From Caldisericia bacterium (GTDB lineage Bacteria > Caldisericota > Caldisericia > JAAYUI01): 64,000 nucleotides of DNA. Shown in pieces: positions 1 to 64,000 of the stretch; position 1 is the first letter of the stretch, and every line of letters starts with the position of its first letter. The notes under the pieces were generated by a model. It did no database searches and had not been told where the DNA came from. It saw only the letters and a list, made by a program, of their open reading frames with translations. The stretch covers positions 6,378-70,377 of the forward strand of contig JAGNLA010000009.1 in the NCBI GenBank assembly GCA_017999835.1, in the 5' to 3' direction. Position numbers and translations under genes: made by a program.

Positions 1-474
1 GATCTGCTCAAAGCTCTCATCCCAATGGCAATAATCAAATACATCCTTATGATGCCTGACTGGGTTGTTGCTGTTTGTGGTTGCGCAACGGTATTCGGCC
101 ATGATTTTTCAGTCTTTCTAGGACTAAACGGTGGCGAAGGCTTGGCAACCTCGATGGCAGTTTTATTCTTCCTTGCACCTTTCCACTTTCTGGTTGTCGG
201 ACCGTTTGCACTTGCCACAGGTTATCTTACAGGTTATGTAACAATTGCCGGTGTGGTACAATTCTGGGCTTTTGGCGTGTCTGCATGGGCAACAGGTGTC
301 CCCATGCCTGCAGTCTATGCGACCATAGCCTTGGTCTGTCTAGGGCTTATCAAACAAATTCCATGGATGTCAAAATATCCAATCGGAAAATTCATGAATC
401 AGAATTTTGTGGCGCCTTCGACTGAGACAGTCGCATCATTTGTGAAAGAGCATCTTCCAAGGAGATCCCGCTAG
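1..474 (+). CDS. plsY: PlsY-like glycerol-3-phosphate acyltransferase (5' truncated by the window; divergent motifs)
   Basis: Frame is open from base 1 (DLLKALIP...). Hydrophobic protein with GHDFSVFLGLNGGEGLATS, which resembles PlsY motif 2 (GHxxxxFxxFxGGKGxAT). Confidence 0.65.
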   Translation, partial: DLLKALIPMAIIKYILMMPDWVVAVCGCATVFGHDFSVFLGLNGGEGLATSMAVLFFLAPFHFLVVGPFALATGYLTGYVTIAGVVQFWAFGVSAWATGVPMPAVYATIALVCLGLIKQIPWMSKYPIGKFMNQNFVAPSTETVASFVKEHLPRRSR

Positions 475-1228
475 TCTGCTGAGAAAAATCCAGCCATACC
501 AGAAATTCCCTGTTGCCGTCAGCACCTTTTATTGGTGACAATGTTACTCCCATTATTGTAGCAGGAATCTCGGTAATCCTTTCAAGCGCCGATCTAATTG
601 CCTCTTCGAGATTGTGGTCATTTCTGATGACGCCACCTTTTCCAACTTTTCCGGGGCCAGCTTCAAACTGCGGTTTTAGCAACCAGACCACCCATGCTTT
701 TTCATCAAGAATTTCTTTGAGCGGGGCTATAACTTTGTCACCAGTTATGAATGAAACATCAACAACAGCTGCGTTTAGCTGCTGAGGAAACTTGTCTTTT
801 GTCAGATATCTTGCGTTTGTTTTGTCCATAACCACGACCCTGGGGTCGTTGGCAATTTTTGGTGCTAGCTGAGCCGCGCCAACATCGATGCAATAGACCT
901 TTACGGCACCTTTCTGTAGTAAACAATCAGTAAATCCACCAGTTGACGCCCCTACATCGACCATGACCAAACCTTCGGGGCTCAAGCCAAACAGCTCAAG
1001 TGCGCCTTCGAGTTTCAAACCACCCCTACTGACATATTTTGGTGGCTGTTCAAGTTCAAAAACTGCGTTTTCCGGAAACATTTCACCAGCTTTTACGACT
1101 ATGCTCCCATTGATTCTTACTTTGCCAGCCATTATCAAAAGTCTCGCCTGTGAACGTGTTCCAACCTCTGGCATAAGAGCTACGAGTTCATCTACCCGTC
1201 TTTTTTTTGTGTGTTCAATTGACTTCAT
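392..1228 (-). CDS. tlyA: TlyA family rRNA 2'-O-methyltransferase (S4 domain + FtsJ-like methyltransferase)
   Basis: S4 domain RVDEL..SQARLLIMAGKV, then YVSRGGLKL, DVGASTGGFTDCLLQ.GA, DVSFI, LLKPQFEAG, SPIKGADGNREF. Confidence 0.92.
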   Translation of the reverse strand: MKSIEHTKKRRVDELVALMPEVGTRSQARLLIMAGKVRINGSIVVKAGEMFPENAVFELEQPPKYVSRGGLKLEGALELFGLSPEGLVMVDVGASTGGFTDCLLQKGAVKVYCIDVGAAQLAPKIANDPRVVVMDKTNARYLTKDKFPQQLNAAVVDVSFITGDKVIAPLKEILDEKAWVVWLLKPQFEAGPGKVGKGGVIRNDHNLEEAIRSALERITEIPATIMGVTLSPIKGADGNREFLVWLDFSQQTSGISLEDALSQMMRLSQSKAPQNSDS

Positions 1229-1247
1229 TCTATGTTCCTGTTAATAT
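1219..1247 (+). promoter_or_regulatory. Putative sigma70 promoter for mfd (TTGACT-N17-TAATAT), overlapping the tlyA start codon
   Basis: TTGACT at 1219-1224 and TAATAT at 1242-1247, 14 nt upstream of the ATG at 1262. Confidence 0.45.
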
Positions 1248-1261
1248 TTAACATTGATTCT

Positions 1262-4200
1262 ATGCGCGAATACATTCCATACCTTTCGAGTAAGAAATTT
1301 GCCAGCTCAATCGGACAGCTTGTCAGTGGCAAAACCAGACAGCTTGTCGTGGAAGGACTGGGTAGTTCTGATCTTACCATAAACATAGCTGGTCTTGCAA
1401 GCCAGATTCCTAGGTTTGGCGTGGTGCTTTCTGATGAGCAGGCAGCGCTGAGGTTCCATCAGGAACTTGACGCAGTACTTGGCGATGCACCAATAAACAG
1501 AATTTTCTTCCCGACAGGAGACTCTATTCCTCTTGACAAAACGACCAGCTCACTATCGTTAACAAGTTGGCAGATTTCAAGTCTCTACCAGATAGCAGCC
1601 AACCAGGGAGCCACCATCACAGTCACAAGCCTTCCGGCTCTCTATGACTGTTTAATACCTCAGTCTAACCTGCTTGATGAAGCTGTTATTCTCAACAAAA
1701 GCGACATCATCCCGATGAGCACTCTCAAGGAAAAATTGATACAGCTCGGTTACGAAAAGCAGTCCCAAGTAGAAAAGGTCGGTGAATGCTCAATTCGTGG
1801 TGGAATAATAGATTTCTTCTCTCCATCATCGGAGTATCCATACAGAATTGAATTTGATGTCGACATCATTGACACAATAAGACAAGTCGATCCTGAAACC
1901 CAACTATCAATAAAACAGGTCGAATCCTGCATGCTTCTTCCGGTATCGCACCTTGTGATGAACGAGAAAACCATTGACAACGCAATGTCGATGGTCGAAA
2001 TGTTCCTCCTGACCGTAAGAATGGACAACCCGACACTTCGTGAGCAGATGAAGCATGACGTTGAGTTTATAAAAAACAACGTCAGGTTCACAGGTATAGA
2101 GCATTATCTTCCGTTCTTCTACGGCAAGGCTGTCAGGCTTCTGGATTACATGAAAGATATTCTGATTATCTGGATTGACCCTGACAGAATCAGCGAAACG
2201 TATAACCGTTTCAAGACTGACACTATGGAAGTCTACATCAATGGCATCAAAAAAGGAGAGCTTCTACCACAAAAAGAACTCGATGACATCGAAAGGCTGG
2301 AGTTTCCACACATCACAAGGATCAATCCATCAATCCTGACATACAGCCTCAAAGCGCCTGATTCTTCAATCAAATCCAAACCTATCACCATTCAGCATGC
2401 TCAACCTGACCCAATGGTAGGTAAGCTTGAAGACATCGGAAACTTCATAAAAAGCAAGCACGAAGCAGGTTTCTCGGTCATTATCGCCACCAAGCAACCC
2501 CTAAGGGTCAAAGAGCTCATCGACATCCACACCACGGAAAAACCGGAAAATCTGCCTAAGGATCCCAACGATCCTGTGGAGATTTCGCCGTTTGTTGACA
2601 TCATCAACATTTCGCTCGAAAAGGGTTTTGAGGACAGACGCAGAAAAATCCTTCTCCTTACAGATAACGAGCTGTTCGGTTGGAGACGAAGAATAAAGGC
2701 TACCAGAAGGTTTAAAGGTGGCAGCCCTATCATGTCGGTCGACGAACTTCGCCCTGGCGACCTTCTCGTCCATCTGACCTTTGGCATTGGAATCTACCGA
2801 GGACTCAAAACCGTATCTGCTGCAGGCATCACCAAAGAATACCTTCAAGTTGAGTACGCCAAAGGCGACAAGCTCTACATCCCGCCTGAAAGATTGTCAC
2901 TCATCCACAAATATCTGGGCAACCCAGAAACCGTAACCATCAACAGGCTTGGAGGCAAGGAATGGCCTGAAGCTCTGGCAAAAGTTGCCAGGGGAACCAA
3001 AGACATTGCTGCCGAACTGCTTAAACTCTATGCACGCAGGGAGATTGCAAAAGGCGTTAGCTATCAGGAAGACCCAATCTGGCAGCAGGAACTTGAGAGT
3101 TCGTTCCCATATGAGGAAACCCCTGACCAGCTCAAGGCAATTTCTGATGTAAAAAGAGACCTCGAACGTTCAAAACCAATGGACAGGCTTGTGTGTGGCG
3201 ATGTTGGCTATGGCAAGACTGAAGTCGCCGTCAGGGCAGCTTTCCAGGTTATTGTCGGCGGTAGGCAGGTTGCGCTCCTGTGTCCTACGACCATCCTTGC
3301 CCTTCAGCACTACAACACCTTCAAGGAACGCTACGCGCCATTCCCGATAAAGGTTGAGCAACTCTCACGATTCAAAGGTAAGACCAGCCAAAAAAAGGTC
3401 ATCGACGGACTTTCTGATGGCACGGTGGAGTTTGTTGTTGGAACTCACAGACTCATTCAAAGTGACATCAAGTTTAAGGATCTTGGTTTGCTCATCATCG
3501 ATGAAGAGCAGCGTTTTGGCGTTGAGGACAAGGAAAAGATAAAGAAACTCAAGGAAAATGTTGACGTTCTCACACTCACTGCCACTCCGATCCCAAGAAC
3601 CCTTGAAATGACGCTCACAGGTGTAAGAGAAATCTCTCAAATCAACTCCAGCCCCGAGGGCAGGAAGCCTGTCAAAACCTATGTCATGCCCTACTCTGAC
3701 GATGCAGCCAAAGACGCAATCGACAACGAACTTGCCAGGGGCGGCCAGGTTTACTACGTCAACAACAGAATTCAGGGTCTTGGCGCAATCATGTGGAAGC
3801 TTAAAAAGCTCGTTCCAAAGGCAAGAATTGCCATTGCCCACGGCCAGATGGATTCAGATGAGCTTGAAGACATCATGCTTAATTTTTATAACGGCGACAT
3901 CGACATTTTGCTGTGCACAACCATCATCGAATCAGGTCTTGACGTTCCAACGGTAAACACAATCATTGTTGACAACGCCCAAAACCTCGGTCTTGCCCAA
4001 ATGTACCAGCTGCGTGGAAGGGTCGGAAGATCCCAAAAACGCGCCTATGCCTATTTTATGTACCCGGAGGACAACCCCCTGACTGAAGAAGCAAGGCTAA
4101 GGCTTGAAGCGATCAGAGACTTCGTTGACCTTGGAAGCGGTTTGAAAATAGCTATGCGCGACTTGGAAATCAGAGGCGCAGGAAACATTCTTGGCGCTGA

Positions 4201-4753
4201 GCAGTCAGGTCACATTTCAGCCGTAGGGTATGACTTGTACCTTCGAATGCTTGAAGATGCAAAAAAACAGCTCCAGAATGCCCAGGAAGGTAAACCTTAC
4301 AGACCCGAACAGCCGAAAATGGAGTGCAACGTTGACCTCCGCGTCAGTGGATACATCCCAGACCTGTACGTGCCTGATGAAGCGCTGAGGATAGACTGCT
4401 ACCAGAGGCTCCTTGATGCTGAAAACGTCAACGCCGTAGAGGTCATCGAGGAAGAATTGACCGACAGGTTCGGTCACCCACCTCCAGAGGTTGAGTCATT
4501 ATACGAACTGGTAAAACTCAGAGTACTGGCTCAAAACATGGGTATCATGAGCATTGTCGAGGACAACCTGACCATCAACTTCAGCTTTGGACCAAACGCA
4601 AAACTCAGGGAAGATTTCCTGGACAGACTTGTTTCAAGGTTTGGTGACAGGACAACCGTCAGGCCAAACATGATAAGAATCAGAAAAATGCGCGACGACA
4701 CCATAAAGCTGTCAATGGAATTCATTGACCTGGCATGTGAGGATACAAGATGA
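1262..4753 (+). CDS. mfd: Transcription-repair coupling factor
   Basis: UvrB-homology N-terminus (RGGIIDFFS), CarD/RID region ([14 protein letters not shown]), [57 protein letters not shown] and a TRCF C-terminus. ATG 1262 is preferred over TTG 1232. Confidence 0.97.
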
Positions 4754-5958
4754 ACTTTTCATGGATAATCGATAAAGAACTTATGCTTTCATCGGCACCG
4801 GAGTCCAACACCATGCTTCGGGCTCTCAAAAGCGCTGGAATAAAAGCAGTGATTTGCGCAACTCAGAATCCATTTCCAGTTGAAGCTTACAACCAACTCG
4901 GGATGGAAGTATTTGAGCTGCCACTTACCAGCAACAATCCTCCATCACTTGAGGAGCTAAAGCGTTTTGCCCAGTGGACAGCGCTGATGATCCACGCAAA
5001 ACAGCCACTCATGATTTTCTGTGAGCAGGGGTTTGATCGCGCCGGAATGCTTGCTGCCTGCTACCTGATCATTCACAGACATTTCAGCTCCAGGGATGCG
5101 TTAAAAGAAATCAGGGACATCCGTGGAGAGAATGCGATCAGTTCAGCAAAATTCCAGGAATTCCTCATCGATTGTGAATATGTCAGGCCATTGCTGGTCG
5201 ATTCAAAGGATCAGGCGTTTTTTAACGCAGTAACCATTACCGACATCCTCAGAAGACGTTGCCCCTGGGACAGGGAACAGACACCTGAATCGATGCTGCC
5301 AAATTTACTTGAAGAAACCTACGAAACTTGGGAAGCAATACTAAAAAAAGATGACCCAAACATCGCCTCCGAACTTGGCGATGTGTTGCTCCAGGTTCTG
5401 ATGATTTCCAGAATGAAATCTGAAAGCTCAGATTTCAACATTGAAACAGTCATCTCGGCCATGACTGAAAAACTCATCAAGCGCCACCCCCATGTGTTTG
5501 CCGACTCGGACACCGACACGCCAGACACCGTACTCAAACAATGGAAGAGCCTCAAAGAAACCGAGGCAGGTTCAATTGCTGACATCCCAACCACCATTCC
5601 GGCAATAGGCAGAGCTGACAGAGTCATGTCTTTTGCCAAGAAACGTGGTTTTGATTGGCCAAAAATTGACGGCGTCATCGACAAAGCTCACGAAGAGCTC
5701 AATGAGCTCAAACATTCTGCCGAAAACGAATCACACGAGAGGGTGGAGCAGGAGTTTGGCGACGTGATGTTTGTCATGCTCAACCTTGCAAGGTTTCTCA
5801 AGGTCAACCCTGAACTGTCACTTCACAAAACATTGGACAAGTTCGTGGCACGGTTCTCAAAAATCGAAGAGACGGCAAAGACACTCGGCATCACCATTGA
5901 CAAGATGACACTTGAGCAAATGGACGACATCTGGAACGAGGCGAAGAAACATGAGTGA
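4750..5958 (+). CDS. mazG: Dual-specificity-phosphatase-like domain fused to a MazG nucleoside triphosphate pyrophosphohydrolase
   Basis: N-terminal ~145 aa has NFSWI and the CX5R loop CEQGFDRAG followed by LAACYL. The C-terminal part has tandem MazG domains (CPWDREQT, EETYE..EAI, ELGDVLLQV, KLIKRHPHVF, GFDW, EFGD, NPELSL...KFVARF). ATGA overlap with mfd. Confidence 0.88.
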   Translation: MNFSWIIDKELMLSSAPESNTMLRALKSAGIKAVICATQNPFPVEAYNQLGMEVFELPLTSNNPPSLEELKRFAQWTALMIHAKQPLMIFCEQGFDRAGMLAACYLIIHRHFSSRDALKEIRDIRGENAISSAKFQEFLIDCEYVRPLLVDSKDQAFFNAVTITDILRRRCPWDREQTPESMLPNLLEETYETWEAILKKDDPNIASELGDVLLQVLMISRMKSESSDFNIETVISAMTEKLIKRHPHVFADSDTDTPDTVLKQWKSLKETEAGSIADIPTTIPAIGRADRVMSFAKKRGFDWPKIDGVIDKAHEELNELKHSAENESHERVEQEFGDVMFVMLNLARFLKVNPELSLHKTLDKFVARFSKIEETAKTLGITIDKMTLEQMDDIWNEAKKHE

Positions 5959-6700
5959 AGCAATTACTGAAACCCTCAAGGGCGACACTGGCTACTACGC
6001 CATTGGCAACAATCTCGAACACAAATTTGGCGCAAACCTAATTTTCAACACCGACTTCAAGGTGTGGTCATGCAACATGGCAAGGGATCTTGACGATGCG
6101 ACCGATATCGATTCCATCATCAAATTCTTTGAGGACAAGGGCATTGATTTTTGCAGAGCTTTTGCCCTCACCACACAAGAAAATTTGCTAAACAAACTGA
6201 CTGCCAAAGGCTTCAGGCAAACCAGCTCCCAGATCGGCTTCTGGATTGACAGGTACGAACCGGTCATCGATCCTGTATTCAGCTTCACCCTTGTTGATGA
6301 CGATGCCAGCAAAAAAACCTATCTTGAACTTCACAAGCTTGAAGCGCTTGAACACAACACTCCTGCTGAAATCGTCGATTCCATAGGGCAGCAAAGGCTT
6401 GATAAAAACAAAGACAGTCACATGAAGTGGTTCCTGGTCAATCGTGAAGGTAAACTGGCCGGTTCAGTTGGAATACTGCTACTGGATAATTCTGCAAGAA
6501 TCAAGAATCCTTACACTTTACCGGAGTTCAGGGGCAAGGGCATAGGCGCAAACGCCTGTCATTTCGTAAACAAACTGGCTTTTGAAAACGGGGCAAAGGG
6601 CATCAGTGTCTACGCCCAGCCAAACTCAGGCGGATTCAAACTCTACACAAAGATGGGATTTGGTCAGGTCTTGGAACATAAAATATTGATGAGACCTTGA
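5951..6700 (+). CDS. GNAT family N-acetyltransferase
   Basis: C-terminal acetyl-CoA motif [12 protein letters not shown] and [13 protein letters not shown] 5951 overlaps the mazG stop. Confidence 0.78.
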
Positions 6701-6731
6701 TATTACCATTAACAGTGCTACCTTGAACTCT

Positions 6732-6923
6732 ATGGAATGCAACATCGAAACCAATATCAAAAAATGCAATTGCACGTATGAGCCGTGCTCAAAAAAAGGC
6801 AAATGCTGCCTCTGCATAAGTTACCACAGGTCGAACGGAGAGCTTCCGGCATGCTACTTCACGGCCGAGGAGGAAAATACCTATGACCGGTCAATCGAAT
6901 TCTTTGTCAGAAAACACAAATAG
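6732..6923 (+). CDS. Small Cys-rich protein, DUF6485-like
   Basis: 63-aa [43 protein letters not shown]. The Cys pattern was recognised from memory as DUF6485-like. Confidence 0.62.
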
Positions 6924-7656
6924 CTGGAATCCATCACCATCAAAAAATGAAGGCACCTTCGGCTATGAAGCGGTAAACCGCCTTCTACTCTACGGTTTTT
7001 TGGGATACCTTCCGGAAGACGCAGGACAAGTGCTCATAATGCACGGCCCAAAGCAGGCTGAAACAGCTATTCTGCTTGAACAAAACGGATATGACGTCAC
7101 CATGTTGTGTGAACCTGATTGCGATGACCCTGGGTGTCTGGCAAAAAACCTCAACCAAATGGATAGCGAGTCCTTTGATGCCGTGGTTTTCCCGGGCTGG
7201 CTTACCGATTATGGTCAGACAGAAAAACTAGCAAGGCAAGCCATGGACGTACTTAGGGACAAGGGGTTGTTCGTTGGTTCATTTGCGGGAAGATATGCTG
7301 CATCGATTGACTTTGCCTCAAAATCAATAAGCATGGCAAGAGACATCGCTGGCAGTCAGCAAGATGTAAGTTGGCATGGGGCAACAGAGCTCTACTCTCC
7401 CAATGAAGCCATAACCATGCTTGAAGCGATCGGTTTTGAAGTTCTAGATTTGTTTGGCTGGCAGCTATCTCTTTCAAAAATACAAAAAAACAAACTTGAT
7501 TCCAGTGACTGGACTGACGATGAAATGGATGAGATTTGCGATCTTGAGTTCAGACTGGCACAGGAAAGATCACTTCTGGGTTGTGCACCGACAATCCAGT
7601 TCATTGCAAAAAAGATAACTGCTCAGGAAGAACCGGAAACTACAGAGCAACCATAA
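6883..7656 (+). CDS. Class I SAM-dependent methyltransferase-like protein (degenerate motif I)
   Basis: GGAGG Shine-Dalgarno at 6869-6873. Rossmann-like order YLP..GQVLI..G......[26 protein letters not shown] and [10 protein letters not shown]. Confidence 0.55.
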
Positions 7657-8416
7657 TCCGTTCAATTGAACGGCACTTGCCTGATTGACTGTCGATGTCG
7701 CACACAACAGCACAAAGCCTTACATCTTCAGTTGCAACGTCAAATCTTTTTCTCTTTTGAGTCAGGAATTTTGCCAATGGCCCTTCCTGCTTCATGCCAA
7801 TAATCGAGTAAAAAGGTCCAGTCATTCCGACATCAGTGAGGTATCCGGTTCCACCTGGCAAAACCCGCTCATCAGCTGTCATGACATGAGTATGGGTTCC
7901 GACAACAGCAGAAACCCTGCCATCAAGATAAATACCCAACGCCTGTTTTTCTGATGTTGCCTCGGCATGAAAATCCACGAATATACATTTGGTAAATCTC
8001 GACACTTCCTCAATTATTGAATCACAAACCCTAAACGGACAATCGATTGGACTCATAAAAACTCTGCCCATGAGATTGATAACAGCCAAAGGTCCTGCTG
8101 CGCCATCGATCATTATCCACTGTCGGCCTGGATTTCCAGGTGGGAGGTTTGCTGGTCTTGCCACCAATGGGTTGACCTCAAGCAATGTTTCGGCGTCAAC
8201 CTGGTCGTAAATGTGATTTCCAAGCGTCAGCCCATCACAGCCGATCATAAACAGTCCAGCTGAAATTTCCTGAGTTATTCCAAATCCACCTGCTGCGTTT
8301 TCAGCGTTGGCAATGACGTAGTCTATGGAATACTGTTTCTTCAAATTTTGAATGTGTTTTTCAACGGCCTGGCGTCCAGGTCGACCAATTATGTCACCAA
8401 TAAAAAGAACTCTCAA
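7640..8416 (-). CDS. ymdB: TIGR00282/YmdB family metallophosphoesterase (2',3'-cyclic nucleotide phosphodiesterase)
   Basis: MRVLFIGDIIG.PGR, NAENAAGG.G, TLGNH, VDFHAEATSEK, VVGTHTHV.TAD, TDVGMTGP. TTG start. Confidence 0.94.
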   Translation of the reverse strand: MRVLFIGDIIGRPGRQAVEKHIQNLKKQYSIDYVIANAENAAGGFGITQEISAGLFMIGCDGLTLGNHIYDQVDAETLLEVNPLVARPANLPPGNPGRQWIMIDGAAGPLAVINLMGRVFMSPIDCPFRVCDSIIEEVSRFTKCIFVDFHAEATSEKQALGIYLDGRVSAVVGTHTHVMTADERVLPGGTGYLTDVGMTGPFYSIIGMKQEGPLAKFLTQKRKRFDVATEDVRLCAVVCDIDSQSGKCRSIERIMVAL

Positions 8417-8437
8417 AATTTTTGACCTTTCTACGTC

Positions 8438-8465
8438 AAAACCCCCGATGAGTATCGGGGGTTTT
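8438..8465 (-). terminator. Intrinsic terminator hairpin between rny and ymdB
   Basis: AAAACCCCCGAT-gagt-ATCGGGGGTTTT: 12-bp stem 8 nt past the rny stop. Confidence 0.7.
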
Positions 8466-8473
8466 GGTTTTTC

Positions 8474-10030
8474 TCACTGGGCGTTTTCAGTGAATCGCAC
8501 TTCCCTTATGACCGTAACCCTGATGGTTCCAGGATAAGTAAGCTCTTTTTCAATTCTGTTTGCAATGTCTCTTGCTGTCTGCCAACTCAAAACATCGTCA
8601 ACTTCTTTTGGCTCAACGATTACCCTGATCTCGCGACCTGCCTGAATGGCATAGGTTTTCTCGACACCCTTGAAGCTCTTGGCGATGGTTTCAAGCTGCT
8701 CGAGACGCTTGATATATGCCTCGAGGCTTTCGCGTCTGGCGCCCGGTCTTGAGGCTGAAATGGCATCACTTGCCTGAATAAGGACTGGATAGACGCTGCT
8801 CGGAGAGATGTCTGTGTGGTGGAGTCTTGCCGATTCAACAACCTCAAAGTGCTCGTTGTAGCGCTTGAGAATATCGGCACCGAGTTCATCATGGCTGCCT
8901 TCTTTTTCACGGTCGACAGCCTTGCCGATGTCATGGAGAAGTCCGGCACGCTTGGCGAGATTGATGTCAAGTCCGAGTTCTCTTGCCATGTGTGCTGCAA
9001 GCATGGCCACCTCGATTGAGTGGGTAAGCACATTCTGGCCATAGGATGTCCTGAACTTCAGTCTGCCAAGGAGTTTGACCAAATCTGGTTTCATTGACGG
9101 AAGACCAACATCGAGCAGTGCCTGTTCGCCCTCAATTTTGAGTCTCTCTTCAAACTCTTTTGTTGCTTTTTCTACACATTCCTCGATGCGTCCAGGATGG
9201 ATTCTGCCGTCGATGATCAGCTTCTCGAGAGCTATTTTTCCAATTTCTCTTCTGATTGGGTCAAAACATGAAATGGTGACAACTTCTGGTGTGTCATCAA
9301 CAAGAAGGTCGACGCCTGTTGCTGTTTCAAACGTGCGGATGTTTCTGCCTTCACGGCCGATGATCTTGCCTTTGATCTCTTCTGATGGAAGCGGAACAGC
9401 TGAAACAGTGACTTCTGAAGTATATTCCGAAGCAATTCTTTGAACTGACGAGAGAATGATTTCCCTTGACTTTGAGTTTGCCCTTTCGATGGTCTCGTCT
9501 TCCATGTTTTTTGCTTTCTGGGCAAGCTCATAGCTCATCTTCTGCTTCATGTCTTCAAGGATGACGTTTTTGGCTTGTTCAGGTGTAAGTCCTGCTATTC
9601 TTTGAAGTTCTTTTGTTTGGCTTAAAACTATTTGGTCTATCTTTTCATGCTTGAGGTCGAGTTCTTTCTCTTTTGATGTGAAATCCTGTTCGCGCTTGTT
9701 TTGAGCTTCGTTTCTCTGTTCGAGTTTGTCTTCTCTCTGGGCAAGCCTGCGCTCCATGTCGACAAGTTCCTGCCTTTGGGTGCGGAACTCAGATTCACGC
9801 TGGGCGACAATCTTCATCGCCTCATCCCTTGCATTGACAAGGATTTCCTTCTTTTCGGTCTCGGCTTCCTGTCTCACATCGTCAAGAATCTTCTTGGCTT
9901 CAGCTTCGGCCTTTTTAACAGTGCCGTCAGCCTTTTTGCCAAGAAATTGCGAGCCAAAGTAGTAGCCTGCTACTGCTCCGACAATCAACGCAACAACTCC
10001 AATCAAAATCTCAATCATTTTCATCTCCAT
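8474..10030 (-). CDS. rny: Ribonuclease Y
   Basis: N-terminal TM helix, coiled coil, KH domain (KGKIIGREGRNIR), HD domain (RTSYGQNVL.HS, LLHDIGKA) and C-terminal AIQAGREIRV. Confidence 0.97.
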   Translation of the reverse strand: MEMKMIEILIGVVALIVGAVAGYYFGSQFLGKKADGTVKKAEAEAKKILDDVRQEAETEKKEILVNARDEAMKIVAQRESEFRTQRQELVDMERRLAQREDKLEQRNEAQNKREQDFTSKEKELDLKHEKIDQIVLSQTKELQRIAGLTPEQAKNVILEDMKQKMSYELAQKAKNMEDETIERANSKSREIILSSVQRIASEYTSEVTVSAVPLPSEEIKGKIIGREGRNIRTFETATGVDLLVDDTPEVVTISCFDPIRREIGKIALEKLIIDGRIHPGRIEECVEKATKEFEERLKIEGEQALLDVGLPSMKPDLVKLLGRLKFRTSYGQNVLTHSIEVAMLAAHMARELGLDINLAKRAGLLHDIGKAVDREKEGSHDELGADILKRYNEHFEVVESARLHHTDISPSSVYPVLIQASDAISASRPGARRESLEAYIKRLEQLETIAKSFKGVEKTYAIQAGREIRVIVEPKEVDDVLSWQTARDIANRIEKELTYPGTIRVTVIREVRFTENAQ

Positions 10031-10448
10031 TTATAAGGTAATAAGGAAATCCAAGTCGGAACAGCTTCGCTTTCAGTTGGTCGCCTTGCAGTTTTGTTCC
10101 AAGCGACTCTCGTGCATGTCGGATAACTGCGTTCCAATCTACAGTTTTCATGGTTTCCTCAATTGTTTTCCCAGAAACCCCAAGTTCAAGCAGTTTTGCT
10201 TTTATCCTCAACGGTCCCCAGAACTTTTTTGTTTTTGAAGTTACGAAAGCCAGAGTGAACTTCTCGTCATCTACAAGCTTGTATCGTTCGAGCTTGTCAA
10301 ATGTGTCGTCAATCTCTTCCTGGCTATACTGCCTTTTCTTGAGACGGGTCAGAATTTCATGCTTCGACCTGTCTCGGTAGCTAAGCAGCCTGAACGAATA
10401 ATCAAGCGCCTTTTTTTGCTGCTGTTTCGGCCTTCTTGCCCAGGCCAT
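10011..10448 (-). CDS. recX: Regulatory protein RecX
   Basis: [45 protein letters not shown]. Lies directly after recA. Confidence 0.88.
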
Positions 10449-11466
10449 AGGCCTCCATTATCTTTGTTTCAATCTGGTTCATTACTTCTGGTCTCTTGGA
10501 AAGCTCTTCTCTGGCGTTGTCTCTGCCTTGTCCAAGCCTGTCGCCACTATAGCTGAACCATGTTCCACTCTTTTCAATGACTCCAAGGTCAACACCCAAC
10601 GAAAGCAGCTGCGATTCTCTGCTGACACCATGTCCAAAGATCAACTCAAAACTGCAACTGTGGTATGGCGGTGCAACCTTGTTTTTGACAACCTTCACCT
10701 TGACTTCAGAACCATAAATCCTGTCGCCGTCTTTCATGGACTCGCCACGTCTGACCTCAAGCCTGATGGTTGAATAGAACTTTAGGGCTCTTCCGCCTGT
10801 GGTTGTTTCAGGGTTTCCAAACATAACACCGATTTTTTCACGGATCTGGTTGATAAATATTCCGCATGTCTTGCTCTTGCTCATGGCGCCGGTGAGTTTT
10901 CTCATGGCTTGACTCATCAGCCTTGCCTGGAGGCCCATCACTGAGTCGCCCATTTCACCTTCAAGTTCCGCTCTTGGGACAAGGGCAGCAACCGAGTCGA
11001 TGACAAACAGGTCAATTGCTCCAGACCTTGTTAGGATTTCTGCGATTTCAAGCGCCTGCTCGCCTGAGTCAGGCTGCGATATGATCAAATCGGCAAGATT
11101 GACGCCGAGTCTTTCGGCATAGGATGGATCAAGTGCGTGTTCGGCGTCTATAAACACTGCCTTGCCGCCCTGTTTTTGACAAGCAGCGATGGTTGTCAGA
11201 GCTACGGTTGTTTTACCCGAACCCTCGGAGCCGTAGATTTCAACAATTCGACCCCTTGGCATACCACCGACACCAAGCGCAATGTCAAGTGAGATAATGC
11301 CTGTCGGGATGATCTCGACTGCCATTCTGCCATGACCATCGCCAAGCTTCATGACTGTGCCTTTGCCGAACTGCTTTTCAATAGAGGCAATCGCTGATTC
11401 TAAAGCCTTTTCCCTTTCGGTGTTGGCGGCGGCAGCAGCGTTTGATGCGTTTGTGCCTTTCTCCAT
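10402..11466 (-). CDS. recA: Recombinase RecA
   Basis: [74 protein letters not shown]. Start at 11466 or 11472. Confidence 0.99.
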
Positions 11467-12020
11467 TAGCATTCTCCTTCAAGATTCCTCTGCCAGAGAG
11501 GAGTATATATGGACCCTGACGGGTTCAGTTCAGATTTTATTAACTCCAAAGAAATAAAATGTTGGTTTTGCGGTGGTTTTGGAAGACTTTCAAGTGTTTG
11601 TTCCAAATTGCTTGGCTTGGAGTCTTTAATTCTTGCCAAGGTCAAATGACCGACAAAAGCTTTATCCTCTAACTCATAACCAAATGAATTTGCTATTTGG
11701 TCAACATTTTTAGCTAATTCGGCAAGATTGTTTGATTCAACGCCATACCAGACAACCCTTGGGTTTGCCATTTTGGGGAAAACACCAGGTTTTGTAAACG
11801 TAAAAGGCATCGATTTAAGAGATAAAGTTTCTAGTTTTTTTGAAATCTGCGGCACTAATGAATCGTCGGTGTCGCCTAAAAATTTTAGTGTAAGATGAAA
11901 ATTTGTCGGTTTGGTAAACGATGCTTCCATACCGGATTTTTTAAGTTTCAAAACACAATCTGAAAGGAACTGCCTCGATTCTTCCGGCAGTGTGAGGGCG
12001 ATGAAGGTTCTAAGCTTCAA
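11466..12020 (-). CDS. thpR: RNA 2',3'-cyclic phosphodiesterase (2H family, LigT-like)
   Basis: RTFIAL, two HxT motifs (FHLTLKFLG and GHLTLAR), LIKSEL.P.G.IY. TTG 12020 follows a GGAGAGG site. Confidence 0.92.
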
Positions 12021-13315
12021 TCCTCTCCCCTTCCAGATCGTAGCCGTCAAAACCTGTGACCTTCACAAGCACAATTTCACCGTCGGAAACTTCCTCGGCA
12101 TCAACCTTGATTGTGCAGTCGATTTCGGGAGCGTCAGCCTGGGTGCGACCGATTGAAGAACCGACATCGCTGTAATCGATGATGGCTGGAATAACCTTGC
12201 CAACTTTTGCCTTGTTGGCTTCAAAGACAATTCCCTGCTCAATTTCAAGGATTTCCTGGCTTCTCAGTTCGGCAATCCCTACCGGTGGGTAATCCATCTC
12301 TTTTGCCTTTGTGCCTGGCTCTGGAGAGAACGGGAATGCGCCTAATCTGTCGAACTTGACATTGCTAATGAAAGTTTTGAGCTCTTCGAATTCCGTGGTG
12401 GTTTCACCAGGGAAACCGGTAATCAGTGATGTCCTTACCGTTGAATCCGGGAATTCGGTTCTGATGGTTTGAATGAGTTTGTAAATCTCATCACGGTTGG
12501 GTTTTGGTCTTGCCATGTTTTCAAGGATTTTGTCCGACACATGCTGAATCGGAATGTCAAAGTAGGGCAAAACCTTTGGTGTCTTGAAGCCATCAATGAT
12601 TTTCTGATTCAAGTGCATCGGGTTCAGGTACTGAACCCTTATCCAGTCAATACCATCAATCTTTGAAATCTCACCAAGCAATTTTGGCAGATCGTAGTCA
12701 AGATCGAGGCCAACGATGGATGTGTCCTGAGCGATGATGATCAATTCACGGGTTCCGTTTTGTGCAAACGCTGCAGCCTCGGCTACCAAGTTTTTCAGTG
12801 GAAAGCTGTGGTACGGCCCACGAATCGACGGTATGGTGCAAAACGAGCAAGCGTGCGAGCAGCCTTCGGCAACCCTCAGATATGCAACATGAGGAAGGGT
12901 AAGCTGTAGTCTTGGCAGGAGAGATCCTTGAGCAGAATCTTTGACTGAGGCCTTAAAAATCTTTTCCTTTGCGGCTTTTGTGGCCATGTCGTTTATGCCG
13001 GTGCCAAGCCAGGAATCAACCTGCGGGAACTTTTCCTTGAGTGTCTCTCCGAGCATTTGAGGCAAACAACCGGTTACAACTATCTTTTTTACTCTTTTTT
13101 CATTCTTGAGCTCAATGGCATTTTCGATGACTTCGTAGCTTTCGTTCCTCGAGGATTCAAGAAATGAACAGGTGTTAATAAAAAGCGTGTCGCATTCTTC
13201 AGGATCAAAAACAATTTCGTACCCATCATCAGCAAGCTGTGCCATGATCTGTTCAGCATCCACCAACGCTTTTGGGCAACCAAGGGCAATAATGGCTACT
13301 CGCTCTTTTTTTCAT
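12010..13315 (-). CDS. rimO: Ribosomal protein S12 methylthiotransferase with an apparent frameshift in the A7 run after its ATG
   Basis: LGCPKALVD, NTCSF, VTGC, radical SAM CSHACSFC and a C-terminal TRAM domain (GRTQADAPEID). ATG 13315 is followed by 7 A and is out of frame with ERVAIIALGCPK. Confidence 0.9.
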
Positions 13316-15651
13316 TTTAAAGCCTCTTTGAGCACTTCATCGATTGTTTCGACAAAAACAAAAGTCATTTCGTTTCTAATTTGTTCCGGAACTTTGGCAA
13401 CATCGGGTTTGTTGTCTGCTGGGAGCAAAACTTTCCTGATGCCATAGCGATGGGCTGCCAATACTTTTTCCTTGACTCCACCTATCGGCAGAACCTTGCC
13501 ACGAAGCGTTATTTCACCGGTCATGGCCACGTCAGATTTTACTGGAACCTTGCGCAATGCAGAAACCAGAGATGTGGTTATCGAAACGCCGGCCGAAGGG
13601 CCATCTTTAGGTGTGGCGCCTTCAGGAACGTGGATATGGATGTCAAACTTGTCGGCTTTGAAGTCGTCGCCAATGCCTATTTCCGACACATGTGACCTTG
13701 TGTAGGAAAGCGCAGCCTGCGCCGATTCCTTCATGACATCGCCAAGTTGACCGGTAAGAATGAGTTTGCCATTTCCTTCCATGACGGTGGTTTCAACAAA
13801 CAGCACTTCGCCACCCATCTCGGTTACGGCAAGACCAGTTGCAACTCCAATTTCATCTTTTTTTAGATGAGCTTCAGATTTGAAAATCGGGATGTCCAGC
13901 CAGGTTTCAACGTCGTTCTCATCGATTGTAATCTTCTTCCAGTCAGATGACTCGACTTTTTTCTTGGCTATTTTTCGCATAAGTGAAGCGATCTTGCGTT
14001 CGAGAGTTCTGAGGCCGGCTTCCCTTGTGTAGTTTTTGATGATCCTGCTGATAGCCTTATCAGTCAACCCAATATCTTCAGGTTTTAGACCGTTACTCTC
14101 CATCTGCTTGGGGATGAGGAAGTTTTTGGAGATATAGACTTTGTCAAACTCGGTGTAGCCTGGAATAAAGATAACTTCCATCCTGTCAAACAAAGCCCTT
14201 GGGATGGTGTGAGTGACGTTTGCCGTGGTGATAAAAAGTACCTCGGATAAATCGTACGGAATCTCAAGGTAGTGGTCTGAAAAGGATGTGTTCTGTTCAG
14301 GATCAAGCGCTTCAAGCAACGCTGACGTCGGGTCACCGCGGAAATCCACTCCTACCTTGTCGATTTCGTCAAGCAGGAAAACTGGGTTTGACGAACCGGC
14401 AGTCTTCATGCCTTGGATTATTCTGCCTGGAAGGGCCCCGACGTATGTTCGCCTGTGTCCTCTGATTTCTGCTTCGTCCTTGATGCCACCAAGCGAAATT
14501 CTGACAATTTTTCTACCCATGGCTCTGGCAACTGATTTGCCAAGCGAGGTTTTCCCGACACCAGGAGGTCCAACAAGGCAAAGAATCGGACTTTTGACTT
14601 TTGGCGCCAGTTTTCGGACAGCCAAAAACTCCAAAATCCTCTCCTTGACCTCTTCAAGGTCATAATGATCCTCATCAAGAATCTTTTGTGAGTTTGCTAT
14701 ATCAATAGAGTCCTGGGTTTTAATCTCCCACGGCAGGTCAAACAGCCAGTCAAGATAGTTCCTTGCAACCGAAGCTTCGGCTGCCATTGGAGGCATTTTT
14801 TCAAGCTTGTCGAGTTGTTCGTTGATTGCGTCCACAACGTGCTTTGGAAGATTTTTTCTGTCTTCCATTTTTTTCCTGTAAACGCCAATTTCGGACGAGA
14901 ATTCTGAATTCGACTCGCCAAGTTCCTTCTGGATTGCACGGAGCTGTTCACGGAGGTAAAACTCTTTCTGGCTCTTGTCGATTTTAGTTTTGACTTCGTT
15001 TTCTATCTTGTTTTGCAGGCTCATTATCTCGAGTTCTTTGCTCAGAACCTCGATGATCATTTCAAGCCTGTCGGATATTTTTTCTGTTGCCAGAATCTGC
15101 TGTTTTGCCTGGATGCTGATGTTGATGTGTGAAGAAACCACGTCCACAAGCAGATGAGGGTCGCTGATGCTTTCAAGACCAAAAAGCAACTCAGGGACAA
15201 GCCTGCGGTTGATTTTGATGTACTCTTCAAATCTTTCCATGAGCACTCTGGTCATGGCTGTGATCTGAGGAGTTATCTCGCTTTTGTCAACAATAGGTGT
15301 GATGCTGACCGTTGTAAGCTTTTCCTGGTCATTGAACTTTGTGATTTTTACCCTCTGGAGACCCTCGATAACGATGCGCAGATTGCCATCCGGCATCTTC
15401 TGCTGGATTTGCATGATCTCGCAGCCAACACCAATCTTGTAGAGTTCGTCTTGCGTTGGCTCGTCAATCAACTCGGAGAGCTGTGCTGTACAAACTATGA
15501 ATTTGTCTGTTTCAAACGCTTTTTCTACTGCATTAATCGATTTTTCTCGACCTATAATCAATGGCACCGTCATGGACGGGAAAAGCACCAGATTGCGCAA
15601 CGGCAATAATGGAGCTTCTTTTTTTGACCATTTTTTTGTTTTTTGCTGCAT
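13312..15651 (-). CDS. lon: ATP-dependent Lon protease
   Basis: [67 protein letters not shown] 15651 chosen because it lies just after the clpX stop. Confidence 0.98.
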
Positions 15652-15656
15652 ATTTG

Positions 15657-16919
15657 TTATGCTGACCTCTTCATTTCCACTACTTGACCATCTGAGTCGA
15701 TGAGTGTTGCTTTTGATTCGTTCCTTGCTGCCTTGCCGTCGATTATGCACTTGGCGATTGTTTTCATGGATGGAACGACGTAAAGCACGTCAAGCATTAT
15801 TCTTTCAAAAATTGAACGCAGCGCCCTAGCGCCTGTTCCAAGTTTTTGGGCTCTTTGGGCAATTTCCCTCAAAGCCTCATCAGTAACTTCAAGCTGGACA
15901 CCCTCGCTGCCAAGCAACGCTTCGTACTGCTTGACCAATGCGTTCTTTGGTTCGACAAGGATTTTCATCAGCTCATCAACTGTTAGCCCTGAGACCGTGG
16001 TATAAACAGGAAATCTTCCGACAAACTCTGGAATGAGACCGAATTTCATCAGGTCGTCAGGTGTGACGTTTGCCAAAAGCTCGCTGTCGGAATAGTTTTC
16101 TGTCAGTTCTCTGGTGTAGCCAACCTGCTTGCGACCGATTCTGTTTGCAATGATTTTTGGGAGAGCCTCAAACATACCGCCAACGATAAACAATATCTTG
16201 CTGGTATCAACCTGGATGAACTGCTGCTGTGGATGCTTTCTTCCACCTTGAGGCGGGACGTTGCAGACTGTGCCTTCGACCATTTTAAGCAACGCCTGCT
16301 GGACACCTTCGCCAGAGACGTCGCGGGTGATTGATGGACTTTCCGATTTCCTGCCAATTTTGTCTATTTCGTCGATGTAAACGATGCCAACTTGTGCAGC
16401 GTCCACATCAAAATCAGCGCTTCGAAGCAAACCGAGGAGAACGTTTTCCACGTCTTCACCAACATAGCCGGCTTCGGTAAGTGTTGTTGCGTCAGCAATG
16501 GTGAACGGAACATTAAGAACCTGGGCAAGCGTCCTGGCGATAAGGGTTTTTCCCGAGCCTGTCGGCCCAATGAGCATGATATTGGATTTTTCAATATCAA
16601 CGCTTGAACCCTTCATCCCAAGGATTGACCTATAATGTTTGTAAACAGCTACGCTGATTACTTTTTTTGCCTCATCCTGACCGATAATGTAGGAGTCAAG
16701 CTTTTTATGGATTTCAACCGGCGAAGGGATATGACCGAGTCTTTTCCTTATTCTTCTTGAAGCGTCGTCTTCCAAAACCTTTGCAGCTGCCTTGATACAA
16801 TTCTCGCATATGAAAGAATTGACACCTTCCATGCCCCTGACTCCAAAACCCAGGGGTTGTCCACAGAAAGAGCAGACCTGCTGTTGTTGTTCTTGACCTG
16901 GTGTGTTTTCGTCAGTCAT
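15657..16919 (-). CDS. clpX: ClpXP ATP-binding subunit
   Basis: Zn finger [58 protein letters not shown]. Confidence 0.98.
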
Positions 16920-17511
16920 TTGACTTTGCGATGGACTCGATTACCTTGTCGGCAAGTCCGTAGGCAACGGCTTCTTGTGCGGTCATGTAGTTATCACGTT
17001 CCGCATCAGCGTAAACCTTGTCGTATGGCTGATTTGTATGCTTTGCAAGAATTTCGGTGAGTGTCTTTTTGAGCCTGAGCATTTCTTTAACCTGAATCTC
17101 AAGATCGGTTCCCTGACCTTGTGCGCCACCGGAAAGCTGGTGAATCATAACTCTGGAGTTCGGGAGAATGAAACGTCTTCCTTTTTCGCCAGCTGCAAGG
17201 AGCACTGAAGCCATTGAAGCTGCCTGACCGATGCAGATTGTTGAAACAGGGGCCGAGACAAACTGCATTGTGTCATAGATGGCAAGGCCTGACGTCACTA
17301 TGCCGCCAGGGGAATTGATGTAGAGACTGATTTCTTTTTTTGGGTCATCGGCATCAAGAAATAAAAGCTGAGCAATGACCGAACTTGCAATCTGGTCTTC
17401 GATCATTTCAGACGACAGGAAAATAATCCTGTCCTTAAGAAGTCTTGAATAGATGTCATACTGGCGCTCGCCCAGACTTGTCTGTTCGATCACCCAGGGA
17501 ATTGAGTACAT
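16912..17511 (-). CDS. clpP: Clp protease proteolytic subunit
   Basis: [43 protein letters not shown]. Confidence 0.98.
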
Positions 17512-17523
17512 GTGCCCTCCTTG

Positions 17524-18777
17524 TTAAGAGAGCTTTACCTTACCCTCGATGGCCTCGACAGTTTTTCTTTTTCTGAGAGATTCAGCAACATTTTCTCTTA
17601 CATGCTCTGTGTTAAGGTTGCCGGATTGTCTTCCGGACTGTTTCATGTAATGACGAATCTTCTCGATTTCGCTATCGATTTCTTCATTTTTGACATCAAT
17701 GTCGAGTTTTTCTGAGAATTCATCGATTATGATGTCAAGCTTGGTTGTGTTTTCAGCCTTCGGGGTGAGTTCGGCTCGAAGTTTTTCTTCCGTCATGTCA
17801 CGGTTTTTCAGGTACTGGGTCATTGTGATGTTGCGTCTTGCAAGCTCCCTTGCAAGCGAGTTCCATTCGTCCTCTACTGCAGCATCTATCAATGCTTTTG
17901 GTATATGAATCGTTGTTTTGTCCAGGAACGTCTTAAAAAGTTCCTGTTCTATAAATTGTTGTCTTCTTTCAACATTTGCTGATTCGAGTTCGGCAACAAC
18001 GGCTTTCTTGAGTGTTTCTACCGTATCGAATCCTACATTTTTTGCCAACTCGTCGTTGAGTTCAGGCATTTTACGTTCTTTTATCTGTCCAACCACATAT
18101 TCAATGTCGACTGGCTCTTTGCCTTCGGAAAGCTCGACCGTGGCTTTACCTGTATCATCCTTGGATTTTCCAATGAGGTTTTTGTCGAATCCTTTAACAA
18201 AATCGTCTCTGCCAATCTCGACAAGCTCTTCTTTCCATCTGTCGCTGGCGCGTCCTTCATTGATGGTTGCCCATTTGAAATAGACGAAATCGGTATCCTG
18301 TGCTTTGCGGTCTACCGGTTCCATGGTTGCATACTGAAGCATGATTCTGTCGATTGCCGAAGAGATGTCTTTGTCTGTAACTTCAAATTTTGGAACTTTA
18401 ATCGATATTTTTTCAAGCTCTGGGAGTTCAAAATCTGGAACGTGTTCAATTTTTATCTCGAGTTCGAGCGGTCCTTCGCCTTCAAAGCTGATGACTTTGA
18501 CGTGCGGTCTGCCGACCATTCTGATTTTGCCATCGCCGATGAGTTTTTCGAAGGCTTGTGAATAGGCTAAATCGACATAATCTTCTTTTAATGCATCAAT
18601 GCCGTAAAATGAAAGGAAAACATTATATGGGGCTTTTCCTGGTCTGAATCCAGGTATTTTAACTTTGGAAACTTTATCTTTGTATACCTGTTCAAACCCT
18701 TGGCTCACTTCTTCAGGTGAGAATGTGGCTTTGCCGATCAGTTCGGTCTGGCCACTTGGGCTCGTATCTATATTCAT
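17524..18777 (-). CDS. tig: Trigger factor
   Basis: Ribosome-binding motif IPGFRPGKAP, FKBP-like middle domain (GFDKNLIG, ELNDELAK). Sits upstream of clpP-clpX-lon. Confidence 0.93.
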   Translation of the reverse strand: MNIDTSPSGQTELIGKATFSPEEVSQGFEQVYKDKVSKVKIPGFRPGKAPYNVFLSFYGIDALKEDYVDLAYSQAFEKLIGDGKIRMVGRPHVKVISFEGEGPLELEIKIEHVPDFELPELEKISIKVPKFEVTDKDISSAIDRIMLQYATMEPVDRKAQDTDFVYFKWATINEGRASDRWKEELVEIGRDDFVKGFDKNLIGKSKDDTGKATVELSEGKEPVDIEYVVGQIKERKMPELNDELAKNVGFDTVETLKKAVVAELESANVERRQQFIEQELFKTFLDKTTIHIPKALIDAAVEDEWNSLARELARRNITMTQYLKNRDMTEEKLRAELTPKAENTTKLDIIIDEFSEKLDIDVKNEEIDSEIEKIRHYMKQSGRQSGNLNTEHVRENVAESLRKRKTVEAIEGKVKLS

Positions 18778-18799
18778 CGTTGTCCTTTAGAAAATGAAA

Positions 18800-18874
18800 T
18801 GGAGCGGAAGACGGGATTTGAACCCGCGACATCGACCTTGGCAAGGTCGCGCTCTACCACTGAGCTACTCCCGC
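18800..18874 (-). tRNA. tRNA-Gly(GCC)
   Basis: GCGGGAGTAGCTCAGTGGTAGAGC-GCGAC-CTTGCCAA-GTCG...GGTTCAAATCC...CGCTCCA. CCA is encoded. Confidence 0.96.
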
Positions 18875-18893
18875 TCGTTATACACTCTACACA

Positions 18894-18977
18894 TGCGAAG
18901 GGCGGGATTTGAACCCGCAAGGACTTGCGTCCACTGAATCCTAAGTCCAGCGCGTCTGCCAGTTTCGCCACCCTCGC
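18894..18977 (-). tRNA. tRNA-Leu(TAG)
   Basis: GCGAGGGTGGCGAAACTGGCAGACGC-GCTGGA-CTTAGGA-TTCAG, long variable arm, GGTTCAAATCC. No CCA encoded. Confidence 0.94.
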
Positions 18978-19037
18978 GCACACGCAGGATTTAATATATT
19001 AAAATCGAGCCCATTTTTCAAGTATCAAGGTTAAGAA

Positions 19038-19997
19038 TCAGGAGACCAAGAGGTCCCATGTAGTATCAGACGACAAAATCAGCCCATCTGGTTTATGTGC
19101 GCTAACGGCAAAACCCATTTCGATGAAGTTGTTTATCGTTTGTGATTTGAACTCAGGAATCAAGACTTTTACAAGCTTTGCCCCTCTAGAGGCTAACCCT
19201 TTTACTGCCATCTCAACCAGCTTGGCTTCAATAAGCTTTTCATCGCTTAGTTTTTTAACCTCATCGATGGCAACGGAAATAACTTTTATTTCGCCAAGTT
19301 TTTTTTCATCAATGGAGGAAACCACTATTCCGGTGAGAGTGTTGTGAACGTAGGCATGGTAACATAATTCAGGATCGAACTGTCCGCCAAGATCTTCCTT
19401 CATTGAAGCCAGCCATCGCTGCCTCGGTTCTCTTTCAGGGAGTTCGCCTTTTGTTTGAGTGTCACCAAGATCAGAAAGAGCAATTACAAGTGCCACTTCT
19501 GATTCATTTTCTGGTTTCCACGGTGTAAACTGGTAACCTTCCGGGGTTTTTAAAGGATTGAAATTGGCAACATCGAGATAGAGTATTGCCTGAGGAAGAA
19601 CCATGAAACCGATGTGTACAAGTGGCTCAGTCATATAATCGCCGTCTACTATGACGTTGGATACTTCGACTGTTTCGATTGAAGTCTTTGCCTTGACGGT
19701 CTTATAAATATGTTTGACCATTGCCATGGCGACAGCTTTTCTGTCTGAATCTCTTGCGATAAGTAGGCTTGTCGACCTAAGCTCCTGATCAACAACCTTG
19801 CCTGCAATAAAACCAATCATACGTGGACCAGCAATTGCCGTACAGACGATTGAGTCTTCTTTTAATGGTTCTCTTATTTCGTGAAGGATGTGTTCGGCAA
19901 TATTCTCAGGCAGACCTATGTCTATGACTTCACGTCTTGCAAAATCCATAAGACGCCTTGTGTTACCTTGCCAGATATCTAGTTGGATGTCTTTCAT
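19038..19997 (-). CDS. Hypothetical protein with two degenerate GNAT-like folds
   Basis: ATG 19997 follows AAGGGA; the longer ORF call starts inside tRNA-Lys. Repeated beta-strand patterns (MIGFIAG..., LTGIVVS...EIKVISV) and closing motifs LVHIGF and FIEMGF. Confidence 0.5.
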   Translation of the reverse strand: MKDIQLDIWQGNTRRLMDFARREVIDIGLPENIAEHILHEIREPLKEDSIVCTAIAGPRMIGFIAGKVVDQELRSTSLLIARDSDRKAVAMAMVKHIYKTVKAKTSIETVEVSNVIVDGDYMTEPLVHIGFMVLPQAILYLDVANFNPLKTPEGYQFTPWKPENESEVALVIALSDLGDTQTKGELPEREPRQRWLASMKEDLGGQFDPELCYHAYVHNTLTGIVVSSIDEKKLGEIKVISVAIDEVKKLSDEKLIEAKLVEMAVKGLASRGAKLVKVLIPEFKSQTINNFIEMGFAVSAHKPDGLILSSDTTWDLLVS

Positions 19998-20014
19998 TCC
20001 CTTTTTTCTTGAAG

Positions 20015-20090
20015 TGGTGGGGCGCACAGGACTCGAACCTGTAACCGCCTGATTAAGAGTCAGATGCTCTACCAATTGAGCTAGCGCCCC
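20015..20090 (-). tRNA. tRNA-Lys(CTT)
   Basis: GGGGCGCTAGCTCAATTGGTAGAGCA-TCTGA-CTCTTAA-TCAGG...GGTTCGAGTCC...CCCCACCA. Confidence 0.96.
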
Positions 20091-20109
20091 ACATGTTTAC
20101 AATAAGATC

Positions 20110-20183
20110 CGCGCCCAGCAGGATTTGAACCCGCAACCTACGGATCCGAAGTCCGTCGCTCTATCCAGTTGGGCTATGGGCGC
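20110..20183 (-). tRNA. tRNA-Arg(TCG)
   Basis: GCGCCCATAGCCCAACTGGATAGAGCG-ACGGA-CTTCGGA-TCCGT...GGTTCAAATCC...GGGCGCG. No CCA encoded. Confidence 0.93.
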
Positions 20184-20196
20184 ATTTCCTGAATAC

Positions 20197-20273
20197 TGGT
20201 GGGCCCAGCAGGAATTGAACCTGCGGCCTACGGTTTAGGAAACCGTCGCTCTATCCAACTGAGCTATGGGCCC
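20197..20273 (-). tRNA. tRNA-Arg(CCT)
   Basis: GGGCCCATAGCTCAGTTGGATAGAGCG-ACGGT-TTCCTAA-ACCGT...GGTTCAATTCC...CCCACCA. Confidence 0.95.
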
Positions 20274-20279
20274 AAGAAG

Positions 20280-20353
20280 CGAGCCCGGGGTGACTCGAAC
20301 ACCCGACCACCTGCTTAGAAGGCAGATGCTCTATCCATCTGAGCTACGGGCCC
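20280..20353 (-). tRNA. tRNA-Arg(TCT)
   Basis: GGGCCCGTAGCTCAGATGGATAGAGCA-TCTGC-CTTCTAA-GCAGG...TGTTCGAGTCA...GGGCTCG. No CCA encoded. Confidence 0.93.
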
Positions 20354-20377
20354 ATATTGTACAACTACTTTTCAAAG

Positions 20378-20454
20378 TGGTCGGGGAGGGCAGATTCGAA
20401 CTGCCGACCTTCTGGTCCCAAACCAGACGCGCTACCAAACTACGCCACTCCCCG
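20378..20454 (-). tRNA. tRNA-Pro(TGG)
   Basis: CGGGGAGTGGCGTAGTTTGGTAGCGCG-TCTGG-TTTGGGA-CCAGA...AGTTCGAATCT...CCCGACCA. Confidence 0.96.
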
Positions 20455-20489
20455 CTTTCGCGGAGCCTTTACTGGCAACCGACTTTGGA

Positions 20490-20517
20490 ATTATAGCGAA
20501 CTGGGGTCAGACTTCAA
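20490..20517 (-). promoter_or_regulatory. Putative sigma70 promoter of the tRNA cluster (TTGAAG-N16-TATAAT)
   Basis: Consensus -10 TATAAT at 20495-20490 and -35 TTGAAG at 20517-20512, 35 nt before tRNA-Pro. Confidence 0.65.
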
Positions 20518-21291
20518 TTAAAGACCGAGCGCTCTACGAATTGCTGATTCCAGCTGCGTCGCTTCGCTACTACCTTCAATTATCGCACCGGTATTTGTAA
20601 AATAAACCTTCCCGGTTGAGTCCAAAAGAGTGAACTGTGGAATACCTTGACCTACATAAATGCCGGCAATTTTGCTTGACTGCGGATCATGTAAAACAGG
20701 ATAACGTATTCCTTCTGAGGAGGCAAATTCCTTTGCCAATGTAAGATTGCCCGGCTCATCAACATTGATCCCAAGCACAACCAAACCATTGTCTTTATAC
20801 TTGTTGTACATGGCTATCATCGTTGATGTTGAAGCCTTACATGGCGGACACCATTGCGCCCAAACATCAATAAGATAAAGTTTCCCACCACCGTTTGAGA
20901 AGTTAACTGTTTTCCCATTTGCGTTCTTCCACTCCAAAGCACCTTCAGATTGCGATACGACTCTTGCGCTCACAACTTCCGTGAACCATTCCTTGTCTAT
21001 GTTTTCTGTCACTGGCTGGCTTGGCTCTGTTGGTTCTGTCGTTTCTGACGGAGAACTGCCCTGAGAATCTTCATTTGTTGTTTCTTCTGGTTCAGTCGTT
21101 GTGTCTTCGTTTGCCTGCTGGTTTTCCGTTGAATTGCCTGCTTTTTTGGGCTCAGACACAACTTGGTTGTTCTGCTCCGAAACCGATTGACCCTGAGAGA
21201 CCGTTTCAAGATTGACTTCAGTCTTGCCGCAGCCAGCAAACAGCACAGCAACTATCCCAACGATAAGCAACAATGATAGCATTTTTCTCAT
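20518..21291 (-). CDS. TlpA/ResA-like thiol-disulfide oxidoreductase lipoprotein
   Basis: Lipobox LFAGC, a long Ser/Thr/Glu/Gln/Pro-rich linker, thioredoxin motif DVWAQWCPPC, VLGINVD and GIPQFTLLD..GKV. Confidence 0.88.
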   Translation of the reverse strand: MRKMLSLLLIVGIVAVLFAGCGKTEVNLETVSQGQSVSEQNNQVVSEPKKAGNSTENQQANEDTTTEPEETTNEDSQGSSPSETTEPTEPSQPVTENIDKEWFTEVVSARVVSQSEGALEWKNANGKTVNFSNGGGKLYLIDVWAQWCPPCKASTSTMIAMYNKYKDNGLVVLGINVDEPGNLTLAKEFASSEGIRYPVLHDPQSSKIAGIYVGQGIPQFTLLDSTGKVYFTNTGAIIEGSSEATQLESAIRRALGL

Positions 21292-22547
21292 TTTTTCACC
21301 TCAATTGTTTTTGTGTCTTCATAATATTGAACTTGAGCTCCGAGAATGTCGGAGACAAACCTCAAAGGAACCATGGTTGTACCACTGCAGTATATTCTTG
21401 GTGGTACACTCGACGGAAGCAACGTTTTTTTGCCGTCGACATAGGCGTATTTGTCGCCAATTTTCAACTCGATTTTTTTGGGACTGGAGTAAACTATTGT
21501 GATCTTTTGAGTCGCGGAATCCCAGGTGATTTTCCCGCCCAAGGGTTCCACTACCTGCCTGACCGGAACCAGAGACCTTCCATTTTCAATTCTAACGGGG
21601 CAAGATAGGGCTTTTTTATTAGAATTGATTTCATACACATAGCTCCCGACCGTGAATCTTAAAACGGTCTGTTTTTGGGGAGAGAGGACATTTTTCACTA
21701 CACTCTTCTGGGCTCCCGTGTACGAGAAGGCATAAAGGCTACCGTTATCGGAATTGCTTGCGACCACCACTTCACTTGAGCCAATGTTCACTGTCATTGA
21801 TGCAGCTTGTGGTACTGAACCAAACTGCCTGACAAAAGTCCCTGAAGGAGTAAATGTTTTTACGGTAGAGCCATCGAGCACAAAAATCATGTCTTCACTC
21901 TCTGAAGCAACTATTGCCATTGGATTCGACAATAAGCCTTTACCAAACGAGCCATTTGTTTTTTTGTCATCTCTGTTGGCTGTTTTTACCTGGCCATCAT
22001 CGAGAATGTAGAGTTTCTTTGCGCTTGAAAAATAGGAAGCTCTGGGGTCAACCAGTCCAGTGACTTCTTTGTTCAATTTACCATAGTCGTCTATTACAAC
22101 GACCTTTTTCTGGCTCCTGTCAACAATTGACACCCAATAGAGGTCGTCAGAACGCAGATAGCAGATGTCAGTTGGGTTCTTAATCTTGCCTGATCCCGAT
22201 CCCGAACCCGCTACCTGACGGATGTACTTGTAACTGGTCTTTGTTTCGTACTCAAACAATTTAGAAGCGCCATTTCCAGAAGACACCAGGGCAATTTCGC
22301 CTGCACACCAGCAAACCGCAAGCCCGGTCATTCCGGATATCTTGCCACTGTCAAGGACTGAGGTTTCAAAGCTGTAACGTTTGTCAAAACGGTAAACGTT
22401 CTGTGTTTTTGTGTTTAAGACGAAAATATTGCCATAATGGTCGGATGAAATGACAATCGAAGCATCTATACCCCTGGCAGGTATAGATGATGTCAGCAAG
22501 GACAGAACAATGATTGTCATCAATATTTTCTTCATTTGCTTCTCCAT
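21288..22547 (-). CDS. Secreted NHL/6-bladed beta-propeller protein with C-terminal stalk (Cu amine oxidase N-terminal-like) domain
   Basis: Signal peptide (MKKILMTIIVLSLL; alternative start 22535), NHL-like repeats (GSGKIKNPTDI, SFGKGLLSNPMAI, FVRQFGS) and stalk motifs GRSLVPVRQVVEPLGG.ITWD and TMVPLRFVSDILGA.V. Confidence 0.82.
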   Translation of the reverse strand: MEKQMKKILMTIIVLSLLTSSIPARGIDASIVISSDHYGNIFVLNTKTQNVYRFDKRYSFETSVLDSGKISGMTGLAVCWCAGEIALVSSGNGASKLFEYETKTSYKYIRQVAGSGSGSGKIKNPTDICYLRSDDLYWVSIVDRSQKKVVVIDDYGKLNKEVTGLVDPRASYFSSAKKLYILDDGQVKTANRDDKKTNGSFGKGLLSNPMAIVASESEDMIFVLDGSTVKTFTPSGTFVRQFGSVPQAASMTVNIGSSEVVVASNSDNGSLYAFSYTGAQKSVVKNVLSPQKQTVLRFTVGSYVYEINSNKKALSCPVRIENGRSLVPVRQVVEPLGGKITWDSATQKITIVYSSPKKIELKIGDKYAYVDGKKTLLPSSVPPRIYCSGTTMVPLRFVSDILGAQVQYYEDTKTIEVKK

Positions 22548-22573
22548 TCTATTTGACTATATTTTTTTGTCAA
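22546..22573 (-). promoter_or_regulatory. Putative sigma70 promoter (TTGACA-N16-TAGAAT) for the NHL-stalk/TlpA pair
   Basis: TTGACA at 22573-22568 and TAGAAT at 22551-22546. This favours the downstream ATG 22535. Confidence 0.45.
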
Positions 22574-22615
22574 TACTAATGGTTTTAAATTTGTGCAATA
22601 TTTGTCAATAAAGCA

Positions 22616-22645
22616 AAACCGCCCTTCATAAATGAAGGGCGGTTT
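22616..22645 (-). terminator. Intrinsic terminator after array member 1
   Basis: AAACCGCCCTTCAT-aa-ATGAAGGGCGGTTT inverted repeat 19 nt past the stop at 22665. Confidence 0.75.
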
Positions 22646-22664
22646 GTATTTTACGTATTCAGCG

Positions 22665-25600
22665 TCACTTCTGATAAGTGAGTGTTATCTGTTTTGCTGT
22701 TGCGTTCCAGTCAACCTTTGCATCAAGATTTTCTGCAAACCATCTAAATGGAAGGCAGGTTTTGTTATTGATGATGGCTGGATACAAAGTACCCTTGGTA
22801 TTGTAAGTTACTTCCTTGCCGTTGATTTTGCCTTTGGTTTTATTGATCCAGAGTTCAAGAACTTTCTTGGACCCATTTGCTTTAATCTGGGTAAGGGTAA
22901 CTTTCTTTTCTTTGGCATCCCAAGCGACTTTACAATCGAGAAGTACTGCGATTTCTGCGATTGGCATGTATGTGTTGCCATTGAGCACATTGTGCGGTTT
23001 TGCAAAGGATGTTGCTGGCGCAGTTTTGAGAGGTGTTTGCTCAATACCATTGACGGTCCATGCTGTCTTGCCAATGGTCAAAACGATAACAGTCTGCTTT
23101 GGCTTGGCGGTAAAGGTGATTGTTTTCTTTGTTGTGTTTCCAGCAACGTCAGATGCAGAAACTTCAACAGTATTGACTCCATCAACCACAGTGTGGTCGA
23201 GTGTGAAGATTCCGAAATCGCCTTCAGTTGACTCGAGGTTTGCGATGCTGCCGTTGATATAAACTGTTGCTGTGGATTCGGTTTTGACTTTGATTATCAC
23301 CACATCATCCGGAGCAAGTACATCGGTTGGGGCAGGAGAGACAACTTCGATGTTTGGAGCAATGGTGTCAAGCGTGATAGTTCTCTTTACAACATTTTCG
23401 TTGCATGCCTGGTCACGTGCAATGAACTCAATTACGTTTGGACCTTCTTTGAGATTGTTGACTGTATGCTTAAATTTGAATTCTACTGAACCAGAATTGA
23501 CCGTTTCATAGATTTCGCCAGCAAGAAGTTGGATTTCTTTGCCATCAACCTTGACGAAAACAGAATCAGTTACCTGATATTTTTCGTTGTCGCCATCGGT
23601 GAGCATTTCAGTAAATCCACGTTCGCCTTCGACGGTGAAGGTCTTTTTGTTGGTTACCTTATCAGTTTTTGGTTCCGTGATTGTAATTGGCGGTAAAACT
23701 GTATCAAGGTAGAAGTCAACTGTCTGTGGTTCTTCCTTAATACCGTTGAATTCTGCCTGCCATGTGATTTTTGCTCTCTGGGAACCTGGATTGAGTCTCG
23801 ATTCACCACCGTAGATAACGGCTTTGTCTGGCTGGTTATTAAACCAGAATGTTATCTTTGCTTCTGGGTTGAGACACTCAAAACCTAGAATTGGTGGTTT
23901 GTTGAACCATTCACCGCAATTTGGTTTGTCCGGGTCTTTAAAGTAAATCCACGATTTGAGTGGAGCTGGCTCAAGGACGTATTCTTCGGACTTGATAGCT
24001 TCATCTTTGTCTGTGGAGACCAAGAGAGTGTACGAACCGTGCTTACGTGGGTTTTTGATGCCAGCGTTATTCTTGAAGTCGACCATTGACCATTCAAATG
24101 GCTTGCATGATGAATCGGTTACAAGTGTAACTTTCATACCGTTGACTGTTACCTCTTTGACCGGTTTGTCGCATATCGTGACTGCGTCAGTATTGATCGT
24201 TGCCGGAACGACTGTTCCTTCTGGGAATTCGACATAAAGATTGTCCCCTGGTGAGAGTTCGCCGCCTGCTGAGGGCTGATACTTGAACTTGTAAGATGAG
24301 ACAACTGAGCCCTGGTAATCACCAAGTTCCAGTTCGGTGATGAGCGGTTTGGATTTTACAATTTCAAACGATTCAAAATCGTATTCCTTGCCATCGACCG
24401 TGAAAGTAAGTTTGTACGTTCCAGGAACGGGATTTCTGATGCCAGCCTGAGCGTTGATCTTTACTTTGAGTGTGCCAGCGATTTCAGCTGCAGCGGTAAA
24501 GGTGAGTTTTGTTTTGTCGATACCTACTGTTCCAGAGTATGCCTTACCATTGATTTCTACCTGTTTTGCATCAATCTTTTCCGGCATCATCGTTGTATCT
24601 GGGAAGTTGACTGTAAATGTTGCACCGGCTTTGATTTTTACATCTGCTGGGAGCATACCGACTGCATAATAGGCAGCGGTTGATTTTTCAAAGTTCGGGG
24701 TGACCTTAACGGTTGGCTTAACGCCGACAATGTACGCAGCTGACTTGATGTTGTTTGGTTCCGATGATGATGATACCCAAGCAAAGTTTTCGCCTGAGGC
24801 GGATGGGTTTTTGACACCGGCTTTTTCAAGGAATGTAATGGTTCCCTGACCAAGGTTGTCAATATCGGTTGGAACGATGATTGTGATCTGGTTGTATCCT
24901 TCGCCTGCTGCAACCTGTGGTGAGCTGTTGACGAAAGCACCATTGATTTTGATTGATTTTAACGGGAATTTCTTTGGAAGAGTGAAAGAAGTTGGCAGTC
25001 TGAGCATGATTGTCGAGCTACCACCATCGAGTGCTCCGCCTTCACCGGTTTTGAAGTTTACTGAAACGGTTGTGACTGTGTCGTTGTCTGGAGGGTCAAG
25101 AACCACATTGACATCAGAAATATCAGAGCACGGAAGCATGAAAGCTTCTGACTCGACTGGTGTTGGTTCTGGGAGTGTTGCCATTGCTACTCTATATCTG
25201 CCTGGTGTAGCTGGAGCGATAAGACCTGTTGTTTTTGAGGTGTTAATGTCGATTGAGTTGTAACCTTTTCTCCAAGCTTCGATTTCGAGCGGAGTGTTGA
25301 CCTGATAAGATCTCTCTTTGCAATTGTTGATAATAATCGGGTATCCCTGGCATTCTGAGCATGGCGAGTAACCGATTGATGTCGAACGAATGATTGTTTT
25401 CATTCTGTCCATTCTCTGTGTTTGGTCACGTGGAAGACCAGGAAAGATTGTGCCGAGTTGCCAGCAACCAAGGCCTGATGGATCCTTTATCATTCTCATC
25501 TTGCCAAAGCTTGAATCGCAAACACTGCTCCATGCTGGAAGACTGTCTTTGTTGCAGTCATTGCACGGATCGAATTCTGTTGCGCCTTTTTCGTCCTTTA

Positions 25601-25994
25601 CTGCATAGACCTTACCAATATCTTTTTCTTCCTGGTTGTTGTATTTTTTGAAATACGCATCATTTGGAATGAACCTCTGATTTTCCTTCTGGCCTGTGAT
25701 TGCTGGAAGTCCATCGCAGATAGAGTCAACAACTTTCTGTGGATCTGTTGTTGATGCAGCTTCATCGATGGGGAACCACATCTTGAGCCAGTCGTGTATC
25801 TTTATGTTTACATTGTATCTCATGTAAACCTTGAAAGCTGTTAGAGTATTTGCTCTTGCAGCAGAAAGTCTGGGCTTTATCATGTTCAACTCAACGTGAA
25901 CTGGGCCAAGGGTTGCATTAATCGTTGGAATGGTCGTCAGAGCCAATCCAAAAACTAAAGTCAGAGTGATTGCGATTTTAATAATCTTCCTCAT
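22665..25994 (-). CDS. Large secreted Ig-like-repeat surface protein with stalk domain (array member 1, 1109 aa)
   Basis: Signal peptide, conserved family N-terminus LGPVHVELNMIKPRLSAARAN, three ~125-aa repeats (FP.GT..P...AGI.NP..G.Y), Ig-like domains (LKEGPNVIEFIARDQAC) and a stalk domain (TYMPIAEI, LPFRWFAENL). Confidence 0.85.
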   Translation of the reverse strand: MRKIIKIAITLTLVFGLALTTIPTINATLGPVHVELNMIKPRLSAARANTLTAFKVYMRYNVNIKIHDWLKMWFPIDEAASTTDPQKVVDSICDGLPAITGQKENQRFIPNDAYFKKYNNQEEKDIGKVYAVKDEKGATEFDPCNDCNKDSLPAWSSVCDSSFGKMRMIKDPSGLGCWQLGTIFPGLPRDQTQRMDRMKTIIRSTSIGYSPCSECQGYPIIINNCKERSYQVNTPLEIEAWRKGYNSIDINTSKTTGLIAPATPGRYRVAMATLPEPTPVESEAFMLPCSDISDVNVVLDPPDNDTVTTVSVNFKTGEGGALDGGSSTIMLRLPTSFTLPKKFPLKSIKINGAFVNSSPQVAAGEGYNQITIIVPTDIDNLGQGTITFLEKAGVKNPSASGENFAWVSSSSEPNNIKSAAYIVGVKPTVKVTPNFEKSTAAYYAVGMLPADVKIKAGATFTVNFPDTTMMPEKIDAKQVEINGKAYSGTVGIDKTKLTFTAAAEIAGTLKVKINAQAGIRNPVPGTYKLTFTVDGKEYDFESFEIVKSKPLITELELGDYQGSVVSSYKFKYQPSAGGELSPGDNLYVEFPEGTVVPATINTDAVTICDKPVKEVTVNGMKVTLVTDSSCKPFEWSMVDFKNNAGIKNPRKHGSYTLLVSTDKDEAIKSEEYVLEPAPLKSWIYFKDPDKPNCGEWFNKPPILGFECLNPEAKITFWFNNQPDKAVIYGGESRLNPGSQRAKITWQAEFNGIKEEPQTVDFYLDTVLPPITITEPKTDKVTNKKTFTVEGERGFTEMLTDGDNEKYQVTDSVFVKVDGKEIQLLAGEIYETVNSGSVEFKFKHTVNNLKEGPNVIEFIARDQACNENVVKRTITLDTIAPNIEVVSPAPTDVLAPDDVVIIKVKTESTATVYINGSIANLESTEGDFGIFTLDHTVVDGVNTVEVSASDVAGNTTKKTITFTAKPKQTVIVLTIGKTAWTVNGIEQTPLKTAPATSFAKPHNVLNGNTYMPIAEIAVLLDCKVAWDAKEKKVTLTQIKANGSKKVLELWINKTKGKINGKEVTYNTKGTLYPAIINNKTCLPFRWFAENLDAKVDWNATAKQITLTYQK

Positions 25995-26199
25995 CCGATA
26001 CTCCTTTCAGGGACAAAAAAACTGCGACAAGTCTAACATGATAACCATTCATTCAAATTAAAACTTGTCACCTGCAAAGATTTAATCAGATCAACTCAAA
26101 ATTCCATTTAAGAAAGTCCTAAAACGAGTTAATTCAGGATTAAGAATTGTTAGTTCCCATATTGGTTTTTTTGGTACACTCTTATGCTTGGAGGTTTTT

Positions 26200-27237
26200 A
26201 TGAAAATGAAAACTTTAATAAACGTGATGATTGCAGCATTGATGGTCGTAACACTGGCATCCTGCGGAGAGGCTCCGCCTGAAGAATTGTCGTTCATAAC
26301 TGGCACCGTAGTTGAAAAAATTACCAGGGCTCCAATTCCAAACATTGTAATAAATATTGATGGTCAGTCGGTTACAACGTCGTCAGACGGCAGATATATC
26401 GTATCCAGGCTTGAAAAAGGCTCAAAGCATGAGATCGAGTGCATCAATAGCAAGTACAATGATTTCAAGCTCACTGATGTCGTTGCCGTGTACCCGAGTG
26501 CAACACAAGACATAGAGCTTGAAATAAAAACTCTAGAATCACCGACTATCCCATCGATTTCATCCATATCAACCAAACAGCTCAAGTCTTTCGATTATGT
26601 ATTAAACTTTGGCGTTGACGCAAACCAGATCACATTTGAAGTCAATGGCAGCTACACTGCTCCAAATTCATACACAATCAACATGAAGCAGTTCAAACAA
26701 CAACAGATACAAGTCGGACCTGACGATCAAAAGAAGGAAAGCCCAACAATCAAATTGACGGAAATCAATGGCAATCAATGGATTGATGAGGGAGACGGGT
26801 ACACTGTGGTTCCCAACGATCAATCCAGAGCTGGGTTTAGGGATATGTTTAATATCATTGAATTGAGCAATTCAATGATAACAAAAGCTCTTAAGAATGT
26901 GAAAAATCTTACCGAGGATGGCAATTCCCAAATTGGTGGAATCAACTGTAAAAGATACAGGGGAATTACTGTATTTGATACAGAGAGATCAACTGAAACC
27001 AAGACAGGAAAAAAAGTGATCACCGATAAAGTCCTGTGTGACTTTAACATGGCTGTGGCAGTAGACCAGCAGTATGGCAATGCCCCTGTCGATGTCGAGC
27101 TCATGCTCTACTATAAAGATCTCATGGTCAGAACATACACCCACTTCACTTTGAGCAACCTCAACAACCCAATCGTTATCCAAGTCCCTGAGGTAAAAGA
27201 TTCTTCAAATAAGATTGAGATCAAGAACGCTCCGTGA
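26200..27237 (+). CDS. Lipoprotein with carboxypeptidase-regulatory-like domain and possible LolA/LppX-like C-terminal fold
   Basis: GGAGG RBS, lipobox LASC, ITGTVVEKITRAPIPNIVINIDGQSVTTSSDGRY.V..L, and beta-rich C-terminus with GNSQIGGINCKRYRG. Confidence 0.7.
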   Translation: MKMKTLINVMIAALMVVTLASCGEAPPEELSFITGTVVEKITRAPIPNIVINIDGQSVTTSSDGRYIVSRLEKGSKHEIECINSKYNDFKLTDVVAVYPSATQDIELEIKTLESPTIPSISSISTKQLKSFDYVLNFGVDANQITFEVNGSYTAPNSYTINMKQFKQQQIQVGPDDQKKESPTIKLTEINGNQWIDEGDGYTVVPNDQSRAGFRDMFNIIELSNSMITKALKNVKNLTEDGNSQIGGINCKRYRGITVFDTERSTETKTGKKVITDKVLCDFNMAVAVDQQYGNAPVDVELMLYYKDLMVRTYTHFTLSNLNNPIVIQVPEVKDSSNKIEIKNAP

Positions 27238-27251
27238 TCTTGTAGATTGAG

Positions 27252-27290
27252 AAACAAAAAAGGCCAGCATGAAACTGGCCTTTTTTGTTT
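27252..27290. terminator. Bidirectional intrinsic terminator
   Basis: AAACAAAAAAGGCCAG-catgaaa-CTGGCCTTTTTTGTTT: 16-bp stem between convergent genes. Confidence 0.85.
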
Positions 27291-27301
27291 GACTAATCAA
27301 A

Positions 27302-29284
27302 TTATTGATTCATCAATACAAATTCGATATAGTCATTTTTGCTCGTGCTCATGACAATCTCATCTTCAGCGCTAATTTCACTTGTCAATTCGATTATTGT
27401 TTTTATCTTTAATTTTGACATTTTTAAAACTGAAATAGGCGTTGGCACATCAAAAATTAACCTTTGACCATCAACTCTTGCAGACTGAGACAAGACCTGG
27501 TCAATTGTAATGTTGTCTGATTTGATAAGATTTGACAACTTAAAGGCTTTTGGAAACCTCAAAGACACCCAGTCCCCAACGTCAAGATTTCCAAATGATG
27601 ATGGTCTGAATTCAAATTCGATCGAAATTATCATATCGTTCCTTCTGACCACTTTCAGATTGGCAATTCTTGGCTTTGCGGCTTTGATGAAATAATCCAG
27701 CATTTCTGGCTTGCTCCCATTTATCGAAACCGCAAAATAATAAAAGCCGGTCGAAGGCGTGGTCAGTTTGGCCGACTCATCGATGTAAATCATAGCAACG
27801 CCTGTCAAAACCTCTGGAATGGTGAACTTTAAAATGTCGTTTGAGAATTCTGCTGGCTTTGTTAACGGTTTGCCATCCACCAAAACGCTCTTGCCATTTA
27901 TACTTCTGTCTTTTGAAAAACCGGTTGGAAATTTGATTGAGATTTCTGAGTTTTTGTCAACCTTGTCCATGGGGGTGGATATCGAAAAAGCCAAAGAGCA
28001 TGAAGTGAATTCCTCGTTTGGAACTATTTGGACACCTTTGACATCTAGCAGTTTTAAAGGTTCCGATCGCACAAACTCCGGCTCCGACGAGGTCATGACC
28101 TCGATAAAAACTTCTCCTCCGGTTGGCTTGATGCCAAGCAGGAACCGTTTGTCAAAAGATATTTTTGTTTCCGACATCGAATTGATGTTTACCGGAACGA
28201 TCATTGTCAATTCAAGATAATCGCCTTTGTTTTCAACAGTGGGGGAACCGAGTAAAATGCAGTTATTGATCATTATCATCTTTTTATTAGGAAGAACTGT
28301 CATTGACAGGTTTTTTGGAAAACGGACGGTAATTGTCGAAAGTTTTGCATCCAAAGCCCCACCTTCACCAGTTATAAACGTAATCTCAGGCGATTTTTCT
28401 TCGTCTGTTATTGTGAATCCTGAGCATTTGACATCTGAAACTTTCGAGCAGGGTAAAACATAGGCTTCAGACTCGACGGGTTCCGGTTCAGGAGTTGTTG
28501 CCACAGCAAGCCTGTATCTTCCTGGAGTAGCTGGTGAGATGATGCCAGTCTCAATCATTGAATCGTAGCTAAGAGCATTGTAACCTGCTCTCCAAGTTTC
28601 GACTTCCATAGTTGGCCTACAGATTATTGAGCGCTGAGCATCGTCGTTGACCAATCCAGGGTAGCCCATCTCATAGCACCAATGATACCCAACTCCTTGT
28701 CTTCTGCTTATTTTAATCAGTTTTTCTCCTCTCTTATCCCTGTCAATTGGCAAAGCAGGCATGATCGTTCCCATCAACCACCAGCCCAATCCTGATTCGT
28801 CCTTGACGGCACCGTTGCTGTCCTTTTGAAGCAGGTTCTCAATGAATTCATCCAGTTGCGCATCATTGCCAGGTTCAACAGCCCAATCAATGGCTCCGTT
28901 TGATCCTTCAATCTTATATAATTTATATATTGTTTTTTCTTTGGACTGGGGGTATTTCTTGAAATATTTTGAGTTTGGAAGAAACCTCGGCGATTCCAAT
29001 TCACCGTTGAGAGGAGGCAAACCTTCACAAATAGAACTTTTCAGGTTTTCGCTAACAATATATTCGCTTGTTGGATACCAAACCCTTATGGTGTCATGAA
29101 TCTTAATGTCTTTATTGAACCTAAAGGTAACACTCATTGCGTTTGCTTTGTTTGCCCGTGCAGGTTTGCCCAAATTCCAGTATGTCTTTAGGCTGATATT
29201 GACTGGTCCAACAACTGCTGAAACTGAGTTAGATATACAGGTCATTGCCAATAAAATGACAATAATTCTAATTGTCGTCTTCAC
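27302..29284 (-). CDS. Secreted array member 2 (660 aa, no stalk domain)
   Basis: GTG start after GGAGG, signal peptide, family motifs VGPV...ARANK, IKIHD, CEGLP, ESGLGWWLMGT and PATPGRYRLAVATTPEPEPVESE. Ends after the third Ig-like repeat. Confidence 0.8.
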   Translation of the reverse strand: MKTTIRIIVILLAMTCISNSVSAVVGPVNISLKTYWNLGKPARANKANAMSVTFRFNKDIKIHDTIRVWYPTSEYIVSENLKSSICEGLPPLNGELESPRFLPNSKYFKKYPQSKEKTIYKLYKIEGSNGAIDWAVEPGNDAQLDEFIENLLQKDSNGAVKDESGLGWWLMGTIMPALPIDRDKRGEKLIKISRRQGVGYHWCYEMGYPGLVNDDAQRSIICRPTMEVETWRAGYNALSYDSMIETGIISPATPGRYRLAVATTPEPEPVESEAYVLPCSKVSDVKCSGFTITDEEKSPEITFITGEGGALDAKLSTITVRFPKNLSMTVLPNKKMIMINNCILLGSPTVENKGDYLELTMIVPVNINSMSETKISFDKRFLLGIKPTGGEVFIEVMTSSEPEFVRSEPLKLLDVKGVQIVPNEEFTSCSLAFSISTPMDKVDKNSEISIKFPTGFSKDRSINGKSVLVDGKPLTKPAEFSNDILKFTIPEVLTGVAMIYIDESAKLTTPSTGFYYFAVSINGSKPEMLDYFIKAAKPRIANLKVVRRNDMIISIEFEFRPSSFGNLDVGDWVSLRFPKAFKLSNLIKSDNITIDQVLSQSARVDGQRLIFDVPTPISVLKMSKLKIKTIIELTSEISAEDEIVMSTSKNDYIEFVLMNQ

Positions 29285-31289
29285 TGTATGCCTCCTCGGT
29301 GCCGAGTGATTCATCAATGTTATCGCCTTTTGAGGTGGAAAGACACATCAGCTCGCTTCCAGTCAGATACTGTGGCAATCTCATGCCAATGCTGATTACA
29401 TACTTGTATTTGCCAGAAACGACTTGTTTGACCGGTGACTTAAAAATCAGTCTTGTGCCTTCGACTTTTGCATTTTCAACCTTAGCCTTGTCAACCGTAA
29501 TCCATTTCCTGTCCAATGATTTTGGCAGAATGAAACTTTGAGGAAACTGCAATGAAATCTCATCACCCAGGTCAAGATTACCAAAGGATGATGGCTGAAA
29601 ATCAAAAGTGACGTTGGCATAAGTATTGGGCTTTTTTGACGACATGACCAGATTCCCAATCCTGGCCTTGGCTGGCTGAATGTAGATGTCATCAAACGAA
29701 TATCTATCCGAGCCAATCTCAAGCTTTACCAAGTAAAAACCAACCGATGGATTAACGATGGCGCAATTTTGGAGAAGGGCGACAACCAGCTTGTTTTTGA
29801 TGTCTGAAGGTGCAGACATCTCAATGGTGTTACCCGAAATTTTTGGGTTAGTAGCAGGATGCACGCCGTTTATCAGAATGTCGTTGTTGGTGATTTTTTC
29901 GCCATGTGCAAAAGCCTCAGGCAAAATTATTTTGAGTGGCGTTTGAGGAGGATAAGTTTTGCCATTATCAAGCAAAAGCCTTATGCTAATGGTGCTTTCA
30001 CGGTATTCCTCAGGAGGTTGAATGGCTAAACTCGTTTCTTTCAGTTTCAGCAGCGCCTGGGATTTCACAAAATTTGGCTCGGAGGAAGTAGAAACCTCCA
30101 CAAAACAATCCTTCTCGTCCGGATTGTAGGTTGTGTGAGTAAAAATGTCAAAAACAACATCGACTTTTGAAGAATTGTTGACATCCACAGGTGAAACAAG
30201 TTTTACAACGGTCTGACCATCAATTTTTGTAATCTCTGGATCAGATTCTAGCCTTGTCCCGTTCACCTTTATTAGGCGTTTTGAGAACTTTGGGGATATT
30301 GAAAATTGCTCTGGCAACTTGACGAAAATGGTTGAATATTTGTTGTCCAGTGCTCCGCCTTCACCTGTCCGAAACGAGACCGTGAAAGGATTTTTAGTGG
30401 AAAAACCAAATTCTGTTGCGTTGCAAACAACATTGCTGACATCCGAGCACGGCAGGATGAATGATTCGGACTCAACTGGAACAGGTTCAGGCCTGGTTGC
30501 AACAGCTACACGGTAACGTCCGGGAGTGGCAGGAAAAACAATCCCAATATCTTTTGTCACATTGACATCAGCCACGTTATAGCCTTTCCTCCAGGGCTCG
30601 AGTTCAAAAGGATTGTTTACGGAAATTGATCTTTCTTTGCAATTGCTGTTAATATGATAGTTGATGGTTAAGCAAGCACATGGATAGCCAATATTGATGT
30701 GATACCTAATCTTTTTCATGAATTCTATTCTTTTTTCTACATCCCGAGGCAAGGCAGGCAAAACCGTTCCAAGCATCCAATATCCCAATCCTGATGAGTC
30801 TGATATTAACTTTGGACTTGAAGAATCAAGGTGACATGCATCGCGATTATCCGATTTCTCATCTTCAAGATCTATGAAACTGACTTCATGCATATGTTCT
30901 CCTGAAGCACGGTACAACTTACCAATCTCTTTTTCTGGTGAATCTGGGTATTTTTCAAAATAGGCTTTGTTGGGGACAAACCTTGGCGATTCAAGACCAC
31001 CAGTAATTTTTGGCAAGCCATCGCAGAAGTTTTTCTCCAGCTGTTCCTTAGTTTGATAAGACATGTTTTCGTCCAAAGGCAGCCAAACCTTAACCCAATC
31101 GTGAATTTTTATGTTTTTTGTGTACACAAAGCTAACCACGAAATTGTTGGCTGCATTCACCCTTGAAGAGCCAATGGTTTTATACCATCTGCCAAAATCA
31201 AGCTTCACCGGCCCAACAGTGGCCCTTCCCAAAGTTTGACTCCACAGAATAATCACCAGCGCAAGAGAAATGAGTACAATTCTATTCAT
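29268..31289 (-). CDS. Secreted array member 3 (673 aa, no stalk domain)
   Basis: Signal peptide, TVGPV, NIKIHDWVKVWLP, FCDGLPKI, SSGLGYWMLGT and PATPGRYRVAVAT.PEPVPVESESFILPCSD. Ends after the third repeat. Confidence 0.82.
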   Translation of the reverse strand: MNRIVLISLALVIILWSQTLGRATVGPVKLDFGRWYKTIGSSRVNAANNFVVSFVYTKNIKIHDWVKVWLPLDENMSYQTKEQLEKNFCDGLPKITGGLESPRFVPNKAYFEKYPDSPEKEIGKLYRASGEHMHEVSFIDLEDEKSDNRDACHLDSSSPKLISDSSGLGYWMLGTVLPALPRDVEKRIEFMKKIRYHINIGYPCACLTINYHINSNCKERSISVNNPFELEPWRKGYNVADVNVTKDIGIVFPATPGRYRVAVATRPEPVPVESESFILPCSDVSNVVCNATEFGFSTKNPFTVSFRTGEGGALDNKYSTIFVKLPEQFSISPKFSKRLIKVNGTRLESDPEITKIDGQTVVKLVSPVDVNNSSKVDVVFDIFTHTTYNPDEKDCFVEVSTSSEPNFVKSQALLKLKETSLAIQPPEEYRESTISIRLLLDNGKTYPPQTPLKIILPEAFAHGEKITNNDILINGVHPATNPKISGNTIEMSAPSDIKNKLVVALLQNCAIVNPSVGFYLVKLEIGSDRYSFDDIYIQPAKARIGNLVMSSKKPNTYANVTFDFQPSSFGNLDLGDEISLQFPQSFILPKSLDRKWITVDKAKVENAKVEGTRLIFKSPVKQVVSGKYKYVISIGMRLPQYLTGSELMCLSTSKGDNIDESLGTEEAYSEDDN

Positions 31290-31301
31290 AAAAAACTCCC
31301 C

Positions 31302-34300
31302 CTATTTTGAGTACTTCAACGTTATTTGTTTTGTTCCTGAATCAAAACTTACTATCGTGCCAAGGTTTTCAGCCACAAACCTCAAAGGAACCATCGTCGT
31401 TCCATTGATTGCGACAAGACAAATCGAATCATTCTTTCCGATTTTCACCTGCTTGCCATTTACCAATGCGGTGCTTTTGCCCAGCCACATAATGATTGTG
31501 TTGATGATTTCATCGCCATTGCGCTGGAGAATTGTGACTGACTTGTCAATTTGGTTCCACTCAACGCTGCAACCAAGGAAAGGCGCCAAAGGCTTGAACG
31601 GAACAAATGTTGTGCCATTAAGTGCTTTCAACTTCACATCCTTGAATGTGGCTGTTGGCGCACAAACAAGCTTTGGCTGTTTTTCAAAGTTCACATCCCA
31701 TGAAGGTTTGTCGAGAGTGAGATTGATTGTGTTTGTACTTGTTGAGGCAAAGACAATTTCTTTGGTTGTGGTGTTACCTGCAAAGTCGGTTACTTTCAAA
31801 ACAATCCTGTTTTTGCCTTGCACGACAGAATACATTGTGTAGAAAATCGAGGTTTTCCCATCGTTTGACTCCTCGGGTATAACTTTATTATTGCAATAGG
31901 CGTACATACCACGCTCAGTTTTGAATGACACTTTCACAAGGTCACCTGGAAAACATTTGTATGATTGAGGACAAGAAACCATTTCGATTTGTGGTGGGGT
32001 TGTGTCGAGAATTATTTTCAAGTGCCTGATTGTTTCGTTGCATGCCAGGCTCCTGGCAACAACTTCAACTTTGTTTAATCCAAGGTTAAGTGGGAGTTTA
32101 TAGGAATAATTCAAATCTCGTTTGTCAAATTCGGTTTTTTTAACCAAACCGCCTTCAAAAACACGTTCTTCATTTCCATTAAACCTTACAAAAACAGAGT
32201 CAATCAGCACATACGACTGTTCGTCGCCAAAATAGGAAACAATCCTTGCCTCTGCCTGGCCAGACAAGATTTTTATTGGCTGATTTGTTATTGTAGAGGA
32301 TCTGTTGGAAAGACGAATATATGGTCTGTCAGTATCCAGAAACAAATCTTGAGATTTTGGCTCTTCTTTGTCACCATTAAAAGACGAACTCCAGCCAATG
32401 TTTATAACCTCGCATTCAGGCATAAGATTGAACGCTCCATCAAACAGCTTTGCCTTGTCCAGCTGCCCGTTGTACCAAAAGAAAATATCCGCCTCAGGAT
32501 TGAGACATTCAAAAGATATTGTTGGTGGATATCCATACCACCCACTTTCGCAGGGATTTGGCTGCTGATTGTTGACAATCAGTTTTGTCACAAGCGGCGC
32601 AGGAATCAGCGTCAGTTTGTCAGAAATAGCCTGTATCCCATCCCTTGTTCTGACTTTGATGAAATAGTCGTCTTTTTCACGTGGGTTTGTCACAAAACAC
32701 TTAAGCTGAACCCTTGCCGGTTTCCAAAAATCAATAACTCTGGTTAAGGTTATCCAGATTGTTCGATCCTCTGTTCGAACTGATTTTGCTTTAGCACTGT
32801 CAATACTAACTTCCTCTGCCAAAACCTGATAGGGGAGAGTTGAACCTTTTGGAAACTCGACACCGATTTCTTCTCCTGATTTTATTGGTTTTTGCGATGA
32901 TGGCCTAAAGATGAACGAAACCTCGGTAGACATTGCAGCTTGCTGTTTTGAAAGCTCAAGTTGATAAATGTGCGACTTTGAGGCGAATATGTCAAACGGT
33001 TCGCTGTCGATATCATCATCTCCAACTTTTACTTCGAAATCGTAAATGCCAGTCTGAGGACTGACAATTCCGGCCTTGCTTGAGATCGAAACAATGCATT
33101 TCTTTGAAAGTTCAAATTGGGATTTCAATGTGATTGTTCTTTTTTCTTTGTCGATTACAACATCAGAATCGAGACCGTTGACTTGGAAACAACCTAGCTT
33201 GGGTTTGTCCGGGAGAACAAATCCATTGTCAAAAGTAATTTCTATCTCGGTTTTTTGCTGATAAACCTTCCCGTCTCTTAGAGGTAGAGTCAAGAATATA
33301 TCGGCGTTTGCATACTCTTCGGCTGGATACAAAACCATTCTGGCTGTTTTAGAATCCTCAACTTCTTCGGCTTTGATGAAGTTGCCTTCAGAGCTTGTTG
33401 AAACCATTATCTCGTTATTGTTTCTTTCCAGAATGGAGAAGAAGCTTGGGTTGGAAAGAAAATCCACCTTCACTTTTCCAAAATTATCAACATCGACAGG
33501 CGATGTTATCTCCAATATTTGTTGACCATCACTGGTGTTGGTAGTTTTTGCCTGCTTGACGACAACGTCATTGACGAGAATATTCTTAAATGGGACACTT
33601 GTCATGCTAAAACCTTTTGGCAGTTTCAGCTTTATTGTCGACATCCCCTTGTCCAAAGCCCCGCCTTCACTTGTCATAAAACTGACTGAAAAAACCGTAA
33701 ACTGCTTTCTGATTGGGAATTGTTCAAAAGTAACATCAGATATATCCGAGCAAGGCAAAATGAACGATTCAGACTCGACTGGCTCAGGTTCGGGTTCTGT
33801 TGCCACAGAAACCCTGTATCGGCCAGGGGTTGCGGGTGCAACAATGCCTGTATATGAAGAAGTGTTCAAATCAATCGAGTTATAGCCTTTCCTCCAAGCT
33901 TCAACCTCTAGCGGTGCAATAAAATTCAGCATTCTTTGAGTACAGGTGCTTGTCATCGAGAATGGCTGACAATCACAGGGGTTGTAACCGATTGAAATTG
34001 ACATGCCAATCCTCCGGCTCCATTCTTTTCTTTCTGTGTCGTCCACAGGTATTGCCGGCATCACTGTTCCAAGCATCCAACAGCCCAAACCTGAAGGATC
34101 TTTTACTATTCTCCGTTTGTTGTCTTTCTCGCCACAAACATCACTCCAGTCGGCAGCACCTGACGGTTCGGGGTTGTCGTAAAGAATCCCAGGTTTGTTA
34201 TACTCAGCTACTGTAAAAAGTTGTCTTTTTGTTGCCAATTTCGAATTGGGATATTTCTCGAAAAACTTCTTGTTTGGCAGAAATCTTGGATTATCGATGT

Positions 34301-34589
34301 TTTCATCAATTTTTGGTAAACCATCACAGATGTTTTTGAGCAAATCCTCAGGATTGGCGTATTCAACCGCTTCAGACGACGGAAACCAAACCTTTATCCA
34401 GTCATGAATTTTGATGTTTACATTATAACGCATATAAACCTTGAAGCTTGTCACCTGGTTTGCTCTGGCATGGGAATATTTTGGCTTTATCATATTCAGC
34501 TCAACTCTGACCGGGCCAACTGTTGCCATCGCAGGAATGGCTGATATTGTCATTGCAACAAGAATCGCAACCGCCAAAAGTTTCCGCAT
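31302..34589 (-). CDS. Secreted array member 4 (1095 aa, with stalk domain)
   Basis: Signal peptide, family N-terminal motifs, repeats, Ig-like domains and stalk motifs TFVPFKPL and TTMVPLRFVAENLG. Confidence 0.85.
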   Translation of the reverse strand: MRKLLAVAILVAMTISAIPAMATVGPVRVELNMIKPKYSHARANQVTSFKVYMRYNVNIKIHDWIKVWFPSSEAVEYANPEDLLKNICDGLPKIDENIDNPRFLPNKKFFEKYPNSKLATKRQLFTVAEYNKPGILYDNPEPSGAADWSDVCGEKDNKRRIVKDPSGLGCWMLGTVMPAIPVDDTERKEWSRRIGMSISIGYNPCDCQPFSMTSTCTQRMLNFIAPLEVEAWRKGYNSIDLNTSSYTGIVAPATPGRYRVSVATEPEPEPVESESFILPCSDISDVTFEQFPIRKQFTVFSVSFMTSEGGALDKGMSTIKLKLPKGFSMTSVPFKNILVNDVVVKQAKTTNTSDGQQILEITSPVDVDNFGKVKVDFLSNPSFFSILERNNNEIMVSTSSEGNFIKAEEVEDSKTARMVLYPAEEYANADIFLTLPLRDGKVYQQKTEIEITFDNGFVLPDKPKLGCFQVNGLDSDVVIDKEKRTITLKSQFELSKKCIVSISSKAGIVSPQTGIYDFEVKVGDDDIDSEPFDIFASKSHIYQLELSKQQAAMSTEVSFIFRPSSQKPIKSGEEIGVEFPKGSTLPYQVLAEEVSIDSAKAKSVRTEDRTIWITLTRVIDFWKPARVQLKCFVTNPREKDDYFIKVRTRDGIQAISDKLTLIPAPLVTKLIVNNQQPNPCESGWYGYPPTISFECLNPEADIFFWYNGQLDKAKLFDGAFNLMPECEVINIGWSSSFNGDKEEPKSQDLFLDTDRPYIRLSNRSSTITNQPIKILSGQAEARIVSYFGDEQSYVLIDSVFVRFNGNEERVFEGGLVKKTEFDKRDLNYSYKLPLNLGLNKVEVVARSLACNETIRHLKIILDTTPPQIEMVSCPQSYKCFPGDLVKVSFKTERGMYAYCNNKVIPEESNDGKTSIFYTMYSVVQGKNRIVLKVTDFAGNTTTKEIVFASTSTNTINLTLDKPSWDVNFEKQPKLVCAPTATFKDVKLKALNGTTFVPFKPLAPFLGCSVEWNQIDKSVTILQRNGDEIINTIIMWLGKSTALVNGKQVKIGKNDSICLVAINGTTMVPLRFVAENLGTIVSFDSGTKQITLKYSK

Positions 34590-34593
34590 GATT

Positions 34594-34727
34594 CCCCCCT
34601 ATTTTGGATAAGTCAGCGTTATCTGTTTGGTTTTGGCATCGAAGACGACACTGGCGCCGAGGTTTTCAGCCACAAACCTGAGCGGAAGCATGGTTTTGCC
34701 GTTTATTGACACTGGATAAAGCGTTCC
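34594..34727. repeat. 134-bp near-identical direct repeat, copy 1 (3' end of member 5)
   Basis: Matches 37898..38031 at 133 of 134 positions by manual comparison. Confidence 0.9.
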
Positions 34728-37700
34728 CTTTGGGTCGATGTTGACGGTTTTCCCATCGATCTTAGCTTTTGTTTTTTCAAGCCAAAGCTCGATGATTTTC
34801 TTCTCATTGTTTCTCAATTTTTGTTCTAGAGTAACTTTCTTTTCTTTTACATCCCAGAAAACAAGGCTGTCAAAGAAAGGTACCAATTGCGCAACCGGCA
34901 TGTATGTGCTACCGTTCAAATCCTTATATCTGCTGTCTTTGAAAGTTGCAGTTGGAGGAACTGCAAGTGGTGTCTGGACTTTGCCATTGACCATCCATTC
35001 TTTTTTGTCGAGTGTCAGGACGATGATGGTTTTCTTTGGCTTTGCTACAATTTTGTAGCTGAGGCTGCGATTGTTACCAGACTGGTCGGTCACGGCAATG
35101 CTAACAATATTGTCGCCTTCGACAAGACTTATGTTGGCAGAGAAAACCCCAACTCCATCTTCTGACGAAATGATCTCGGCAGACATTCCGTTTATCTGCA
35201 CAGTCGCGCTTGCCTCAGTTCTGATAAGAACATTGACATTGTCGCCATCAATAAATATTTCATCATTTTTTGGGCTCACCATTTCAGCTTTTGGCGGTTG
35301 TGTGTCTAGTGTTATCTTCTTTTTCACCACTGTTTCGTTGCATGCCTGGTCGCGGCCTATTATTTCAACAATGTTTTCTCCTTCATTCAGTTGGATGACA
35401 TGGTCGAATTTGTATTTTATTGAGCCTGAATTTTTTGTTTCATATATTTGGCCTTCCAGCAACAAGGTTTCTTTACCATTGAATTTTACAAAGATTGAAT
35501 CGGTTGCCTGATACTTATTATTGTCCCCATCGGTAAGCATTTCGGTAAAACCGCGTTCGCCTTCAATTTTATAGTTTTTATGGTTTGTCATCTCACCTGT
35601 TTTAGGTTTTGTCACTCTTACCGACGGCGGCATGGTATCCAGATTGAAATCATAAGCCCTTGGCTCCTCTTTTACTCCATTAAACTCTGCCTGCCAGGTT
35701 ATGACTGTTCTCATGGAACCTGGGTTGAGCCTTGATTCGCCACCGTAGATAACGGCTTTGTCTGGCTGGTTATTAAACCAGAATGTTATTTTTGCTTCTG
35801 GGTTCAGACAGTCAAAACCTAGAATTGGTGGTTTGTTGAACCAATCACCACAGTTTGGCTTGTCCGGGTCCAAAAAGTATATCCAAGATTTGAGTGGGGC
35901 TGGTTCGAGGACATATTCTTCAGAAACCATCGGCTCAGCCTTGCCAATGATAACTTTGAGAGTATATGAACCGTGTTTTCTAGGATTTTTTATGCCAATG
36001 TCGATGGAAACATCAACTGGTTTGGCTGATGTAATCTCAACTGGAGTCGCAATAGTCAGCGTTGTTGAGTCAGCCTTGGCCGAAATGGTTTTCTTCCGAT
36101 TGACGGTTATATCTGCGATATCAAAGCTTTTTGGCAAGACCGTCCCCTGAGGAAACTCCACCATGAAAGTATCGCCAACTGACAACGGGGTTTGCGAAGG
36201 AGCCACTAAACTGAAGAAATATTTGGACTCTACACTCCCCTGGTAGTCTGACAATTCGAGAAGCGTTATTAAACCAACTGATGGCTTTATCTCAAACTCT
36301 CCGCAACCGTAGCTGCCAGAAGGAGTAGTCAACGTTATGGAGTGTGTGCCAGCTTTTGGGTTTCTGATTCCAGCATTTTTGTTAATTGTGATCTGGACAT
36401 AGTACTGGATGTTTGCCGGTATCGTGATTTTCAAAGAGTTGCCGTCAATATCTATGTGTTTTGCCCTCAAACCTGAAACATAGACGTTACCAGGTTCCAT
36501 TGTTTTTGGGAACTTGAAACCTTCAGAAAAATTCAAGCTTATGACCGATCCGGCTTTCAAAATTTCGCCATCCGGAAGAATCGCTCTGCAAAAAATGGAT
36601 GAATACTTGTATTCGTGATCAGGGGTCACAACGGCCAATGGCGTGGAACCAAGTGCCACCGGTTTTGAACTGATGTAGTTAGGCTCAGAAGTGGTTGAAA
36701 CTTCTATCGATATTGGTTTTTTTGAAGGTATGACTCTGATGTTTGTTGAGCTCGAAAACTCAATCGAGGTCTGACCAAAGTTCGCCACGTCCGTCGGAAC
36801 AATTATCTTGATTACCGTTCCGTCTGCGCTTTTCTCGACTTTGGGTGATGAACTGACGAAAGCGCCGTTGAACTTTATCGATTTTTCTGGAAACTTGTCC
36901 GGAGCGAATATGCCAGGCGGGAACTTGATATTGACCACTGACGATCCGCCGTCCAGCGCTCCACCCTCGCCAACTTTGAAGCTAACATTCAATATTGTCT
37001 CGGCATTATTGTTTGGATAATCCTGAAGCACAACATCGGACACATCAGAGCAAGGAAGCACGAAGGCTTCCGACTCCACAGGTACAGGTTCAGGTTCGGT
37101 GGCAACGGCTAGCCTGTACCTGCCAGGAGTAGCCGGGGCGATGATGCCGGTGGTTTTGGAAGTGTTGAAATCGATTGAGTTGTAGCCTTTTCGCCAAGCC
37201 TCTAATTCTACTTCTTCAAAATATGTCAATGTTGCTTGTTTGCAGCTATTCTCAAGCAATACATATTCACAACCACAGGAGCTGTAACCAAGCAACACTG
37301 AACGGTAGACAGTTCTCATCCTTTTGCTTCTTTGATCCTTGTCATAAGGCATTGGTGGAAATATTGTTCCCAACATCCAACAGCCTAGACCAGACGGATC
37401 CTTGACCAATCTGAGATTTTTGGTATCTCCTCCACAAACATCATGCCAATCTTTGACATTATCCAAATCTGGTAATTTGAAGAATTCAGCATTACTGTAG
37501 TAGTCAAGAATCTTGTAAAACGTGCTGTAATCTTTGAGTTCTGAGTTTTCATATTTTTTAAAATACTTTTCATTTGGCACAAATCTGGGGTGTTCCCTCA
37601 CACCGGTTATTGGAGGCAGACCATCACATATCTGCCTGATAACCTCTTCCGGGTTGTCCGACTGGATGCTTTCATAAATCGGAAACCAGACTTTTAGCCA

Positions 37701-37889
37701 ATTATGAGCCTTTATATTGACATCGTATCGTATATATATCTTGAACGCTGTAAGGGAGTTCGCCCTTGCTGCTGAAAGCCTCGGTTTTATCATGTTCAGT
37801 TCTACATGTATTGGCCCAAGTACGGCAAAGGTTGCCGCCGTGTTCCCAAAAACAATCACCAACACCAGCAATAGTAATATTTTCTTCAT
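34599..37889 (-). CDS. Secreted array member 5 (1096 aa, with stalk domain)
   Basis: Same architecture as members 1, 4 and 6; ends KTMLPLRFVAENLGASVVFDAKTKQITLTYPK. Confidence 0.85.
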   Translation of the reverse strand: MKKILLLLVLVIVFGNTAATFAVLGPIHVELNMIKPRLSAARANSLTAFKIYIRYDVNIKAHNWLKVWFPIYESIQSDNPEEVIRQICDGLPPITGVREHPRFVPNEKYFKKYENSELKDYSTFYKILDYYSNAEFFKLPDLDNVKDWHDVCGGDTKNLRLVKDPSGLGCWMLGTIFPPMPYDKDQRSKRMRTVYRSVLLGYSSCGCEYVLLENSCKQATLTYFEEVELEAWRKGYNSIDFNTSKTTGIIAPATPGRYRLAVATEPEPVPVESEAFVLPCSDVSDVVLQDYPNNNAETILNVSFKVGEGGALDGGSSVVNIKFPPGIFAPDKFPEKSIKFNGAFVSSSPKVEKSADGTVIKIIVPTDVANFGQTSIEFSSSTNIRVIPSKKPISIEVSTTSEPNYISSKPVALGSTPLAVVTPDHEYKYSSIFCRAILPDGEILKAGSVISLNFSEGFKFPKTMEPGNVYVSGLRAKHIDIDGNSLKITIPANIQYYVQITINKNAGIRNPKAGTHSITLTTPSGSYGCGEFEIKPSVGLITLLELSDYQGSVESKYFFSLVAPSQTPLSVGDTFMVEFPQGTVLPKSFDIADITVNRKKTISAKADSTTLTIATPVEITSAKPVDVSIDIGIKNPRKHGSYTLKVIIGKAEPMVSEEYVLEPAPLKSWIYFLDPDKPNCGDWFNKPPILGFDCLNPEAKITFWFNNQPDKAVIYGGESRLNPGSMRTVITWQAEFNGVKEEPRAYDFNLDTMPPSVRVTKPKTGEMTNHKNYKIEGERGFTEMLTDGDNNKYQATDSIFVKFNGKETLLLEGQIYETKNSGSIKYKFDHVIQLNEGENIVEIIGRDQACNETVVKKKITLDTQPPKAEMVSPKNDEIFIDGDNVNVLIRTEASATVQINGMSAEIISSEDGVGVFSANISLVEGDNIVSIAVTDQSGNNRSLSYKIVAKPKKTIIVLTLDKKEWMVNGKVQTPLAVPPTATFKDSRYKDLNGSTYMPVAQLVPFFDSLVFWDVKEKKVTLEQKLRNNEKKIIELWLEKTKAKIDGKTVNIDPKGTLYPVSINGKTMLPLRFVAENLGASVVFDAKTKQITLTYPK

Positions 37890-37897
37890 ACTCTCAG

Positions 37898-38031
37898 CCC
37901 CCCTATTTTGGATAAGTCAGCGTTATCTGTTTGGTTTTGGCATCGAAGACAACACTGGCGCCGAGGTTTTCAGCCACAAACCTGAGCGGAAGCATGGTTT
38001 TGCCGTTTATTGACACTGGATAAAGCGTTCC
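37898..38031. repeat. 134-bp near-identical direct repeat, copy 2 (3' end of member 6)
   Basis: Matches 34594..34727; the single difference is gacGac versus gacAac. Confidence 0.9.
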
Positions 38032-41000
38032 TTTGGCGTTGTACTTGACCTCCTTGCCGTCAATCCTGGCAACCGTTTTGTTGAGCCAGCATTCAATGAC
38101 TTTGGCGTTGCCATTTGGAAGATGCTGATTGAGTATCATCTTCTTTTCCTTTGCGTCCCATTCAGTTGTGCAGTTAAGAAGATCTGCGATATCCCTAATT
38201 GGCATATAGGTTGTGCCATTTAGGGCTTTGTGCCTTAGATCAGTGAACTTGCTGGTTGGAGGTGTCGTTAATGGGTACTGAGCCGCACCGTTGACTGTCC
38301 ATTCTTTTTTGTCGAGTGTCAGAACTATGACGGTTTTCTTTGGCTTGGCTGTGATTACCAGGTTCATGGATGTGGTGTTGCCACACACGTCTTTTGCGCT
38401 GACTACAAAAATGTTTTTTCCGGCATCGAGTGTGACGTTGGCAGAAAATATTCCAGTATCGCCTTCGGTAGACTCAATTACTGCCAATGTTTTGTCGATA
38501 TAGACCATTGCGTTTGCTTCGGTTTTCACCCTTATTGTAGTTGAATCGCCTTCGGTAAAAACCTCATTCTCTTTTGGACTGAGGACTTCAAACCTTGGCG
38601 GTTCGGTGTCTAGCGTGATGACTCTTTTTATTATCGTTTCGTTGCAAGCCTGGTCACGTGCAATCACCTCGATTACGTTTGGACCTTCCTTGAGAGTGAT
38701 GGTATGCTGAAATTTATACTCGATTGAATCTTGATCTTTGGTCTCGTAGATTTCACCTTGCAGAAGCTGGGTTTCCTTACCTTCAAACCTTACAAACACT
38801 GAATCGGTTACCTGGTACTTCTCATTGTCGCCATCGGTGAGCATTTCGGTAAAACCGCGTTCGCCAGAAACAAAAAAAGAACTTGAGGATGTGCTGGCAT
38901 TCGATTTTGGGTAATTCAATGTCAATGGCGGAGTGACAGTGTCAATGTTCAAATTGTAGGTTTGTGGCTCTTCCTTAACACCGTTGAACTCTGCTTGCCA
39001 TGTGATTTTTGCTCTCTGAGAGCCTGGCATGAGTCTGGCTTCTCCACCGTAGGTTACAGATTTGTCTGGCTGGTTATTAAACCAGAATGTTATTTTTGCA
39101 TCAGGATTCAGGCAGTCAAAACCTAGAATTGGTGGCTTGTTGAACCAGTCACCACAGTTTGGTTTGTCCGGGTCTAAAAAGTATATCCAAGATTTGAGTG
39201 GTGCTGGCTCGAGAACGTATTCTTCAGAAACCATCGGCTCTCCCTGGTCAACATAAACTTTCAAATTGTACGAACCGTGTTTTCTTGGATTTTGTATGCC
39301 GATGTCGATGGAAACATCGGCCGGTTTGATGGAAGTAATTTCGATTGGTGTGGCAATGGCAAGCGTTGTTCCATTAACGCCTGTCGATATTGCGGTTTTG
39401 CCGCCAACTGTCACCTTGGCAAGATCAAAATCCCTTGGTAAAATCGTTCCTTCCGGGAACTCCACCCTGAAAATGTCGCCAACAGCCAGTTGAGCTTGAG
39501 ATGATGGGGTCAACTTGAACGAATACTTTGATTCCAAACTGCTTTGGTAGTTTGAGAGAACGAGGTTTGACACCAATCCCTTAGTCGGTATTATCTCGAT
39601 CTGACCACAATCATAAGTGTCTTTTGGAGTGGTTATCGAGAATGAATACGTGCCAGCTTTGGGGTTTGTGACCCCGGCCTGGGCGCGCACGGTTATGGCG
39701 ATAAAATATTCAACATCTGTCGGGAGCGTGATTTTGAAGGTGTTTCTCTCAACGGCGAGGGCTTTTGTCGGTACGCCCATAACACTGACGTTTGCAGGTA
39801 TGATGCTTGCTGGAAGCTTGAAACCTTCAGGAAAATTCAGCTTTATGTCTGTTCCGACTTTCAGCTTTTCTCCATCAGGCAGAGGGGTCCTACAGGAGAT
39901 GAAGGAATTTTTGTATTCTTCGTTGGGAGTGACCACTGTCGTGGGGGTCGACGCAAGGGCAAGCGGGGCAGATTTGATGAAATTCGGTTCTGACGATGTT
40001 GAAACCTCAACAACCAACGGATCTCTTGTCAGCTTGCAGGCAATACCGGAATTGGAAAGAAACTCGATTTTTGCCTTGCCAAGGTTGTTTACATCGGTTG
40101 GGCAGACAATTGACATTTCAGCAAAACCTACGCTTTGCGTGATCTCAGGAGGGCTTTGTACAAATGCCCCGTTGATTTTGATTGATTTTGCTGCAAATCT
40201 CTTTGGAATGACAAATGTTGCCGGCAACTTGAGCATGATTGTTGAGCTACCGCCATCCAAGGCTCCGCCTTCTCCGGTTTTGAAGTTGACCGTCAAAGCA
40301 TTGCTGGAATTGTTCATGAGGTTGTCCTCAAGTGTGACATCTGAAACATCCGAGCATGGCAGGATGAAGGATTCCGACTCCACAGGCACGGGTTCAGGTG
40401 TCGTCGCCACAGCAAGCCTGTACCTACCAGGAGTCGCTGGACCGATGATGCCAGTGGTTTTTGATGTGTTAATGTCAATTGAGTTATATCCTTTTCTCCA
40501 AGCCTCGACTTCCAATGGGGTGTAAAGCAACAATGACCTTTCAATACAATTATTGATTACTCGAGGATAACCGGAGCAGATGCCACATGGCGAATACCCA
40601 ATTGACGTCGATGAGTCAAGAGACTCTAACGCCTTCTTCCTGTCTTTGTCATCAAATGGCATGGCTGGCATAATCGTTCCAAGCATCCAGAATCCTAATC
40701 CTGAAGGATCTTTAACAACCCTAGGTATTGATTTACCTATATTGCATATATCGCCCCAATTTGTCACATTTTCTGATGCTGGTATATTGTAGAATTCTCC
40801 ATATCCTTTCTCGCCAGTTATTGCATACATCTTTCCAGTTTTTTTTAATTCTAGATTGTCAAACTTTTTAAAATATTCTTCGTTTGGGACAAACCTTGGA
40901 TCGGATATCTTTTCATCGATTTTTTGAAATCCATCGCATATTTTACTTGCGATTTCTTCTGGATTGTCTGTTAAACCATTTTCATCTATAGGAAACCAAA

Positions 41001-41205
41001 TTTTGAACCAATCATGAATTTTTATGTTTACATTATACCTTATGTAAACTTTGAATGCCGTAATCCGATTCGCCCTTGCTGCTGAAAGCCTCGGTTTTAT
41101 CATGTTCAATTCGACACGTATCGGACCAAGTGTTGCAAAAACCGGTGATACAAAAGCTATCGAAAGAATCAAAGCTGTAACCAAAATACCCAATTTGCCC
41201 TTCAT
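37903..41205 (-). CDS. Secreted array member 6 (1100 aa, with stalk domain)
   Basis: ATG 41205 (MKGKLGILVTALILSIAFVSPVFA signal peptide, AAAGGGG RBS). Same architecture; its C-terminus is identical to that of member 5. Confidence 0.85.
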   Translation of the reverse strand: MKGKLGILVTALILSIAFVSPVFATLGPIRVELNMIKPRLSAARANRITAFKVYIRYNVNIKIHDWFKIWFPIDENGLTDNPEEIASKICDGFQKIDEKISDPRFVPNEEYFKKFDNLELKKTGKMYAITGEKGYGEFYNIPASENVTNWGDICNIGKSIPRVVKDPSGLGFWMLGTIMPAMPFDDKDRKKALESLDSSTSIGYSPCGICSGYPRVINNCIERSLLLYTPLEVEAWRKGYNSIDINTSKTTGIIGPATPGRYRLAVATTPEPVPVESESFILPCSDVSDVTLEDNLMNNSSNALTVNFKTGEGGALDGGSSTIMLKLPATFVIPKRFAAKSIKINGAFVQSPPEITQSVGFAEMSIVCPTDVNNLGKAKIEFLSNSGIACKLTRDPLVVEVSTSSEPNFIKSAPLALASTPTTVVTPNEEYKNSFISCRTPLPDGEKLKVGTDIKLNFPEGFKLPASIIPANVSVMGVPTKALAVERNTFKITLPTDVEYFIAITVRAQAGVTNPKAGTYSFSITTPKDTYDCGQIEIIPTKGLVSNLVLSNYQSSLESKYSFKLTPSSQAQLAVGDIFRVEFPEGTILPRDFDLAKVTVGGKTAISTGVNGTTLAIATPIEITSIKPADVSIDIGIQNPRKHGSYNLKVYVDQGEPMVSEEYVLEPAPLKSWIYFLDPDKPNCGDWFNKPPILGFDCLNPDAKITFWFNNQPDKSVTYGGEARLMPGSQRAKITWQAEFNGVKEEPQTYNLNIDTVTPPLTLNYPKSNASTSSSSFFVSGERGFTEMLTDGDNEKYQVTDSVFVRFEGKETQLLQGEIYETKDQDSIEYKFQHTITLKEGPNVIEVIARDQACNETIIKRVITLDTEPPRFEVLSPKENEVFTEGDSTTIRVKTEANAMVYIDKTLAVIESTEGDTGIFSANVTLDAGKNIFVVSAKDVCGNTTSMNLVITAKPKKTVIVLTLDKKEWTVNGAAQYPLTTPPTSKFTDLRHKALNGTTYMPIRDIADLLNCTTEWDAKEKKMILNQHLPNGNAKVIECWLNKTVARIDGKEVKYNAKGTLYPVSINGKTMLPLRFVAENLGASVVFDAKTKQITLTYPK

Positions 41206-41398
41206 ATTTAGCACCCCTTTTGCTGTGATGGGTTTATTTTCACCTAATCCGGTTAAATCGAAAACAATTACCGATAAAGCATCTATCGGTATTGTTAAGG
41301 TTGGAATCAAAGAATGTCCTATAAATGGTAACTTTACAAAATAAGAAAATGAAAGTTTGTTGCCAGATGCAAACAAATCCTTAAACTATTTCATCAAA

Positions 41399-42928
41399 AT
41401 GAAACCCCAGGAACGAGACCTTACAGAAGGCAACACACTCAAAAATCTCTGGCTGCTGGCATGGCCAGGCATCGCAGGAAGGTTTTTTGAAAATCTCTAT
41501 CAGCTGGTCAATGTAAAACTGGTAGGACTTTTGGGGCCGGTTGCTGGAATGCTTGGACAATCCGCTGTTGTCACCTATGGTATTGTCGGTGGCTTCTTCG
41601 GAATCCTCAATAACATCTCGGGGCCAGGTTCAGTTACTGTAATAGCCAGAAATTGGGGTGCAAAGAACTATCCCAAGGCTGCCTGGGCGGCAGAACAGAC
41701 GCTTATTTATAAATTCCTTGCAGGAGTCATAGGCTCCGTCATTGGTTTGATTTTTCTTCGTCAGCTCCTGTTTCTTGCCGGCGCCTCTCAAGTGGTCAAC
41801 ATTCCGGCAAATTTGCACCCTACATCCGCTGAAATGCCATTTTGCTTGTCAGAGATGACCCTTGCCATTCAATATGGCACAGTCCTCCTGATATCCCTGC
41901 CTTTTCAATTCTGTTATTTCACTTTCAACACGATCTTCCGCTGCACCAGTGATAGCCAGACAGGCATGATTCTCAATTTCTCATCAGCAGTCCTCAACCT
42001 TGTGTTCGACATAGTCTTTATCCTTGGATGGGGAATCATCCCAAGGATGGGCATCATAGGTGCAGCATACTCAACTGTACTTGCGCAGATGTTGGTCTTT
42101 TTTGTTGGTATGGGTCTTATGCTTACAGGCAACAAAATCTCGGCCGAAAGGTACACCCTGCTTGCTCTTCCATACAGAGATGGTGACTCTGTCAGATTCA
42201 GGCTGAGATTGCCTTACTACAAATTCAGGCTGGAAAAACGCGGTATAAAAATCAGTTTTCGCGGTCTTTTCAAACCGGATATCGGAATTCTCAAAACTTT
42301 TCTGAGAATTGGCACCTCTTACGCTGTTACAAACTCGCTTGGTTCTGTGTCGTCAATGATTTTTATCAATCTGATTTCAGTTTTTGGACCAGCCTACAAA
42401 GCTGTCTACGGAGTCACCAACACAATTGCCGGTTTTGTTAACATGCCCTTGTTGGGATTACAACAGGCTGCAAGCGCACTTGTTGGCCAAAATCTTGGCG
42501 CACACAAGCCCCACGGAGCATATAAAACAACACTTTACGCAGTACTTATTGGTATAGGATTGTGCTCAATCACAGTATTTGTAGGTTTTCCATTTGGTGG
42601 AAGTATCATTGGCATGTTCCAGAGCAATCCTGATTCGATAAAGATAGGAGCAATGGTTTTCGGTTTGGCCATGACAAGCAATATGGTCAATGCTGGGCAA
42701 TGGATGCTTTGGACGGCTTTCGAAGGTTCTGGCTACACTTTCTGGCCGTCGTTACTTGGGCAGCTTAACCATTGGTTACTCAATATTTTACCTGTTATTG
42801 TGGCAATAAAAGTATACAGAGCAGATCTTGTTTGGATTTATTACATCGGCATTTTATCGTCGTCAAGTGTTATGTTTATCAACTGGCTGCTGTTTAAGAA
42901 TGGCTCCTGGAAATCCGCCAGAGTCTAA
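41399..42928 (+). CDS. MATE family efflux transporter
   Basis: RDLTEGNTLKNLWLLAWP, GDSQT-like SDSQTGM, NLVFD..FI.G.G..P.MGI.GAA.ST, SALVGQNLGA, AFEGSG.TF.P; about 12 TM segments. Confidence 0.9.
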   Translation: MKPQERDLTEGNTLKNLWLLAWPGIAGRFFENLYQLVNVKLVGLLGPVAGMLGQSAVVTYGIVGGFFGILNNISGPGSVTVIARNWGAKNYPKAAWAAEQTLIYKFLAGVIGSVIGLIFLRQLLFLAGASQVVNIPANLHPTSAEMPFCLSEMTLAIQYGTVLLISLPFQFCYFTFNTIFRCTSDSQTGMILNFSSAVLNLVFDIVFILGWGIIPRMGIIGAAYSTVLAQMLVFFVGMGLMLTGNKISAERYTLLALPYRDGDSVRFRLRLPYYKFRLEKRGIKISFRGLFKPDIGILKTFLRIGTSYAVTNSLGSVSSMIFINLISVFGPAYKAVYGVTNTIAGFVNMPLLGLQQAASALVGQNLGAHKPHGAYKTTLYAVLIGIGLCSITVFVGFPFGGSIIGMFQSNPDSIKIGAMVFGLAMTSNMVNAGQWMLWTAFEGSGYTFWPSLLGQLNHWLLNILPVIVAIKVYRADLVWIYYIGILSSSSVMFINWLLFKNGSWKSARV

Positions 42929-43008
42929 TCTTGACTACCAAGAGAAACTATTGTTAAATCATTACTGAATGAAACTATTTACCGTAGTTCCAGGTATTTT
43001 CTAGAAAA

Positions 43009-45441
43009 ATGAAAAGACTTTGCGCGCTAGCATTGATCCTCGTTCAACTAGCATCGGTTTTTTACTGCGTGAATGCTGCGAAAATAACCAGATGGTGGCT
43101 ATCAAATTTTATGCCCTCGGTTCTATTGTCCAGTGACCACACGCAAAACGCCCCGATCTTATCGGGCGGGTATCTCAGTTGGCTGGACACCCGTAACAAG
43201 TTTCATGACACTGAAGGCAGGATAATGCCACGCATTTTCATGATGGATATCGCCACTAGCGAGGAAAAACCCTGTTCAGCCTTTACAAGGAAAACCCCAT
43301 ACAGGTCGATGTACAGAAACATATCCGTCTGGTCTGAAAATCCATCATCCCAACCAAGTGATGACAACTACAACATCATGTCCTACGATTTTCTAACTGG
43401 TACTCGAAAAATCGTTTGCAACGCTAAGAAACGCCAGGACAACCCTCAAGTTTCCAAGGATTGGATCATCTGGAGAGACTGGAGAAACTGCCAATCATCA
43501 TCAGATGACCAGCAGAATTGTGAGATCTATGGCATTAACATTTCAGATGGCAAAGAGTTTTTGGTTAAAGACCTCAACAGCCAGGGGACAGCGGAACTCT
43601 ACAATGATTACGTTGCTTTATCACTAAAAATGTCTGACAAAAGCGATTACGACATCTATATTTTTGTCCTTGCAACAAAAAAACTCCTGCCAATCTGTAC
43701 TGCTCCAGGCGATCAGATATCTCCAAAAATCATTGGCAACACCATCTTGTGGCTGGACTGCAGAACTTGCAGCACAAACAGCGACTCAATGATCACCAAC
43801 ATTTATGGGTATTCATTGTCAACAAAAAAGGAACTGTACATCTCGTCTCTTCCAAACAGGGAGTTCGGCCTGACGGTTGGAGACAGATACGCCGCCTGGT
43901 ATTATCAACCTTCTCAGAGTTTCTCAGGAACAATAAAAACCATGATCAAAGGTTATGACACGATCGCCGGCAAAACCATCCCAATTACTGAAAAACCTGG
44001 AATCTACTCCAATATTTCAATTGCTGGCAAGTATTGTGTTTATGAAACCTCCGATCCATGCTCCGATTTTGGTTCAGACATAAAAATCTATGATTTCACA
44101 ACAGGAAAAACCTACTGGGTTTTTAGAGGGTTTGGTGACCAACGTAATCCGGTAATCTATGGCGACGTTGTCGCTTGGGAGGATCATGGCAGTTTTGATT
44201 CCGAATCCATATCAATATGGTATACAAACGTAAAAAATCCAGTAGAAACTGCAGAACCTCAAACATATGGCTCAAGACCGGCGAACATTTGGTCGACAGC
44301 ACATGGCAACAACCAGCGAACAAACTTCTCCCCTTCGCAAATTAAAAAAATGTTGGGAAATCCATTCACGATTCAATGGACATTTGATTTGCAGGAACTA
44401 ACCTACTCCACTCCAATTTTTGACAAAAAAGGCTACGCCTTTTTTGGTGTCGATGACAGCAAGTTCTATTGCCTCAATGTTTTTGATGGCCAAAAGGCCT
44501 GGGATTTTCAAACGATTGGCAAGGTCAAGGGATCTGCTGCATTGTACATGGAACGATTATTTTTTGGCGACGACAAGGGTGTTTTTTATTGTCTTGATTC
44601 ACAGACAGGGCAGGAGATATGGAGATTTCAGACTGGCGGAGCCATAACAGGTTCACCCGCAGTCTTTCAGGGCGATATCGATCATTATGGCTGCGTCGCT
44701 TTCTCGTCCTCAGACAAAAAACTGTATCTACTCAACGCTCTCTCGAAAACTCCTTCCGTAAAATGGACTTTTGATCTTGAAGGCTGGGCAGTCGACGCTC
44801 CAGCAGTAGATTACAATTCAACGCTTAAGTTGATTGACCGACAGGCAACATCAAAAGTCATTTATATTTGTACATCAAACAACAGGTTGCTGTGCATAGA
44901 TGCAACGACCGGCAGACTTCTTTCAGAATTGAAGACGAAGAATGCCTTGAACACCTCTCCGACAGCCTATGGTTCCAAGGTTCTCATATCAACATCCGAG
45001 GGAATTATTATTGGTTCAGATTTTTCGGCATGGGGCATGAAGCCTTGCACTACATTCAAGGAAGAGACCAATCATCCCCTGAGCGGATCGGTAGTTTACG
45101 ATTCTATCAACGACCGCATATGCTACGAAGTCGCTCCCGGAACAATCAAATGTGTCAAGGAAAAAGACAGCTGGACCTATAACATCTCTGAACCATTGAA
45201 GGCCACGCCAACGCTCTTATTTAACAACACAGACGAATCAACTGTTCTCGCCTGTTGCACTGAATCTGGCAAGCTTGTGATACTTGACACCTCAAACGGT
45301 TCAGAAATAGCAAAAATCGCCCTTAAAAGTGCAGCAACCACATCCATATCCATATTTGACACCGGATACCCCTCAATTCTTGTCGCAACAAAGGATAAAA
45401 AAATATACTGTATAAGCCAACGCCCCAAGCAAGATGACTGA
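43009..45441 (+). CDS. Secreted protein with N-terminal surface beta-propeller repeats and a C-terminal PQQ/BamB-like propeller
   Basis: Signal peptide; repeats DQISPKIIGNTILWLD, DQRNPVIYGDVVAWED and QDNPQVSKDWIIWRD; PQQ-type repeats FYCLN..DG.KAW.F.T.G.V.GS and G.FYCLD..TG.EIW.F.TGG.I.GSP. Confidence 0.8.
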   Translation: MKRLCALALILVQLASVFYCVNAAKITRWWLSNFMPSVLLSSDHTQNAPILSGGYLSWLDTRNKFHDTEGRIMPRIFMMDIATSEEKPCSAFTRKTPYRSMYRNISVWSENPSSQPSDDNYNIMSYDFLTGTRKIVCNAKKRQDNPQVSKDWIIWRDWRNCQSSSDDQQNCEIYGINISDGKEFLVKDLNSQGTAELYNDYVALSLKMSDKSDYDIYIFVLATKKLLPICTAPGDQISPKIIGNTILWLDCRTCSTNSDSMITNIYGYSLSTKKELYISSLPNREFGLTVGDRYAAWYYQPSQSFSGTIKTMIKGYDTIAGKTIPITEKPGIYSNISIAGKYCVYETSDPCSDFGSDIKIYDFTTGKTYWVFRGFGDQRNPVIYGDVVAWEDHGSFDSESISIWYTNVKNPVETAEPQTYGSRPANIWSTAHGNNQRTNFSPSQIKKMLGNPFTIQWTFDLQELTYSTPIFDKKGYAFFGVDDSKFYCLNVFDGQKAWDFQTIGKVKGSAALYMERLFFGDDKGVFYCLDSQTGQEIWRFQTGGAITGSPAVFQGDIDHYGCVAFSSSDKKLYLLNALSKTPSVKWTFDLEGWAVDAPAVDYNSTLKLIDRQATSKVIYICTSNNRLLCIDATTGRLLSELKTKNALNTSPTAYGSKVLISTSEGIIIGSDFSAWGMKPCTTFKEETNHPLSGSVVYDSINDRICYEVAPGTIKCVKEKDSWTYNISEPLKATPTLLFNNTDESTVLACCTESGKLVILDTSNGSEIAKIALKSAATTSISIFDTGYPSILVATKDKKIYCISQRPKQDD

Positions 45442-45483
45442 AAATATTTTCGGTTTTTTGGCAAACAGCAAATATCTTTTTTG

Positions 45484-45511
45484 TTGACTGTGTTTTTTTC
45501 CCATCTAATAT
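45484..45511 (+). promoter_or_regulatory. Putative sigma70 promoter of rplU (TTGACT-N16-TAATAT)
   Basis: TTGACT at 45484-45489, TAATAT at 45506-45511, followed by a GGAGG RBS before ATG 45545. Confidence 0.55.
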
Positions 45512-45544
45512 AGAACAGATGTAAACATTATCTGGAGGAATGCT

Positions 45545-45859
45545 ATGTACGCAGTCATCAAAACAGGTGGAAAACACTATAAGGTTGCTGAAGGCGACGT
45601 TGTAAGGGTTGAAAAACTCGATGTCGAAGCCGGCAAAGAATTCACATTTGGTGAAGTTTCAATGATTGAAAACGGTGGTCAGGTCAAGATCGGACAGCCG
45701 TTTGTCTCAGGAGCAAAGGTTGTGGCGGATGTTGTTGATCAAATCAAAGGTCCAAAACTCACAGTCTTCTTCTATCGTCACAAGACAAACCACAAGAGAA
45801 TGATGGGTCACCGTCAGCCATACTCAGAAGTAAAAATTAAACAAATCATAGGAGGTTAG
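45545..45859 (+). CDS. rplU: 50S ribosomal protein L21
   Basis: MYAVIKTGGKHYKV.EGD, GQPFVSGAKV.A.V, GHRQPYSEVKI. Confidence 0.98.
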   Translation: MYAVIKTGGKHYKVAEGDVVRVEKLDVEAGKEFTFGEVSMIENGGQVKIGQPFVSGAKVVADVVDQIKGPKLTVFFYRHKTNHKRMMGHRQPYSEVKIKQIIGG

Positions 45860-45867
45860 CAAAAGAA

Positions 45868-47184
45868 ATGCCAAGAAAAGTAATCATCATGGGCGCAGCC
45901 GGACGTGATTTCCACAACTTTAACGTCCTTTACCGCGACAATCCCGACTACAACGTTGTCGCCTTTACAGCAACTCAGATTCCTGACATTGCAGGCAGGA
46001 AGTACCCGGTCGAACTTGCAGGCAAGCTCTACCCAAATGGTATTCCAATCTACGACGAAAAAGAGCTCACAAAGCTCATCAAGGAACATAAGGCAGACGA
46101 CGTCGTATTCTCCTACTCCGACCAGCCACACCATGTGGTTATGAACAAGGCAGCCCTCGTTAATGCAAACGGCGCCAACTTCATCATGACCGGTTATCAG
46201 AACACGGCAATCAAATCCACAAAACCAATTATCTCGGTCACAGCTGTCCGCACAGGTTGCGGCAAGAGCCAAACAACAAGAGCTGTCCTTGAAGTCCTCA
46301 AGAAGATGGGCAAAAAGGTAGTCTCAGTTCGTCATCCAATGCCATACGGCGACCTTGCAAAACAGGCAGTTCAGAGATTTGCCAACTACTCCGACCTCGA
46401 CAAGCACGAATGCACAATTGAGGAAAGGGAAGAGTACGAACCACACATCGACATGGGCGCAGTCATCTACTCAGGCGTCGACTATGAAAAGATCCTTCGT
46501 GAAGCTGAAAAAGAAGCAGACGTAATCATCTGGGACGGCGGAAACAATGACACACCATTCTACCTTGCCGACCTTGCAATCGTCGTAGCTGACCCACTCA
46601 GACCAGGTCATGAAATCTCCTACTACCCAGGCGAAACAAACATCGACATGGCAGATGCAGTCGTTATCAACAAAATCGACTCAGCATATCCGGAAGATGT
46701 TCAGCTTGTCAGGGAAAACATAATCTCAAGAAATCCAAACGCAGTCATCATCGACGCTGCCTCGCCAGTTTTTGTCAACAATCCAGAACAGATCAAAGGC
46801 AAGAAGGTCCTCGTTCTGGAAGACGGCCCGACGCTCACCCACGGCGAAATGACATACGGCGCAGGTTTTGTTGCAGCACAAAAAGCCGGTGCAGGCGAAA
46901 TCGTCAGCCCGAAACCATACGCAGTCAGATCAATTGCCGACACCTTTGCAAAGTACACCCATGTCGAAGACATCCTTCCAGCAATGGGCTACGGCGACGC
47001 ACAGGTCAAGGATCTCAAGGACACCATCGAAGCAGTACCATGCGATATCATCGTCTCGGCAACTCCAATCGACATCACCAGAGTCCTCAAAGTCAGCAAG
47101 CCAATCGTTCGCGTTGGTTATGAACTCCAGGTCATCGGCATGCCGACCCTTGAAGGTCTGATCAAGAACAAATTCAATTGGTAA
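45868..47184 (+). CDS. Cyclic 2,3-diphosphoglycerate synthetase-like P-loop protein (COG2403), probable arginine synthetase (ArcE-like)
   Basis: KVIIMGAAGRDFHNFN, AFTATQIP.I.GR.YP, P-loop AVRTGCGKSQT, RHPMPYG, EEREEYEPHI, WDGGNND, EDGPT.THG. Lies directly upstream of ornithine carbamoyltransferase. Confidence 0.75.
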   Translation: MPRKVIIMGAAGRDFHNFNVLYRDNPDYNVVAFTATQIPDIAGRKYPVELAGKLYPNGIPIYDEKELTKLIKEHKADDVVFSYSDQPHHVVMNKAALVNANGANFIMTGYQNTAIKSTKPIISVTAVRTGCGKSQTTRAVLEVLKKMGKKVVSVRHPMPYGDLAKQAVQRFANYSDLDKHECTIEEREEYEPHIDMGAVIYSGVDYEKILREAEKEADVIIWDGGNNDTPFYLADLAIVVADPLRPGHEISYYPGETNIDMADAVVINKIDSAYPEDVQLVRENIISRNPNAVIIDAASPVFVNNPEQIKGKKVLVLEDGPTLTHGEMTYGAGFVAAQKAGAGEIVSPKPYAVRSIADTFAKYTHVEDILPAMGYGDAQVKDLKDTIEAVPCDIIVSATPIDITRVLKVSKPIVRVGYELQVIGMPTLEGLIKNKFNW

Positions 47185-47200
47185 AAAGGAGAATTCTCAA

Positions 47201-48136
47201 ATGGCAGTAAACCTCAAAGGAAAATCGCTGATCTCAATCCACGATCTGACACCAGAAGAAGTGGATCAGATCTTTGACGTTGCCAGAACTCTCAAGCTTG
47301 AGAGGCTCATGGGCAAGTATGTCAACCCGATCCTTGCAGGCAAGTCATTTGCAATGATCTTCGAAAAGCCATCCACACGCACAAGACTGAGCTTCGACAT
47401 TGCGATGCACGAACTCGGTGGAAACCCGATCTACCTGTCGTCAAACGACATGCAGCTCTCAAGGGGCGAGTCCATCGCCGACACGGCCAGGGTTCTCTCA
47501 CGTTTTGTCCACGGCATCCAGGCCAGGGTTTTTGAACACCAGAAACTCGTCGACCTTGCAAAGTACGGCTCTGTCCCAGTAATCAACGGTCTCTCTGACC
47601 GCGAACATCCATGCCAGGTTCTTGCAGACCTGTTCACCATCTCCGAAAAATTCGGCATGGTTTCAGGCCTCAAGATGGTCTACATGGGCGACGGTTCAAA
47701 CAACATGGCTCACTCACTCATGCACGGTTGTGCTAAAGTCGGCATGGATCTTACAGTCTGCGCACCGTCCGACTTCCTCCCAGACCCAGAGGTCATGAAG
47801 GAAGCTCAGGAAGACGCAGAAAAATCCGGCTCCGAGATCACAGTCTCCCATGATCCAAAGACAGCCGTTGTCGATGCAGACGTCATCTACACCGACGTTT
47901 GGGCATCCATGGGTCAGGAAACCGAGCACAAGGCAAGAGTCCAGAAGATGATGCCATTCCAGGTAAACAAGGAATTGATGAACCTTTGTGAAGGCGCAAT
48001 CTTCCTGCACTGCCTGCCGGCACACCGTGGCGAAGAAGTCACAGACGACGTCGTAGACGCAAAGTATTCAGTGGTCTTCGACGAAGCCGAAAACAGACTC
48101 CACGTTCAGAAGGCAATCCTTGCCCTGTTGATGTAA
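47201..48136 (+). CDS. argF: Ornithine carbamoyltransferase
   Basis: FEKPSTRTR, GESIADTARV, INGLSD.EHPCQ.LAD, GDG.NN, DVWASMG, FLHCLPA.RG.EV, AENRLH.QKA. Confidence 0.96.
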   Translation: MAVNLKGKSLISIHDLTPEEVDQIFDVARTLKLERLMGKYVNPILAGKSFAMIFEKPSTRTRLSFDIAMHELGGNPIYLSSNDMQLSRGESIADTARVLSRFVHGIQARVFEHQKLVDLAKYGSVPVINGLSDREHPCQVLADLFTISEKFGMVSGLKMVYMGDGSNNMAHSLMHGCAKVGMDLTVCAPSDFLPDPEVMKEAQEDAEKSGSEITVSHDPKTAVVDADVIYTDVWASMGQETEHKARVQKMMPFQVNKELMNLCEGAIFLHCLPAHRGEEVTDDVVDAKYSVVFDEAENRLHVQKAILALLM

Positions 48137-48151
48137 ATCAATAAACCAATC

Positions 48152-48186
48152 AAAAAAAGGCTGGCAAAAAATTGCCAGCCTTTTTT
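48152..48186 (+). terminator. Intrinsic terminator after argF
   Basis: AAAAAAGGCTGGCAA...TTGCCAGCCTTTTTT hairpin with a U tract. Confidence 0.85.
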
Positions 48187-48230
48187 ATTTACGGCTTTCA
48201 ATGAAAACTGAAAATGATATCATATTGTTC

Positions 48231-48572
48231 ATGCACGAACTTCCAGTCTCACAAGAGATTTTAAAAGTGTTGCAGGACGAGGCAAAAAAAAGAAACGCCA
48301 GAGTCAAGGGTGTAAAACTTCGAATTGGCAGGCTCTCGGGCAATGAACCGAACTCTATTGCATTCTTCCTCGAGGTGCTGACAAAAGGCACCGACATGGA
48401 AGGATTGAAGGTTGAGTCGGAGGTTATCGACCCGGTACTCCTTTGCAACGCCTGCAAAAAGGAATTCACAGTCGAAGATATAATCTTTATCTGCCCACAC
48501 TGCGGCAGTGTAGATTGCAAAATGCTTTCTGGTGGTGACCTGGAAATTGTCACAATCAGCCTGGAGGATTAA
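48231..48572 (+). CDS. hypA: Hydrogenase/urease nickel insertion protein HypA
   Basis: MHELPV, LRIGRLSG, Zn-binding CNAC and CPHC, GGDL.I..I. Confidence 0.93.
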   Translation: MHELPVSQEILKVLQDEAKKRNARVKGVKLRIGRLSGNEPNSIAFFLEVLTKGTDMEGLKVESEVIDPVLLCNACKKEFTVEDIIFICPHCGSVDCKMLSGGDLEIVTISLED

Positions 48573-48573
48573 A

Positions 48574-49239
48574 ATGGATATTGACATCAACAAGAAAGTT
48601 GATTATGCACACGAAGAAATTGCTGACAGAATAAGAGAAAAACTCAAAACAAACAAAGTGTTGGCGCTCAACATCATCAGCTCGCCTGGTTCAGGCAAAA
48701 CTTCTCTTTTGGAGCGAACCCTGGCAAGATTCCGTGAAGAATTCAACATCACTGTCATCGAAGGCGATCCAGAGACCAACCGCGACGCCCTCAGGCTCGA
48801 AAAGCTCCGCGTGCCTGTATACCTTATCAACACTGCTGGCACCGGTGCTTCCTGCCATCTCTCGCCTGACCAGGTTGAAGAGGCAGTAGACAAACTTTCT
48901 CAAGACAATTCAGACATCATTTTCATTGAAAACGTAGGCAACCTAGTCTGCCCAGCAGCATACGACCTTGGCGAGTTTGCAAAAATCCTGCTCTTTTCAG
49001 TGCCAGAAGGCTCAGATAAACCGGCAAAATACACCCTTGCCTTCCGCAACGCAGACATTGTACTGATAAACAAAACCGACCTGCTCCCATACTGCGATTT
49101 CGACATGGCGGCATTCAAGAAAGACGCTCTGATGGTTAATCCTAAACTCCAGTTTTTTGAAATCTCCATTAAAACCGGCGATGGCCTGCACGAGTGGTTC
49201 GAGTGGATAGAGGAACAGGTGCAAGTGACAAAGAAGTAA
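48574..49239 (+). CDS. hypB: Nickel incorporation GTPase HypB
   Basis: SSPGSGKTSLLE, IEGD.ET..DA, CHL, IENVGNLVCPA.YDLGE, EG.DKP.KY, NKTDL. Confidence 0.95.
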   Translation: MDIDINKKVDYAHEEIADRIREKLKTNKVLALNIISSPGSGKTSLLERTLARFREEFNITVIEGDPETNRDALRLEKLRVPVYLINTAGTGASCHLSPDQVEEAVDKLSQDNSDIIFIENVGNLVCPAAYDLGEFAKILLFSVPEGSDKPAKYTLAFRNADIVLINKTDLLPYCDFDMAAFKKDALMVNPKLQFFEISIKTGDGLHEWFEWIEEQVQVTKK

Positions 49240-49250
49240 TTGATCACAAA

Positions 49251-49286
49251 ATAAAAAAGACCTTCTATAAAGAAGGTCTTTTTTAT
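49251..49286. terminator. Bidirectional intrinsic terminator
   Basis: ATAAAAAAGACCTTCT-ataa-AGAAGGTCTTTTTTAT: perfect 16-bp stem between hypB and hutU. Confidence 0.88.
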
Positions 49287-49298
49287 TGGTTTATTTAC

Positions 49299-50999
49299 TC
49301 AAACTCCCCACATCGGAATTTTCACGTTCTTTTCCTTTGCAACTTTTATTGCTTCGTCGTAACCTGCGTCAACATGACGGATTACGCCCATGCCAGGGTC
49401 ACCGGTTAAAACTCTGTTGAGGCGGGTTGCTGCCTCAGGCGTGCCATCGGCAACCGTAACCTGACCACAATGAATTGAATAACCTATGCCAACGCCGCCG
49501 CCGCCATGAACTGAAACCCAGGAAGCGCCACAGGATGTGGCAAGCAAGGCATTGAGGATTGGCCAGTCTGCCACGGCATCGGAACCGTCTTTCATTGATT
49601 CAGTCTCGCGATTTGGCGAGGCAACCGAACCACAGTCGAGATGGTCACGACCAAAAACTATTGGAGCAGAAATCTTCTTTGACGCCACAAGCTCGTTTAC
49701 TGCCACTCCAAAACGGTTTCTGTCACCATAACCAAGCCAGCAGATGCGAGCAGGCAAGCCTGGAATATTTGCAAAATTCAGTTTTTCGCGAGCCATTTTT
49801 ATCCATCTGGCAAGCGACTTGTCCTGCGGGAACATCTCAAGAACCAACTCGTCAGTCCTGTAGATGTCCTCAGGGTCGCCAGAGAGGGCTGCCCATCTGA
49901 ACGGCCCTTTGCCCTCGCAAAACAGAGGACGGATGTAGGCTGGGACAAAACCTGGGAATGAGAATGCTTGTTTGTGATCCATGCCATTTTTGACAGCTTG
50001 CTGGCGGATGTTGTTGCCATAGTCAAAGGTTATTGAACCTTTTGCTTGCAAATCAAGCATTGCCTGGACATGAACCTGGACGGTCCTATAAGATTCTTCA
50101 AGGTATTTTTTGGAGTCTCTGCCACGAAGTTCGAGTGCTTCCCTGTAGCTCATGCCGTTTGGCACATAACCACCCAGCATGTCATGAGATGAGGTTTGGT
50201 CGGTAAGAGCGTCAGAGATGAAATTGTGAGCCACAAAATACGGCAGCGCATCAGCGCAGTTAGCCACCAAACCAATCGAAACAGCTTCACCTTTTTCCTT
50301 GGCTGCAAGCGCCATTTTCATGGCTTCGTCAATTGAGCTGGTTTTTTTGTCCAGATAACCTTCAGCAATACGCTGGTCAATCATTTCTTCGTCGATGTCG
50401 ACTATGAGGCACACACCTTCGTTCATCGTTACTGCCAGGGGCTGAGCTCCGCCCATCTGTCCGCAGCCACCGGTGACAACTATCCTGTTTTTGAGGGTTC
50501 CACCAAAATGTTTGTTGGCGCACTCGGCAAAGGTGTTGTAGGTTCCCTGCAATATTCCTTGAGTACCGATATAAATCCATGATCCGGCTGTCATCTGGCC
50601 GTACATCATCAAGCCTTTTTTCTCCAGGTCGTCAAAGTATTCTTTTGTACTCCAAAATGGGACAATCATCGAGTTAGCAATAAGGACTCTCGGCGCATCA
50701 GCATGGGTCTTGAATGTTCCTACCGGTTTCCCACTTTGAATAAGAAGTGTTTCGTCATTTTCGAGATTTGTCAAAGATTTTACGATCGCATCGTAAGCCA
50801 GCCAGCCACGGGCTGCCCTGCCGGTACCACCATAAACAATCAGTTCTTCCCATTTGCGGGTTTGTTCGAGATTGTTTTGAAGCATTCTAAGCGCTGCTTC
50901 CTGTATCCAGCCTTTGCACGTTAGCTTTGTTCCTCTGATTGCCTTTATTGGGGTCTTTGGTGCGTCTTTAGCGTAGGAAATGTTGTAGTTTTCTTTCAT
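49299..50999 (-). CDS. hutU: Urocanate hydratase
   Basis: [91 protein letters not shown]. Confidence 0.98.
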
Positions 51000-51003
51000 T
51001 TCT

Positions 51004-52302
51004 TTAAATGACCTTCTTTTTTGATGTGTATGCAAAATCGCTCTGGGTGAACTTCAAGTCTGTATCGCCAACGCGAATGATGTCGCCATCATTGAGTTTC
51101 TGCGGTTCTAAAACTCTTTTTTTATTGAGAAAGGTTCCCATGACTGATTCAGCATCCGAAACATAGAAACCATCTGCTTTTTCAAAGATTATTGCGTGCT
51201 TGACCGAAACAGTAGGGTCGTCGACAAAGAAATCTGCCCCGGGGTCTGTACCTATCAAGACCTTGTTTTTTCTTATCCTGAACTGGCTGTCATCGTCATC
51301 GGCAAGCGAAATCCAGGCAAGGTAGTGCAAGTCTGCATCGACTTGTTTTTCTACCACTTTCTTGCCTTTAGGTACATGAGTTTTTTTAATCGAGATTACC
51401 CAAAATACAAGCGCGACAAGCAAAAGTCCAGCAATAACAAACCACACCCAGACAAATGACGTTTTACCTTCAATAGAAAACTTTACTGGCACTTTTTCAG
51501 ATGTGTTGCCATTGTCTGCGATCAACACAATTTCATAGCTACCGGAACTTAAATTCGGCAGGTTCGAAAAATCTATTGAATAGAGCGATTCATTCCATTG
51601 TTTTAGCTTATTGATATAAGTCTTGAGCTCGTTGTGGTTGAAGCTGCCAGAAGGATAATAGAGGCCATTGGTTTGCTTGGCAATGCTCGTAAGGACATGC
51701 ACTTTGACGTTTGCAGGTGGAGCAAGGATAATGATTGGGTACTTGTCAGAGATCATATCTTTGTTTTTGCTGCCAGTATCATCTCCATCAGAAAACAAGA
51801 AAATAACGCCTTTTCTGTCAGGTTGGCTGTCAAGCAGCTCTCGAGCCTGATCGAGTGCTTCAAAAACATAAGTATCGGTTTCCTTGGCCGCAAGCTCACC
51901 CATGAGTACCGCGGCTTCGGATGGATTTGTTGAGAACTTGATCGGGATTTCAACCGTTCCTGAGAACACCATCATTGAAAAGGTGTCATTGTTTGCAAAC
52001 AGACTTGTGATATCGGCCATTATTGGTTTTAGTGATTTGAGGTTGTAGCCTACTGATTGCGAGATGTCCACGCAGAAAACAACATTGATCGGGTCGCCCT
52101 GATCCTCAATCTTTGAGGTCTTGCCCTCAAACTGTTCGCCATAGACATCCAACAAGAATTTTGGGTTGGATATGTCTTTGCTCAAACTGACGGTTGCTCT
52201 TGCATTAGGCCAGGTTTTGGATTCAAATGACTTCAGCTCTAAACCGATAACCATCGTTGGTACAAGACAAACGACAGCTATCAGTAAAGCAATTTTTTTC
52301 AT
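51004..52302 (-). CDS. Membrane protein: extracytoplasmic vWA domain, TM helix, cytoplasmic FHA-like domain
   Basis: Signal peptide, MIDAS VDISQS...T...FSDGDD, TM segment [23 protein letters not shown]-like IG...D..V.D..VS.KHA.I...GTFLN.....L.DGD.I.VG. Confidence 0.85.
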
Positions 52303-53498
52303 TTTGTCAATTTCACCAGTTTCACGTATCTTCTCTTGCCAACCTTAACGATCACAGGATCGCTTGGTTCATCGATGTTTGCCAGCGGATCTGTCACAAT
52401 AAGTTCATTAATCGATACTGCGTTTGATTGGATAAGTCTTCTTGCCTCTGATCCCGAAGGCGCCATGCCAAGTTTCTGGAGAAGTTTTGCAAGCTGAATA
52501 GGGTACTCCTCATGCTTTAGCGAGACTTCATTGATATCCGTAGGGATAGCATGTTTTGAAAAAACTGAGATGAACTCTTCCTTAGCCTTCTCGCCTTCCC
52601 CGTCTCCATGCCAGATATCAATGACCTTGACAGCCATGTCCATCTTGAAGTCTCTCGGGTTTGCGCCATTTTCCATGTCGGCTTTTGCCTTCTTGCAAAC
52701 ATCCATCGACGCATGTGCGGCATACTGGAGATAAGTAAGGATGAGATGGTCTGGAATGCTCATGAGTTTTCCAAACATCTGGTTCGGTTCGTCGAGGAGG
52801 TCAACGGTGTTGCCGATTGACTTGCTCATCTTGATAACACCGTCTGTACCCGGGAGAATTGGCATGGTGATTATTGTTTGAGGTTCCATGCCCATTTCCT
52901 TCTGGAGTTCACGCGCTGCCAGGAAATTGAACTTTTGGTCGGTTCCACCAATCTCGATGTCAGCCTTGATTGCGACTGAATCGAATGCCTGGCAAACAAC
53001 GTAGAGCAACTCGTGCAGGTATATTGGCACCTCTGCCCTCATCCTGTTTGTGAAATCATCGCGTTCCAGGATTCTTGCAACGGTGAACTTTGCCATGAGC
53101 TTTATGATGTCGCTTGCGTCGAGTTTTCCGAGCCATTCAGAGTTGAACCTGAGCATGCCTTCGGTTGGATTGAGGACTCTTGCCACCTGATCGATATAGG
53201 TTCTGGCGTTTTCCTTAATCGCTTCCTCAGACAGGGGTTTTCTTGTCTCTTTCCTGCCAGAAGGATCACCGATCATTGCCGTATAATCGCCAATGACAAA
53301 AATGACCTTGTGGCCCATGTCCTGAAACTGCTTGAGTTTCTTAAGAACAACCGCATGACCGAGGTGCAAATGAGGAGCGGTTGGGTCGGCTCCAAGCTTG
53401 ATAACCAAAGGTTTGCTTGACTTAAGCTTCTGCTCTATTCCATCTTCCGGAATAATTTCAGCGCAACCGTATTTCAATTCTTCAACTGTTTTGTCCAT
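52299..53498 (-). CDS. tyrS: Tyrosine--tRNA ligase
   Basis: KLGADPTAPHLHLGH (HIGH), GGTDQKFN, KMSKS and a C-terminal S4 domain. Confidence 0.98.
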   Translation of the reverse strand: MDKTVEELKYGCAEIIPEDGIEQKLKSSKPLVIKLGADPTAPHLHLGHAVVLKKLKQFQDMGHKVIFVIGDYTAMIGDPSGRKETRKPLSEEAIKENARTYIDQVARVLNPTEGMLRFNSEWLGKLDASDIIKLMAKFTVARILERDDFTNRMRAEVPIYLHELLYVVCQAFDSVAIKADIEIGGTDQKFNFLAARELQKEMGMEPQTIITMPILPGTDGVIKMSKSIGNTVDLLDEPNQMFGKLMSIPDHLILTYLQYAAHASMDVCKKAKADMENGANPRDFKMDMAVKVIDIWHGDGEGEKAKEEFISVFSKHAIPTDINEVSLKHEEYPIQLAKLLQKLGMAPSGSEARRLIQSNAVSINELIVTDPLANIDEPSDPVIVKVGKRRYVKLVKLTK

Positions 53499-54117
53499 GA
53501 TTCACCCACATGTATAAGTATGACAGAGTTCCTGATAAGTACAGGATTGACGATGCCAGTATCCAGATTTCGGAAAACTGCAGTCTTGCTGCAAACGCAG
53601 CCATTGCATAGAAGAAAAATGTGACCGTCCAGAACATGTAAGACGACCTCAGCCTTGAGGCAAAAAATGAAGCAAGCCAGATGCAAAAAACGCCGGCCGT
53701 TGCTATCATATTCAGCCATATAAGCTGTGTATTGAAATTGATGTTAAGTGGTGCCGTAAATGACCACCGCACAAGAAACACCAGAAATGGTGAAAGCGGA
53801 ACAAAGGTGATCAGGTAAAGGATAATCTTGTCGGCAAGCCCAGGCACGGAGACATCGGAAAACTGAATCCAGATGTTACCGATTGCCCAAAATGTGGCCA
53901 TGAAGAAAGCCGTTGAAACCACATAGCCAAGAGAACACAGGTAACCAACTGAAAAAACAATCATGGCAGCGGTGAGCAAACAGCTCATCAGAAGATACGA
54001 ATACATCCTGAAAGAGTAACGTTTTTTGAAATCCCTTGCCACAACGACAACTTTTACCAACCCAGCGAGTGCGGCCAATATAAAAAACAGACCAGTCAGA
54101 AATCTAGTCCAAATCAC
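53482..54117 (-). CDS. Integral membrane protein with about 7 TM segments, unknown function
   Basis: 211 aa with seven hydrophobic stretches; overlaps its neighbours in an operon-like manner. Confidence 0.65.
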   Translation of the reverse strand: MIWTRFLTGLFFILAALAGLVKVVVVARDFKKRYSFRMYSYLLMSCLLTAAMIVFSVGYLCSLGYVVSTAFFMATFWAIGNIWIQFSDVSVPGLADKIILYLITFVPLSPFLVFLVRWSFTAPLNINFNTQLIWLNMIATAGVFCIWLASFFASRLRSSYMFWTVTFFFYAMAAFAARLQFSEIWILASSILYLSGTLSYLYMWVNHGQNS

Positions 54118-54947
54118 AACTTTTCTCCGATTGCCGCCTTGTCAATGGTCAATTCCTTGCCATGGATGTCTACCAGGCCGATTAAACCTTGTCTGTGGAG
54201 TCTCGTGATTGCCTGAGAGATATTCTTTTGATCAAGGTGCAACTTTTTCATTATTCGGTCAAGGTTTGTCCTGCCATCGACCTGCTGGTATATCATGTCC
54301 TGGAGTGCAGTCTCAACACCAATCCTTGCCCCTTCGATGGTTTCTTTTGGAACAAACAGCGATTTGCCTCTTGCAGGCATAGGTATCACCTGGAGGTTGA
54401 GCATTCTGAACTGAAGTGATCTGATGATGTTGGCTGACTGGAGATCGAAGAGGATTTTGTAGACAGCAAGATAGCCAAGTCCAGATTTCTCGGCTACCTG
54501 TTTGGCTGAAAGTCTGCCATCGATGAGCCTGAGGATTTTCCAATCTTTTGGGGCCATGGCAAAATCGCACACCGAATCGGGATCCTGCGAAGCAACTTCG
54601 AATACTTCATCAGACATGTTCCTTCCGGCTACTATCACATTCCATTCTTCCAGGAGTTTTGACCCCTCTATAAGAAGCGAGTCAAGCGGTTCATAGACCG
54701 TTCTAAGATCAATTTTACCTCTCTCGTCAAAAGTAAACTGACCTTCGTCCCAGATGAGCAACTCATAGAAAGCCTGGGCACCTGTGAGCTTGGCCAGAGA
54801 ACAGTGATAGAGTTTACCATGATTGAAATAACACTTAGCCTGCCTGGTGCCGTCGTCAATTTTGAGGGCGCCAGATTTGCCTTCCATAGTTATAAGCTGA
54901 AGAAGTGAATGCAGCTTGAAACTTTTTATATCACCTACCAGAGCCAT
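54114..54947 (-). CDS. DUF4388 (PatA-N-like) domain protein with two C-terminal wHTH-like repeats
   Basis: LVGDIKSFKLHSLLQLI..EGKSGAL, YF..GKL.H...G..AFYELL.W.EGQF.F, LLIEG; repeats LRLIDGR......L and YQQVDGR......L..QGLI. GGAGG RBS. Confidence 0.8.
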   Translation of the reverse strand: MALVGDIKSFKLHSLLQLITMEGKSGALKIDDGTRQAKCYFNHGKLYHCSLAKLTGAQAFYELLIWDEGQFTFDERGKIDLRTVYEPLDSLLIEGSKLLEEWNVIVAGRNMSDEVFEVASQDPDSVCDFAMAPKDWKILRLIDGRLSAKQVAEKSGLGYLAVYKILFDLQSANIIRSLQFRMLNLQVIPMPARGKSLFVPKETIEGARIGVETALQDMIYQQVDGRTNLDRIMKKLHLDQKNISQAITRLHRQGLIGLVDIHGKELTIDKAAIGEKL

Positions 54948-55115
54948 ACACCCTCCAATCAAGGTATTTTCAATACAATTCTAGTTTGGGACTCGAGTTT
55001 GTCAACCTCACGCAGTCATTTTATTGGGATAGCTGTCATATATCCTATTTTACCATACAAACAAGACAAATAATACCAGCTTGAACCCACAAGATAAATG
55101 ATGTAGATTTGTTCC

Positions 55116-56276
55116 ATGACATCTGGAAGAATAAAATTCAATCCTGTCTTAATTCTGCTCTACACCTTGTCTGGTGTCATCTGTGCGTTCGCTTTTCAAA
55201 CATGTATCGCCCCTGTAATTGATCAGGTTGCGCAAACAAACAATTTATCATTTTTTCTACGAACAATCATCATGTCAGCACCATCGCTGGGTTCTATGGC
55301 GTTTCTAATTCCAAGTGGAAAAATGCTCGACAAGGGCAATCCGGTAAGGTTATCCCTGCCATTCTTGTCGGCGGCGCTGATTCTCTCAATTTTGAGCATA
55401 TTCACGACCAACACTGTTTGGATGCTCGTGCTGAGACTTTGCGCTGGCCTGGCGTTTGCTCCATTATACATTTACGGTATTCAAATAATCTCGCTTGTTG
55501 CCCCTCCCCAATCAAAAAACACTCTTTCAACCATCCAGACGCTTGGCGCACCAATGGCTTATCTGCTAACGTCACTGTTATCTTCGGTAATTACAATAAA
55601 CCTTGGTTTCAATTTTACGTATTTAATACCGATACCATTTGCAATAATTGGCATTGTTGGCTCAGTTTATTACTGGAATCTTGAACTCCCGGAAAGGAAA
55701 ACTCAAACGCAAACAAGAGGCTGGCTTTCGAAAGAGTCGCTTGTTCTGGCTGCTTGCTGGTTTTTGTTCTCAATGTGCACCAGCGTGTTCATTTTCCTGG
55801 GACCGAACATGGCCAGGACGCTCTACAATTTTTCACCGATTGCCGCCGGTTTTACTAACCTGACTTTTGCAATCCCAGCCATGATTGTTGGGTTTATCAT
55901 TGGTTCATTTGTCGACAAAAAAGTAAAACGTTTCACTCTCATATCCTATCCTTCATTAATTCTTGGAATTTTGATTTTTTCAACATCCCTGGGGCGAATT
56001 CCCTTTATTGTGTCCATTTTTATAATGGGTTTTGCCGCATCGCTAATTCCTCCAATGATTTTCACCACACCCCCAAGAATTGAGCCTCCATCAAAAATTG
56101 CTCAATCCATCAGCTTTATAAACATGGCCGGCACCTTTGCCATGCTCATCTCGTCACCAATTGCCGGTCTGCTTAAAGACACTCTCCAGTCCTGGGTGGC
56201 TCCGTTTGCCTACGCTGGACTGATGGGTATCTCGATATTCTTTGTGGCATTGACTATAAAAAGGAGTCTTTCATGA
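55116..56276 (+). CDS. MFS transporter
   Basis: About 12 TM segments; motif A-like SGKMLDK.N and GSFVDKK.KR; LRLCAGLAF. Confidence 0.82.
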   Translation: MTSGRIKFNPVLILLYTLSGVICAFAFQTCIAPVIDQVAQTNNLSFFLRTIIMSAPSLGSMAFLIPSGKMLDKGNPVRLSLPFLSAALILSILSIFTTNTVWMLVLRLCAGLAFAPLYIYGIQIISLVAPPQSKNTLSTIQTLGAPMAYLLTSLLSSVITINLGFNFTYLIPIPFAIIGIVGSVYYWNLELPERKTQTQTRGWLSKESLVLAACWFLFSMCTSVFIFLGPNMARTLYNFSPIAAGFTNLTFAIPAMIVGFIIGSFVDKKVKRFTLISYPSLILGILIFSTSLGRIPFIVSIFIMGFAASLIPPMIFTTPPRIEPPSKIAQSISFINMAGTFAMLISSPIAGLLKDTLQSWVAPFAYAGLMGISIFFVALTIKRSLS

Positions 56277-59200
56277 AACAAGTTAAGGTTGTTATCGCAA
56301 TTCTTGTCGCTGTTGCAGGCATCAGCTCGATTTCAGCTGAAGACGGAAAAAAGTATGACCTCTCGGCAACTCTGACAATCGAACCAGGTCAAACGGCAAC
56401 AGTCTCGGTTGTTGATGGTTTGCTCAAGATTGGGGGGCAAACAAGGCCAGAGGTTCCGGCAATAGTCAACTCCTCACCAGAATGGCTCAGGTACGACCTT
56501 GAGCTAGCGTTCTCGAAACTTGCCAAGTCACCCGAGAGGGTAGGCAAAGGCGCCTATCTTGCGTTTGCAAAGATCGATGGCAAGGAAGCCATCGTGCTCT
56601 CATCATCTGGCAAAAAACCGTTCATAGTAGGTCTACCAGGTTATGATGATATGTCATCGATGTTGCCGGCAAACATTGACCCAACTGCAAGAATAGCCGT
56701 TACCGATATTGACTCTGACGGAAACGCTGACCTTGTGGTTTGTCCAAAAACCAAAGGCTACTACTACCTTCTTGGCCCGGATTTCTCAGTCTCCACCAAA
56801 TCCGGCAACATTAGCATTAATCCTGAAGACGCAAAAAAGCCGCTCTACCCAATCGGTTTTGCCGATGACACAGTGCAGCTTGTCACCGAACCAAAAGAAT
56901 TTGGCTTCTGGGATATGGCTGGCAGCTACAAATCCTGCAAACAGGAAAACTTCGTCATGCCGTTGCCAAGAGCGTACGGCGTCATGACTTCGATGGGCTT
57001 GTTCTACATCGACGGTTCTGGAGATTTGAGACTGTTTGATGCAAGGCTTACAGGTGTAAAAAATGAAGTGCCGACCGGCTTTTCAGGAAAAACTGAAGAC
57101 GGCTTGCCAGGTTTTGATGGTGAAGCTCATCTGGCTTTTGACAAAGGCAAGATTTATGCAGGCTTACTTGACGGCAGCGTCAAAACAATGGAGTACACAA
57201 AATCAGGCTGGAAAGTTGAGCCACTCAAAACAAAACTGACTTTTGGTACAAAACTCTCAATTCAGATTGCCGACGGAAATCTTTATTTTGCTGACTCAAA
57301 GTCAAAAAACATCCAGCTTGCAAAGGGTTCGGACTGGTCAAAGGCAGAAAAACTGAATGCGACCTCAGACACGCCGTTTGCAGCAGCAGACGTCAACGGT
57401 GACAAAAATGCAGACTTAGCCGTCATCCAGGGCAACAAACTCGCGATTCTTGCCGGCCCAGAGTTCAAAACTTCAATTAAAAACATCGAACAGTGGGTCG
57501 AAAGAAAGAAAAACGACAAGGAAACAGAAAAAGTTTCACTCATCGACAACGGATGTTCGCCAGCTTTTGCCGACTTCAACTCCGACGGAAAGACCGATCT
57601 TCTTATAGGTTTGCGTGATGGCAGAATCCTCTCGTTTGCCGGGCCAAACTTTGACAAAACCGATACCTTCGACTGGCTCGACGCAGGCGACTTTGCCGCC
57701 CCCCAGTTTGGCGATGTTGACCTGGACGGAAAAGACGATCTGCTGGTTTCAAACGTTGACGGCAGGCTGTTTTGCTACAGGAAGGTTGGAGACATATGGC
57801 AGGAGTGGAAATCGTGGTCGTTTATACCAACCCCAAGCCAGGCAGTTGTTTCTGATTACTTCAACTCCTACATGCACGATGCGCCGCTTGTTCAGTGGAA
57901 GAACGATCCGGACACGGTAAAAGCTTACTCATCCCAGCTTGAAAACTGCGATCCGAAGATGTTTGACGAGATAGCATTTGTCATTGCCGAAACCTCCCCC
58001 GAAATCCTGCGTACAATGTCGCGAATGGGTCAGGCTGACATAGTAACCAGAAACGCCAAAACCATCTACGAATACGCGCCAACGCTGCCATACCTCAAGT
58101 TGGTAGAAAAACCTGATTTCACAACCATCTCATACAAGGTTGCCGGCAAAGAAGTCGAGCTGCCAAGGGATGATTACTACTGGTATGTCGTGCATCCAAG
58201 GATTCTGTTCGAGCTGCCAATCGGCGTTGACTGTTCCTGGTGGGACAAGTCAGCTCAGGACAGGGACATGGGCATCGAAGACTGGTGGAAGCACGAGGAG
58301 AACATCTATCTTGCCAAGGACAAAGCCGTTTTCTGGAGGGAAGCTTACAAGACCGACAAGACCTACGGCGAATCCGTGCTTGAAGCCGCGCAAAAATCGC
58401 AAACCTACGAAGACGCTATGAAAAACGTTTTCTGGCTCAAGGGTTTGGGCAAGGAAAGACTCTTCACATTTGGTTATCTCACCAATGACCTTTTCCCGTG
58501 GCAGATTTTCAAAAAACACTACGGCTCATGTGGCGAAAATTCCATTGTTTTTGCCTCAATGGCAAGGGCTGCTCTGCTTCCATGCTACGTTGCAATCGAC
58601 CAGGGCGAGGATCACCAGTGGAACGAAGTCTGGATGCCAGACGGCTGGAGACACGTTGAGCCAAGTTCTGAAACTCTGACCTGGGATGTCCCGTGGATTC
58701 CACCAAACGAGGGCTGGGATCACAACAGTAAAACAATTTCAGCAATCGTTGGCTGGAGAGGCGATGATTATATGTTTGCCACCACAGCAACAGTCCACAA
58801 TGGCAAGCCAGGATTCACAAAGAGTGGAAAAGGCTACACCGACACAGCCGATGTCTCTTTCAAAATTCTTGATTCAGAGGATAAACCAGTTGAAGGCGGT
58901 CTGGTCATTGTCAGGTCAGGTTGGAACAACTCCAACAACGTCGCCATCTGGGGCTACACAAACACCAACGGCACAACCAAGTTTGACCTTGGCTACGAGC
59001 CATATTATGTCATCGACGTGGTCACCCCCTATGGCATAACCGGACTTTCTAGATTTGTCGTCAAAGAACTTGAAAAATACGAAGTTACACTCAAGATTCC
59101 CGGCAAAGCGCCAAAAAATGGCAACCCTCTCTACAACGAACCCACCCAAACAGGCACAAATGTTTTGTTTGAGTCAGTCACAGATGAGCAGAGACCGATG

Positions 59201-60109
59201 AATTTTAGGACAAGCCGAGGATACAGGCTTGGCGGTTACCTGTTTGAAACCTACGGCCACCACGGTCCGTTGTTCTTCAGGCAACAGGTAATCTCCACAC
59301 CTGCGACAGTCAAGATTGGAACAAACAATTATTCCATTGCCCAGGGCAGAGGTGCGACTCTTGCCGAGGGTCAGTCGATGACTTTTACAAACGATTCGTT
59401 GTTCACCTATAAAATCGTGAAGATCAAAGTATCAATTCCAGTCAAAGAGTACAAACTCTCCATCTCGGCCAAGTCGGACAAAAAAGAAGTCAAGAGCGGC
59501 GAAAGCTTCACGGTTTCAGGCAACATCGACCACTCAACACCACTTTCAAAATTTGAATATTCGTGGGATGGCAAGATTTGGAACAACGTTGAAATCCCAC
59601 AAGGTAAGTGGTTTGGCAACTTCGACATCAAGGTTGAGACAGGCGCAAACGGCCCAATGAGTCCAGGAGACAAAAAACTGACATTGCGCTGCCAGTCAAA
59701 CCTCCCAGACGAAACAAAAACAAGCGAAACCACTGTTCCAGTAAAGATTCTTTCAACCAACCTCTTCCTCAACCAGCCGCTAACACAGGACGGACCTGAT
59801 CCAGTAACTGACTCTAAGTGGAGACTTGTAGACTTCACCATCCCCGAAGGAGAAAAATATCTTCTTATACAGACAACAACAGAGTTTGCAGGACTCGACC
59901 TTGATATGTTCCTTTATCTGGATGCAAACGGGAACGGCAAGGTTGACAAGGATGAGGAGATTGCAAACTCAGCTGGTGGTTCGGCTTTCGAAAGAATTCT
60001 CCTGAACAATCCAAAAACTGGGCCCTATATCCTTCTAATCCACGGCTACAGCGTGCCAGATCCGGACACAAGGTTTGACCTGAAGATGTCAGTTGCGCCC
60101 AACTGGTAG
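56273..60109 (+). CDS. Large secreted protein: FG-GAP-like repeats, transglutaminase-like domain, carboxypeptidase-regulatory-like domain, C-terminal PPC-like domain
   Basis: Signal peptide; DIDSDGNADLVV, DVNGDKNADL, DFNSDGKTDLLIG, DVDLDGKDDLLV; GSCGENS / DHQWNE / WRHVEP; GLDLDMFLY...ANSAGGSAFERI.L.NP..G.Y. Confidence 0.78.
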   Translation: MKQVKVVIAILVAVAGISSISAEDGKKYDLSATLTIEPGQTATVSVVDGLLKIGGQTRPEVPAIVNSSPEWLRYDLELAFSKLAKSPERVGKGAYLAFAKIDGKEAIVLSSSGKKPFIVGLPGYDDMSSMLPANIDPTARIAVTDIDSDGNADLVVCPKTKGYYYLLGPDFSVSTKSGNISINPEDAKKPLYPIGFADDTVQLVTEPKEFGFWDMAGSYKSCKQENFVMPLPRAYGVMTSMGLFYIDGSGDLRLFDARLTGVKNEVPTGFSGKTEDGLPGFDGEAHLAFDKGKIYAGLLDGSVKTMEYTKSGWKVEPLKTKLTFGTKLSIQIADGNLYFADSKSKNIQLAKGSDWSKAEKLNATSDTPFAAADVNGDKNADLAVIQGNKLAILAGPEFKTSIKNIEQWVERKKNDKETEKVSLIDNGCSPAFADFNSDGKTDLLIGLRDGRILSFAGPNFDKTDTFDWLDAGDFAAPQFGDVDLDGKDDLLVSNVDGRLFCYRKVGDIWQEWKSWSFIPTPSQAVVSDYFNSYMHDAPLVQWKNDPDTVKAYSSQLENCDPKMFDEIAFVIAETSPEILRTMSRMGQADIVTRNAKTIYEYAPTLPYLKLVEKPDFTTISYKVAGKEVELPRDDYYWYVVHPRILFELPIGVDCSWWDKSAQDRDMGIEDWWKHEENIYLAKDKAVFWREAYKTDKTYGESVLEAAQKSQTYEDAMKNVFWLKGLGKERLFTFGYLTNDLFPWQIFKKHYGSCGENSIVFASMARAALLPCYVAIDQGEDHQWNEVWMPDGWRHVEPSSETLTWDVPWIPPNEGWDHNSKTISAIVGWRGDDYMFATTATVHNGKPGFTKSGKGYTDTADVSFKILDSEDKPVEGGLVIVRSGWNNSNNVAIWGYTNTNGTTKFDLGYEPYYVIDVVTPYGITGLSRFVVKELEKYEVTLKIPGKAPKNGNPLYNEPTQTGTNVLFESVTDEQRPMNFRTSRGYRLGGYLFETYGHHGPLFFRQQVISTPATVKIGTNNYSIAQGRGATLAEGQSMTFTNDSLFTYKIVKIKVSIPVKEYKLSISAKSDKKEVKSGESFTVSGNIDHSTPLSKFEYSWDGKIWNNVEIPQGKWFGNFDIKVETGANGPMSPGDKKLTLRCQSNLPDETKTSETTVPVKILSTNLFLNQPLTQDGPDPVTDSKWRLVDFTIPEGEKYLLIQTTTEFAGLDLDMFLYLDANGNGKVDKDEEIANSAGGSAFERILLNNPKTGPYILLIHGYSVPDPDTRFDLKMSVAPNW

Positions 60110-60126
60110 GAATTAGCAGTAATGAA

Positions 60127-60161
60127 TTTAAAAAAGCCAGGTGATACCTGGCTTTTTTAAA
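60127..60161 (+). terminator. Intrinsic terminator
   Basis: TTTAAAAAAGCCAGGT-gat-ACCTGGCTTTTTTAAA: 16-bp stem. Confidence 0.85.
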
Positions 60162-60186
60162 TATTCCAGTTCAACATAAACGATAA

Positions 60187-60214
60187 TTGACTGGACTGGT
60201 TTTGGATTTAATAT
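60187..60214 (+). promoter_or_regulatory. Putative sigma70 promoter of tRNA-Arg(CCG) (TTGACT-N16-TAATAT)
   Basis: TTGACT at 60187-60192 and TAATAT at 60209-60214, 13 nt before the tRNA. Confidence 0.55.
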
Positions 60215-60227
60215 GATTAAACCATAT

Positions 60228-60301
60228 GCGCTCGTAGCTCAATTGGATAGAGTGGTGGCCTCCGGAGCCGCAGGTTAGGGGTTCGAATCCCCTCGAGCGC
60301 G
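60228..60301 (+). tRNA. tRNA-Arg(CCG)
   Basis: GCGCTCGTAGCTCAATTGGATAGAGT-GGTGGC-CTCCGGA-GCCGC...GGTTCGAATCC.CTCGAGCGCG. No CCA encoded. Confidence 0.93.
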
Positions 60302-60751
60302 ATGAGCCCAGGATTTTATGTTCACAATTTGATCCCGAATTTGGGCTGCATCCTCATAACGCTCTTCCATTATGGCTTTGTTGAGATCGTCAATGAGCGA
60401 TTCCAATGTCATGTCGCCAGCATCAAAATCATCGACCAGTTTCCCAAGAGAGAGTTTGAATGTTGAATAGCAGACCTGGCATCCCTTGTACCCTGTCTGG
60501 ACAAACTGACTGAACCTTTTGCCACACTTCGGGCATATTGATTCCGTGGAAGTCTTTTTTTCTAACATGTCTGAAACTTTCTCAAGCCAGTCAGGAACGT
60601 CCTTGCCACCAAAAGCGGCAGTGTTCCTTCTTGATTCAAGCATTTTCTTGGCGCAGTCATCACAGACGTATAGTTCAAGAACCTTGTAGGCTCCGAGCAC
60701 TTGTATGTAGTGACCGTTTGCTTCCTTCTGTTTACAAATCTGACACAGCAT
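60275..60751 (-). CDS. mcsA: McsA-like protein (CxxC motifs + UVR domain)
   Basis: CQIC, CDDC, CPKC, GCQVCYSTF, and UVR motif LNKAIMEERYEDAAQIRDQI. Confidence 0.82.
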   Translation of the reverse strand: MLCQICKQKEANGHYIQVLGAYKVLELYVCDDCAKKMLESRRNTAAFGGKDVPDWLEKVSDMLEKKTSTESICPKCGKRFSQFVQTGYKGCQVCYSTFKLSLGKLVDDFDAGDMTLESLIDDLNKAIMEERYEDAAQIRDQIVNIKSWAHRARGDSNP

Positions 60752-60792
60752 CTTATAATTCCTTACTCAAGATTATACATAAAGGAGATAAT

Positions 60793-61137
60793 TTGTCTAT
60801 TAGATTGGGTTTTGACCTAGAAAGTTCACATCGCATAAAATCAATCTGCGTTTCGAGTCCAAAAATTTTGGTAAGGCTCTTTACTCAAAATGAGGTTTCC
60901 TATTCGAAACAATTTTCGGACTGGCACGTTCACCTAGCTGCCGCTTTCTGCGCCAAAGAGGCCTTTTTTAAGGCTCTAGGTACAGGTCTTGAGGGTCATC
61001 GCTGGGTCGATGTCGAACTGTGTCATTTCCCCTCAGGAGAGCCATTTTTGACGTACAAAGGAAAACCGATTTCCGGTCAAATTTCTATTTCCCATACCAA
61101 GGAGACCGCAGGAGCAGTTGTGCTGCTTTTTGAATAA
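60793..61137 (+). CDS. acpS: Holo-[acyl-carrier-protein] synthase
   Basis: TTG start after AAGGAG; GFDL, FTQNE, FCAKEAFFKALGTG, SGEP, ISISHT. Confidence 0.9.
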   Translation: MSIRLGFDLESSHRIKSICVSSPKILVRLFTQNEVSYSKQFSDWHVHLAAAFCAKEAFFKALGTGLEGHRWVDVELCHFPSGEPFLTYKGKPISGQISISHTKETAGAVVLLFE

Positions 61138-61151
61138 GTCAATTTTATATA

Positions 61152-61179
61152 AAAAGGCCACCGTTACCGGTGGCCTTTT
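61152..61179. terminator. Bidirectional intrinsic terminator
   Basis: AAAAGGCCACCG-ttac-CGGTGGCCTTTT between convergent genes. Confidence 0.82.
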
Positions 61180-61196
61180 CGATTGTCAGTTACGTT

Positions 61197-64000
61197 TCAA
61201 GGTTTTTTTGGTGTTGGTGGGTAGTTGATGGTAATCATCTTCTGGTTTGCATCCCAGTTTACTTCTCCACCCATTTTCTCTACAACAAACCTGAATGGAA
61301 GCATTGTAGAACCTTTTATGATCAACGGTTTAAGTGTTCCTTTCGCGTTTATCAACACTTCCTTGCCATCAATCTTTGCTTTGGGGTTATTTATTTCAAA
61401 CGCTATGGTTCTCGTTTTTCCACCCGGAATGGACTGGATTACTGTTGCAGTTCTGGTTTTATCATCCCATTCAATCTTTGCAAATAACATCTCAACAACG
61501 CCCCTAAGAGGAATATAAGTGTTATTTCTGGCTTCTACTGGCAAAGGAGGAACTGTGTTAACCGGAGCTGTTTTAAGTATCGAACGCTTCCCGTTAACCA
61601 TAAGTGTTGTTTGGTTAATCCAAAGATACATATCAATCGGCCCCCAAATTGTAAATGGAGAGGTTTTTGTGTTTCCTGCTGGATCAGTTGCTTTTACTTC
61701 AATCTTATTCTCACCTTTATTGGCAACTTTCACAAAGGATGAGAATATTGCCTTGTCCTCGCCAACCTGCTCGATCACGTTTGCGATAGTGTTGTTTACA
61801 AACAACGAAGCGTCCACATCTGATTCAAACCTGACCTCGACCTCGTCATCAACCTGATAGATATCGCCATAGACAGGGCTGAGCATCTTTACTTCAGGTG
61901 GGGTAATATCGTAGGTTACAGTGTAAACCTGTTTTGATGACAGCCAGCCAGCCTGATCCTCTGCCCAAACTTCGAACTTGTAGACGCCTTCTTTTGGAAG
62001 GGTGATTTCTTTTTTAAACACACCTGCGTCAGAGTTGAGGATTGCGCCTGAGTCCTTCATCTCCACAACTTTTGCCTGGACAACGTCAACTTTTTCACCA
62101 TTGATAAACACATCTGGGACAACATATGGTGAATTGTTCTTGTCTTCGTACTTTAGAAGCTCTGTCGGATCAGCAAGACCGACGATGCTGAATTTGTTTG
62201 TTTTCAACGACACGTTTTTCTGGGCTGGTTCGGAAATCGAGATTGTTGGTGAGTTTGTGTCGATCTTGAACTCATACGATCTCACTTCTTCATTGCCATA
62301 GGCATCGATTGCCTGCCAATGAAGGATATCAAGTCTCTGTTGGTCGGCGATGCCAAGCGGTTTGCCAATTGTCCAGTCGATGGCTTTTTCGGTTGCATCG
62401 TTCCACCAGATCTTGATTTTTGCAGTTGGTGAGTCTACCTCAAAATCAATTGACGGCGGGGTTTTAAACCAACCGTTTTTACCATCAGGACTGGTCTTTA
62501 TCCATTTTGGTTTTCCATTTTCGTCGAGCTCCGATGAGGGCTTTAGAATGAGCAGTGTTGACACAGGAAGTGATGGAGCGATGAAGAATGGGTCAGATAC
62601 GCCACCATCAGGATCTTTTGAAGTTGAAATCTTTATTATGTAATTATCGTTGGCTACTGGAGGGTTTTTTATTCCACAGGATTTCGAAATGTTGATCTTG
62701 AAATCCTCTCCTGATTCAATTTTCTTGGGAATAGTCACTTCTAGTGAATTTCCAGAGCCTTTTGCGGTTGTAGAATTTCCGCTGACAATTATGCAATCTG
62801 CCATAGTTTCCGGGATGACTGTGCCTTCGGGGAATTCGAGGAATATCTTGTCACCAATTTCCAAAGCGCCATTGTAGGCCAGCGAACCACCAAGTTCCCA
62901 GGATGAATTTTCTTTGGCGTTGAGCGGTATAACTTTTATCTGGTCAATCGTAAGTTTCTTGATAAGAATCTGGAATGGGTCAGTGGTAAAAACCCCATCA
63001 ACACCCTGACCAGAGAACTTTATCTGGTATGTGCCGGGGTTTTCAGGATTCTTTATCTTGGCTTCCTTTGTAAATTCAATCATTATTGAGCCAGGCTTAA
63101 TTTCAGTTGGAGCGTAAATTCTTACCCTTTTTTCATCTCCAATAATGCCGGGTCTGAGTGAGCAAGGGGTGTCATTGATCAAAACTGCATCGGCTTTAAT
63201 GTACTGTGGGATGGCAACTTCCTTTGGGAAAAGAATTTCAATCATGTCATTGGCGCTGAGGGTTTTGGGGAAATCTACACTGAACTTATACGATGCATAC
63301 TGATTCGCATACGGCGGAACGACCTGAGGTTTCTGGCCTGCACGAACAATCTGGAACGGCAATGATTCTACCGGCTCAGGTTCAAAATCTGTTTTGATTA
63401 TTATTGAATAATTTCCTTTATTGGGTGTATTTTTTATCCCAGCTTTATATGAGATATCAACCACAATCTCGCCAAGGTTATCGATGTCAATTGGGCAAAG
63501 CATCGAGAGTGTGCCTGAAGGTTGATGGACCTGGGGGTCAACCGAGAGTGGCTTGCCATTCATTTTGACCAGAGAGGCATCTATGGATTCCGGAAATACA
63601 GTACCTTTTGGGAAAACCATTGTTATTCTCGACGTTGTCCTGTCAAGCGAACCACCTTCACCGACATGGAATTTAATATTATAACCAGACACTTCATTGA
63701 TGGCTGGATTAGTAAGTGACACGGTAGCTTGCTCAACCTGTGACTTAACAACTGTAATTTCATTGCTCCAAACGGTATCTTGCTCAGAATGAGTTCTAAC
63801 ACCAATCCTATACTTTCCGGGATTCATAGAGTTTCTGAATCCAGCTCTTGAGGCAACGGTGATTGGTATTGGATCATACGGTCCATTTGGTTCCAATTCA
63901 ATATGCGACCAGAATGTTATAGAGTTTTCCGAATCAAGACCAAACTGTTGCAGGTATTTCGGATTTGTTCTCTTGTTTGTTTTGATCTGCGGAAGACCTT
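61197..64000 (-). CDS. Distant seventh member of the Ig-like-repeat/stalk surface protein family (5' end outside the window)
   Basis: Frame stays open to the window edge (GLPQIKTNKRTNPKY...HIELEP...NPGKYRIGVRT). Carries GEGGSLD, FPEGT..P repeats, Ig-like domains and stalk motifs TYIPLRGVVE and TMLPFRFVVEKMGG.V.WD. Confidence 0.85.
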   Translation of the reverse strand, partial: GLPQIKTNKRTNPKYLQQFGLDSENSITFWSHIELEPNGPYDPIPITVASRAGFRNSMNPGKYRIGVRTHSEQDTVWSNEITVVKSQVEQATVSLTNPAINEVSGYNIKFHVGEGGSLDRTTSRITMVFPKGTVFPESIDASLVKMNGKPLSVDPQVHQPSGTLSMLCPIDIDNLGEIVVDISYKAGIKNTPNKGNYSIIIKTDFEPEPVESLPFQIVRAGQKPQVVPPYANQYASYKFSVDFPKTLSANDMIEILFPKEVAIPQYIKADAVLINDTPCSLRPGIIGDEKRVRIYAPTEIKPGSIMIEFTKEAKIKNPENPGTYQIKFSGQGVDGVFTTDPFQILIKKLTIDQIKVIPLNAKENSSWELGGSLAYNGALEIGDKIFLEFPEGTVIPETMADCIIVSGNSTTAKGSGNSLEVTIPKKIESGEDFKINISKSCGIKNPPVANDNYIIKISTSKDPDGGVSDPFFIAPSLPVSTLLILKPSSELDENGKPKWIKTSPDGKNGWFKTPPSIDFEVDSPTAKIKIWWNDATEKAIDWTIGKPLGIADQQRLDILHWQAIDAYGNEEVRSYEFKIDTNSPTISISEPAQKNVSLKTNKFSIVGLADPTELLKYEDKNNSPYVVPDVFINGEKVDVVQAKVVEMKDSGAILNSDAGVFKKEITLPKEGVYKFEVWAEDQAGWLSSKQVYTVTYDITPPEVKMLSPVYGDIYQVDDEVEVRFESDVDASLFVNNTIANVIEQVGEDKAIFSSFVKVANKGENKIEVKATDPAGNTKTSPFTIWGPIDMYLWINQTTLMVNGKRSILKTAPVNTVPPLPVEARNNTYIPLRGVVEMLFAKIEWDDKTRTATVIQSIPGGKTRTIAFEINNPKAKIDGKEVLINAKGTLKPLIIKGSTMLPFRFVVEKMGGEVNWDANQKMITINYPPTPKKP

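Follow-up and report, generated by a model that had tools for sequence, protein, structure and literature searches.

A tandem array of paralogous secreted proteins with a conserved Cys-rich head, a probable component of the Caldisericota cell surface

Results

The window, the 64,000-nt stretch of DNA analysed here, contains six paralogous genes within positions 22665-41205, all on the minus strand and of the lengths (1109, 660, 673, 1095, 1096 and 1100 aa) given by an earlier sequence-only reading. M1 (22665-25994), defined from its ORF together with alignment, Pfam and model evidence, encodes the 1109-aa protein and is monocistronic, with a strong Shine-Dalgarno sequence (ribosome-binding site GAAAGGAG) and an intrinsic terminator behind it (22616..22645, minus strand; 13-bp stem, 7 GC pairs). 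Beyond a gap of 1307 nt lie M2 (27302-29284, 660 aa), which has a GTG start with GAGGAGG upstream, M3 (29268-31289, 673 aa), M4 (31302-34589, 1095 aa), M5 (34599-37889, 1096 aa) and M6 (37903-41205, 1100 aa). M2 and M3 overlap by 17 nt, and the other gaps are 12 nt (M3/M4), 9 nt (M4/M5) and 13 nt (M5/M6). These measured distances, 9-13 nt or an overlap, bear out the proposal that the five genes form a single operon; it spans 13.9 kb with M6 as its first gene, and its members are thus probably co-expressed. A Shine-Dalgarno-like sequence precedes all six genes by 5-9 nt. The window also contains a more distant, seventh relative at 61197-64000 on the minus strand; it runs from the end of D0b through D1-D2-D3-D4-D5-D6 to the stalk (domains defined below), its 5' end being cut by the window edge.

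Between M1 and M2 lies a plus-strand gene (26188..27237) for a 349-aa lipoprotein with a LASC lipobox and a CarboxypepD_reg domain, which is divergently paired with an M1-type gene in at least five distinct Caldisericales genomes. A bidirectional terminator with 16-nt perfect arms (27252..27290, no strand assigned) ends both this gene and the convergent M6-M2 operon. On the other side of M1, a minus-strand gene with its own near-consensus promoter (21288..22547) encodes a 419-aa protein that is secreted and carries the stalk domain (Cu_amine_oxidN1) twice; this neighbour is syntenic in sister genomes. Next to it is a minus-strand gene (20518..21291) for a lipoprotein of thioredoxin fold with a CPPC motif, resembling the TlpA/ResA-like extracytoplasmic thiol-disulfide oxidoreductases; this protein may be functionally linked to the Cys-rich family.

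AlphaFold models of the family are confident (pLDDT 91.5 and 89.7, the latter for M1) and show a Cys-rich head, D0, followed by homologous beta-sandwiches D1-D3, another three sandwiches (D4-D6) and a basic stalk domain (Cu_amine_oxidN1). In M1, a signal peptide (aa 1-27) precedes D0 (aa 28-292; window 25119-25913), D1-D3 (aa 293-678; 23961-25118), D4-D6 (aa 679-965; 23100-23960) and the stalk (aa 966-1109; 22668-23099). The three repeats of about 125 aa noticed earlier are real: D1, D2 and D3 are related to one another at >99% probability (hhalign) and fold as beta-sandwiches in the model. The head is not an entirely novel fold: the C-terminal half of D0 is itself homologous to the D1-D3 repeats (hhalign 96% and 90%). 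M4, M5 and M6 share the full architecture with M1, whereas M2 and M3 are short forms consisting of signal peptide-D0-D1-D2-D3 with no anchor. Compared with structures by Foldseek, the full-length model resembles only generic multi-Ig chains, including the S-layer protein SbsC and PrgB Ig domains.

As proposed, the four long members, of about 119 kDa when mature, carry additional Ig-like domains and a stalk, with Ig domains of possible Glucodextran_B/Big_13 type preceding Cu_amine_oxidN1. PF07833 (Cu_amine_oxidN1) scores 64.7 bits in M1, 72.6 in M4, 57.4 in M5 and 66.9 in M6 (Pfam gathering cut-off 24.2); the same Pfam HMM has no match in M2 or M3, so stalk-domain membership is four of six. In D5-D6, Glucodextran_B (PF09136; cut-off 27) reaches 30.6 bits in M1, 37.8 in M5, 34.3 in M6 and 23.7 in M4, and Big_13 (PF19077) stays below 27 in all members. 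The M1 stalk domain has a pI of 9.7, and D1 and D3-D6 are acidic; C-termini finish within the stalk domain or in acidic tails. With signal peptides in all six members and PF07833 in the long forms, the proteins are secreted and probably wall-associated, as had been suggested. Other attachment signals were sought: no member contains an SLH domain (Pfam, NCBIfam), CWB2 (PF04122) repeats (Pfam) or an LPXTG/sortase signal (motif [LIV]Px[TSA]G).

Pairwise identity to M1 ranges from 31 to 55%. Motifs found to be invariant are IKxH, RFxPN, DxSGLGxW, ExWRxGYN, PATPGRYR, PEPxPVESE, LPCS and EGGALD. In the motif set originally described, GPVxVELNMIKP is complete only in M1, M4, M5 and M6, with M2 and M3 retaining just its 'GPV'. 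The picture of a constant scaffold with a variable tip has to be inverted. Conservation peaks in the head, where D0b has a mean pairwise identity of 58% and an omega of 0.01-0.12 and where, for most pairs, constraint is stronger than in any other domain; the D2-D3 shaft, at 25-30% pairwise identity, is the most variable part. Many acidic, basic, His and aromatic residues of D0 are invariant. A recount confirmed 16 Cys in M1; family members have 8-20, with 20 in M4. Two D0 cysteines are near-universal (C93 in 76 of 76 sequences, C289 in 78 of 79), and a CxxC at 212/215 is common. Disulfide pairing could not be derived from Cys co-occurrence because shared ancestry confounds the signal; the cysteines that stand out are only C93/C289 and those of the C212/C215 CxxC.

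The N-terminal ~650 aa match nothing named in Pfam, NCBIfam or PDB, in agreement with the first impression. A Pfam search with D0-D3 returned nothing meaningful at E<=10, and PDB sequence searches with M1 and a D0-D3 profile returned nothing below E 0.04. Foldseek found no match for the head in PDB or BFVD at E<=1e-3, and for this reason identification of D0 as an enzyme, a phage receptor-binding protein or a known adhesin head was not adopted. Nor does D0 fit a thioester domain (TED): its invariant residues include C93 and C289 but no Gln, and Foldseek gave no TED fold match. Searching 1.84 billion representative proteins exhaustively recovered only 88 relatives, every named one from Caldisericia/Caldisericales MAGs, and 79 clusters were found among 5.8e9 proteins. 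A large protein search with the D1-D3 profile gave only 9 proteins, none outside the lineage; a genome scan gave only 9 loci, a number limited by its pattern pre-filter. One homolog carries a precomputed PF27332.1 assignment. We conclude that the family is real and uncharacterised, though of a familiar general kind, and that, judged by these sequence searches, it is confined to the phylum Caldisericota, within Caldisericia.

The content of the array was compared across assemblies and, as anticipated, differs among related genomes. M1 is a conserved ortholog across Caldisericales (73% identical in L002) and no other member has an ortholog in all of the genomes examined. Orthologs in other assemblies are 65-80% identical for M2, 67-84% for M3 and 65-88% for M4; for M5 and M6, no ortholog above 59% identity was found. 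None of M2-M6 has an ortholog above 55% in the sister genomes, although identity of housekeeping proteins there is 82-91%. Forms without an anchor (D0-D3, D0-D2 and D0-D1) occur repeatedly in different genomes; in the window, and in the relatives closest to it (L014-L016), they stand beside anchored forms. Split members are present in relatives, and C-terminal modules appear to have been exchanged between paralogs.

All members are under purifying selection. Omega is 0.09-0.22 for every member, above that of housekeeping genes and indicative of functional genes, and does not exceed 0.36 in any domain of the intact genes. No simple sequence repeats, homopolymer switches or invertible-promoter repeats indicative of phase variation were found. 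A search for gene-conversion tracts revealed no long identical DNA and no recent tract (identity <=91% over 44 nt). These results lend no support to the phage-evasion role that had been considered, or to diversifying selection.

Discussion

The phylum Caldisericota is little studied: a single species has been cultured, and the nature of the envelope is disputed. The family described here is most likely part of the Caldisericota cell-surface coat. Location at the surface is very probable, and the stalk domain is predicted to bind the wall. As to function, we tentatively propose rod-like proteins of the envelope, anchored to the wall, that assemble or bind through their conserved heads and are joined by short paralogs lacking an anchor. 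The proteins would be Sec-secreted, all-beta and specific to Caldisericota. The basic C-terminal stalk would attach long forms to the cell wall without a covalent bond, leaving a chain of six beta-sandwich domains to project outward. At the tip, the strongly conserved Cys-rich D0, adjoining the conserved EGGALD loop of D1, would be the functional end, making a conserved contact that is most likely head-to-head or head-to-paralog assembly and that may also recruit the anchorless M2 and M3, products of the same operon. Paralogs would thereby form a mixed coat at the surface, differing from one another in the exposed D2-D3 shaft. Assembly through the head is itself a tentative step, to which we give somewhat less than an even chance. 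For an S-layer-like role, which would require a dominant protein that self-assembles into a 2-D lattice, the one indirect hint is that M1 is monocistronic with a strong Shine-Dalgarno sequence and a terminator. Classical S-layer proteins have few Cys, and the 8-20 in this family were counted against the proposed reading, as was the fact that a conserved head is equally expected of a ligand-binding adhesin. Also counted against it was that no match named Caldisericum exile appeared among the family search results, so that the sole envelope imaged by EM may lack the family.

Indeed, the same wall-anchored rod could serve as an adhesin, its conserved head binding an external ligand (a polymer, a mineral or sulfur particle, or a partner cell) and its paralogs differing in reach or presentation. 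Gram-positive adhesins have a matching order of parts, from an N-terminal head through an Ig-like shaft to a wall anchor at the C-terminus; PrgB, SdrD, ClfB and Flo adhesins appear in the Foldseek lists, weakly for D0; and the head has many invariant charged and aromatic residues. However, D0 has no significant structural match to any adhesin head (best E-value 0.04), the LPXTG motif is absent, and anchorless paralogs within the same operon would be unusual, which leaves this possibility rather doubtful. A head that is catalytic or redox/metal-active, acting through C93, C289, the CxxC at 212/215 and His67 as an enzyme outside the cell or a module handling electrons or sulfur, displayed on a stalk, is improbable. 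The near-universal cysteines, the frequent CxxC, the many invariant acidic, basic and His residues and the nearby CPPC lipoprotein would suit such a role, but the beta-sandwich core of D0 is homologous to non-catalytic repeats, no enzyme or metalloprotein in PDB matches it in fold or sequence, and structural disulfides would explain the arrangement of Cys just as well.

Two further possibilities were weighed. A variable coat for evading phages or predators, with paralogs alternately expressed or diversified under positive selection, would be consistent with the differing array composition, the absence of any ortholog above 55% identity for M2-M6 in the sister genomes despite 82-91% for housekeeping proteins, the absence of any above 59% for M5 and M6, an omega above that of housekeeping genes, and the apparent exchange of C-terminal modules. 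Yet omega stays low across all domains of intact genes, switching signals and recent conversion tracts were not found, five genes share one operon and are probably co-expressed, and the tip is the conserved part; we regard such a coat as unlikely. Least credible is that M1 alone is functional and M2-M6 are drifting, decaying duplicates. Only M1 has an ortholog in every genome examined and split members do occur in relatives, but all six frames are intact with Shine-Dalgarno sequence and signal peptide, M2-M4 have orthologs at 65-88% identity, and array genes in sister genomes show an omega of 0.10-0.22.

Caldisericota possess an unexplained 'outer membrane-like envelope' and are without BamA, annotated outer-membrane proteins and LPS genes (PMC4104836, PMC5007114). 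If the family were a building block of this envelope, wall-anchored rods of about 30 nm joined by conserved Cys-rich heads would form a proteinaceous canopy, membrane-like in thin sections, in which anchorless paralogs fill the lattice; this is a long shot. Confidently modelled, phylum-restricted, multi-copy rods with a conserved head and a predicted wall anchor are a concrete candidate for the main Caldisericota surface structure. The family also defines D0 and the D1-D3 repeat as domain types that lie outside the copies of Pfam, NCBIfam and PDB searched. If these are simply lineage-specific surface proteins, what is gained is chiefly a better description of Caldisericia MAG proteins now annotated as 'stalk domain-containing' or hypothetical.

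The array has partial counterparts in known systems. The top Foldseek matches for the head are the biofilm hydrophobins BslA/YweA (PDB 4bhu, 5mkd), which likewise have a sandwich core of Ig type (TMt 0.51-0.54); the match falls short of significance (E 0.04-0.22, TMq 0.28) and has no counterpart in sequence, and the array head is twice as large, with a Cys-rich insertion. The Gram-positive Ig-repeat adhesins (PrgB Ig-like 8beg, SdrD 4jdz/8vdk, ClfB 3asw), present in both Foldseek lists, share the order of head, Ig-like shaft and, as predicted for the array, C-terminal wall attachment, but the array lacks an LPXTG/sortase signal and any significant adhesin-head match (E >= 0.04). Like Geobacillus SbsC (PDB 5ftx) and other beads-on-a-string S-layer proteins, the array proteins are chains of Ig-like beta-sandwiches with a predicted wall-binding module; the Foldseek match of the full-length model to 5ftx (E 4.8e-9) is generic, at rank 45 and TM 0.11-0.16. 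SbsC binds the wall through its N-terminal part, whereas binding in this Cys-rich family is predicted to be C-terminal. The surfaceome of Desulfotomaculum reducens includes PF07833 proteins, and wall hydrolases commonly carry the domain (PMC4137172); a C-terminal PF07833 on secreted proteins is common to such Bacillota envelope proteins and the array. The array differs from them in a D0-D3 region of ~650 aa without a Pfam match, in the stalkless M2 and M3, and in its occurrence in Caldisericota only. In Clostridioides difficile, the SlpA/Cwp cluster consists of paralogous surface proteins with one shared wall-anchoring module and differing exposed parts. The array likewise comprises many clustered surface paralogs with a shared anchor module and divergent exposed parts, but its anchor is PF07833 rather than CWB2, its conserved part includes the distal head, and some of its paralogs are anchorless.

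Six paralogous genes and their transcription units

ORF listing and translation revealed six paralogs, all encoded on the minus strand of the window: M1 (22665-25994, 1109 aa), M2 (27302-29284, 660 aa), M3 (29268-31289, 673 aa), M4 (31302-34589, 1095 aa), M5 (34599-37889, 1096 aa) and M6 (37903-41205, 1100 aa). This bears out the tandem array proposed in an earlier sequence-only reading, along with its tight operon of five members: intergenic gaps from M2 through M6 are -17, 12, 9 and 13 nt, and these genes together make one 13.9-kb unit with a terminator of perfect 16-nt arms (27252-27290). Between M1 and M2 lies a divergent lipoprotein gene, and M1 has a strong Shine-Dalgarno sequence and its own terminator (22616-22645, 13-bp stem). 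A signal peptide and a Shine-Dalgarno-like sequence are present on all six genes, in line with the secretion that had been proposed. The other members are 31-55% identical to M1, whose count of 16 Cys was correct; the motifs listed as shared were found in the members, except that VELNMIKP is absent from M2 and M3.

The surrounding window is ordinary chromosome, encoding Mfd, RNase Y, Lon, ClpX, ClpP, trigger factor, tRNAs, OTCase and TyrRS. The surface-protein locus is separated from trigger factor by seven tRNA genes (18800-20454, minus strand: Gly, Leu, Lys, three Arg, Pro). A mechanical ORF at 19038-20075 overlaps tRNA-Lys, and its real start must therefore lie further downstream; the relatives' version has 304-319 aa. 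Elsewhere are a 1278-aa protein with FG-GAP and transglutaminase-core domains (56273-60109, plus strand), a VWA+FHA protein (51004-52302, minus strand) and a dual-specificity phosphatase fused to MazG (4750-5958, plus strand).

A constant head on a variable shaft

Pfam and NCBIfam matches occur only in the long members M1, M4, M5 and M6, where they lie in the C-terminal third. They comprise Glucodextran_B/Big_13-type Ig domains and the stalk domain Cu_amine_oxidN1, which confirms the extra domains ascribed to these four members; the stalk terminates each of them and is basic (pI 9.7 in M1). Residues 1 to ~650 gave no Pfam match, even at E<=10. Confident AlphaFold2 models built on a 79-sequence alignment (pLDDT 91.5 for the head, 89.7 for full-length M1) predict that M1 is nearly all beta: a signal peptide (residues 1-27), the Cys-rich head D0 (28-292), the beta-sandwiches D1 (293-425), D2 (426-548), D3 (549-678), D4 (679-766), D5 (767-878) and D6 (879-965), and the stalk (966-1109). 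M2 and M3 consist of signal peptide and D0-D1-D2-D3, without an anchor.

In profile-profile comparison, D1, D2 and D3 are mutually homologous (probability >99%), as expected from the three ~125-aa repeats noticed earlier, and D5 is related to D6 (97%). Homology to D1 (96%) and D3 (90%) extends to D0b (171-292), which makes up the C-terminal half of the head. On this profile evidence, the N-terminal domain previously called unrecognised is therefore a fourth and elaborated version of the repeat typical of this family, with a Cys-rich alpha/beta addition. Nearly every member of the family has C93 and C289, and a CxxC at 212/215 is common. A CPPC thioredoxin-like lipoprotein (20518-21291, minus strand) with an LFAGC lipobox, an E/T/P-rich linker and a thioredoxin fold is encoded two genes downstream of M1; it is syntenic in sister genomes, yet just 50% identical there.

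Mean pairwise identity among the six window paralogs is 58% for D0b and 41% for D0a, the other half of the head, versus 37%, 25% and 30% for D1, D2 and D3; the stalk reaches 52%. It is thus the head that stays constant and the shaft that varies, the reverse of the suggested constant scaffold with a variable tip. Between two sister genomes, dN/dS was 0.10-0.22 for array genes, 0.09 for the M1 ortholog and 0-0.08 for housekeeping genes; D0b is among the most constrained domains (0.01-0.12), and in intact genes every domain stays at or below 0.36. Searches for long identical DNA tracts, SSRs and invertible-promoter repeats found none.

Array composition across related genomes

Sister arrays and the window array are bounded by the same flanks, MatE and a lipoprotein, but their members differ: 1083, 1094, 188+775 (a split gene), 1098 and 541 aa in the sister genomes versus 1100, 1096, 1095, 673 and 660 aa in the window. 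Housekeeping proteins are 82-91% identical between them and M1 73%; M2-M6 have no sister-genome partner above 55% identity. In three loci of closer relatives (L014-L016), the order M4-M3-M2-lipoprotein-M1 is kept at 65-89% identity, and upstream of this block the loci differ. Array composition therefore varies across genomes around a stable core, as the cross-genome comparison advocated earlier now establishes.

M1 is the ancestral, conserved member. In at least five distinct Caldisericales genomes, an M1-type gene has the same neighbor, the divergent lipoprotein with CarboxypepD_reg, and in one of these genomes the M1-type gene is the sole copy at the locus. This lipoprotein (26188-27237, plus strand), whose C-terminal ~250 aa lack a family match, may be its functional partner.

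Next upstream of the M4 ortholog is a gene whose D4-stalk module, compared with those of M5, M6 and M1 in the window, is nearest M6 in L014 (1-1261) and M1 in L015 (1-1329), which suggests that C-terminal modules have been exchanged among paralogs. Between sister loci L005 and L006, the M1 ortholog, lipoprotein and redoxin have dS values of 0.57-0.88 and the flanking genes 0.10-0.30, a hint that alleles have been exchanged at the surface-gene core. One member is apparently split into 188 and 775 aa in sister loci L002-L008 (e.g. L003, 13282-16197), both pieces being conserved (dN/dS 0.10 and 0.22), and the M4 ortholog in L014 (1271-4557) into 825 and 277 aa; each may be a genuine split, a case of recoding or an assembly error.

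A family restricted to Caldisericota

A profile search of the kind that had been recommended recovered 79 clusters from 5.8 billion proteins, and an exhaustive HMMER pass gave 88 matches among 1.84 billion representatives. All named matches are Caldisericia, Caldisericales or Caldisericota MAGs. About 25 of the 88 have a complete head; the others have D0b-like repeats only, in ~970-aa or giant proteins with the same C-terminal Ig-plus-stalk module. A seventh relative in the window (61197-64000, minus strand) belongs to this more distant ~970-aa 'stalk domain-containing' class, with the end of D0b, D1-D6 and stalk; its 5' end lies beyond the window.

Possible roles and relation to known proteins

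The genes encode secreted, multi-sandwich proteins. Stalk domains of this type are common in wall hydrolases, and they have been found in the surfaceome of a Gram-positive bacterium (PMC4137172). The long forms would be wall-anchored rods, with a conserved contact made by their conserved Cys-rich heads. We favor self- or paralog assembly as that contact, through which the anchorless forms of the same operon could also attach; the main rival is that the conserved heads instead bind an external ligand.

[quoted passage not shown] One may speculate that phylum-specific ~30-nm rods with assembling heads form this layer, but we consider it unlikely; the name Caldisericum exile is on none of the profile or HMMER matches.

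The N-terminal region indeed belongs to no named family in the Pfam, NCBIfam and PDB sequence searches, and the head model had no Foldseek match in PDB or BFVD at E<=1e-3. One homolog (P0007, 77% identical) carries a precomputed match to PF27332.1, seen only there; this family is outside the Pfam copy searched, and these proteins may thus already be covered in part by a very recent Pfam entry. We conclude that the family is uncharacterised and lineage-restricted, with head and repeat domains outside the databases searched. The head's best Foldseek matches are the Ig-like hydrophobins YweA/BslA, but at E 0.04 (TMq 0.28), above the 1e-3 threshold, and the full-length model resembles generic Ig-like chains only: hydin-type ASH domains, PrgB, macroglobulins, mastigoneme and SbsC. 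The general kind is already known: clustered paralogs encoding wall-anchored surface proteins with Ig repeats.

Follow-up and report, generated by a model that had tools for sequence, protein, structure and literature searches.

Gene Cluster and Domain Architecture

The window, i.e., the whole stretch of 64,000 nucleotides of a Caldisericia bacterium contig that was analysed, carries six clustered paralogous genes (m1–m6) and one more distant family member (m7); their coordinates and those of the features discussed below are collected in Table 1. The host is an anaerobic bacterium from sludge. It belongs to Caldisericota, a phylum that has received little study and is known mainly through metagenome-assembled genomes (MAGs) from anaerobic digesters, with essentially one cultured species. 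We know of no work on the envelope proteins of this phylum, and a literature search for envelope proteins of Caldisericum or Caldisericota returned nothing relevant.

Table 1. Features of the m1–m7 family in the window (positions are those of the 64,000-nucleotide stretch; aa, amino acid positions of the respective protein).
Feature	Positions	Strand	Description
m1	22665..25994	-	ORF; 1109 aa, secreted multidomain protein
m1 N-terminal head domain	25119..25913	-	aa 28-292; repeat-derived β-sandwich carrying the insert
m1 insert	25455..25763	-	aa 78-180, ~103 aa; small α/β subdomain, lineage-specific
m1 C93 codon (ICDGLP)	25716..25718	-	invariant in 58/58 insert-bearing N-domains; position missing from insert-less proteins
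m1 most variable insert part	25485..25607	-	aa 130-170; loop, Cys number varies
m1 helix + CxxC knuckle	25314..25424	-	aa 191-227: QRMDRMKTIIRSTSIGYSPCSECQGYPIIINNCKE; aligns to ELERILNSIYLATSPCTKCQGLPVIKTN of the m7 orthologue
m1 C289 codon (LPCSD, N-domain end)	25128..25130	-	invariant in 58/58; not Cys in insert-less proteins
m2	27302-29317		671 aa, short, without C-terminal half
m2 insert	28772..29065	-	aa 85-182
m3	29268-31289		673 aa, short, without C-terminal half
m3 insert	30771..31070	-	aa 74-173
m4	31302-34589		
m4 insert	34071..34373	-	aa 73-173
m5	34599-37889		
m5 insert	37371..37673	-	aa 73-173
m6	37903-41208		
m6 insert	40681..40983	-	aa 76-176, numbered from codon 41206-41208
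m7	61197..64000	-	family member without the insert; truncated at the window end, right after its own CxxC knuckle

In m1, a signal peptide is followed by an N-terminal head, three repeat-type β-sandwich domains, Ig-like domains and a C-terminal stalk (Cu_amine_oxidN1); signal peptides of the paralogues were recognised by eye in the translations. A Pfam search assigned aa 998-1104 of m1 to PF07833 (E 9e-18) and found this family in m1, m4, m5, m6 and m7 with 57-73 bits versus a gathering cut-off of 24.2, while it was absent from m2 and m3. The same search placed Glucodextran_B above and Big_13 below the gathering score in m1, and detected neither SLH nor another known S-layer domain in these proteins. 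The head domain of m1 matched neither a Pfam nor an NCBIfam family. The short forms recur elsewhere, with a short m2 orthologue (P0052) and an m3 orthologue (P0045) of 673 aa. The gene at 21288-22547, neighbouring m1, encodes a protein with a C-terminal PF07833 domain well above the gathering score, and a lipoprotein with a thioredoxin fold and a CPPC site is encoded two genes downstream of m1. In the order of their parts, the full-length proteins correspond to fibrillar adhesins and S-layer-like envelope proteins. From this architecture, the proteins are presumably located at the cell surface and may be anchored via the C-terminal stalk domain.

In the contig depths of a single metatranscriptome (X19), m1 was covered at a depth of 41-65 versus 0-27 for most of the window, making it the best-expressed of the six clustered paralogues. 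Its coverage was second in the window, after a stretch at 45.4-47.4 kb that includes a ribosomal-protein gene.

Borders of the Insert and Origin of the CxxC Knuckle

The stretch flagged in the first-pass annotation, window positions 25310-25645 on the minus strand, corresponds to aa 117-228 of m1 and to a segment of 108-112 aa in each of the six paralogues. It had been described as an insert of about 100 aa present in m1-m6 and missing from m7, with a fixed core and a variable GY-Cys knuckle. Presence and absence were borne out, as was the core, DPSGLG(C)W.LGT..P.LP.D..R, which was recovered in all six proteins. The GY-Cys strings quoted for the six copies agree with the translations; the borders, however, had to be moved. 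Profile-profile alignment of the insert-less (A4) with the insert-bearing (A2) sequences (hhalign prob 100%, E 2e-43) revealed the true indel to be one single gap of ~103 aa, and the same borders were obtained with MAFFT --add and with hhalign of the m7 orthologue. The true insert covers only 57% of the originally flagged span. In m1, it comprises CDGLP with the invariant C93, PRFIPN.AYFKKY, a Cys-rich loop that varies, and DPSGLGCW; CDGLP and PRFVPN.KYF.KY are parts of the insert and not its left flank.

The remainder of the flagged stretch, a helix followed by the CxxC knuckle, has a different history. The first residues of m7 that are visible in the window, GLPQIKTN, pair with GYPIIINN of m1 and not with CDGLPAITG, as found with both hhalign and MAFFT; the helix and knuckle are, therefore, present in m7. 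The first-pass annotation had given m7 only about 10 aa in this region, an alignment that was out of register, as m7 is truncated by the window end right after CxxC. The syntenic m7 orthologue (P0029, locus L001) reads ...ELERILNSIYLATSPCTKCQGLPVIKTNKRTN... and includes both elements. A helix with SPCxxCQGLP was found in this orthologue and in 12 insert-less relatives; SxCxxCQGxP is invariant in 12/12 insert-less proteins, and no other motif of the wider insert-less family is as well conserved, while the CxxC knuckle is decaying in several insert-bearing paralogues. Since the m7 orthologue and the 12 insert-less relatives possess it, the GY-Cys knuckle is ancestral and lies outside the insert, of which it had been taken to be a part. 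Two roles were considered and rejected for the knuckle: haem attachment (CxxCH), as no His follows CxxC, and a C3-type thioester (CGEQ), as the Gln is unconserved among the insert-bearing paralogues.

Distribution of the Family and Gain of the Insert

In GTDB genomes, the family was found at 21 loci, with 2-4 loci per genome. Most loci are labelled as Caldisericota, Caldisericia or Caldisericales MAGs, three as 'uncultured bacterium', and none as another phylum. By these labels, the family of putative surface proteins is restricted to Caldisericota. All 28 close homologues carry the insert. Homologues of the m7 type required an exhaustive HMM search, as word-indexed searches gave almost nothing; in the exhaustive search, 775 proteins were found to share the repeat module, the few named ones being 'stalk domain-containing protein [Caldisericia bacterium]'. 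The domain-2-like module occurs in 3 copies in m1-m7 and in up to 19 copies in relatives, among them giant proteins with 10-19 repeats.

Comparison by hhalign showed the N-domain of the insert-less proteins and the downstream repeat module to be homologous (prob 98%, E 7e-13), which supports the earlier remark on a resemblance between the host domain and the repeats. Since that module has no insert, the insert-less form is considered the ancestral state, and the alignment supports the view that a β-sandwich module gained an inserted subdomain.

Sequence Variation and Selection

Among the six paralogues, the mean pairwise identity over the span 25310-25645 was 0.34 versus 0.25-0.36 in the three downstream repeat domains, and its entropy in 31 homologues was 1.90 bits versus 2.20 bits for domain 2. 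The span appears variable only relative to its host scaffold, which is unusually conserved (0.51/0.74). Within the insert, the loop at aa 130-170 reached 2.35 bits versus the 2.20 bits of domain 2, and two loop segments had pairwise identities of 0.21-0.30 among the six paralogues. The term 'hypervariable' used initially is, hence, not justified for the span, which by identity and entropy varies as much as or less than the repeats.

For the six paralogues, whose N-domains are 40-64% identical, synonymous sites were saturated (pS 0.6-0.9), so that dN/dS between them is meaningless; this comparison was dropped and orthologue pairs from GTDB genomes were used instead (L003/L004, L007/L008, L007/L022 and L008/L022; dS 0.27-0.69). 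These four unsaturated pairs represent only two independent orthogroups. As a region average, with which a few positively selected sites are still compatible, dN/dS was 0.01-0.05 for the insert; the corresponding average for the variable loop (aa 130-170) was 0.02-0.07, and the helix and knuckle were 100% identical in the four pairs. In strain X15, 0.9% of the bases differed over the insert versus 4-9% in the C-terminal half, and of the strain and population variants listed inside 25310-25766, 12/12 were synonymous. We conclude from these comparisons of coding sequence that the insert is under strong purifying selection. Variation not above that of the repeats and a dN/dS far below 1 are the two findings that the first-pass annotation itself had set against its proposal of a diversifying, antibody CDR-like loop.

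Recent gene conversion was rejected as the origin of the conserved blocks of m1, m5 and m6, in which pS was likewise 0.6-0.7. Judged by their divergence, the six tandem genes are ancient paralogues. A search of the window for a template repeat of the region, as expected for a diversity-generating retroelement (DGR), yielded none, with only in-register matches to the paralogues (70-86% over ≤80 nt).

Cysteine Residues and Predicted Fold

The Cys-rich nature of the span was confirmed, with m1 having 7 Cys in 112 aa versus 16 in the full 1109-aa protein. Over 58 insert-bearing N-domains, Cys totals ranged from 4 to 12 and were odd in 28/58, leaving the former description as 'disulfide-stapled' unproven. 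Only C93 and C289 are invariant, with all other Cys being variable; covariation among Cys was weak and confounded by phylogeny (C81-C166, phi 0.70; C144-C177, 0.54; C159-C225, 0.48). The joint presence and absence of C93 and C289 suggests a disulfide by which the insert may be fastened to the end of the head. With such a bond, the insert would lie close to where the head meets domain 2 and not at the extreme tip.

AF2 models, which are predictions and not experimental structures, were built from alignments of 27-32 sequences. The m1 head in its context was predicted with pLDDT 87 and pTM 0.80, and the excised aa 75-227, comprising the insert, helix and knuckle, with pLDDT 86.6 and pTM 0.81; according to these scores, the insert with its adjoining helix and knuckle is confidently modelled even when cut out of the domain. 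DSSP analysis of the model revealed mostly β-strand outside the insert. Foldseek with the context model gave only generic tandem-Ig matches (PrgB Ig-like, prob 1.0, TM ≤0.28), whereas a structure search of the PDB and a Pfam search with the excised aa 75-227 gave no match. No recognised adhesive domain was found for the head or the insert in Pfam, NCBIfam or the PDB.

Interpretation

The flagged stretch is a composite, and we consider it probable that the insert is a fixed, paralogue-specific subdomain under constraint, located in the head of proteins that resemble fibrillar adhesins or S-layer proteins. The first part of the stretch is the C-terminal two-thirds of a ~103-aa α/β subdomain (m1 aa 78-180) that was inserted, in one subfamily, into the loop following the 'WFP' strand of the N-terminal β-sandwich, the host sandwich itself being a specialised copy of the protein's own tandem repeat module. 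The second part is the older helix and CxxC knuckle, which is family-wide, m7 included. As each paralogue retains a particular variant of the insert, on which strong purifying selection acts, this segment would constitute a fixed, paralogue-specific surface of the head. A binding or contact role is suggested for it: it is most likely a determinant of binding or contact specificity, and it is not a continuously diversifying loop.

A possible, though distinctly less probable, explanation is that the insert serves assembly, acting as a lattice or oligomer contact or as a brace between the head and domain 2 of an S-layer or sheath protein, with the paralogues as alternative subunits and no external ligand involved. 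The sole cultured member of the phylum has been described with a sheath-like outer envelope, which is compatible with this explanation, as are the coverage of m1 in the one metatranscriptome, which only the stretch at 45.4-47.4 kb exceeds within the window, the very strong purifying selection, and the invariant C93 and C289, through which the insert would be connected with the last strand and linker. Against it stand the lack of an SLH or other known S-layer domain in the Pfam search, the conservation of m2 and m3 even though they are without the C-terminal half, and the giant relatives, whose 10-19 repeats resemble fibres and not lattices.

We regard as rather improbable that the region is a metal or redox site, in which the CxxC knuckle with nearby Cys and His would form a Zn/Fe site or a redox-active dithiol and the variable Cys would be ligands. 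H62, C107, C110 and H143 are invariant in the insert-less family and resemble a C2H2 set, odd Cys counts are common, the host is anaerobic and the CPPC lipoprotein is encoded nearby; however, both His are unconserved in the insert-bearing paralogues, CxxC is missing in m2, P0004 and P0009/11/13, and neither CxxCH nor a match to a known metal-site family was found.

The CDR-like reading, i.e., a disulfide-stapled, hypervariable binding subdomain diversifying under positive selection or through a mutagenic mechanism dedicated to it, is refuted at the sequence level and has hardly any probability left: it drew on the strong differences of the paralogues in the loops, the richness in Cys and the want of a homologue with known function, but is opposed by variation not exceeding that of the repeats, the low dN/dS of the orthologues with a fully conserved knuckle, the synonymous listed variants, the absence of a template-like repeat from the window, the ancestral knuckle invariant in the insert-less family and the frequently odd number of Cys.

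An extension of the preferred reading, that of a constrained and paralogue-specific head subdomain, would make the insert a previously undescribed fold and the paralogue-specific recognition head of the major Caldisericota envelope fibre or S-layer proteins, and the family motif H...SxCxxCQGxP...H a metal or redox centre whose function, in this subfamily, was taken over by the insert; we hold this to be unlikely.

The analysis defines a phylum-restricted family of putative surface proteins with an unannotated repeat module and a head with an invariant CxxCQG motif, and within it a subfamily-specific inserted subdomain without structural relative, and it points to m1 as the well-expressed member, which together provide defined constructs for work on structure and binding. 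It also illustrates that the divergence of old paralogues, combined with a cut at the window edge, can mimic CDR-like hypervariability.

Comparison with Known Systems

Structural matches to multi-Ig surface proteins of Gram-positive bacteria, namely PrgB Ig-like (8beg), SdrC/ClfB and the SpaA pilin, have a tandem β-sandwich architecture in common with the proteins described here (Foldseek prob up to 1.0), but the TM score is ≤0.28, identity amounts to 6-14% and none of them carries the insert.

Like the knobs of bovine ultralong CDR-H3 and antibody CDRs, the insert is a Cys-rich extra lobe on a β-sandwich, with number and position of Cys differing between copies. The likeness is an analogy only: here, there is no signal of somatic or germline diversification (dN/dS 0.01-0.07), the variant found in each paralogue is conserved, an odd number of Cys is frequent and the variable-looking knuckle is ancestral. 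With DGR targets, in which C-terminal lectin-fold regions are accompanied by TR/VR repeats, the family would have in common that surface proteins bear a locally variable, ligand-binding region. It differs in that the window holds no template/variable repeat pair, the region is N-terminal, and the variation is between old paralogues and not between alleles.

Stalk proteins with PF07833, known from Firmicutes and other anaerobes, share the C-terminal domain with m1, m4-m7 and the neighbouring gene product (21288-22547); this name, however, covers only the C-terminal ~100 aa, while the head, the insert and the repeat module are without a family model.

Fibrillar adhesins, as they are outlined by Monzon et al. 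(10.1101/2020.12.07.414375; PMC8286594), are surface proteins whose adhesive domain sits at the end of a stalk made up of tandem repeats. Unlike in that outline, the head here is without a known adhesive domain, and anchoring would be through a C-terminal Cu_amine_oxidN1 domain instead of LPXTG, SLH or a β-barrel. In agreement with it, the proteins combine a signal peptide, a specialised terminal domain and tandem homologous β-sandwich or Ig-like repeats, and they belong to a multi-paralogue family, here including the giant relatives with 10-19 repeats.

Gene Array and Expression

The six insert-bearing paralogs m1-m6 form a tandem array, and the more distant, insert-less member m7 lies at the window end. 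All seven have a signal-peptide-like N-terminus, and their Pfam matches are confined to the C-terminal parts, comprising Cu_amine_oxidN1 (the 'stalk' domain), Glucodextran_B, which exceeded the gathering score in three members, and Big_13, whose Ig-like matches were weak. For the N-terminal head (m1 aa 28-292) and the three repeat domains following it (domains 2-4), no Pfam or NCBIfam family and no sequence relative in the PDB was found. In m2 and m3, the C-terminal half bearing the Pfam-recognised domains is missing; both stop after the fourth domain, without the stalk domain (window 27302-31289), and there is a 50-nt overlap between the end of the m3 ORF and the start of the m2 ORF. Since orthologs of the same length occur in other assemblies (P0052, P0045), the short forms are genuine genes. 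The longest m6 ORF has a TTG start at 41376, overlapping the start of a divergent MatE gene (41357) and adding 56 residues ahead of the signal peptide; translation probably begins with the ATG codon at 41203-41205 (MKGKLGILV...).

Table. Coordinates of the array members and associated features (window positions unless a locus is named)
Feature	Position	Strand	Remarks
Thioredoxin-fold lipoprotein	20518-21291	-	Long acidic linker; thioredoxin-fold domain with WCPPC active site (TlpA/ResA-like)
419-aa protein	21288-22547	-	Two stalk (Cu_amine_oxidN1) domains; directly downstream of m1
m1	22665-25994	-	Paralog of six-gene tandem array
m1 equivalent of S-x-C-x-x-C-Q-G-x-P motif	25344-25373
Insert of m1 (aa 78-180)	25455-25763
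349-aa lipoprotein-like ORF	26188-27237	+	Between m1 and m2, opposite strand; metatranscriptome depth 18-28
m2	27302-29317	-	Tandem-array paralog, 671 aa
m3	29268-31289	-	Tandem-array paralog, 673 aa
m4	31302-34589	-	Tandem-array paralog
m5	34599-37889	-	Tandem-array paralog
m6	37903-41208	-	Tandem-array paralog
438-aa protein	45868-47184	+	No Pfam match; in the window's highest-depth stretch (75-155)
m7	61197-64000		Seventh, more distant member; runs past window end
m7 ortholog	L001:9995-13191		ENA contig ERZ21878447:ctg42508l; frameshift-split, 168 aa + 895 aa

Metatranscriptome contig depth in X19 was 41-65 over m1, 0 over m2 and m3 (no contig covering either), 0-8 over m4-m6 and 13-18 over m7. 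Elsewhere in the window it was 0-27, except for 75-155 across 45.4-47.4 kb, including a ribosomal-protein gene. Within the cluster, m1 is thus the paralog with good expression, although contig depths of a single run are weak evidence; there may be one dominant expressed paralog with the others low. The 438-aa gene adjoins a gene matching one on the syntenic contig called with PF00829 (ribosomal protein L21). The 349-aa ORF gave a weak CarboxypepD_reg-like match (27.4 bits, under the 32.3 cut-off).

Borders of the Insert

The first-pass annotation had placed the insert at 25310-25645 (m1 aa 117-228). This segment is indeed Cys-rich and present in all six paralogs with its conserved core (108-112 aa each), and the GY-Cys strings quoted from it are exact; its register against m7, however, was wrong. 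m7 is cut by the window end at '...GLPQIKTNKRTNPKY', directly past its CxxC knuckle (63900-64000), and its lost N-terminus was recovered from the syntenic contig of a related organism, where the ortholog P0029 reads ...VEIHGWITIVFPDDWTMPDVAKPGPGISEAESSELERILNSIYLATSPCTKCQGLPVIKTNKRTN...; the frameshift in this ortholog is probably a long-read assembly error. Aligning P0029 with the family profile (hhalign) paired ELERILNSIYLATSPCTKCQGLPVIKTN with RMKTIIRSTSIGYSPCSECQGYPIIINN and revealed a single gap of ~103 residues between 'WFPID' and 'LGTIFPGLP', corresponding to m1 aa 78-180. Three approaches concurred, namely hhalign, MAFFT --add (two modes) and a profile-profile alignment (prob 100%, E 2e-43) of 12 insert-less N-domains with the 32-sequence alignment A2, whose rows are insert-bearing except for the short m7 fragment. 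Therefore, the helix and Cys knuckle (m1 aa 191-227), previously counted as part of the insert, lie outside it, and the supposed left flank (CDGLP, PRFVPN.KYF.KY) lies within it.

Variation and Selection

Mean pairwise identity among the six paralogs was 0.34 over the 25310-25645 span, 0.36, 0.25 and 0.30 in the repeat domains, and 0.51 and 0.74 in the halves of the scaffold (the rest of the head). Across 31 homologs, the span had an entropy of 1.90 bits, rising to 2.35 in its most variable loop; domain 2 reached 2.20, and the scaffold 1.1-1.4. Thus, the scaffold is unusually conserved rather than the insert unusually variable, the span falling inside the identity range of the repeats (0.25-0.36) and below the entropy of domain 2.

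Because the paralogs are old (N-domain identity 40-64%) and saturated at synonymous sites, ortholog sets from GTDB genomes were used (L003/L004, m1 orthologs, and L007/L008/L022; overall dS 0.27-0.69). The true insert had a dN/dS of 0.01-0.05 and the variable loop one of 0.02-0.07, compared with 0.03-0.08 in domain 2; helix and knuckle were 100% identical in the ortholog pairs. In the comparison of window 34599-41376 with the syntenic ENA contig L002, most adjoining conserved genes showed 76-88% protein identity, with a beta-propeller protein as an exception (54-58%), and family members at corresponding positions only 47-56%, which is fast divergence or paralog turnover of whole proteins.

Metagenomes of wastewater, sludge and biofilm, sampled in several studies, contain the window sequence. 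The divergent strain X15 differed by 0.9% over the insert versus 4-9% in the C-terminal half, all 12 variants listed within 25310-25766 (X15, X19) were synonymous, and the few non-synonymous variants were located in domains 2-3. No mutagenic-template-like repeat was found in the 64-kb window. An X12 strain contig carries about 30 mostly synonymous differences within 256 nt (24897-25152; head end and domain 2 start), a cluster resembling an inter-allelic recombination tract; upstream of this block, through the insert, no difference is listed.

Family Distribution and Origin of the Insert

An exhaustive HMM search (E <= 1e-3) yielded 775 proteins with the repeat module. Some are giants of 2-4.7 kaa in which the module occurs 10-19 times, and about 35 possess the complete insert-bearing head; in many m7-type proteins the match begins only at the helix. 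P0030, P0031, P0035, P0036, P0037 and P0043 (2.8-4.7 kaa) have 15-19 copies of the ~135-aa module (FP.G...P ... GI.NP..G.Y ... SSEP..V.S), for which there is no Pfam model. Related loci number 2-4 per genome and are mostly on MAGs whose titles give Caldisericota, Caldisericia or Caldisericales; for three records the title is just 'uncultured bacterium', and no title names another phylum. The few named relatives read 'stalk domain-containing protein [Caldisericia bacterium]'.

Homology between the insert-less head and the downstream repeat module extends over the whole length of the head (hhalign prob 98%, E 7e-13). This supports the resemblance between host domain and repeats seen in the first-pass annotation and polarises the event as a gain of the insert, as had been proposed.

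Cysteines and Possible Redox Context

In all 12 insert-less heads examined (alignment A4; e.g., P0134, P0152, P0104, P0097), S-x-C-x-x-C-Q-G-x-P and two His (H62 and H143, m7-ortholog numbering) are invariant, suggesting a C2H2-like set as a candidate metal or redox site. m1 keeps the motif (SPCSECQGYP), whereas it is degraded in m2-m6 and several homologs of the insert-bearing subfamily, so that the apparent hypervariability of the knuckle is the relaxation of an ancestral motif.

Across 58 non-redundant insert-bearing heads, only C93 (insert) and C289 (LPCS, head end) are invariant, and insert-less proteins have no Cys at either position. This pattern, although indirect, is the strongest argument for one putative C93-C289 disulfide, by which the insert would be tied to the last strand or to the linker. 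The remaining Cys are variable, with totals of 4-12 that are odd in 28 of the 58 heads; complete stapling by disulfides is therefore improbable.

The thioredoxin-fold lipoprotein is encoded two genes downstream of m1, its start overlapping the stop of the 419-aa protein. Its CPPC site is consistent with thiol chemistry outside the cytoplasm, though no proof of it; the lipoprotein may be an envelope thiol-redox partner of the Cys-rich heads.

Interpretation

The insert is a lineage-specific subdomain that differs among old paralogs and is tightly conserved inside each, as expected of a surface with fixed specificity or contacts and not of an immune-like diversifying loop. We favour this description, with a specificity-determining surface as the probable role. 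An assembly role as a lattice contact, or bracing of the head against domain 2, is the main rival, which we consider possible but distinctly less likely. A metal or redox role, to which the C2H2-like set and the lipoprotein would be relevant, is a minor and improbable rival. Diversification like a CDR is essentially refuted, as variation does not exceed that of the repeats, ortholog dN/dS is well below 1 (0.01-0.07) and the strain variants listed within 25310-25766 are synonymous; the insert-specific Cys knuckle and CDR-like hypervariability, the striking part of the first-pass claim, both failed testing.

Domain insertion in beta-sandwich surface proteins is already known; what is new here is that the subdomain is uncharacterised and has no structural relative that could be detected, and that its family is unannotated and restricted to one phylum. 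The layout of signal peptide, specialised head, tandem repeats and C-terminal stalk domain is that of fibrillar adhesins (class definition: 10.1101/2020.12.07.414375) or S-layer-like envelope proteins.

What the first reader, a model, noticed from the sequence alone, without database searches (positions are those of the whole stretch)
34594..41108. Patchwork of near-identical DNA between otherwise diverged paralogs (gene conversion or shuffling signature)
Seen: the 3' ends of members 5 and 6 match at 133/134 nt (34594-34727 versus 37898-38031), including synonymous sites, while the adjacent stalk sequence differs extensively. A 40-nt stretch is identical near their 5' ends (37759-37798 versus 41069-41108). 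A ~100-nt block (ccgtagataacggctttgtctggctggttattaaaccagaatgttat...) is nearly identical between member 1 (~23807-23909) and member 5 (~35741-35843), 12 kb apart, and is largely shared with member 6 (~39061). Inference: recent RecA-type exchange between copies. Conserved blocks flanking variable tips could swap tips between stalks. No site-specific recombinase lies in the window.
Basis: partly seen in the sequence, partly recalled or inferred. Interest (0 to 1): 0.62.

Follow-up and report, generated by a model that had tools for sequence, protein, structure and literature searches.

The report
Gene conversion among tandem surface-protein genes
Six neighbouring, anciently diverged genes for large secreted surface proteins of an uncultured wastewater bacterium have recently copied short stretches of DNA into one another, which is a real but well-known way for bacterial surface-gene families to evolve.

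Summary
The stated matches are 133/134, 40/40, 100/103 and 94/103 nt. All 18 exact direct repeats of 20 nt or more in the 64-kb window lie in or beside the paralog array. The paralogs are otherwise ancient: codon identity at conserved residues is 0.38-0.48, and the value expected at saturation is 0.37-0.39. Silent-site identity rises to 40/41 in the m5/m6 3' tract and 30/32 in the m1/m5 central block (permutation p<0.001). A control block with about 90% protein identity keeps only about 50% silent identity.

In the central block, m1 is closer to its paralogs m5 and m6 than to its own orthologs in two related genomes. Elsewhere the orthologs are closer by 15-30 points. Independent metagenome assemblies from at least four studies rebuild the array and break only at these tracts, so assembly collapse is excluded. 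A related genome shows its own, different set of tracts. Two close relatives differ by a replaced gene body whose breakpoints lie inside the conserved gene ends.

No recombinase or reverse transcriptase is in the window, and recA is. The best reading is short-tract homologous gene conversion, as in Helicobacter bab/hom genes. It is a new member of a known kind, of modest interest.

The parts
22665..25994 (-). member 1 (m1), 1109 aa. It stands alone with its own terminator, has a 1:1 ortholog (73% aa) in related genomes, and has the highest contig depth in a metatranscriptome.
27302..29284 (-). member 2 (m2), about 660 aa, lacks the C-terminal half. No significant conversion tract.
29268..31289 (-). 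member 3 (m3), 673 aa, lacks the C-terminal half. No robust tract (best p=0.024, uncorrected).
31302..34589 (-). member 4 (m4), 1095 aa, the most diverged full-length member. No conversion tract with any other member.
34599..37889 (-). member 5 (m5), 1096 aa. AF2 model (pLDDT 85.6): signal peptide, N-terminal head of about 270 aa, chain of beta-sandwich domains, C-terminal Cu_amine_oxidN1 domain.
37903..41205 (-). member 6 (m6), 1100 aa from the ATG at 41205.
34594..34727 (-). 3' tract, m5 copy: the last 42 codons of the Cu_amine_oxidN1 domain, the TAG stop and the GGGGG ribosome-binding site of the next gene. It is 133/134 identical to the m6 copy. The upstream breakpoint is sharp.
37898..38031 (-). 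3' tract, m6 copy. In Logan assemblies it is a separate 134-nt unitig, deeper than all or most of its flanking contigs.
35715..35939 (-). Central block B, m5 copy (residues about 651-725). 35757-35939 matches m6 at 169/183. 35715-35876 matches m1 at 148/162, with a core of 100/103. The two tracts overlap but have different end points.
23781..23942 (-). Central block B, m1 copy. Here m1 is closer to m5 and m6 (86-94%) than to its orthologs (75-86%).
39061..39243 (-). Central block B, m6 copy.
37759..37798 (-). 5' tract, m5 copy (start of the mature protein, ELNMIKPRLSAARAN). It is 40/40 identical to m6. The family is conserved here anyway, so support is marginal.
41069..41108 (-). 5' tract, m6 copy.
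10402..11472 (-). recA (context only): the general recombinase is encoded 11 kb from the array.
   Evidence: PF00154, E=2.4e-130

Best explanation
The array holds six old paralogs of one family of secreted surface proteins. Each has a signal peptide, an N-terminal head of about 270 aa with no Pfam match, and a chain of Ig-like beta-sandwich domains. Four of the six also carry a C-terminal Cu_amine_oxidN1 domain. Their synonymous sites are saturated, so the duplications are ancient. On this old background lie a few young tracts of about 40-190 nt. In these tracts one copy has been overwritten from another by non-reciprocal homologous recombination, that is, short-tract gene conversion.

Shown: the tracts are real, and they are statistically clustered at silent sites. 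They are specific to this genome, and different tracts occur in a relative. They have distinct end points, so several events took place. They involve only the more similar members m1, m5 and m6.

Inferred: exchange starts in the best-conserved segments, the only places with enough identity for strand pairing. Those segments are the central Cys-containing module and the C-terminal anchoring domain. This keeps them homogenised while the rest diverges. The host's general RecA pathway is assumed to do the work, because no dedicated recombinase is present.

The same conserved gene ends also serve as crossover points when whole gene bodies are replaced between strains, as seen in two close relatives.
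For: Exact identities were checked.

Silent sites. Background codon identity at conserved residues is 0.38-0.48, against 0.37-0.39 expected at saturation. It is 40/41 in the m5/m6 3' tract and 30/32 in the m1/m5 block, both p<0.001 by permutation. m5/m6 have three to four further, weaker tracts (p=0.006-0.044). The control block GPATPGRYR...ESE has about 90% protein identity and only about 50% codon identity. dS is saturated over most of the gene and dips at the tracts.

Orthologs. m1 clusters with X_g1109/Y_g1110 at 100% bootstrap in the 5' 660 codons and in codons 760-1070. In codons 690-750 it clusters with m5/m6 (79%).

The 3' tract is not a conserved nucleotide element. m4 is 70% identical there, and the adjacent genes of relative Y are 65% identical.

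Relative Y has nine significant tracts of its own at other positions.

X and Y (MatE 98% aa) are collinear at 92% except for a replaced 2.5 kb vs 5.8 kb body. Its breakpoints lie 345 nt into the first gene and 404 nt before the end of the last.

Logan contigs of runs from at least four studies rebuild the array with 0-2 differences. They break only at the shared tracts.

recA is present. No recombinase, invertase or reverse transcriptase was found.
Against: The AU test on the 183-nt central block does not reject the ortholog topology (p=0.10). The phylogenetic evidence for that block is therefore suggestive only, and its support rests mainly on the silent-site test. The central block is also conserved at about 80% nucleotide identity across the family and across genomes, so part of its similarity is constraint. 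The 40-nt 5' tract is marginal on its own. Donor and recipient cannot be told apart, because m5 and m6 have no orthologs. RecA dependence is untested. The sharp upstream edge of the 3' tract lies next to sequence that is only about 50% identical, which would fit template switching as well as RecA-mediated exchange.
Confidence: 0.85

Rival explanations
1. No exchange took place. The near-identical blocks are simply the most constrained parts of the proteins, with codon choice or an embedded RNA or translation-coupling signal also constrained.
For: The central block is about 80% identical at nucleotide level across all family members in three genomes. The 3' tract ends exactly at the stop codon and ribosome-binding site of the next gene.
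Against: The most conserved protein block (about 90% aa identity) has only about 50% silent identity. The 3' ends of m4 (70%) and of the adjacent gene pair in relative Y (65%) are not conserved at nucleotide level, although they share the same operon layout. Silent-site clustering has p<0.001. Tracts show no special GC3 content.
Confidence: 0.04
2. Assembly artefact: a metagenome assembler collapsed or threaded similar paralog segments, or mixed strains, creating false identity.
For: The window comes from a metagenome-assembled contig. The longest tract (134 nt) is close to typical maximum k-mer sizes. Strain variants exist in some samples.
Against: Logan contigs of runs from separate studies (X1, X4, X5, X6, X2) all show the same four junctions into one shared 134-nt unitig. 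That unitig is deeper than all (X1) or most (X4) of its flanking contigs. X2 reproduces the 19-kb array with 0-2 differences per contig, and contig ends fall only at the claimed tracts.
Confidence: 0.03
3. The copying is real but RecA-independent. It arises by template switching or copy choice during replication between tandem copies 3.3 kb apart, or by misaligned recombination with DNA from another strain.
For: The upstream edge of the 3' tract is sharp and sits beside sequence only about 50% identical. The copies are adjacent and in the same orientation. Inter-strain replacement clearly occurs in relatives.
Against: The m1/m5 tract joins genes 12 kb apart, across an oppositely oriented gene. 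Tracts lie where pre-existing identity is highest, as expected for homology-dependent pairing. Nothing here discriminates directly.
Confidence: 0.12
4. The array is a programmed variation system. The strongly transcribed m1 would be the expression copy, m2-m6 a reservoir, and the conserved blocks in-register recombination anchors, as in pilE/pilS, vlsE or Campylobacter fetus sap.
For: m1 has 5-10 times the metatranscriptome contig depth of m4-m6, and m2/m3 have none (a poor measure of expression). m1 shares a young tract with m5. The array between MatE and the lipoprotein gene turns over between relatives while m1 is kept.
Against: All six genes have their own start codon, signal peptide and ribosome-binding site, so none is a silent cassette. 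There is no dedicated recombinase. No chimeric joints appear in any run, though contigs hide rare variants. m1 is 73% identical to its orthologs along its whole length, so it has not been repeatedly rewritten. Only one short m1 tract is detected.
Confidence: 0.08

Closest known systems
Helicobacter pylori babA/babB(/babC) and homA/homB outer-membrane protein paralogs
   Same: The paralogs have divergent bodies, but their 3' segments are more alike within a strain than between strains (concerted evolution). This is attributed to RecA-dependent intragenomic gene conversion that yields chimeric genes (review PMC3960876, read, citing Pride & Blaser 2002). Here too the clearest tract is the 3' end, and copy number and gene content vary between relatives.
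   Different: The protein family, phylum and lifestyle are unrelated (free-living wastewater/sludge bacterium). The genes here are tandem, not dispersed. Tracts are much shorter (40-190 nt). No phase-variable repeats were seen, and no functional consequence is known.
Concerted evolution of prokaryotic paralogs in general (e.g. tuf, rRNA operons; PMC6053082)
   Same: [quoted passage not shown]
   Different: Those cases homogenise whole genes over long times. Here only small islands are homogenised in otherwise saturated paralogs.
Cassette-based antigenic variation (Neisseria pilE/pilS, Borrelia vlsE, Campylobacter fetus sap S-layer genes, Treponema tpr)
   Same: Segmental, non-reciprocal copying between members of a surface-protein gene family, using conserved blocks as homology.
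   Different: There are no silent or promoterless cassettes, no dedicated cis element or recombinase, and no evidence of high-frequency switching. All copies look expressible. (The properties of these systems are from my own knowledge.)
Fibrillar adhesin-like surface proteins with Cu_amine_oxidN1 (PF07833) domains
   Same: Signal peptide, terminal globular domain, chain of Ig-like domains, and C-terminal PF07833 domain.
   Different: The N-terminal 660 residues match no Pfam family and no solved structure by sequence. The function and the binding partner are unknown.

Membership tests
Intragenomic gene conversion / concerted evolution between paralogs | Identity at synonymous sites is clustered in tracts instead of being uniform along the genes | tested here: met
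   Permutation of silent sites: m5/m6 40/41 and m1/m5 30/32, both p<0.001. Background 0.38-0.48, close to the saturation expectation of 0.37-0.39. dS profile.
Intragenomic gene conversion / concerted evolution between paralogs | In the tract, paralogs of one genome are closer to each other than to their orthologs; outside it the reverse holds | tested here: inconclusive
   By identity the feature is met: m1 vs m5 89-94% and vs m6 86-88%, against 75-86% for the orthologs in columns 681-740, with orthologs ahead by 15-30 points elsewhere. The tree groups m1 with m5/m6 at 79% bootstrap. The AU test on 183 nt gives p=0.10. m5 and m6 have no orthologs, so the 3' tract cannot be tested this way.
Intragenomic gene conversion / concerted evolution between paralogs | The tracts are real in the organism, not an assembly product | tested here: met
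   Independent Logan assemblies of at least four studies show the same junctions and a shared unitig.
Intragenomic gene conversion / concerted evolution between paralogs | Non-reciprocal transfer by the general homologous recombination machinery (RecA) | not testable with these tools
   recA is encoded in the window. Direction and enzyme dependence need genetics.
Programmed cassette variation (pilE/pilS, vlsE, sap type) | Silent, promoterless or 5'-truncated donor cassettes beside one expression site | tested here: not met
   All six genes start with their own start codon, signal peptide and ribosome-binding site. m2 and m3 are truncated at the 3' end, not the 5' end.
Programmed cassette variation (pilE/pilS, vlsE, sap type) | Chimeric variants co-existing within a population | tested here: inconclusive
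   No true joints appear in seven runs. The joints listed there are paralog cross-mapping. Contigs drop rare variants, so raw reads were not examined.
Site-specific shufflon/invertase systems and diversity-generating retroelements | A recombinase/invertase, or a reverse transcriptase with a template repeat, near the variable genes | tested here: not met
   Pfam scans of all sizeable window ORFs found none. Differences between copies affect all four bases.
PF07833 Cu_amine_oxidN1 domain proteins | Match to the Pfam model above its gathering score | tested here: met
   m1, m4, m5 and m6 score 57-73 bits against a cut-off of 24.2. m2 and m3 lack the domain.

The most novel reading that the evidence does not exclude
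The array is a working reservoir for varying the cell's main coat protein. m1, the strongly transcribed copy kept in all relatives, would occasionally receive segments from the fast-turning-over m2-m6 genes through the conserved in-register blocks. This would give a free-living Caldisericota-like bacterium a surface-variation system aimed at phages or grazers, not at an immune system.
Probability: 0.08. Interest if true: 0.6.

Novelty: new member of a known kind. Interest (0 to 1): 0.3.

Why it matters
It documents, with ortholog controls and independent samples, that homologous exchange shapes a large uncharacterised surface-protein family. The lineage is a poorly known, uncultured one, probably Caldisericota, that is common in wastewater and sludge. 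The conserved central module and the C-terminal domain are kept alike between copies while the rest diverges to saturation. This marks those two parts as the likely shared-function (anchoring or assembly) modules and the remainder as the specificity-bearing parts. The mechanism itself is textbook, and earlier notes of this scan describe many similar mosaic arrays in other genomes, so the finding adds a case and no new principle.

Tried and rejected
Other paralogs elsewhere in the genome could not be surveyed.
- A GENECONV-like permutation over all polymorphic sites gave p=0 for m1/m5, m1/m6 and m5/m6. I do not rely on it, because it is confounded by uneven protein constraint. The silent-site version is the test used.
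- blastn self-comparison filtered by percent identity missed the tracts, because they are embedded in long low-identity alignments. It was replaced by an exact k-mer scan.
- The AU topology test on the central block was not significant.
- Positive selection: sliding NG86 dN/dS never exceeds 1 (maximum about 0.6), so no diversifying-selection claim is made.
- GC-biased conversion: GC3 is not enriched in the tracts.
- The genome-contig scan with RecA, meant to name the organism, returned only distant phyla at about 60% identity. Cluster look-up gave no names.
- Sequence search of PDB and Foldseek against PDB gave only generic Ig-chain matches.
- The literature search for this family in Caldisericum found nothing relevant.
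Full report
**What is there.** Six co-oriented minus-strand genes form an array:
- m1: 22665-25994
- m2: 27302-about 29284
- m3: 29268-31289
- m4: 31302-34589
- m5: 34599-37889
- m6: 37903-41205

One oppositely oriented lipoprotein gene lies between m1 and m2. m1, m4, m5 and m6 are about 1,100 aa and end in a Cu_amine_oxidN1 domain (PF07833, 57-73 bits). Weak Glucodextran_B/Big_13 matches lie just before that domain. m2 and m3 (about 660-673 aa) stop before that half. The first 660 residues match no Pfam family.

An AlphaFold2 model of m5, built on 35 homologs, has mean pLDDT 85.6. It shows a signal peptide, a mixed alpha/beta head (about residues 24-290), a long chain of beta-sandwich domains and the C-terminal domain. 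Foldseek against PDB returns only generic Ig-chain proteins: titin, the PrgB Ig-like region and complement MG domains. A profile search of PDB sequences finds nothing specific. These are therefore secreted, fibrillar surface proteins of an uncharacterised family.

The flanks are housekeeping genes: Mfd, RNase Y, recA, Lon, ClpX/P, trigger factor, MatE, OTC and TyrRS.

**Checking the observation.** All four stated matches are exact as described: 133/134, 40/40, 100/103 and 94/103. The genes as a whole are only 57-64% identical in nucleotides among m1, m5 and m6, and 42-51% for pairs that involve m2, m3 or m4. The window has 18 exact direct repeats of 20 nt or more. Seventeen of them join array members and one joins the neighbouring PF07833 gene to m4. 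Shuffled windows have none.

The 3' tract has a sharp upstream edge. Identity is complete from ...GGAACGCTTTATCC to five bases past the stop codon (TAG GGGGG, the next gene's ribosome-binding site). Directly upstream it falls to about 50%.

**Is it more than constraint?** I compared codons only where both proteins have the same degenerate amino acid.
- Across pairs the background fraction of identical codons is 0.38-0.48. The value expected from the genes' own codon usage at full saturation is 0.37-0.39. The paralogs are therefore ancient.
- Against this background the m5/m6 3' tract has 40/41 identical codons and the m1/m5 central block has 30/32. Both have p<0.001 in 1,000-5,000 permutations.
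- After masking, m5/m6 show further, weaker tracts: columns 681-729 (36/43, p=0.025), 457-504 (20/22, p=0.006), 781-820 (20/23, p=0.042), and the 40-nt 5' stretch (11/11, p=0.044). The 5' stretch is thus only marginal on its own.
- The key control is the family's most conserved protein block (GPATPGRYR...PVESE, about 90% amino-acid identity). It keeps only about half of its codons identical.
- A sliding Nei-Gojobori estimate gives saturated dS over most of m5/m6. It dips at columns 451-480, 616-720 and 766-800 and at the 3' end. dN/dS never exceeds about 0.6.
- m4, m2 and m3 take no part.

**Ortholog control.** Syntenic arrays were fetched from related genomes: X (GCA_964472265) and Y (GCA_964639885, identical over the array to a JGI contig). 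W denotes the genome of this window. The divergences are:
- W to X: ClpP 90%, trigger factor 82% and MatE 72% amino-acid identity.
- X to Y: MatE 98%.

m1 has a clear ortholog (73% aa). m4, m5 and m6 have none. In 40-codon windows m1 is 15-30 points closer to its orthologs than to any paralog along nearly its whole length. The exception is columns 681-740, where it is 89-94% identical to m5 and 86-88% to m6, against 75-86% to the orthologs.

Segment trees agree with this. m1 groups with its orthologs at 100% bootstrap for columns 1-660 and 760-1070. For columns 690-750 it groups with m5 and m6 at 79%. The AU test on that 183-nt block does not reject the ortholog topology (p=0.10). The reverse constraint on the 5' segment is rejected (p=6.5e-5). 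The phylogenetic evidence for the central block is therefore suggestive only, and the silent-site evidence carries the case.

The nucleotide view shows overlapping tracts with different ends. m5 equals m6 from about column 667 to 729, and m5 equals m1 from about 688 to 743. From column 744 on, m5 is unique while m1 and m6 agree. Several separate events are needed to explain this.

**Not a conserved nucleotide element.** In the last 40 codons m5/m6 are 99% identical. m4 is only 69-70% identical to them there, and the adjacent pair Y_g1083/Y_g1094 is 65% identical. Genome Y has its own tracts at other positions. Five occur between g1083 and g1094, two between g1083 and g1098 and two between g1094 and g1098, all with p<=0.01. 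Patchy homogenisation is thus a general, lineage-independent habit of these arrays. The central block is a hot spot in both genomes.

**Exchange of whole bodies between strains.** X and Y are collinear at about 92% identity, with one exception. X positions 5100-7643 (2.5 kb, most of one gene) stand where Y has positions 811-6599 (5.8 kb, most of two genes). The breakpoints lie 345 nt into the first gene and 404 nt before the end of the last, inside the conserved 5' part and the Cu_amine_oxidN1 domain. It comes from relatives, not from this window.

**Not an assembly artefact.** The organism is present in more than 15 public wastewater, sludge and biofilm runs. In Logan contigs of runs from four studies, the flanks of both copies run 30 nt into a single 134-nt unitig. 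That unitig is deeper than all of its flanking contigs in X1 and than most of them in X4. In run X2 the whole 19-kb array is reproduced with 0-2 differences per contig. Contig ends fall only at the shared tracts:
- 23835/23880
- 34623/34698
- 35769/35814
- 37788/37769
- 37927/38002
- 39090/39070
- 41098/41079

. No genuine chimeric joints were seen. The joints listed are paralog contigs that cross-map onto conserved blocks, or effects of the window edge. Contigs cannot show rare variants.

**Mechanism.** No integrase, invertase or reverse transcriptase is encoded in the window. Differences between copies involve all bases, which rules out a DGR-type pattern. recA lies at 10402-11472. The most likely mechanism is ordinary homology-dependent, non-reciprocal exchange that starts in the few segments still alike enough to pair. 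RecA dependence and the direction of transfer are inferred. Template switching between the tandem copies cannot be excluded, especially for the sharply bounded 3' tract. GC3 is not raised in the tracts.

**Comparison with known systems.** The closest described parallel is Helicobacter pylori babA/babB and homA/homB. Their 3' segments show intrastrain similarity (concerted evolution), attributed to RecA-dependent intragenomic recombination that produces chimeric genes (PMC3960876). The general definition of concerted evolution is in PMC6053082.

The array differs from pilE/pilS, vlsE or sap-type systems in that it has no silent cassettes and no dedicated element. Earlier notes of this scan list many mosaic tandem surface-gene arrays in other genomes. 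That lowered my estimate of how surprising this one is.

**Verdict.** The finding is a new member of a known kind, of modest interest.

Noticed in passing
L004:5100-7643 versus L005:811-6599: Two close relatives (MatE 98% aa) differ by a replaced segment: one gene body of 2.5 kb versus two gene bodies of 5.8 kb. The breakpoints lie inside the conserved 5' part of the first gene and the C-terminal domain of the last. The X body is under 60% identical to anything in Y, so it was imported rather than formed by fusion.
   Followed up: partly
window 22638-25947 (m1), compared with 6000-41900: In a metatranscriptome (run X18, contigs only) m1 has word depth 41-66. Trigger factor has 19-26, ClpP about 15, recA about 6, m4-m6 1-8 and m2/m3 0. 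m1 may be the main expressed coat protein. Contig depth is a poor measure of expression.
   Followed up: partly
window 22638-24297 versus 24690-25947: The strain in run X18 differs from the window by 4/1660 nt in the 3' half of m1 but by 33/1288 nt in the 5' part. Most of the differences are spaced by multiples of three, as third-position changes would be. This is a roughly tenfold jump in divergence within one gene and suggests recombination between strains.
   Followed up: no
L004:8047-10953; L005:6997-9912: In both relatives one family member is split into a 187/188-aa ORF (signal peptide plus the start of the head) and a 756/773-aa ORF that begins near the ATPGRY block. It is probably a disrupted copy kept in both genomes.
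   Followed up: no
window 36417-36557 (m5) versus 39721-39861 (m6): Codons for conserved residues are nearly all identical (20/22), yet they are interspersed with codons that differ at 1-3 positions, so nucleotide identity is only 68%. dN/dS is about 0.5-0.6, among the highest in the gene. This may be an older conversion tract followed by fast protein change, or chance (p=0.006, uncorrected).
   Followed up: partly
window 41205 versus 41376: The longest ORF of m6 starts at a TTG at 41376, which would overlap the divergent MatE gene start (41357). The ATG at 41205 gives a signal peptide that aligns with the other members and is the likely true start.
   Followed up: partly
window 21288-22547 and 61197-63896: Two further secreted proteins carry the same C-terminal Cu_amine_oxidN1 domain. 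A 20-nt exact match links 21355-21374 to m4 (31375-31394).
   Followed up: no
window 10402-11472: recA lies 11 kb from the array. The position is syntenic housekeeping context and carries no special meaning.
   Followed up: yes
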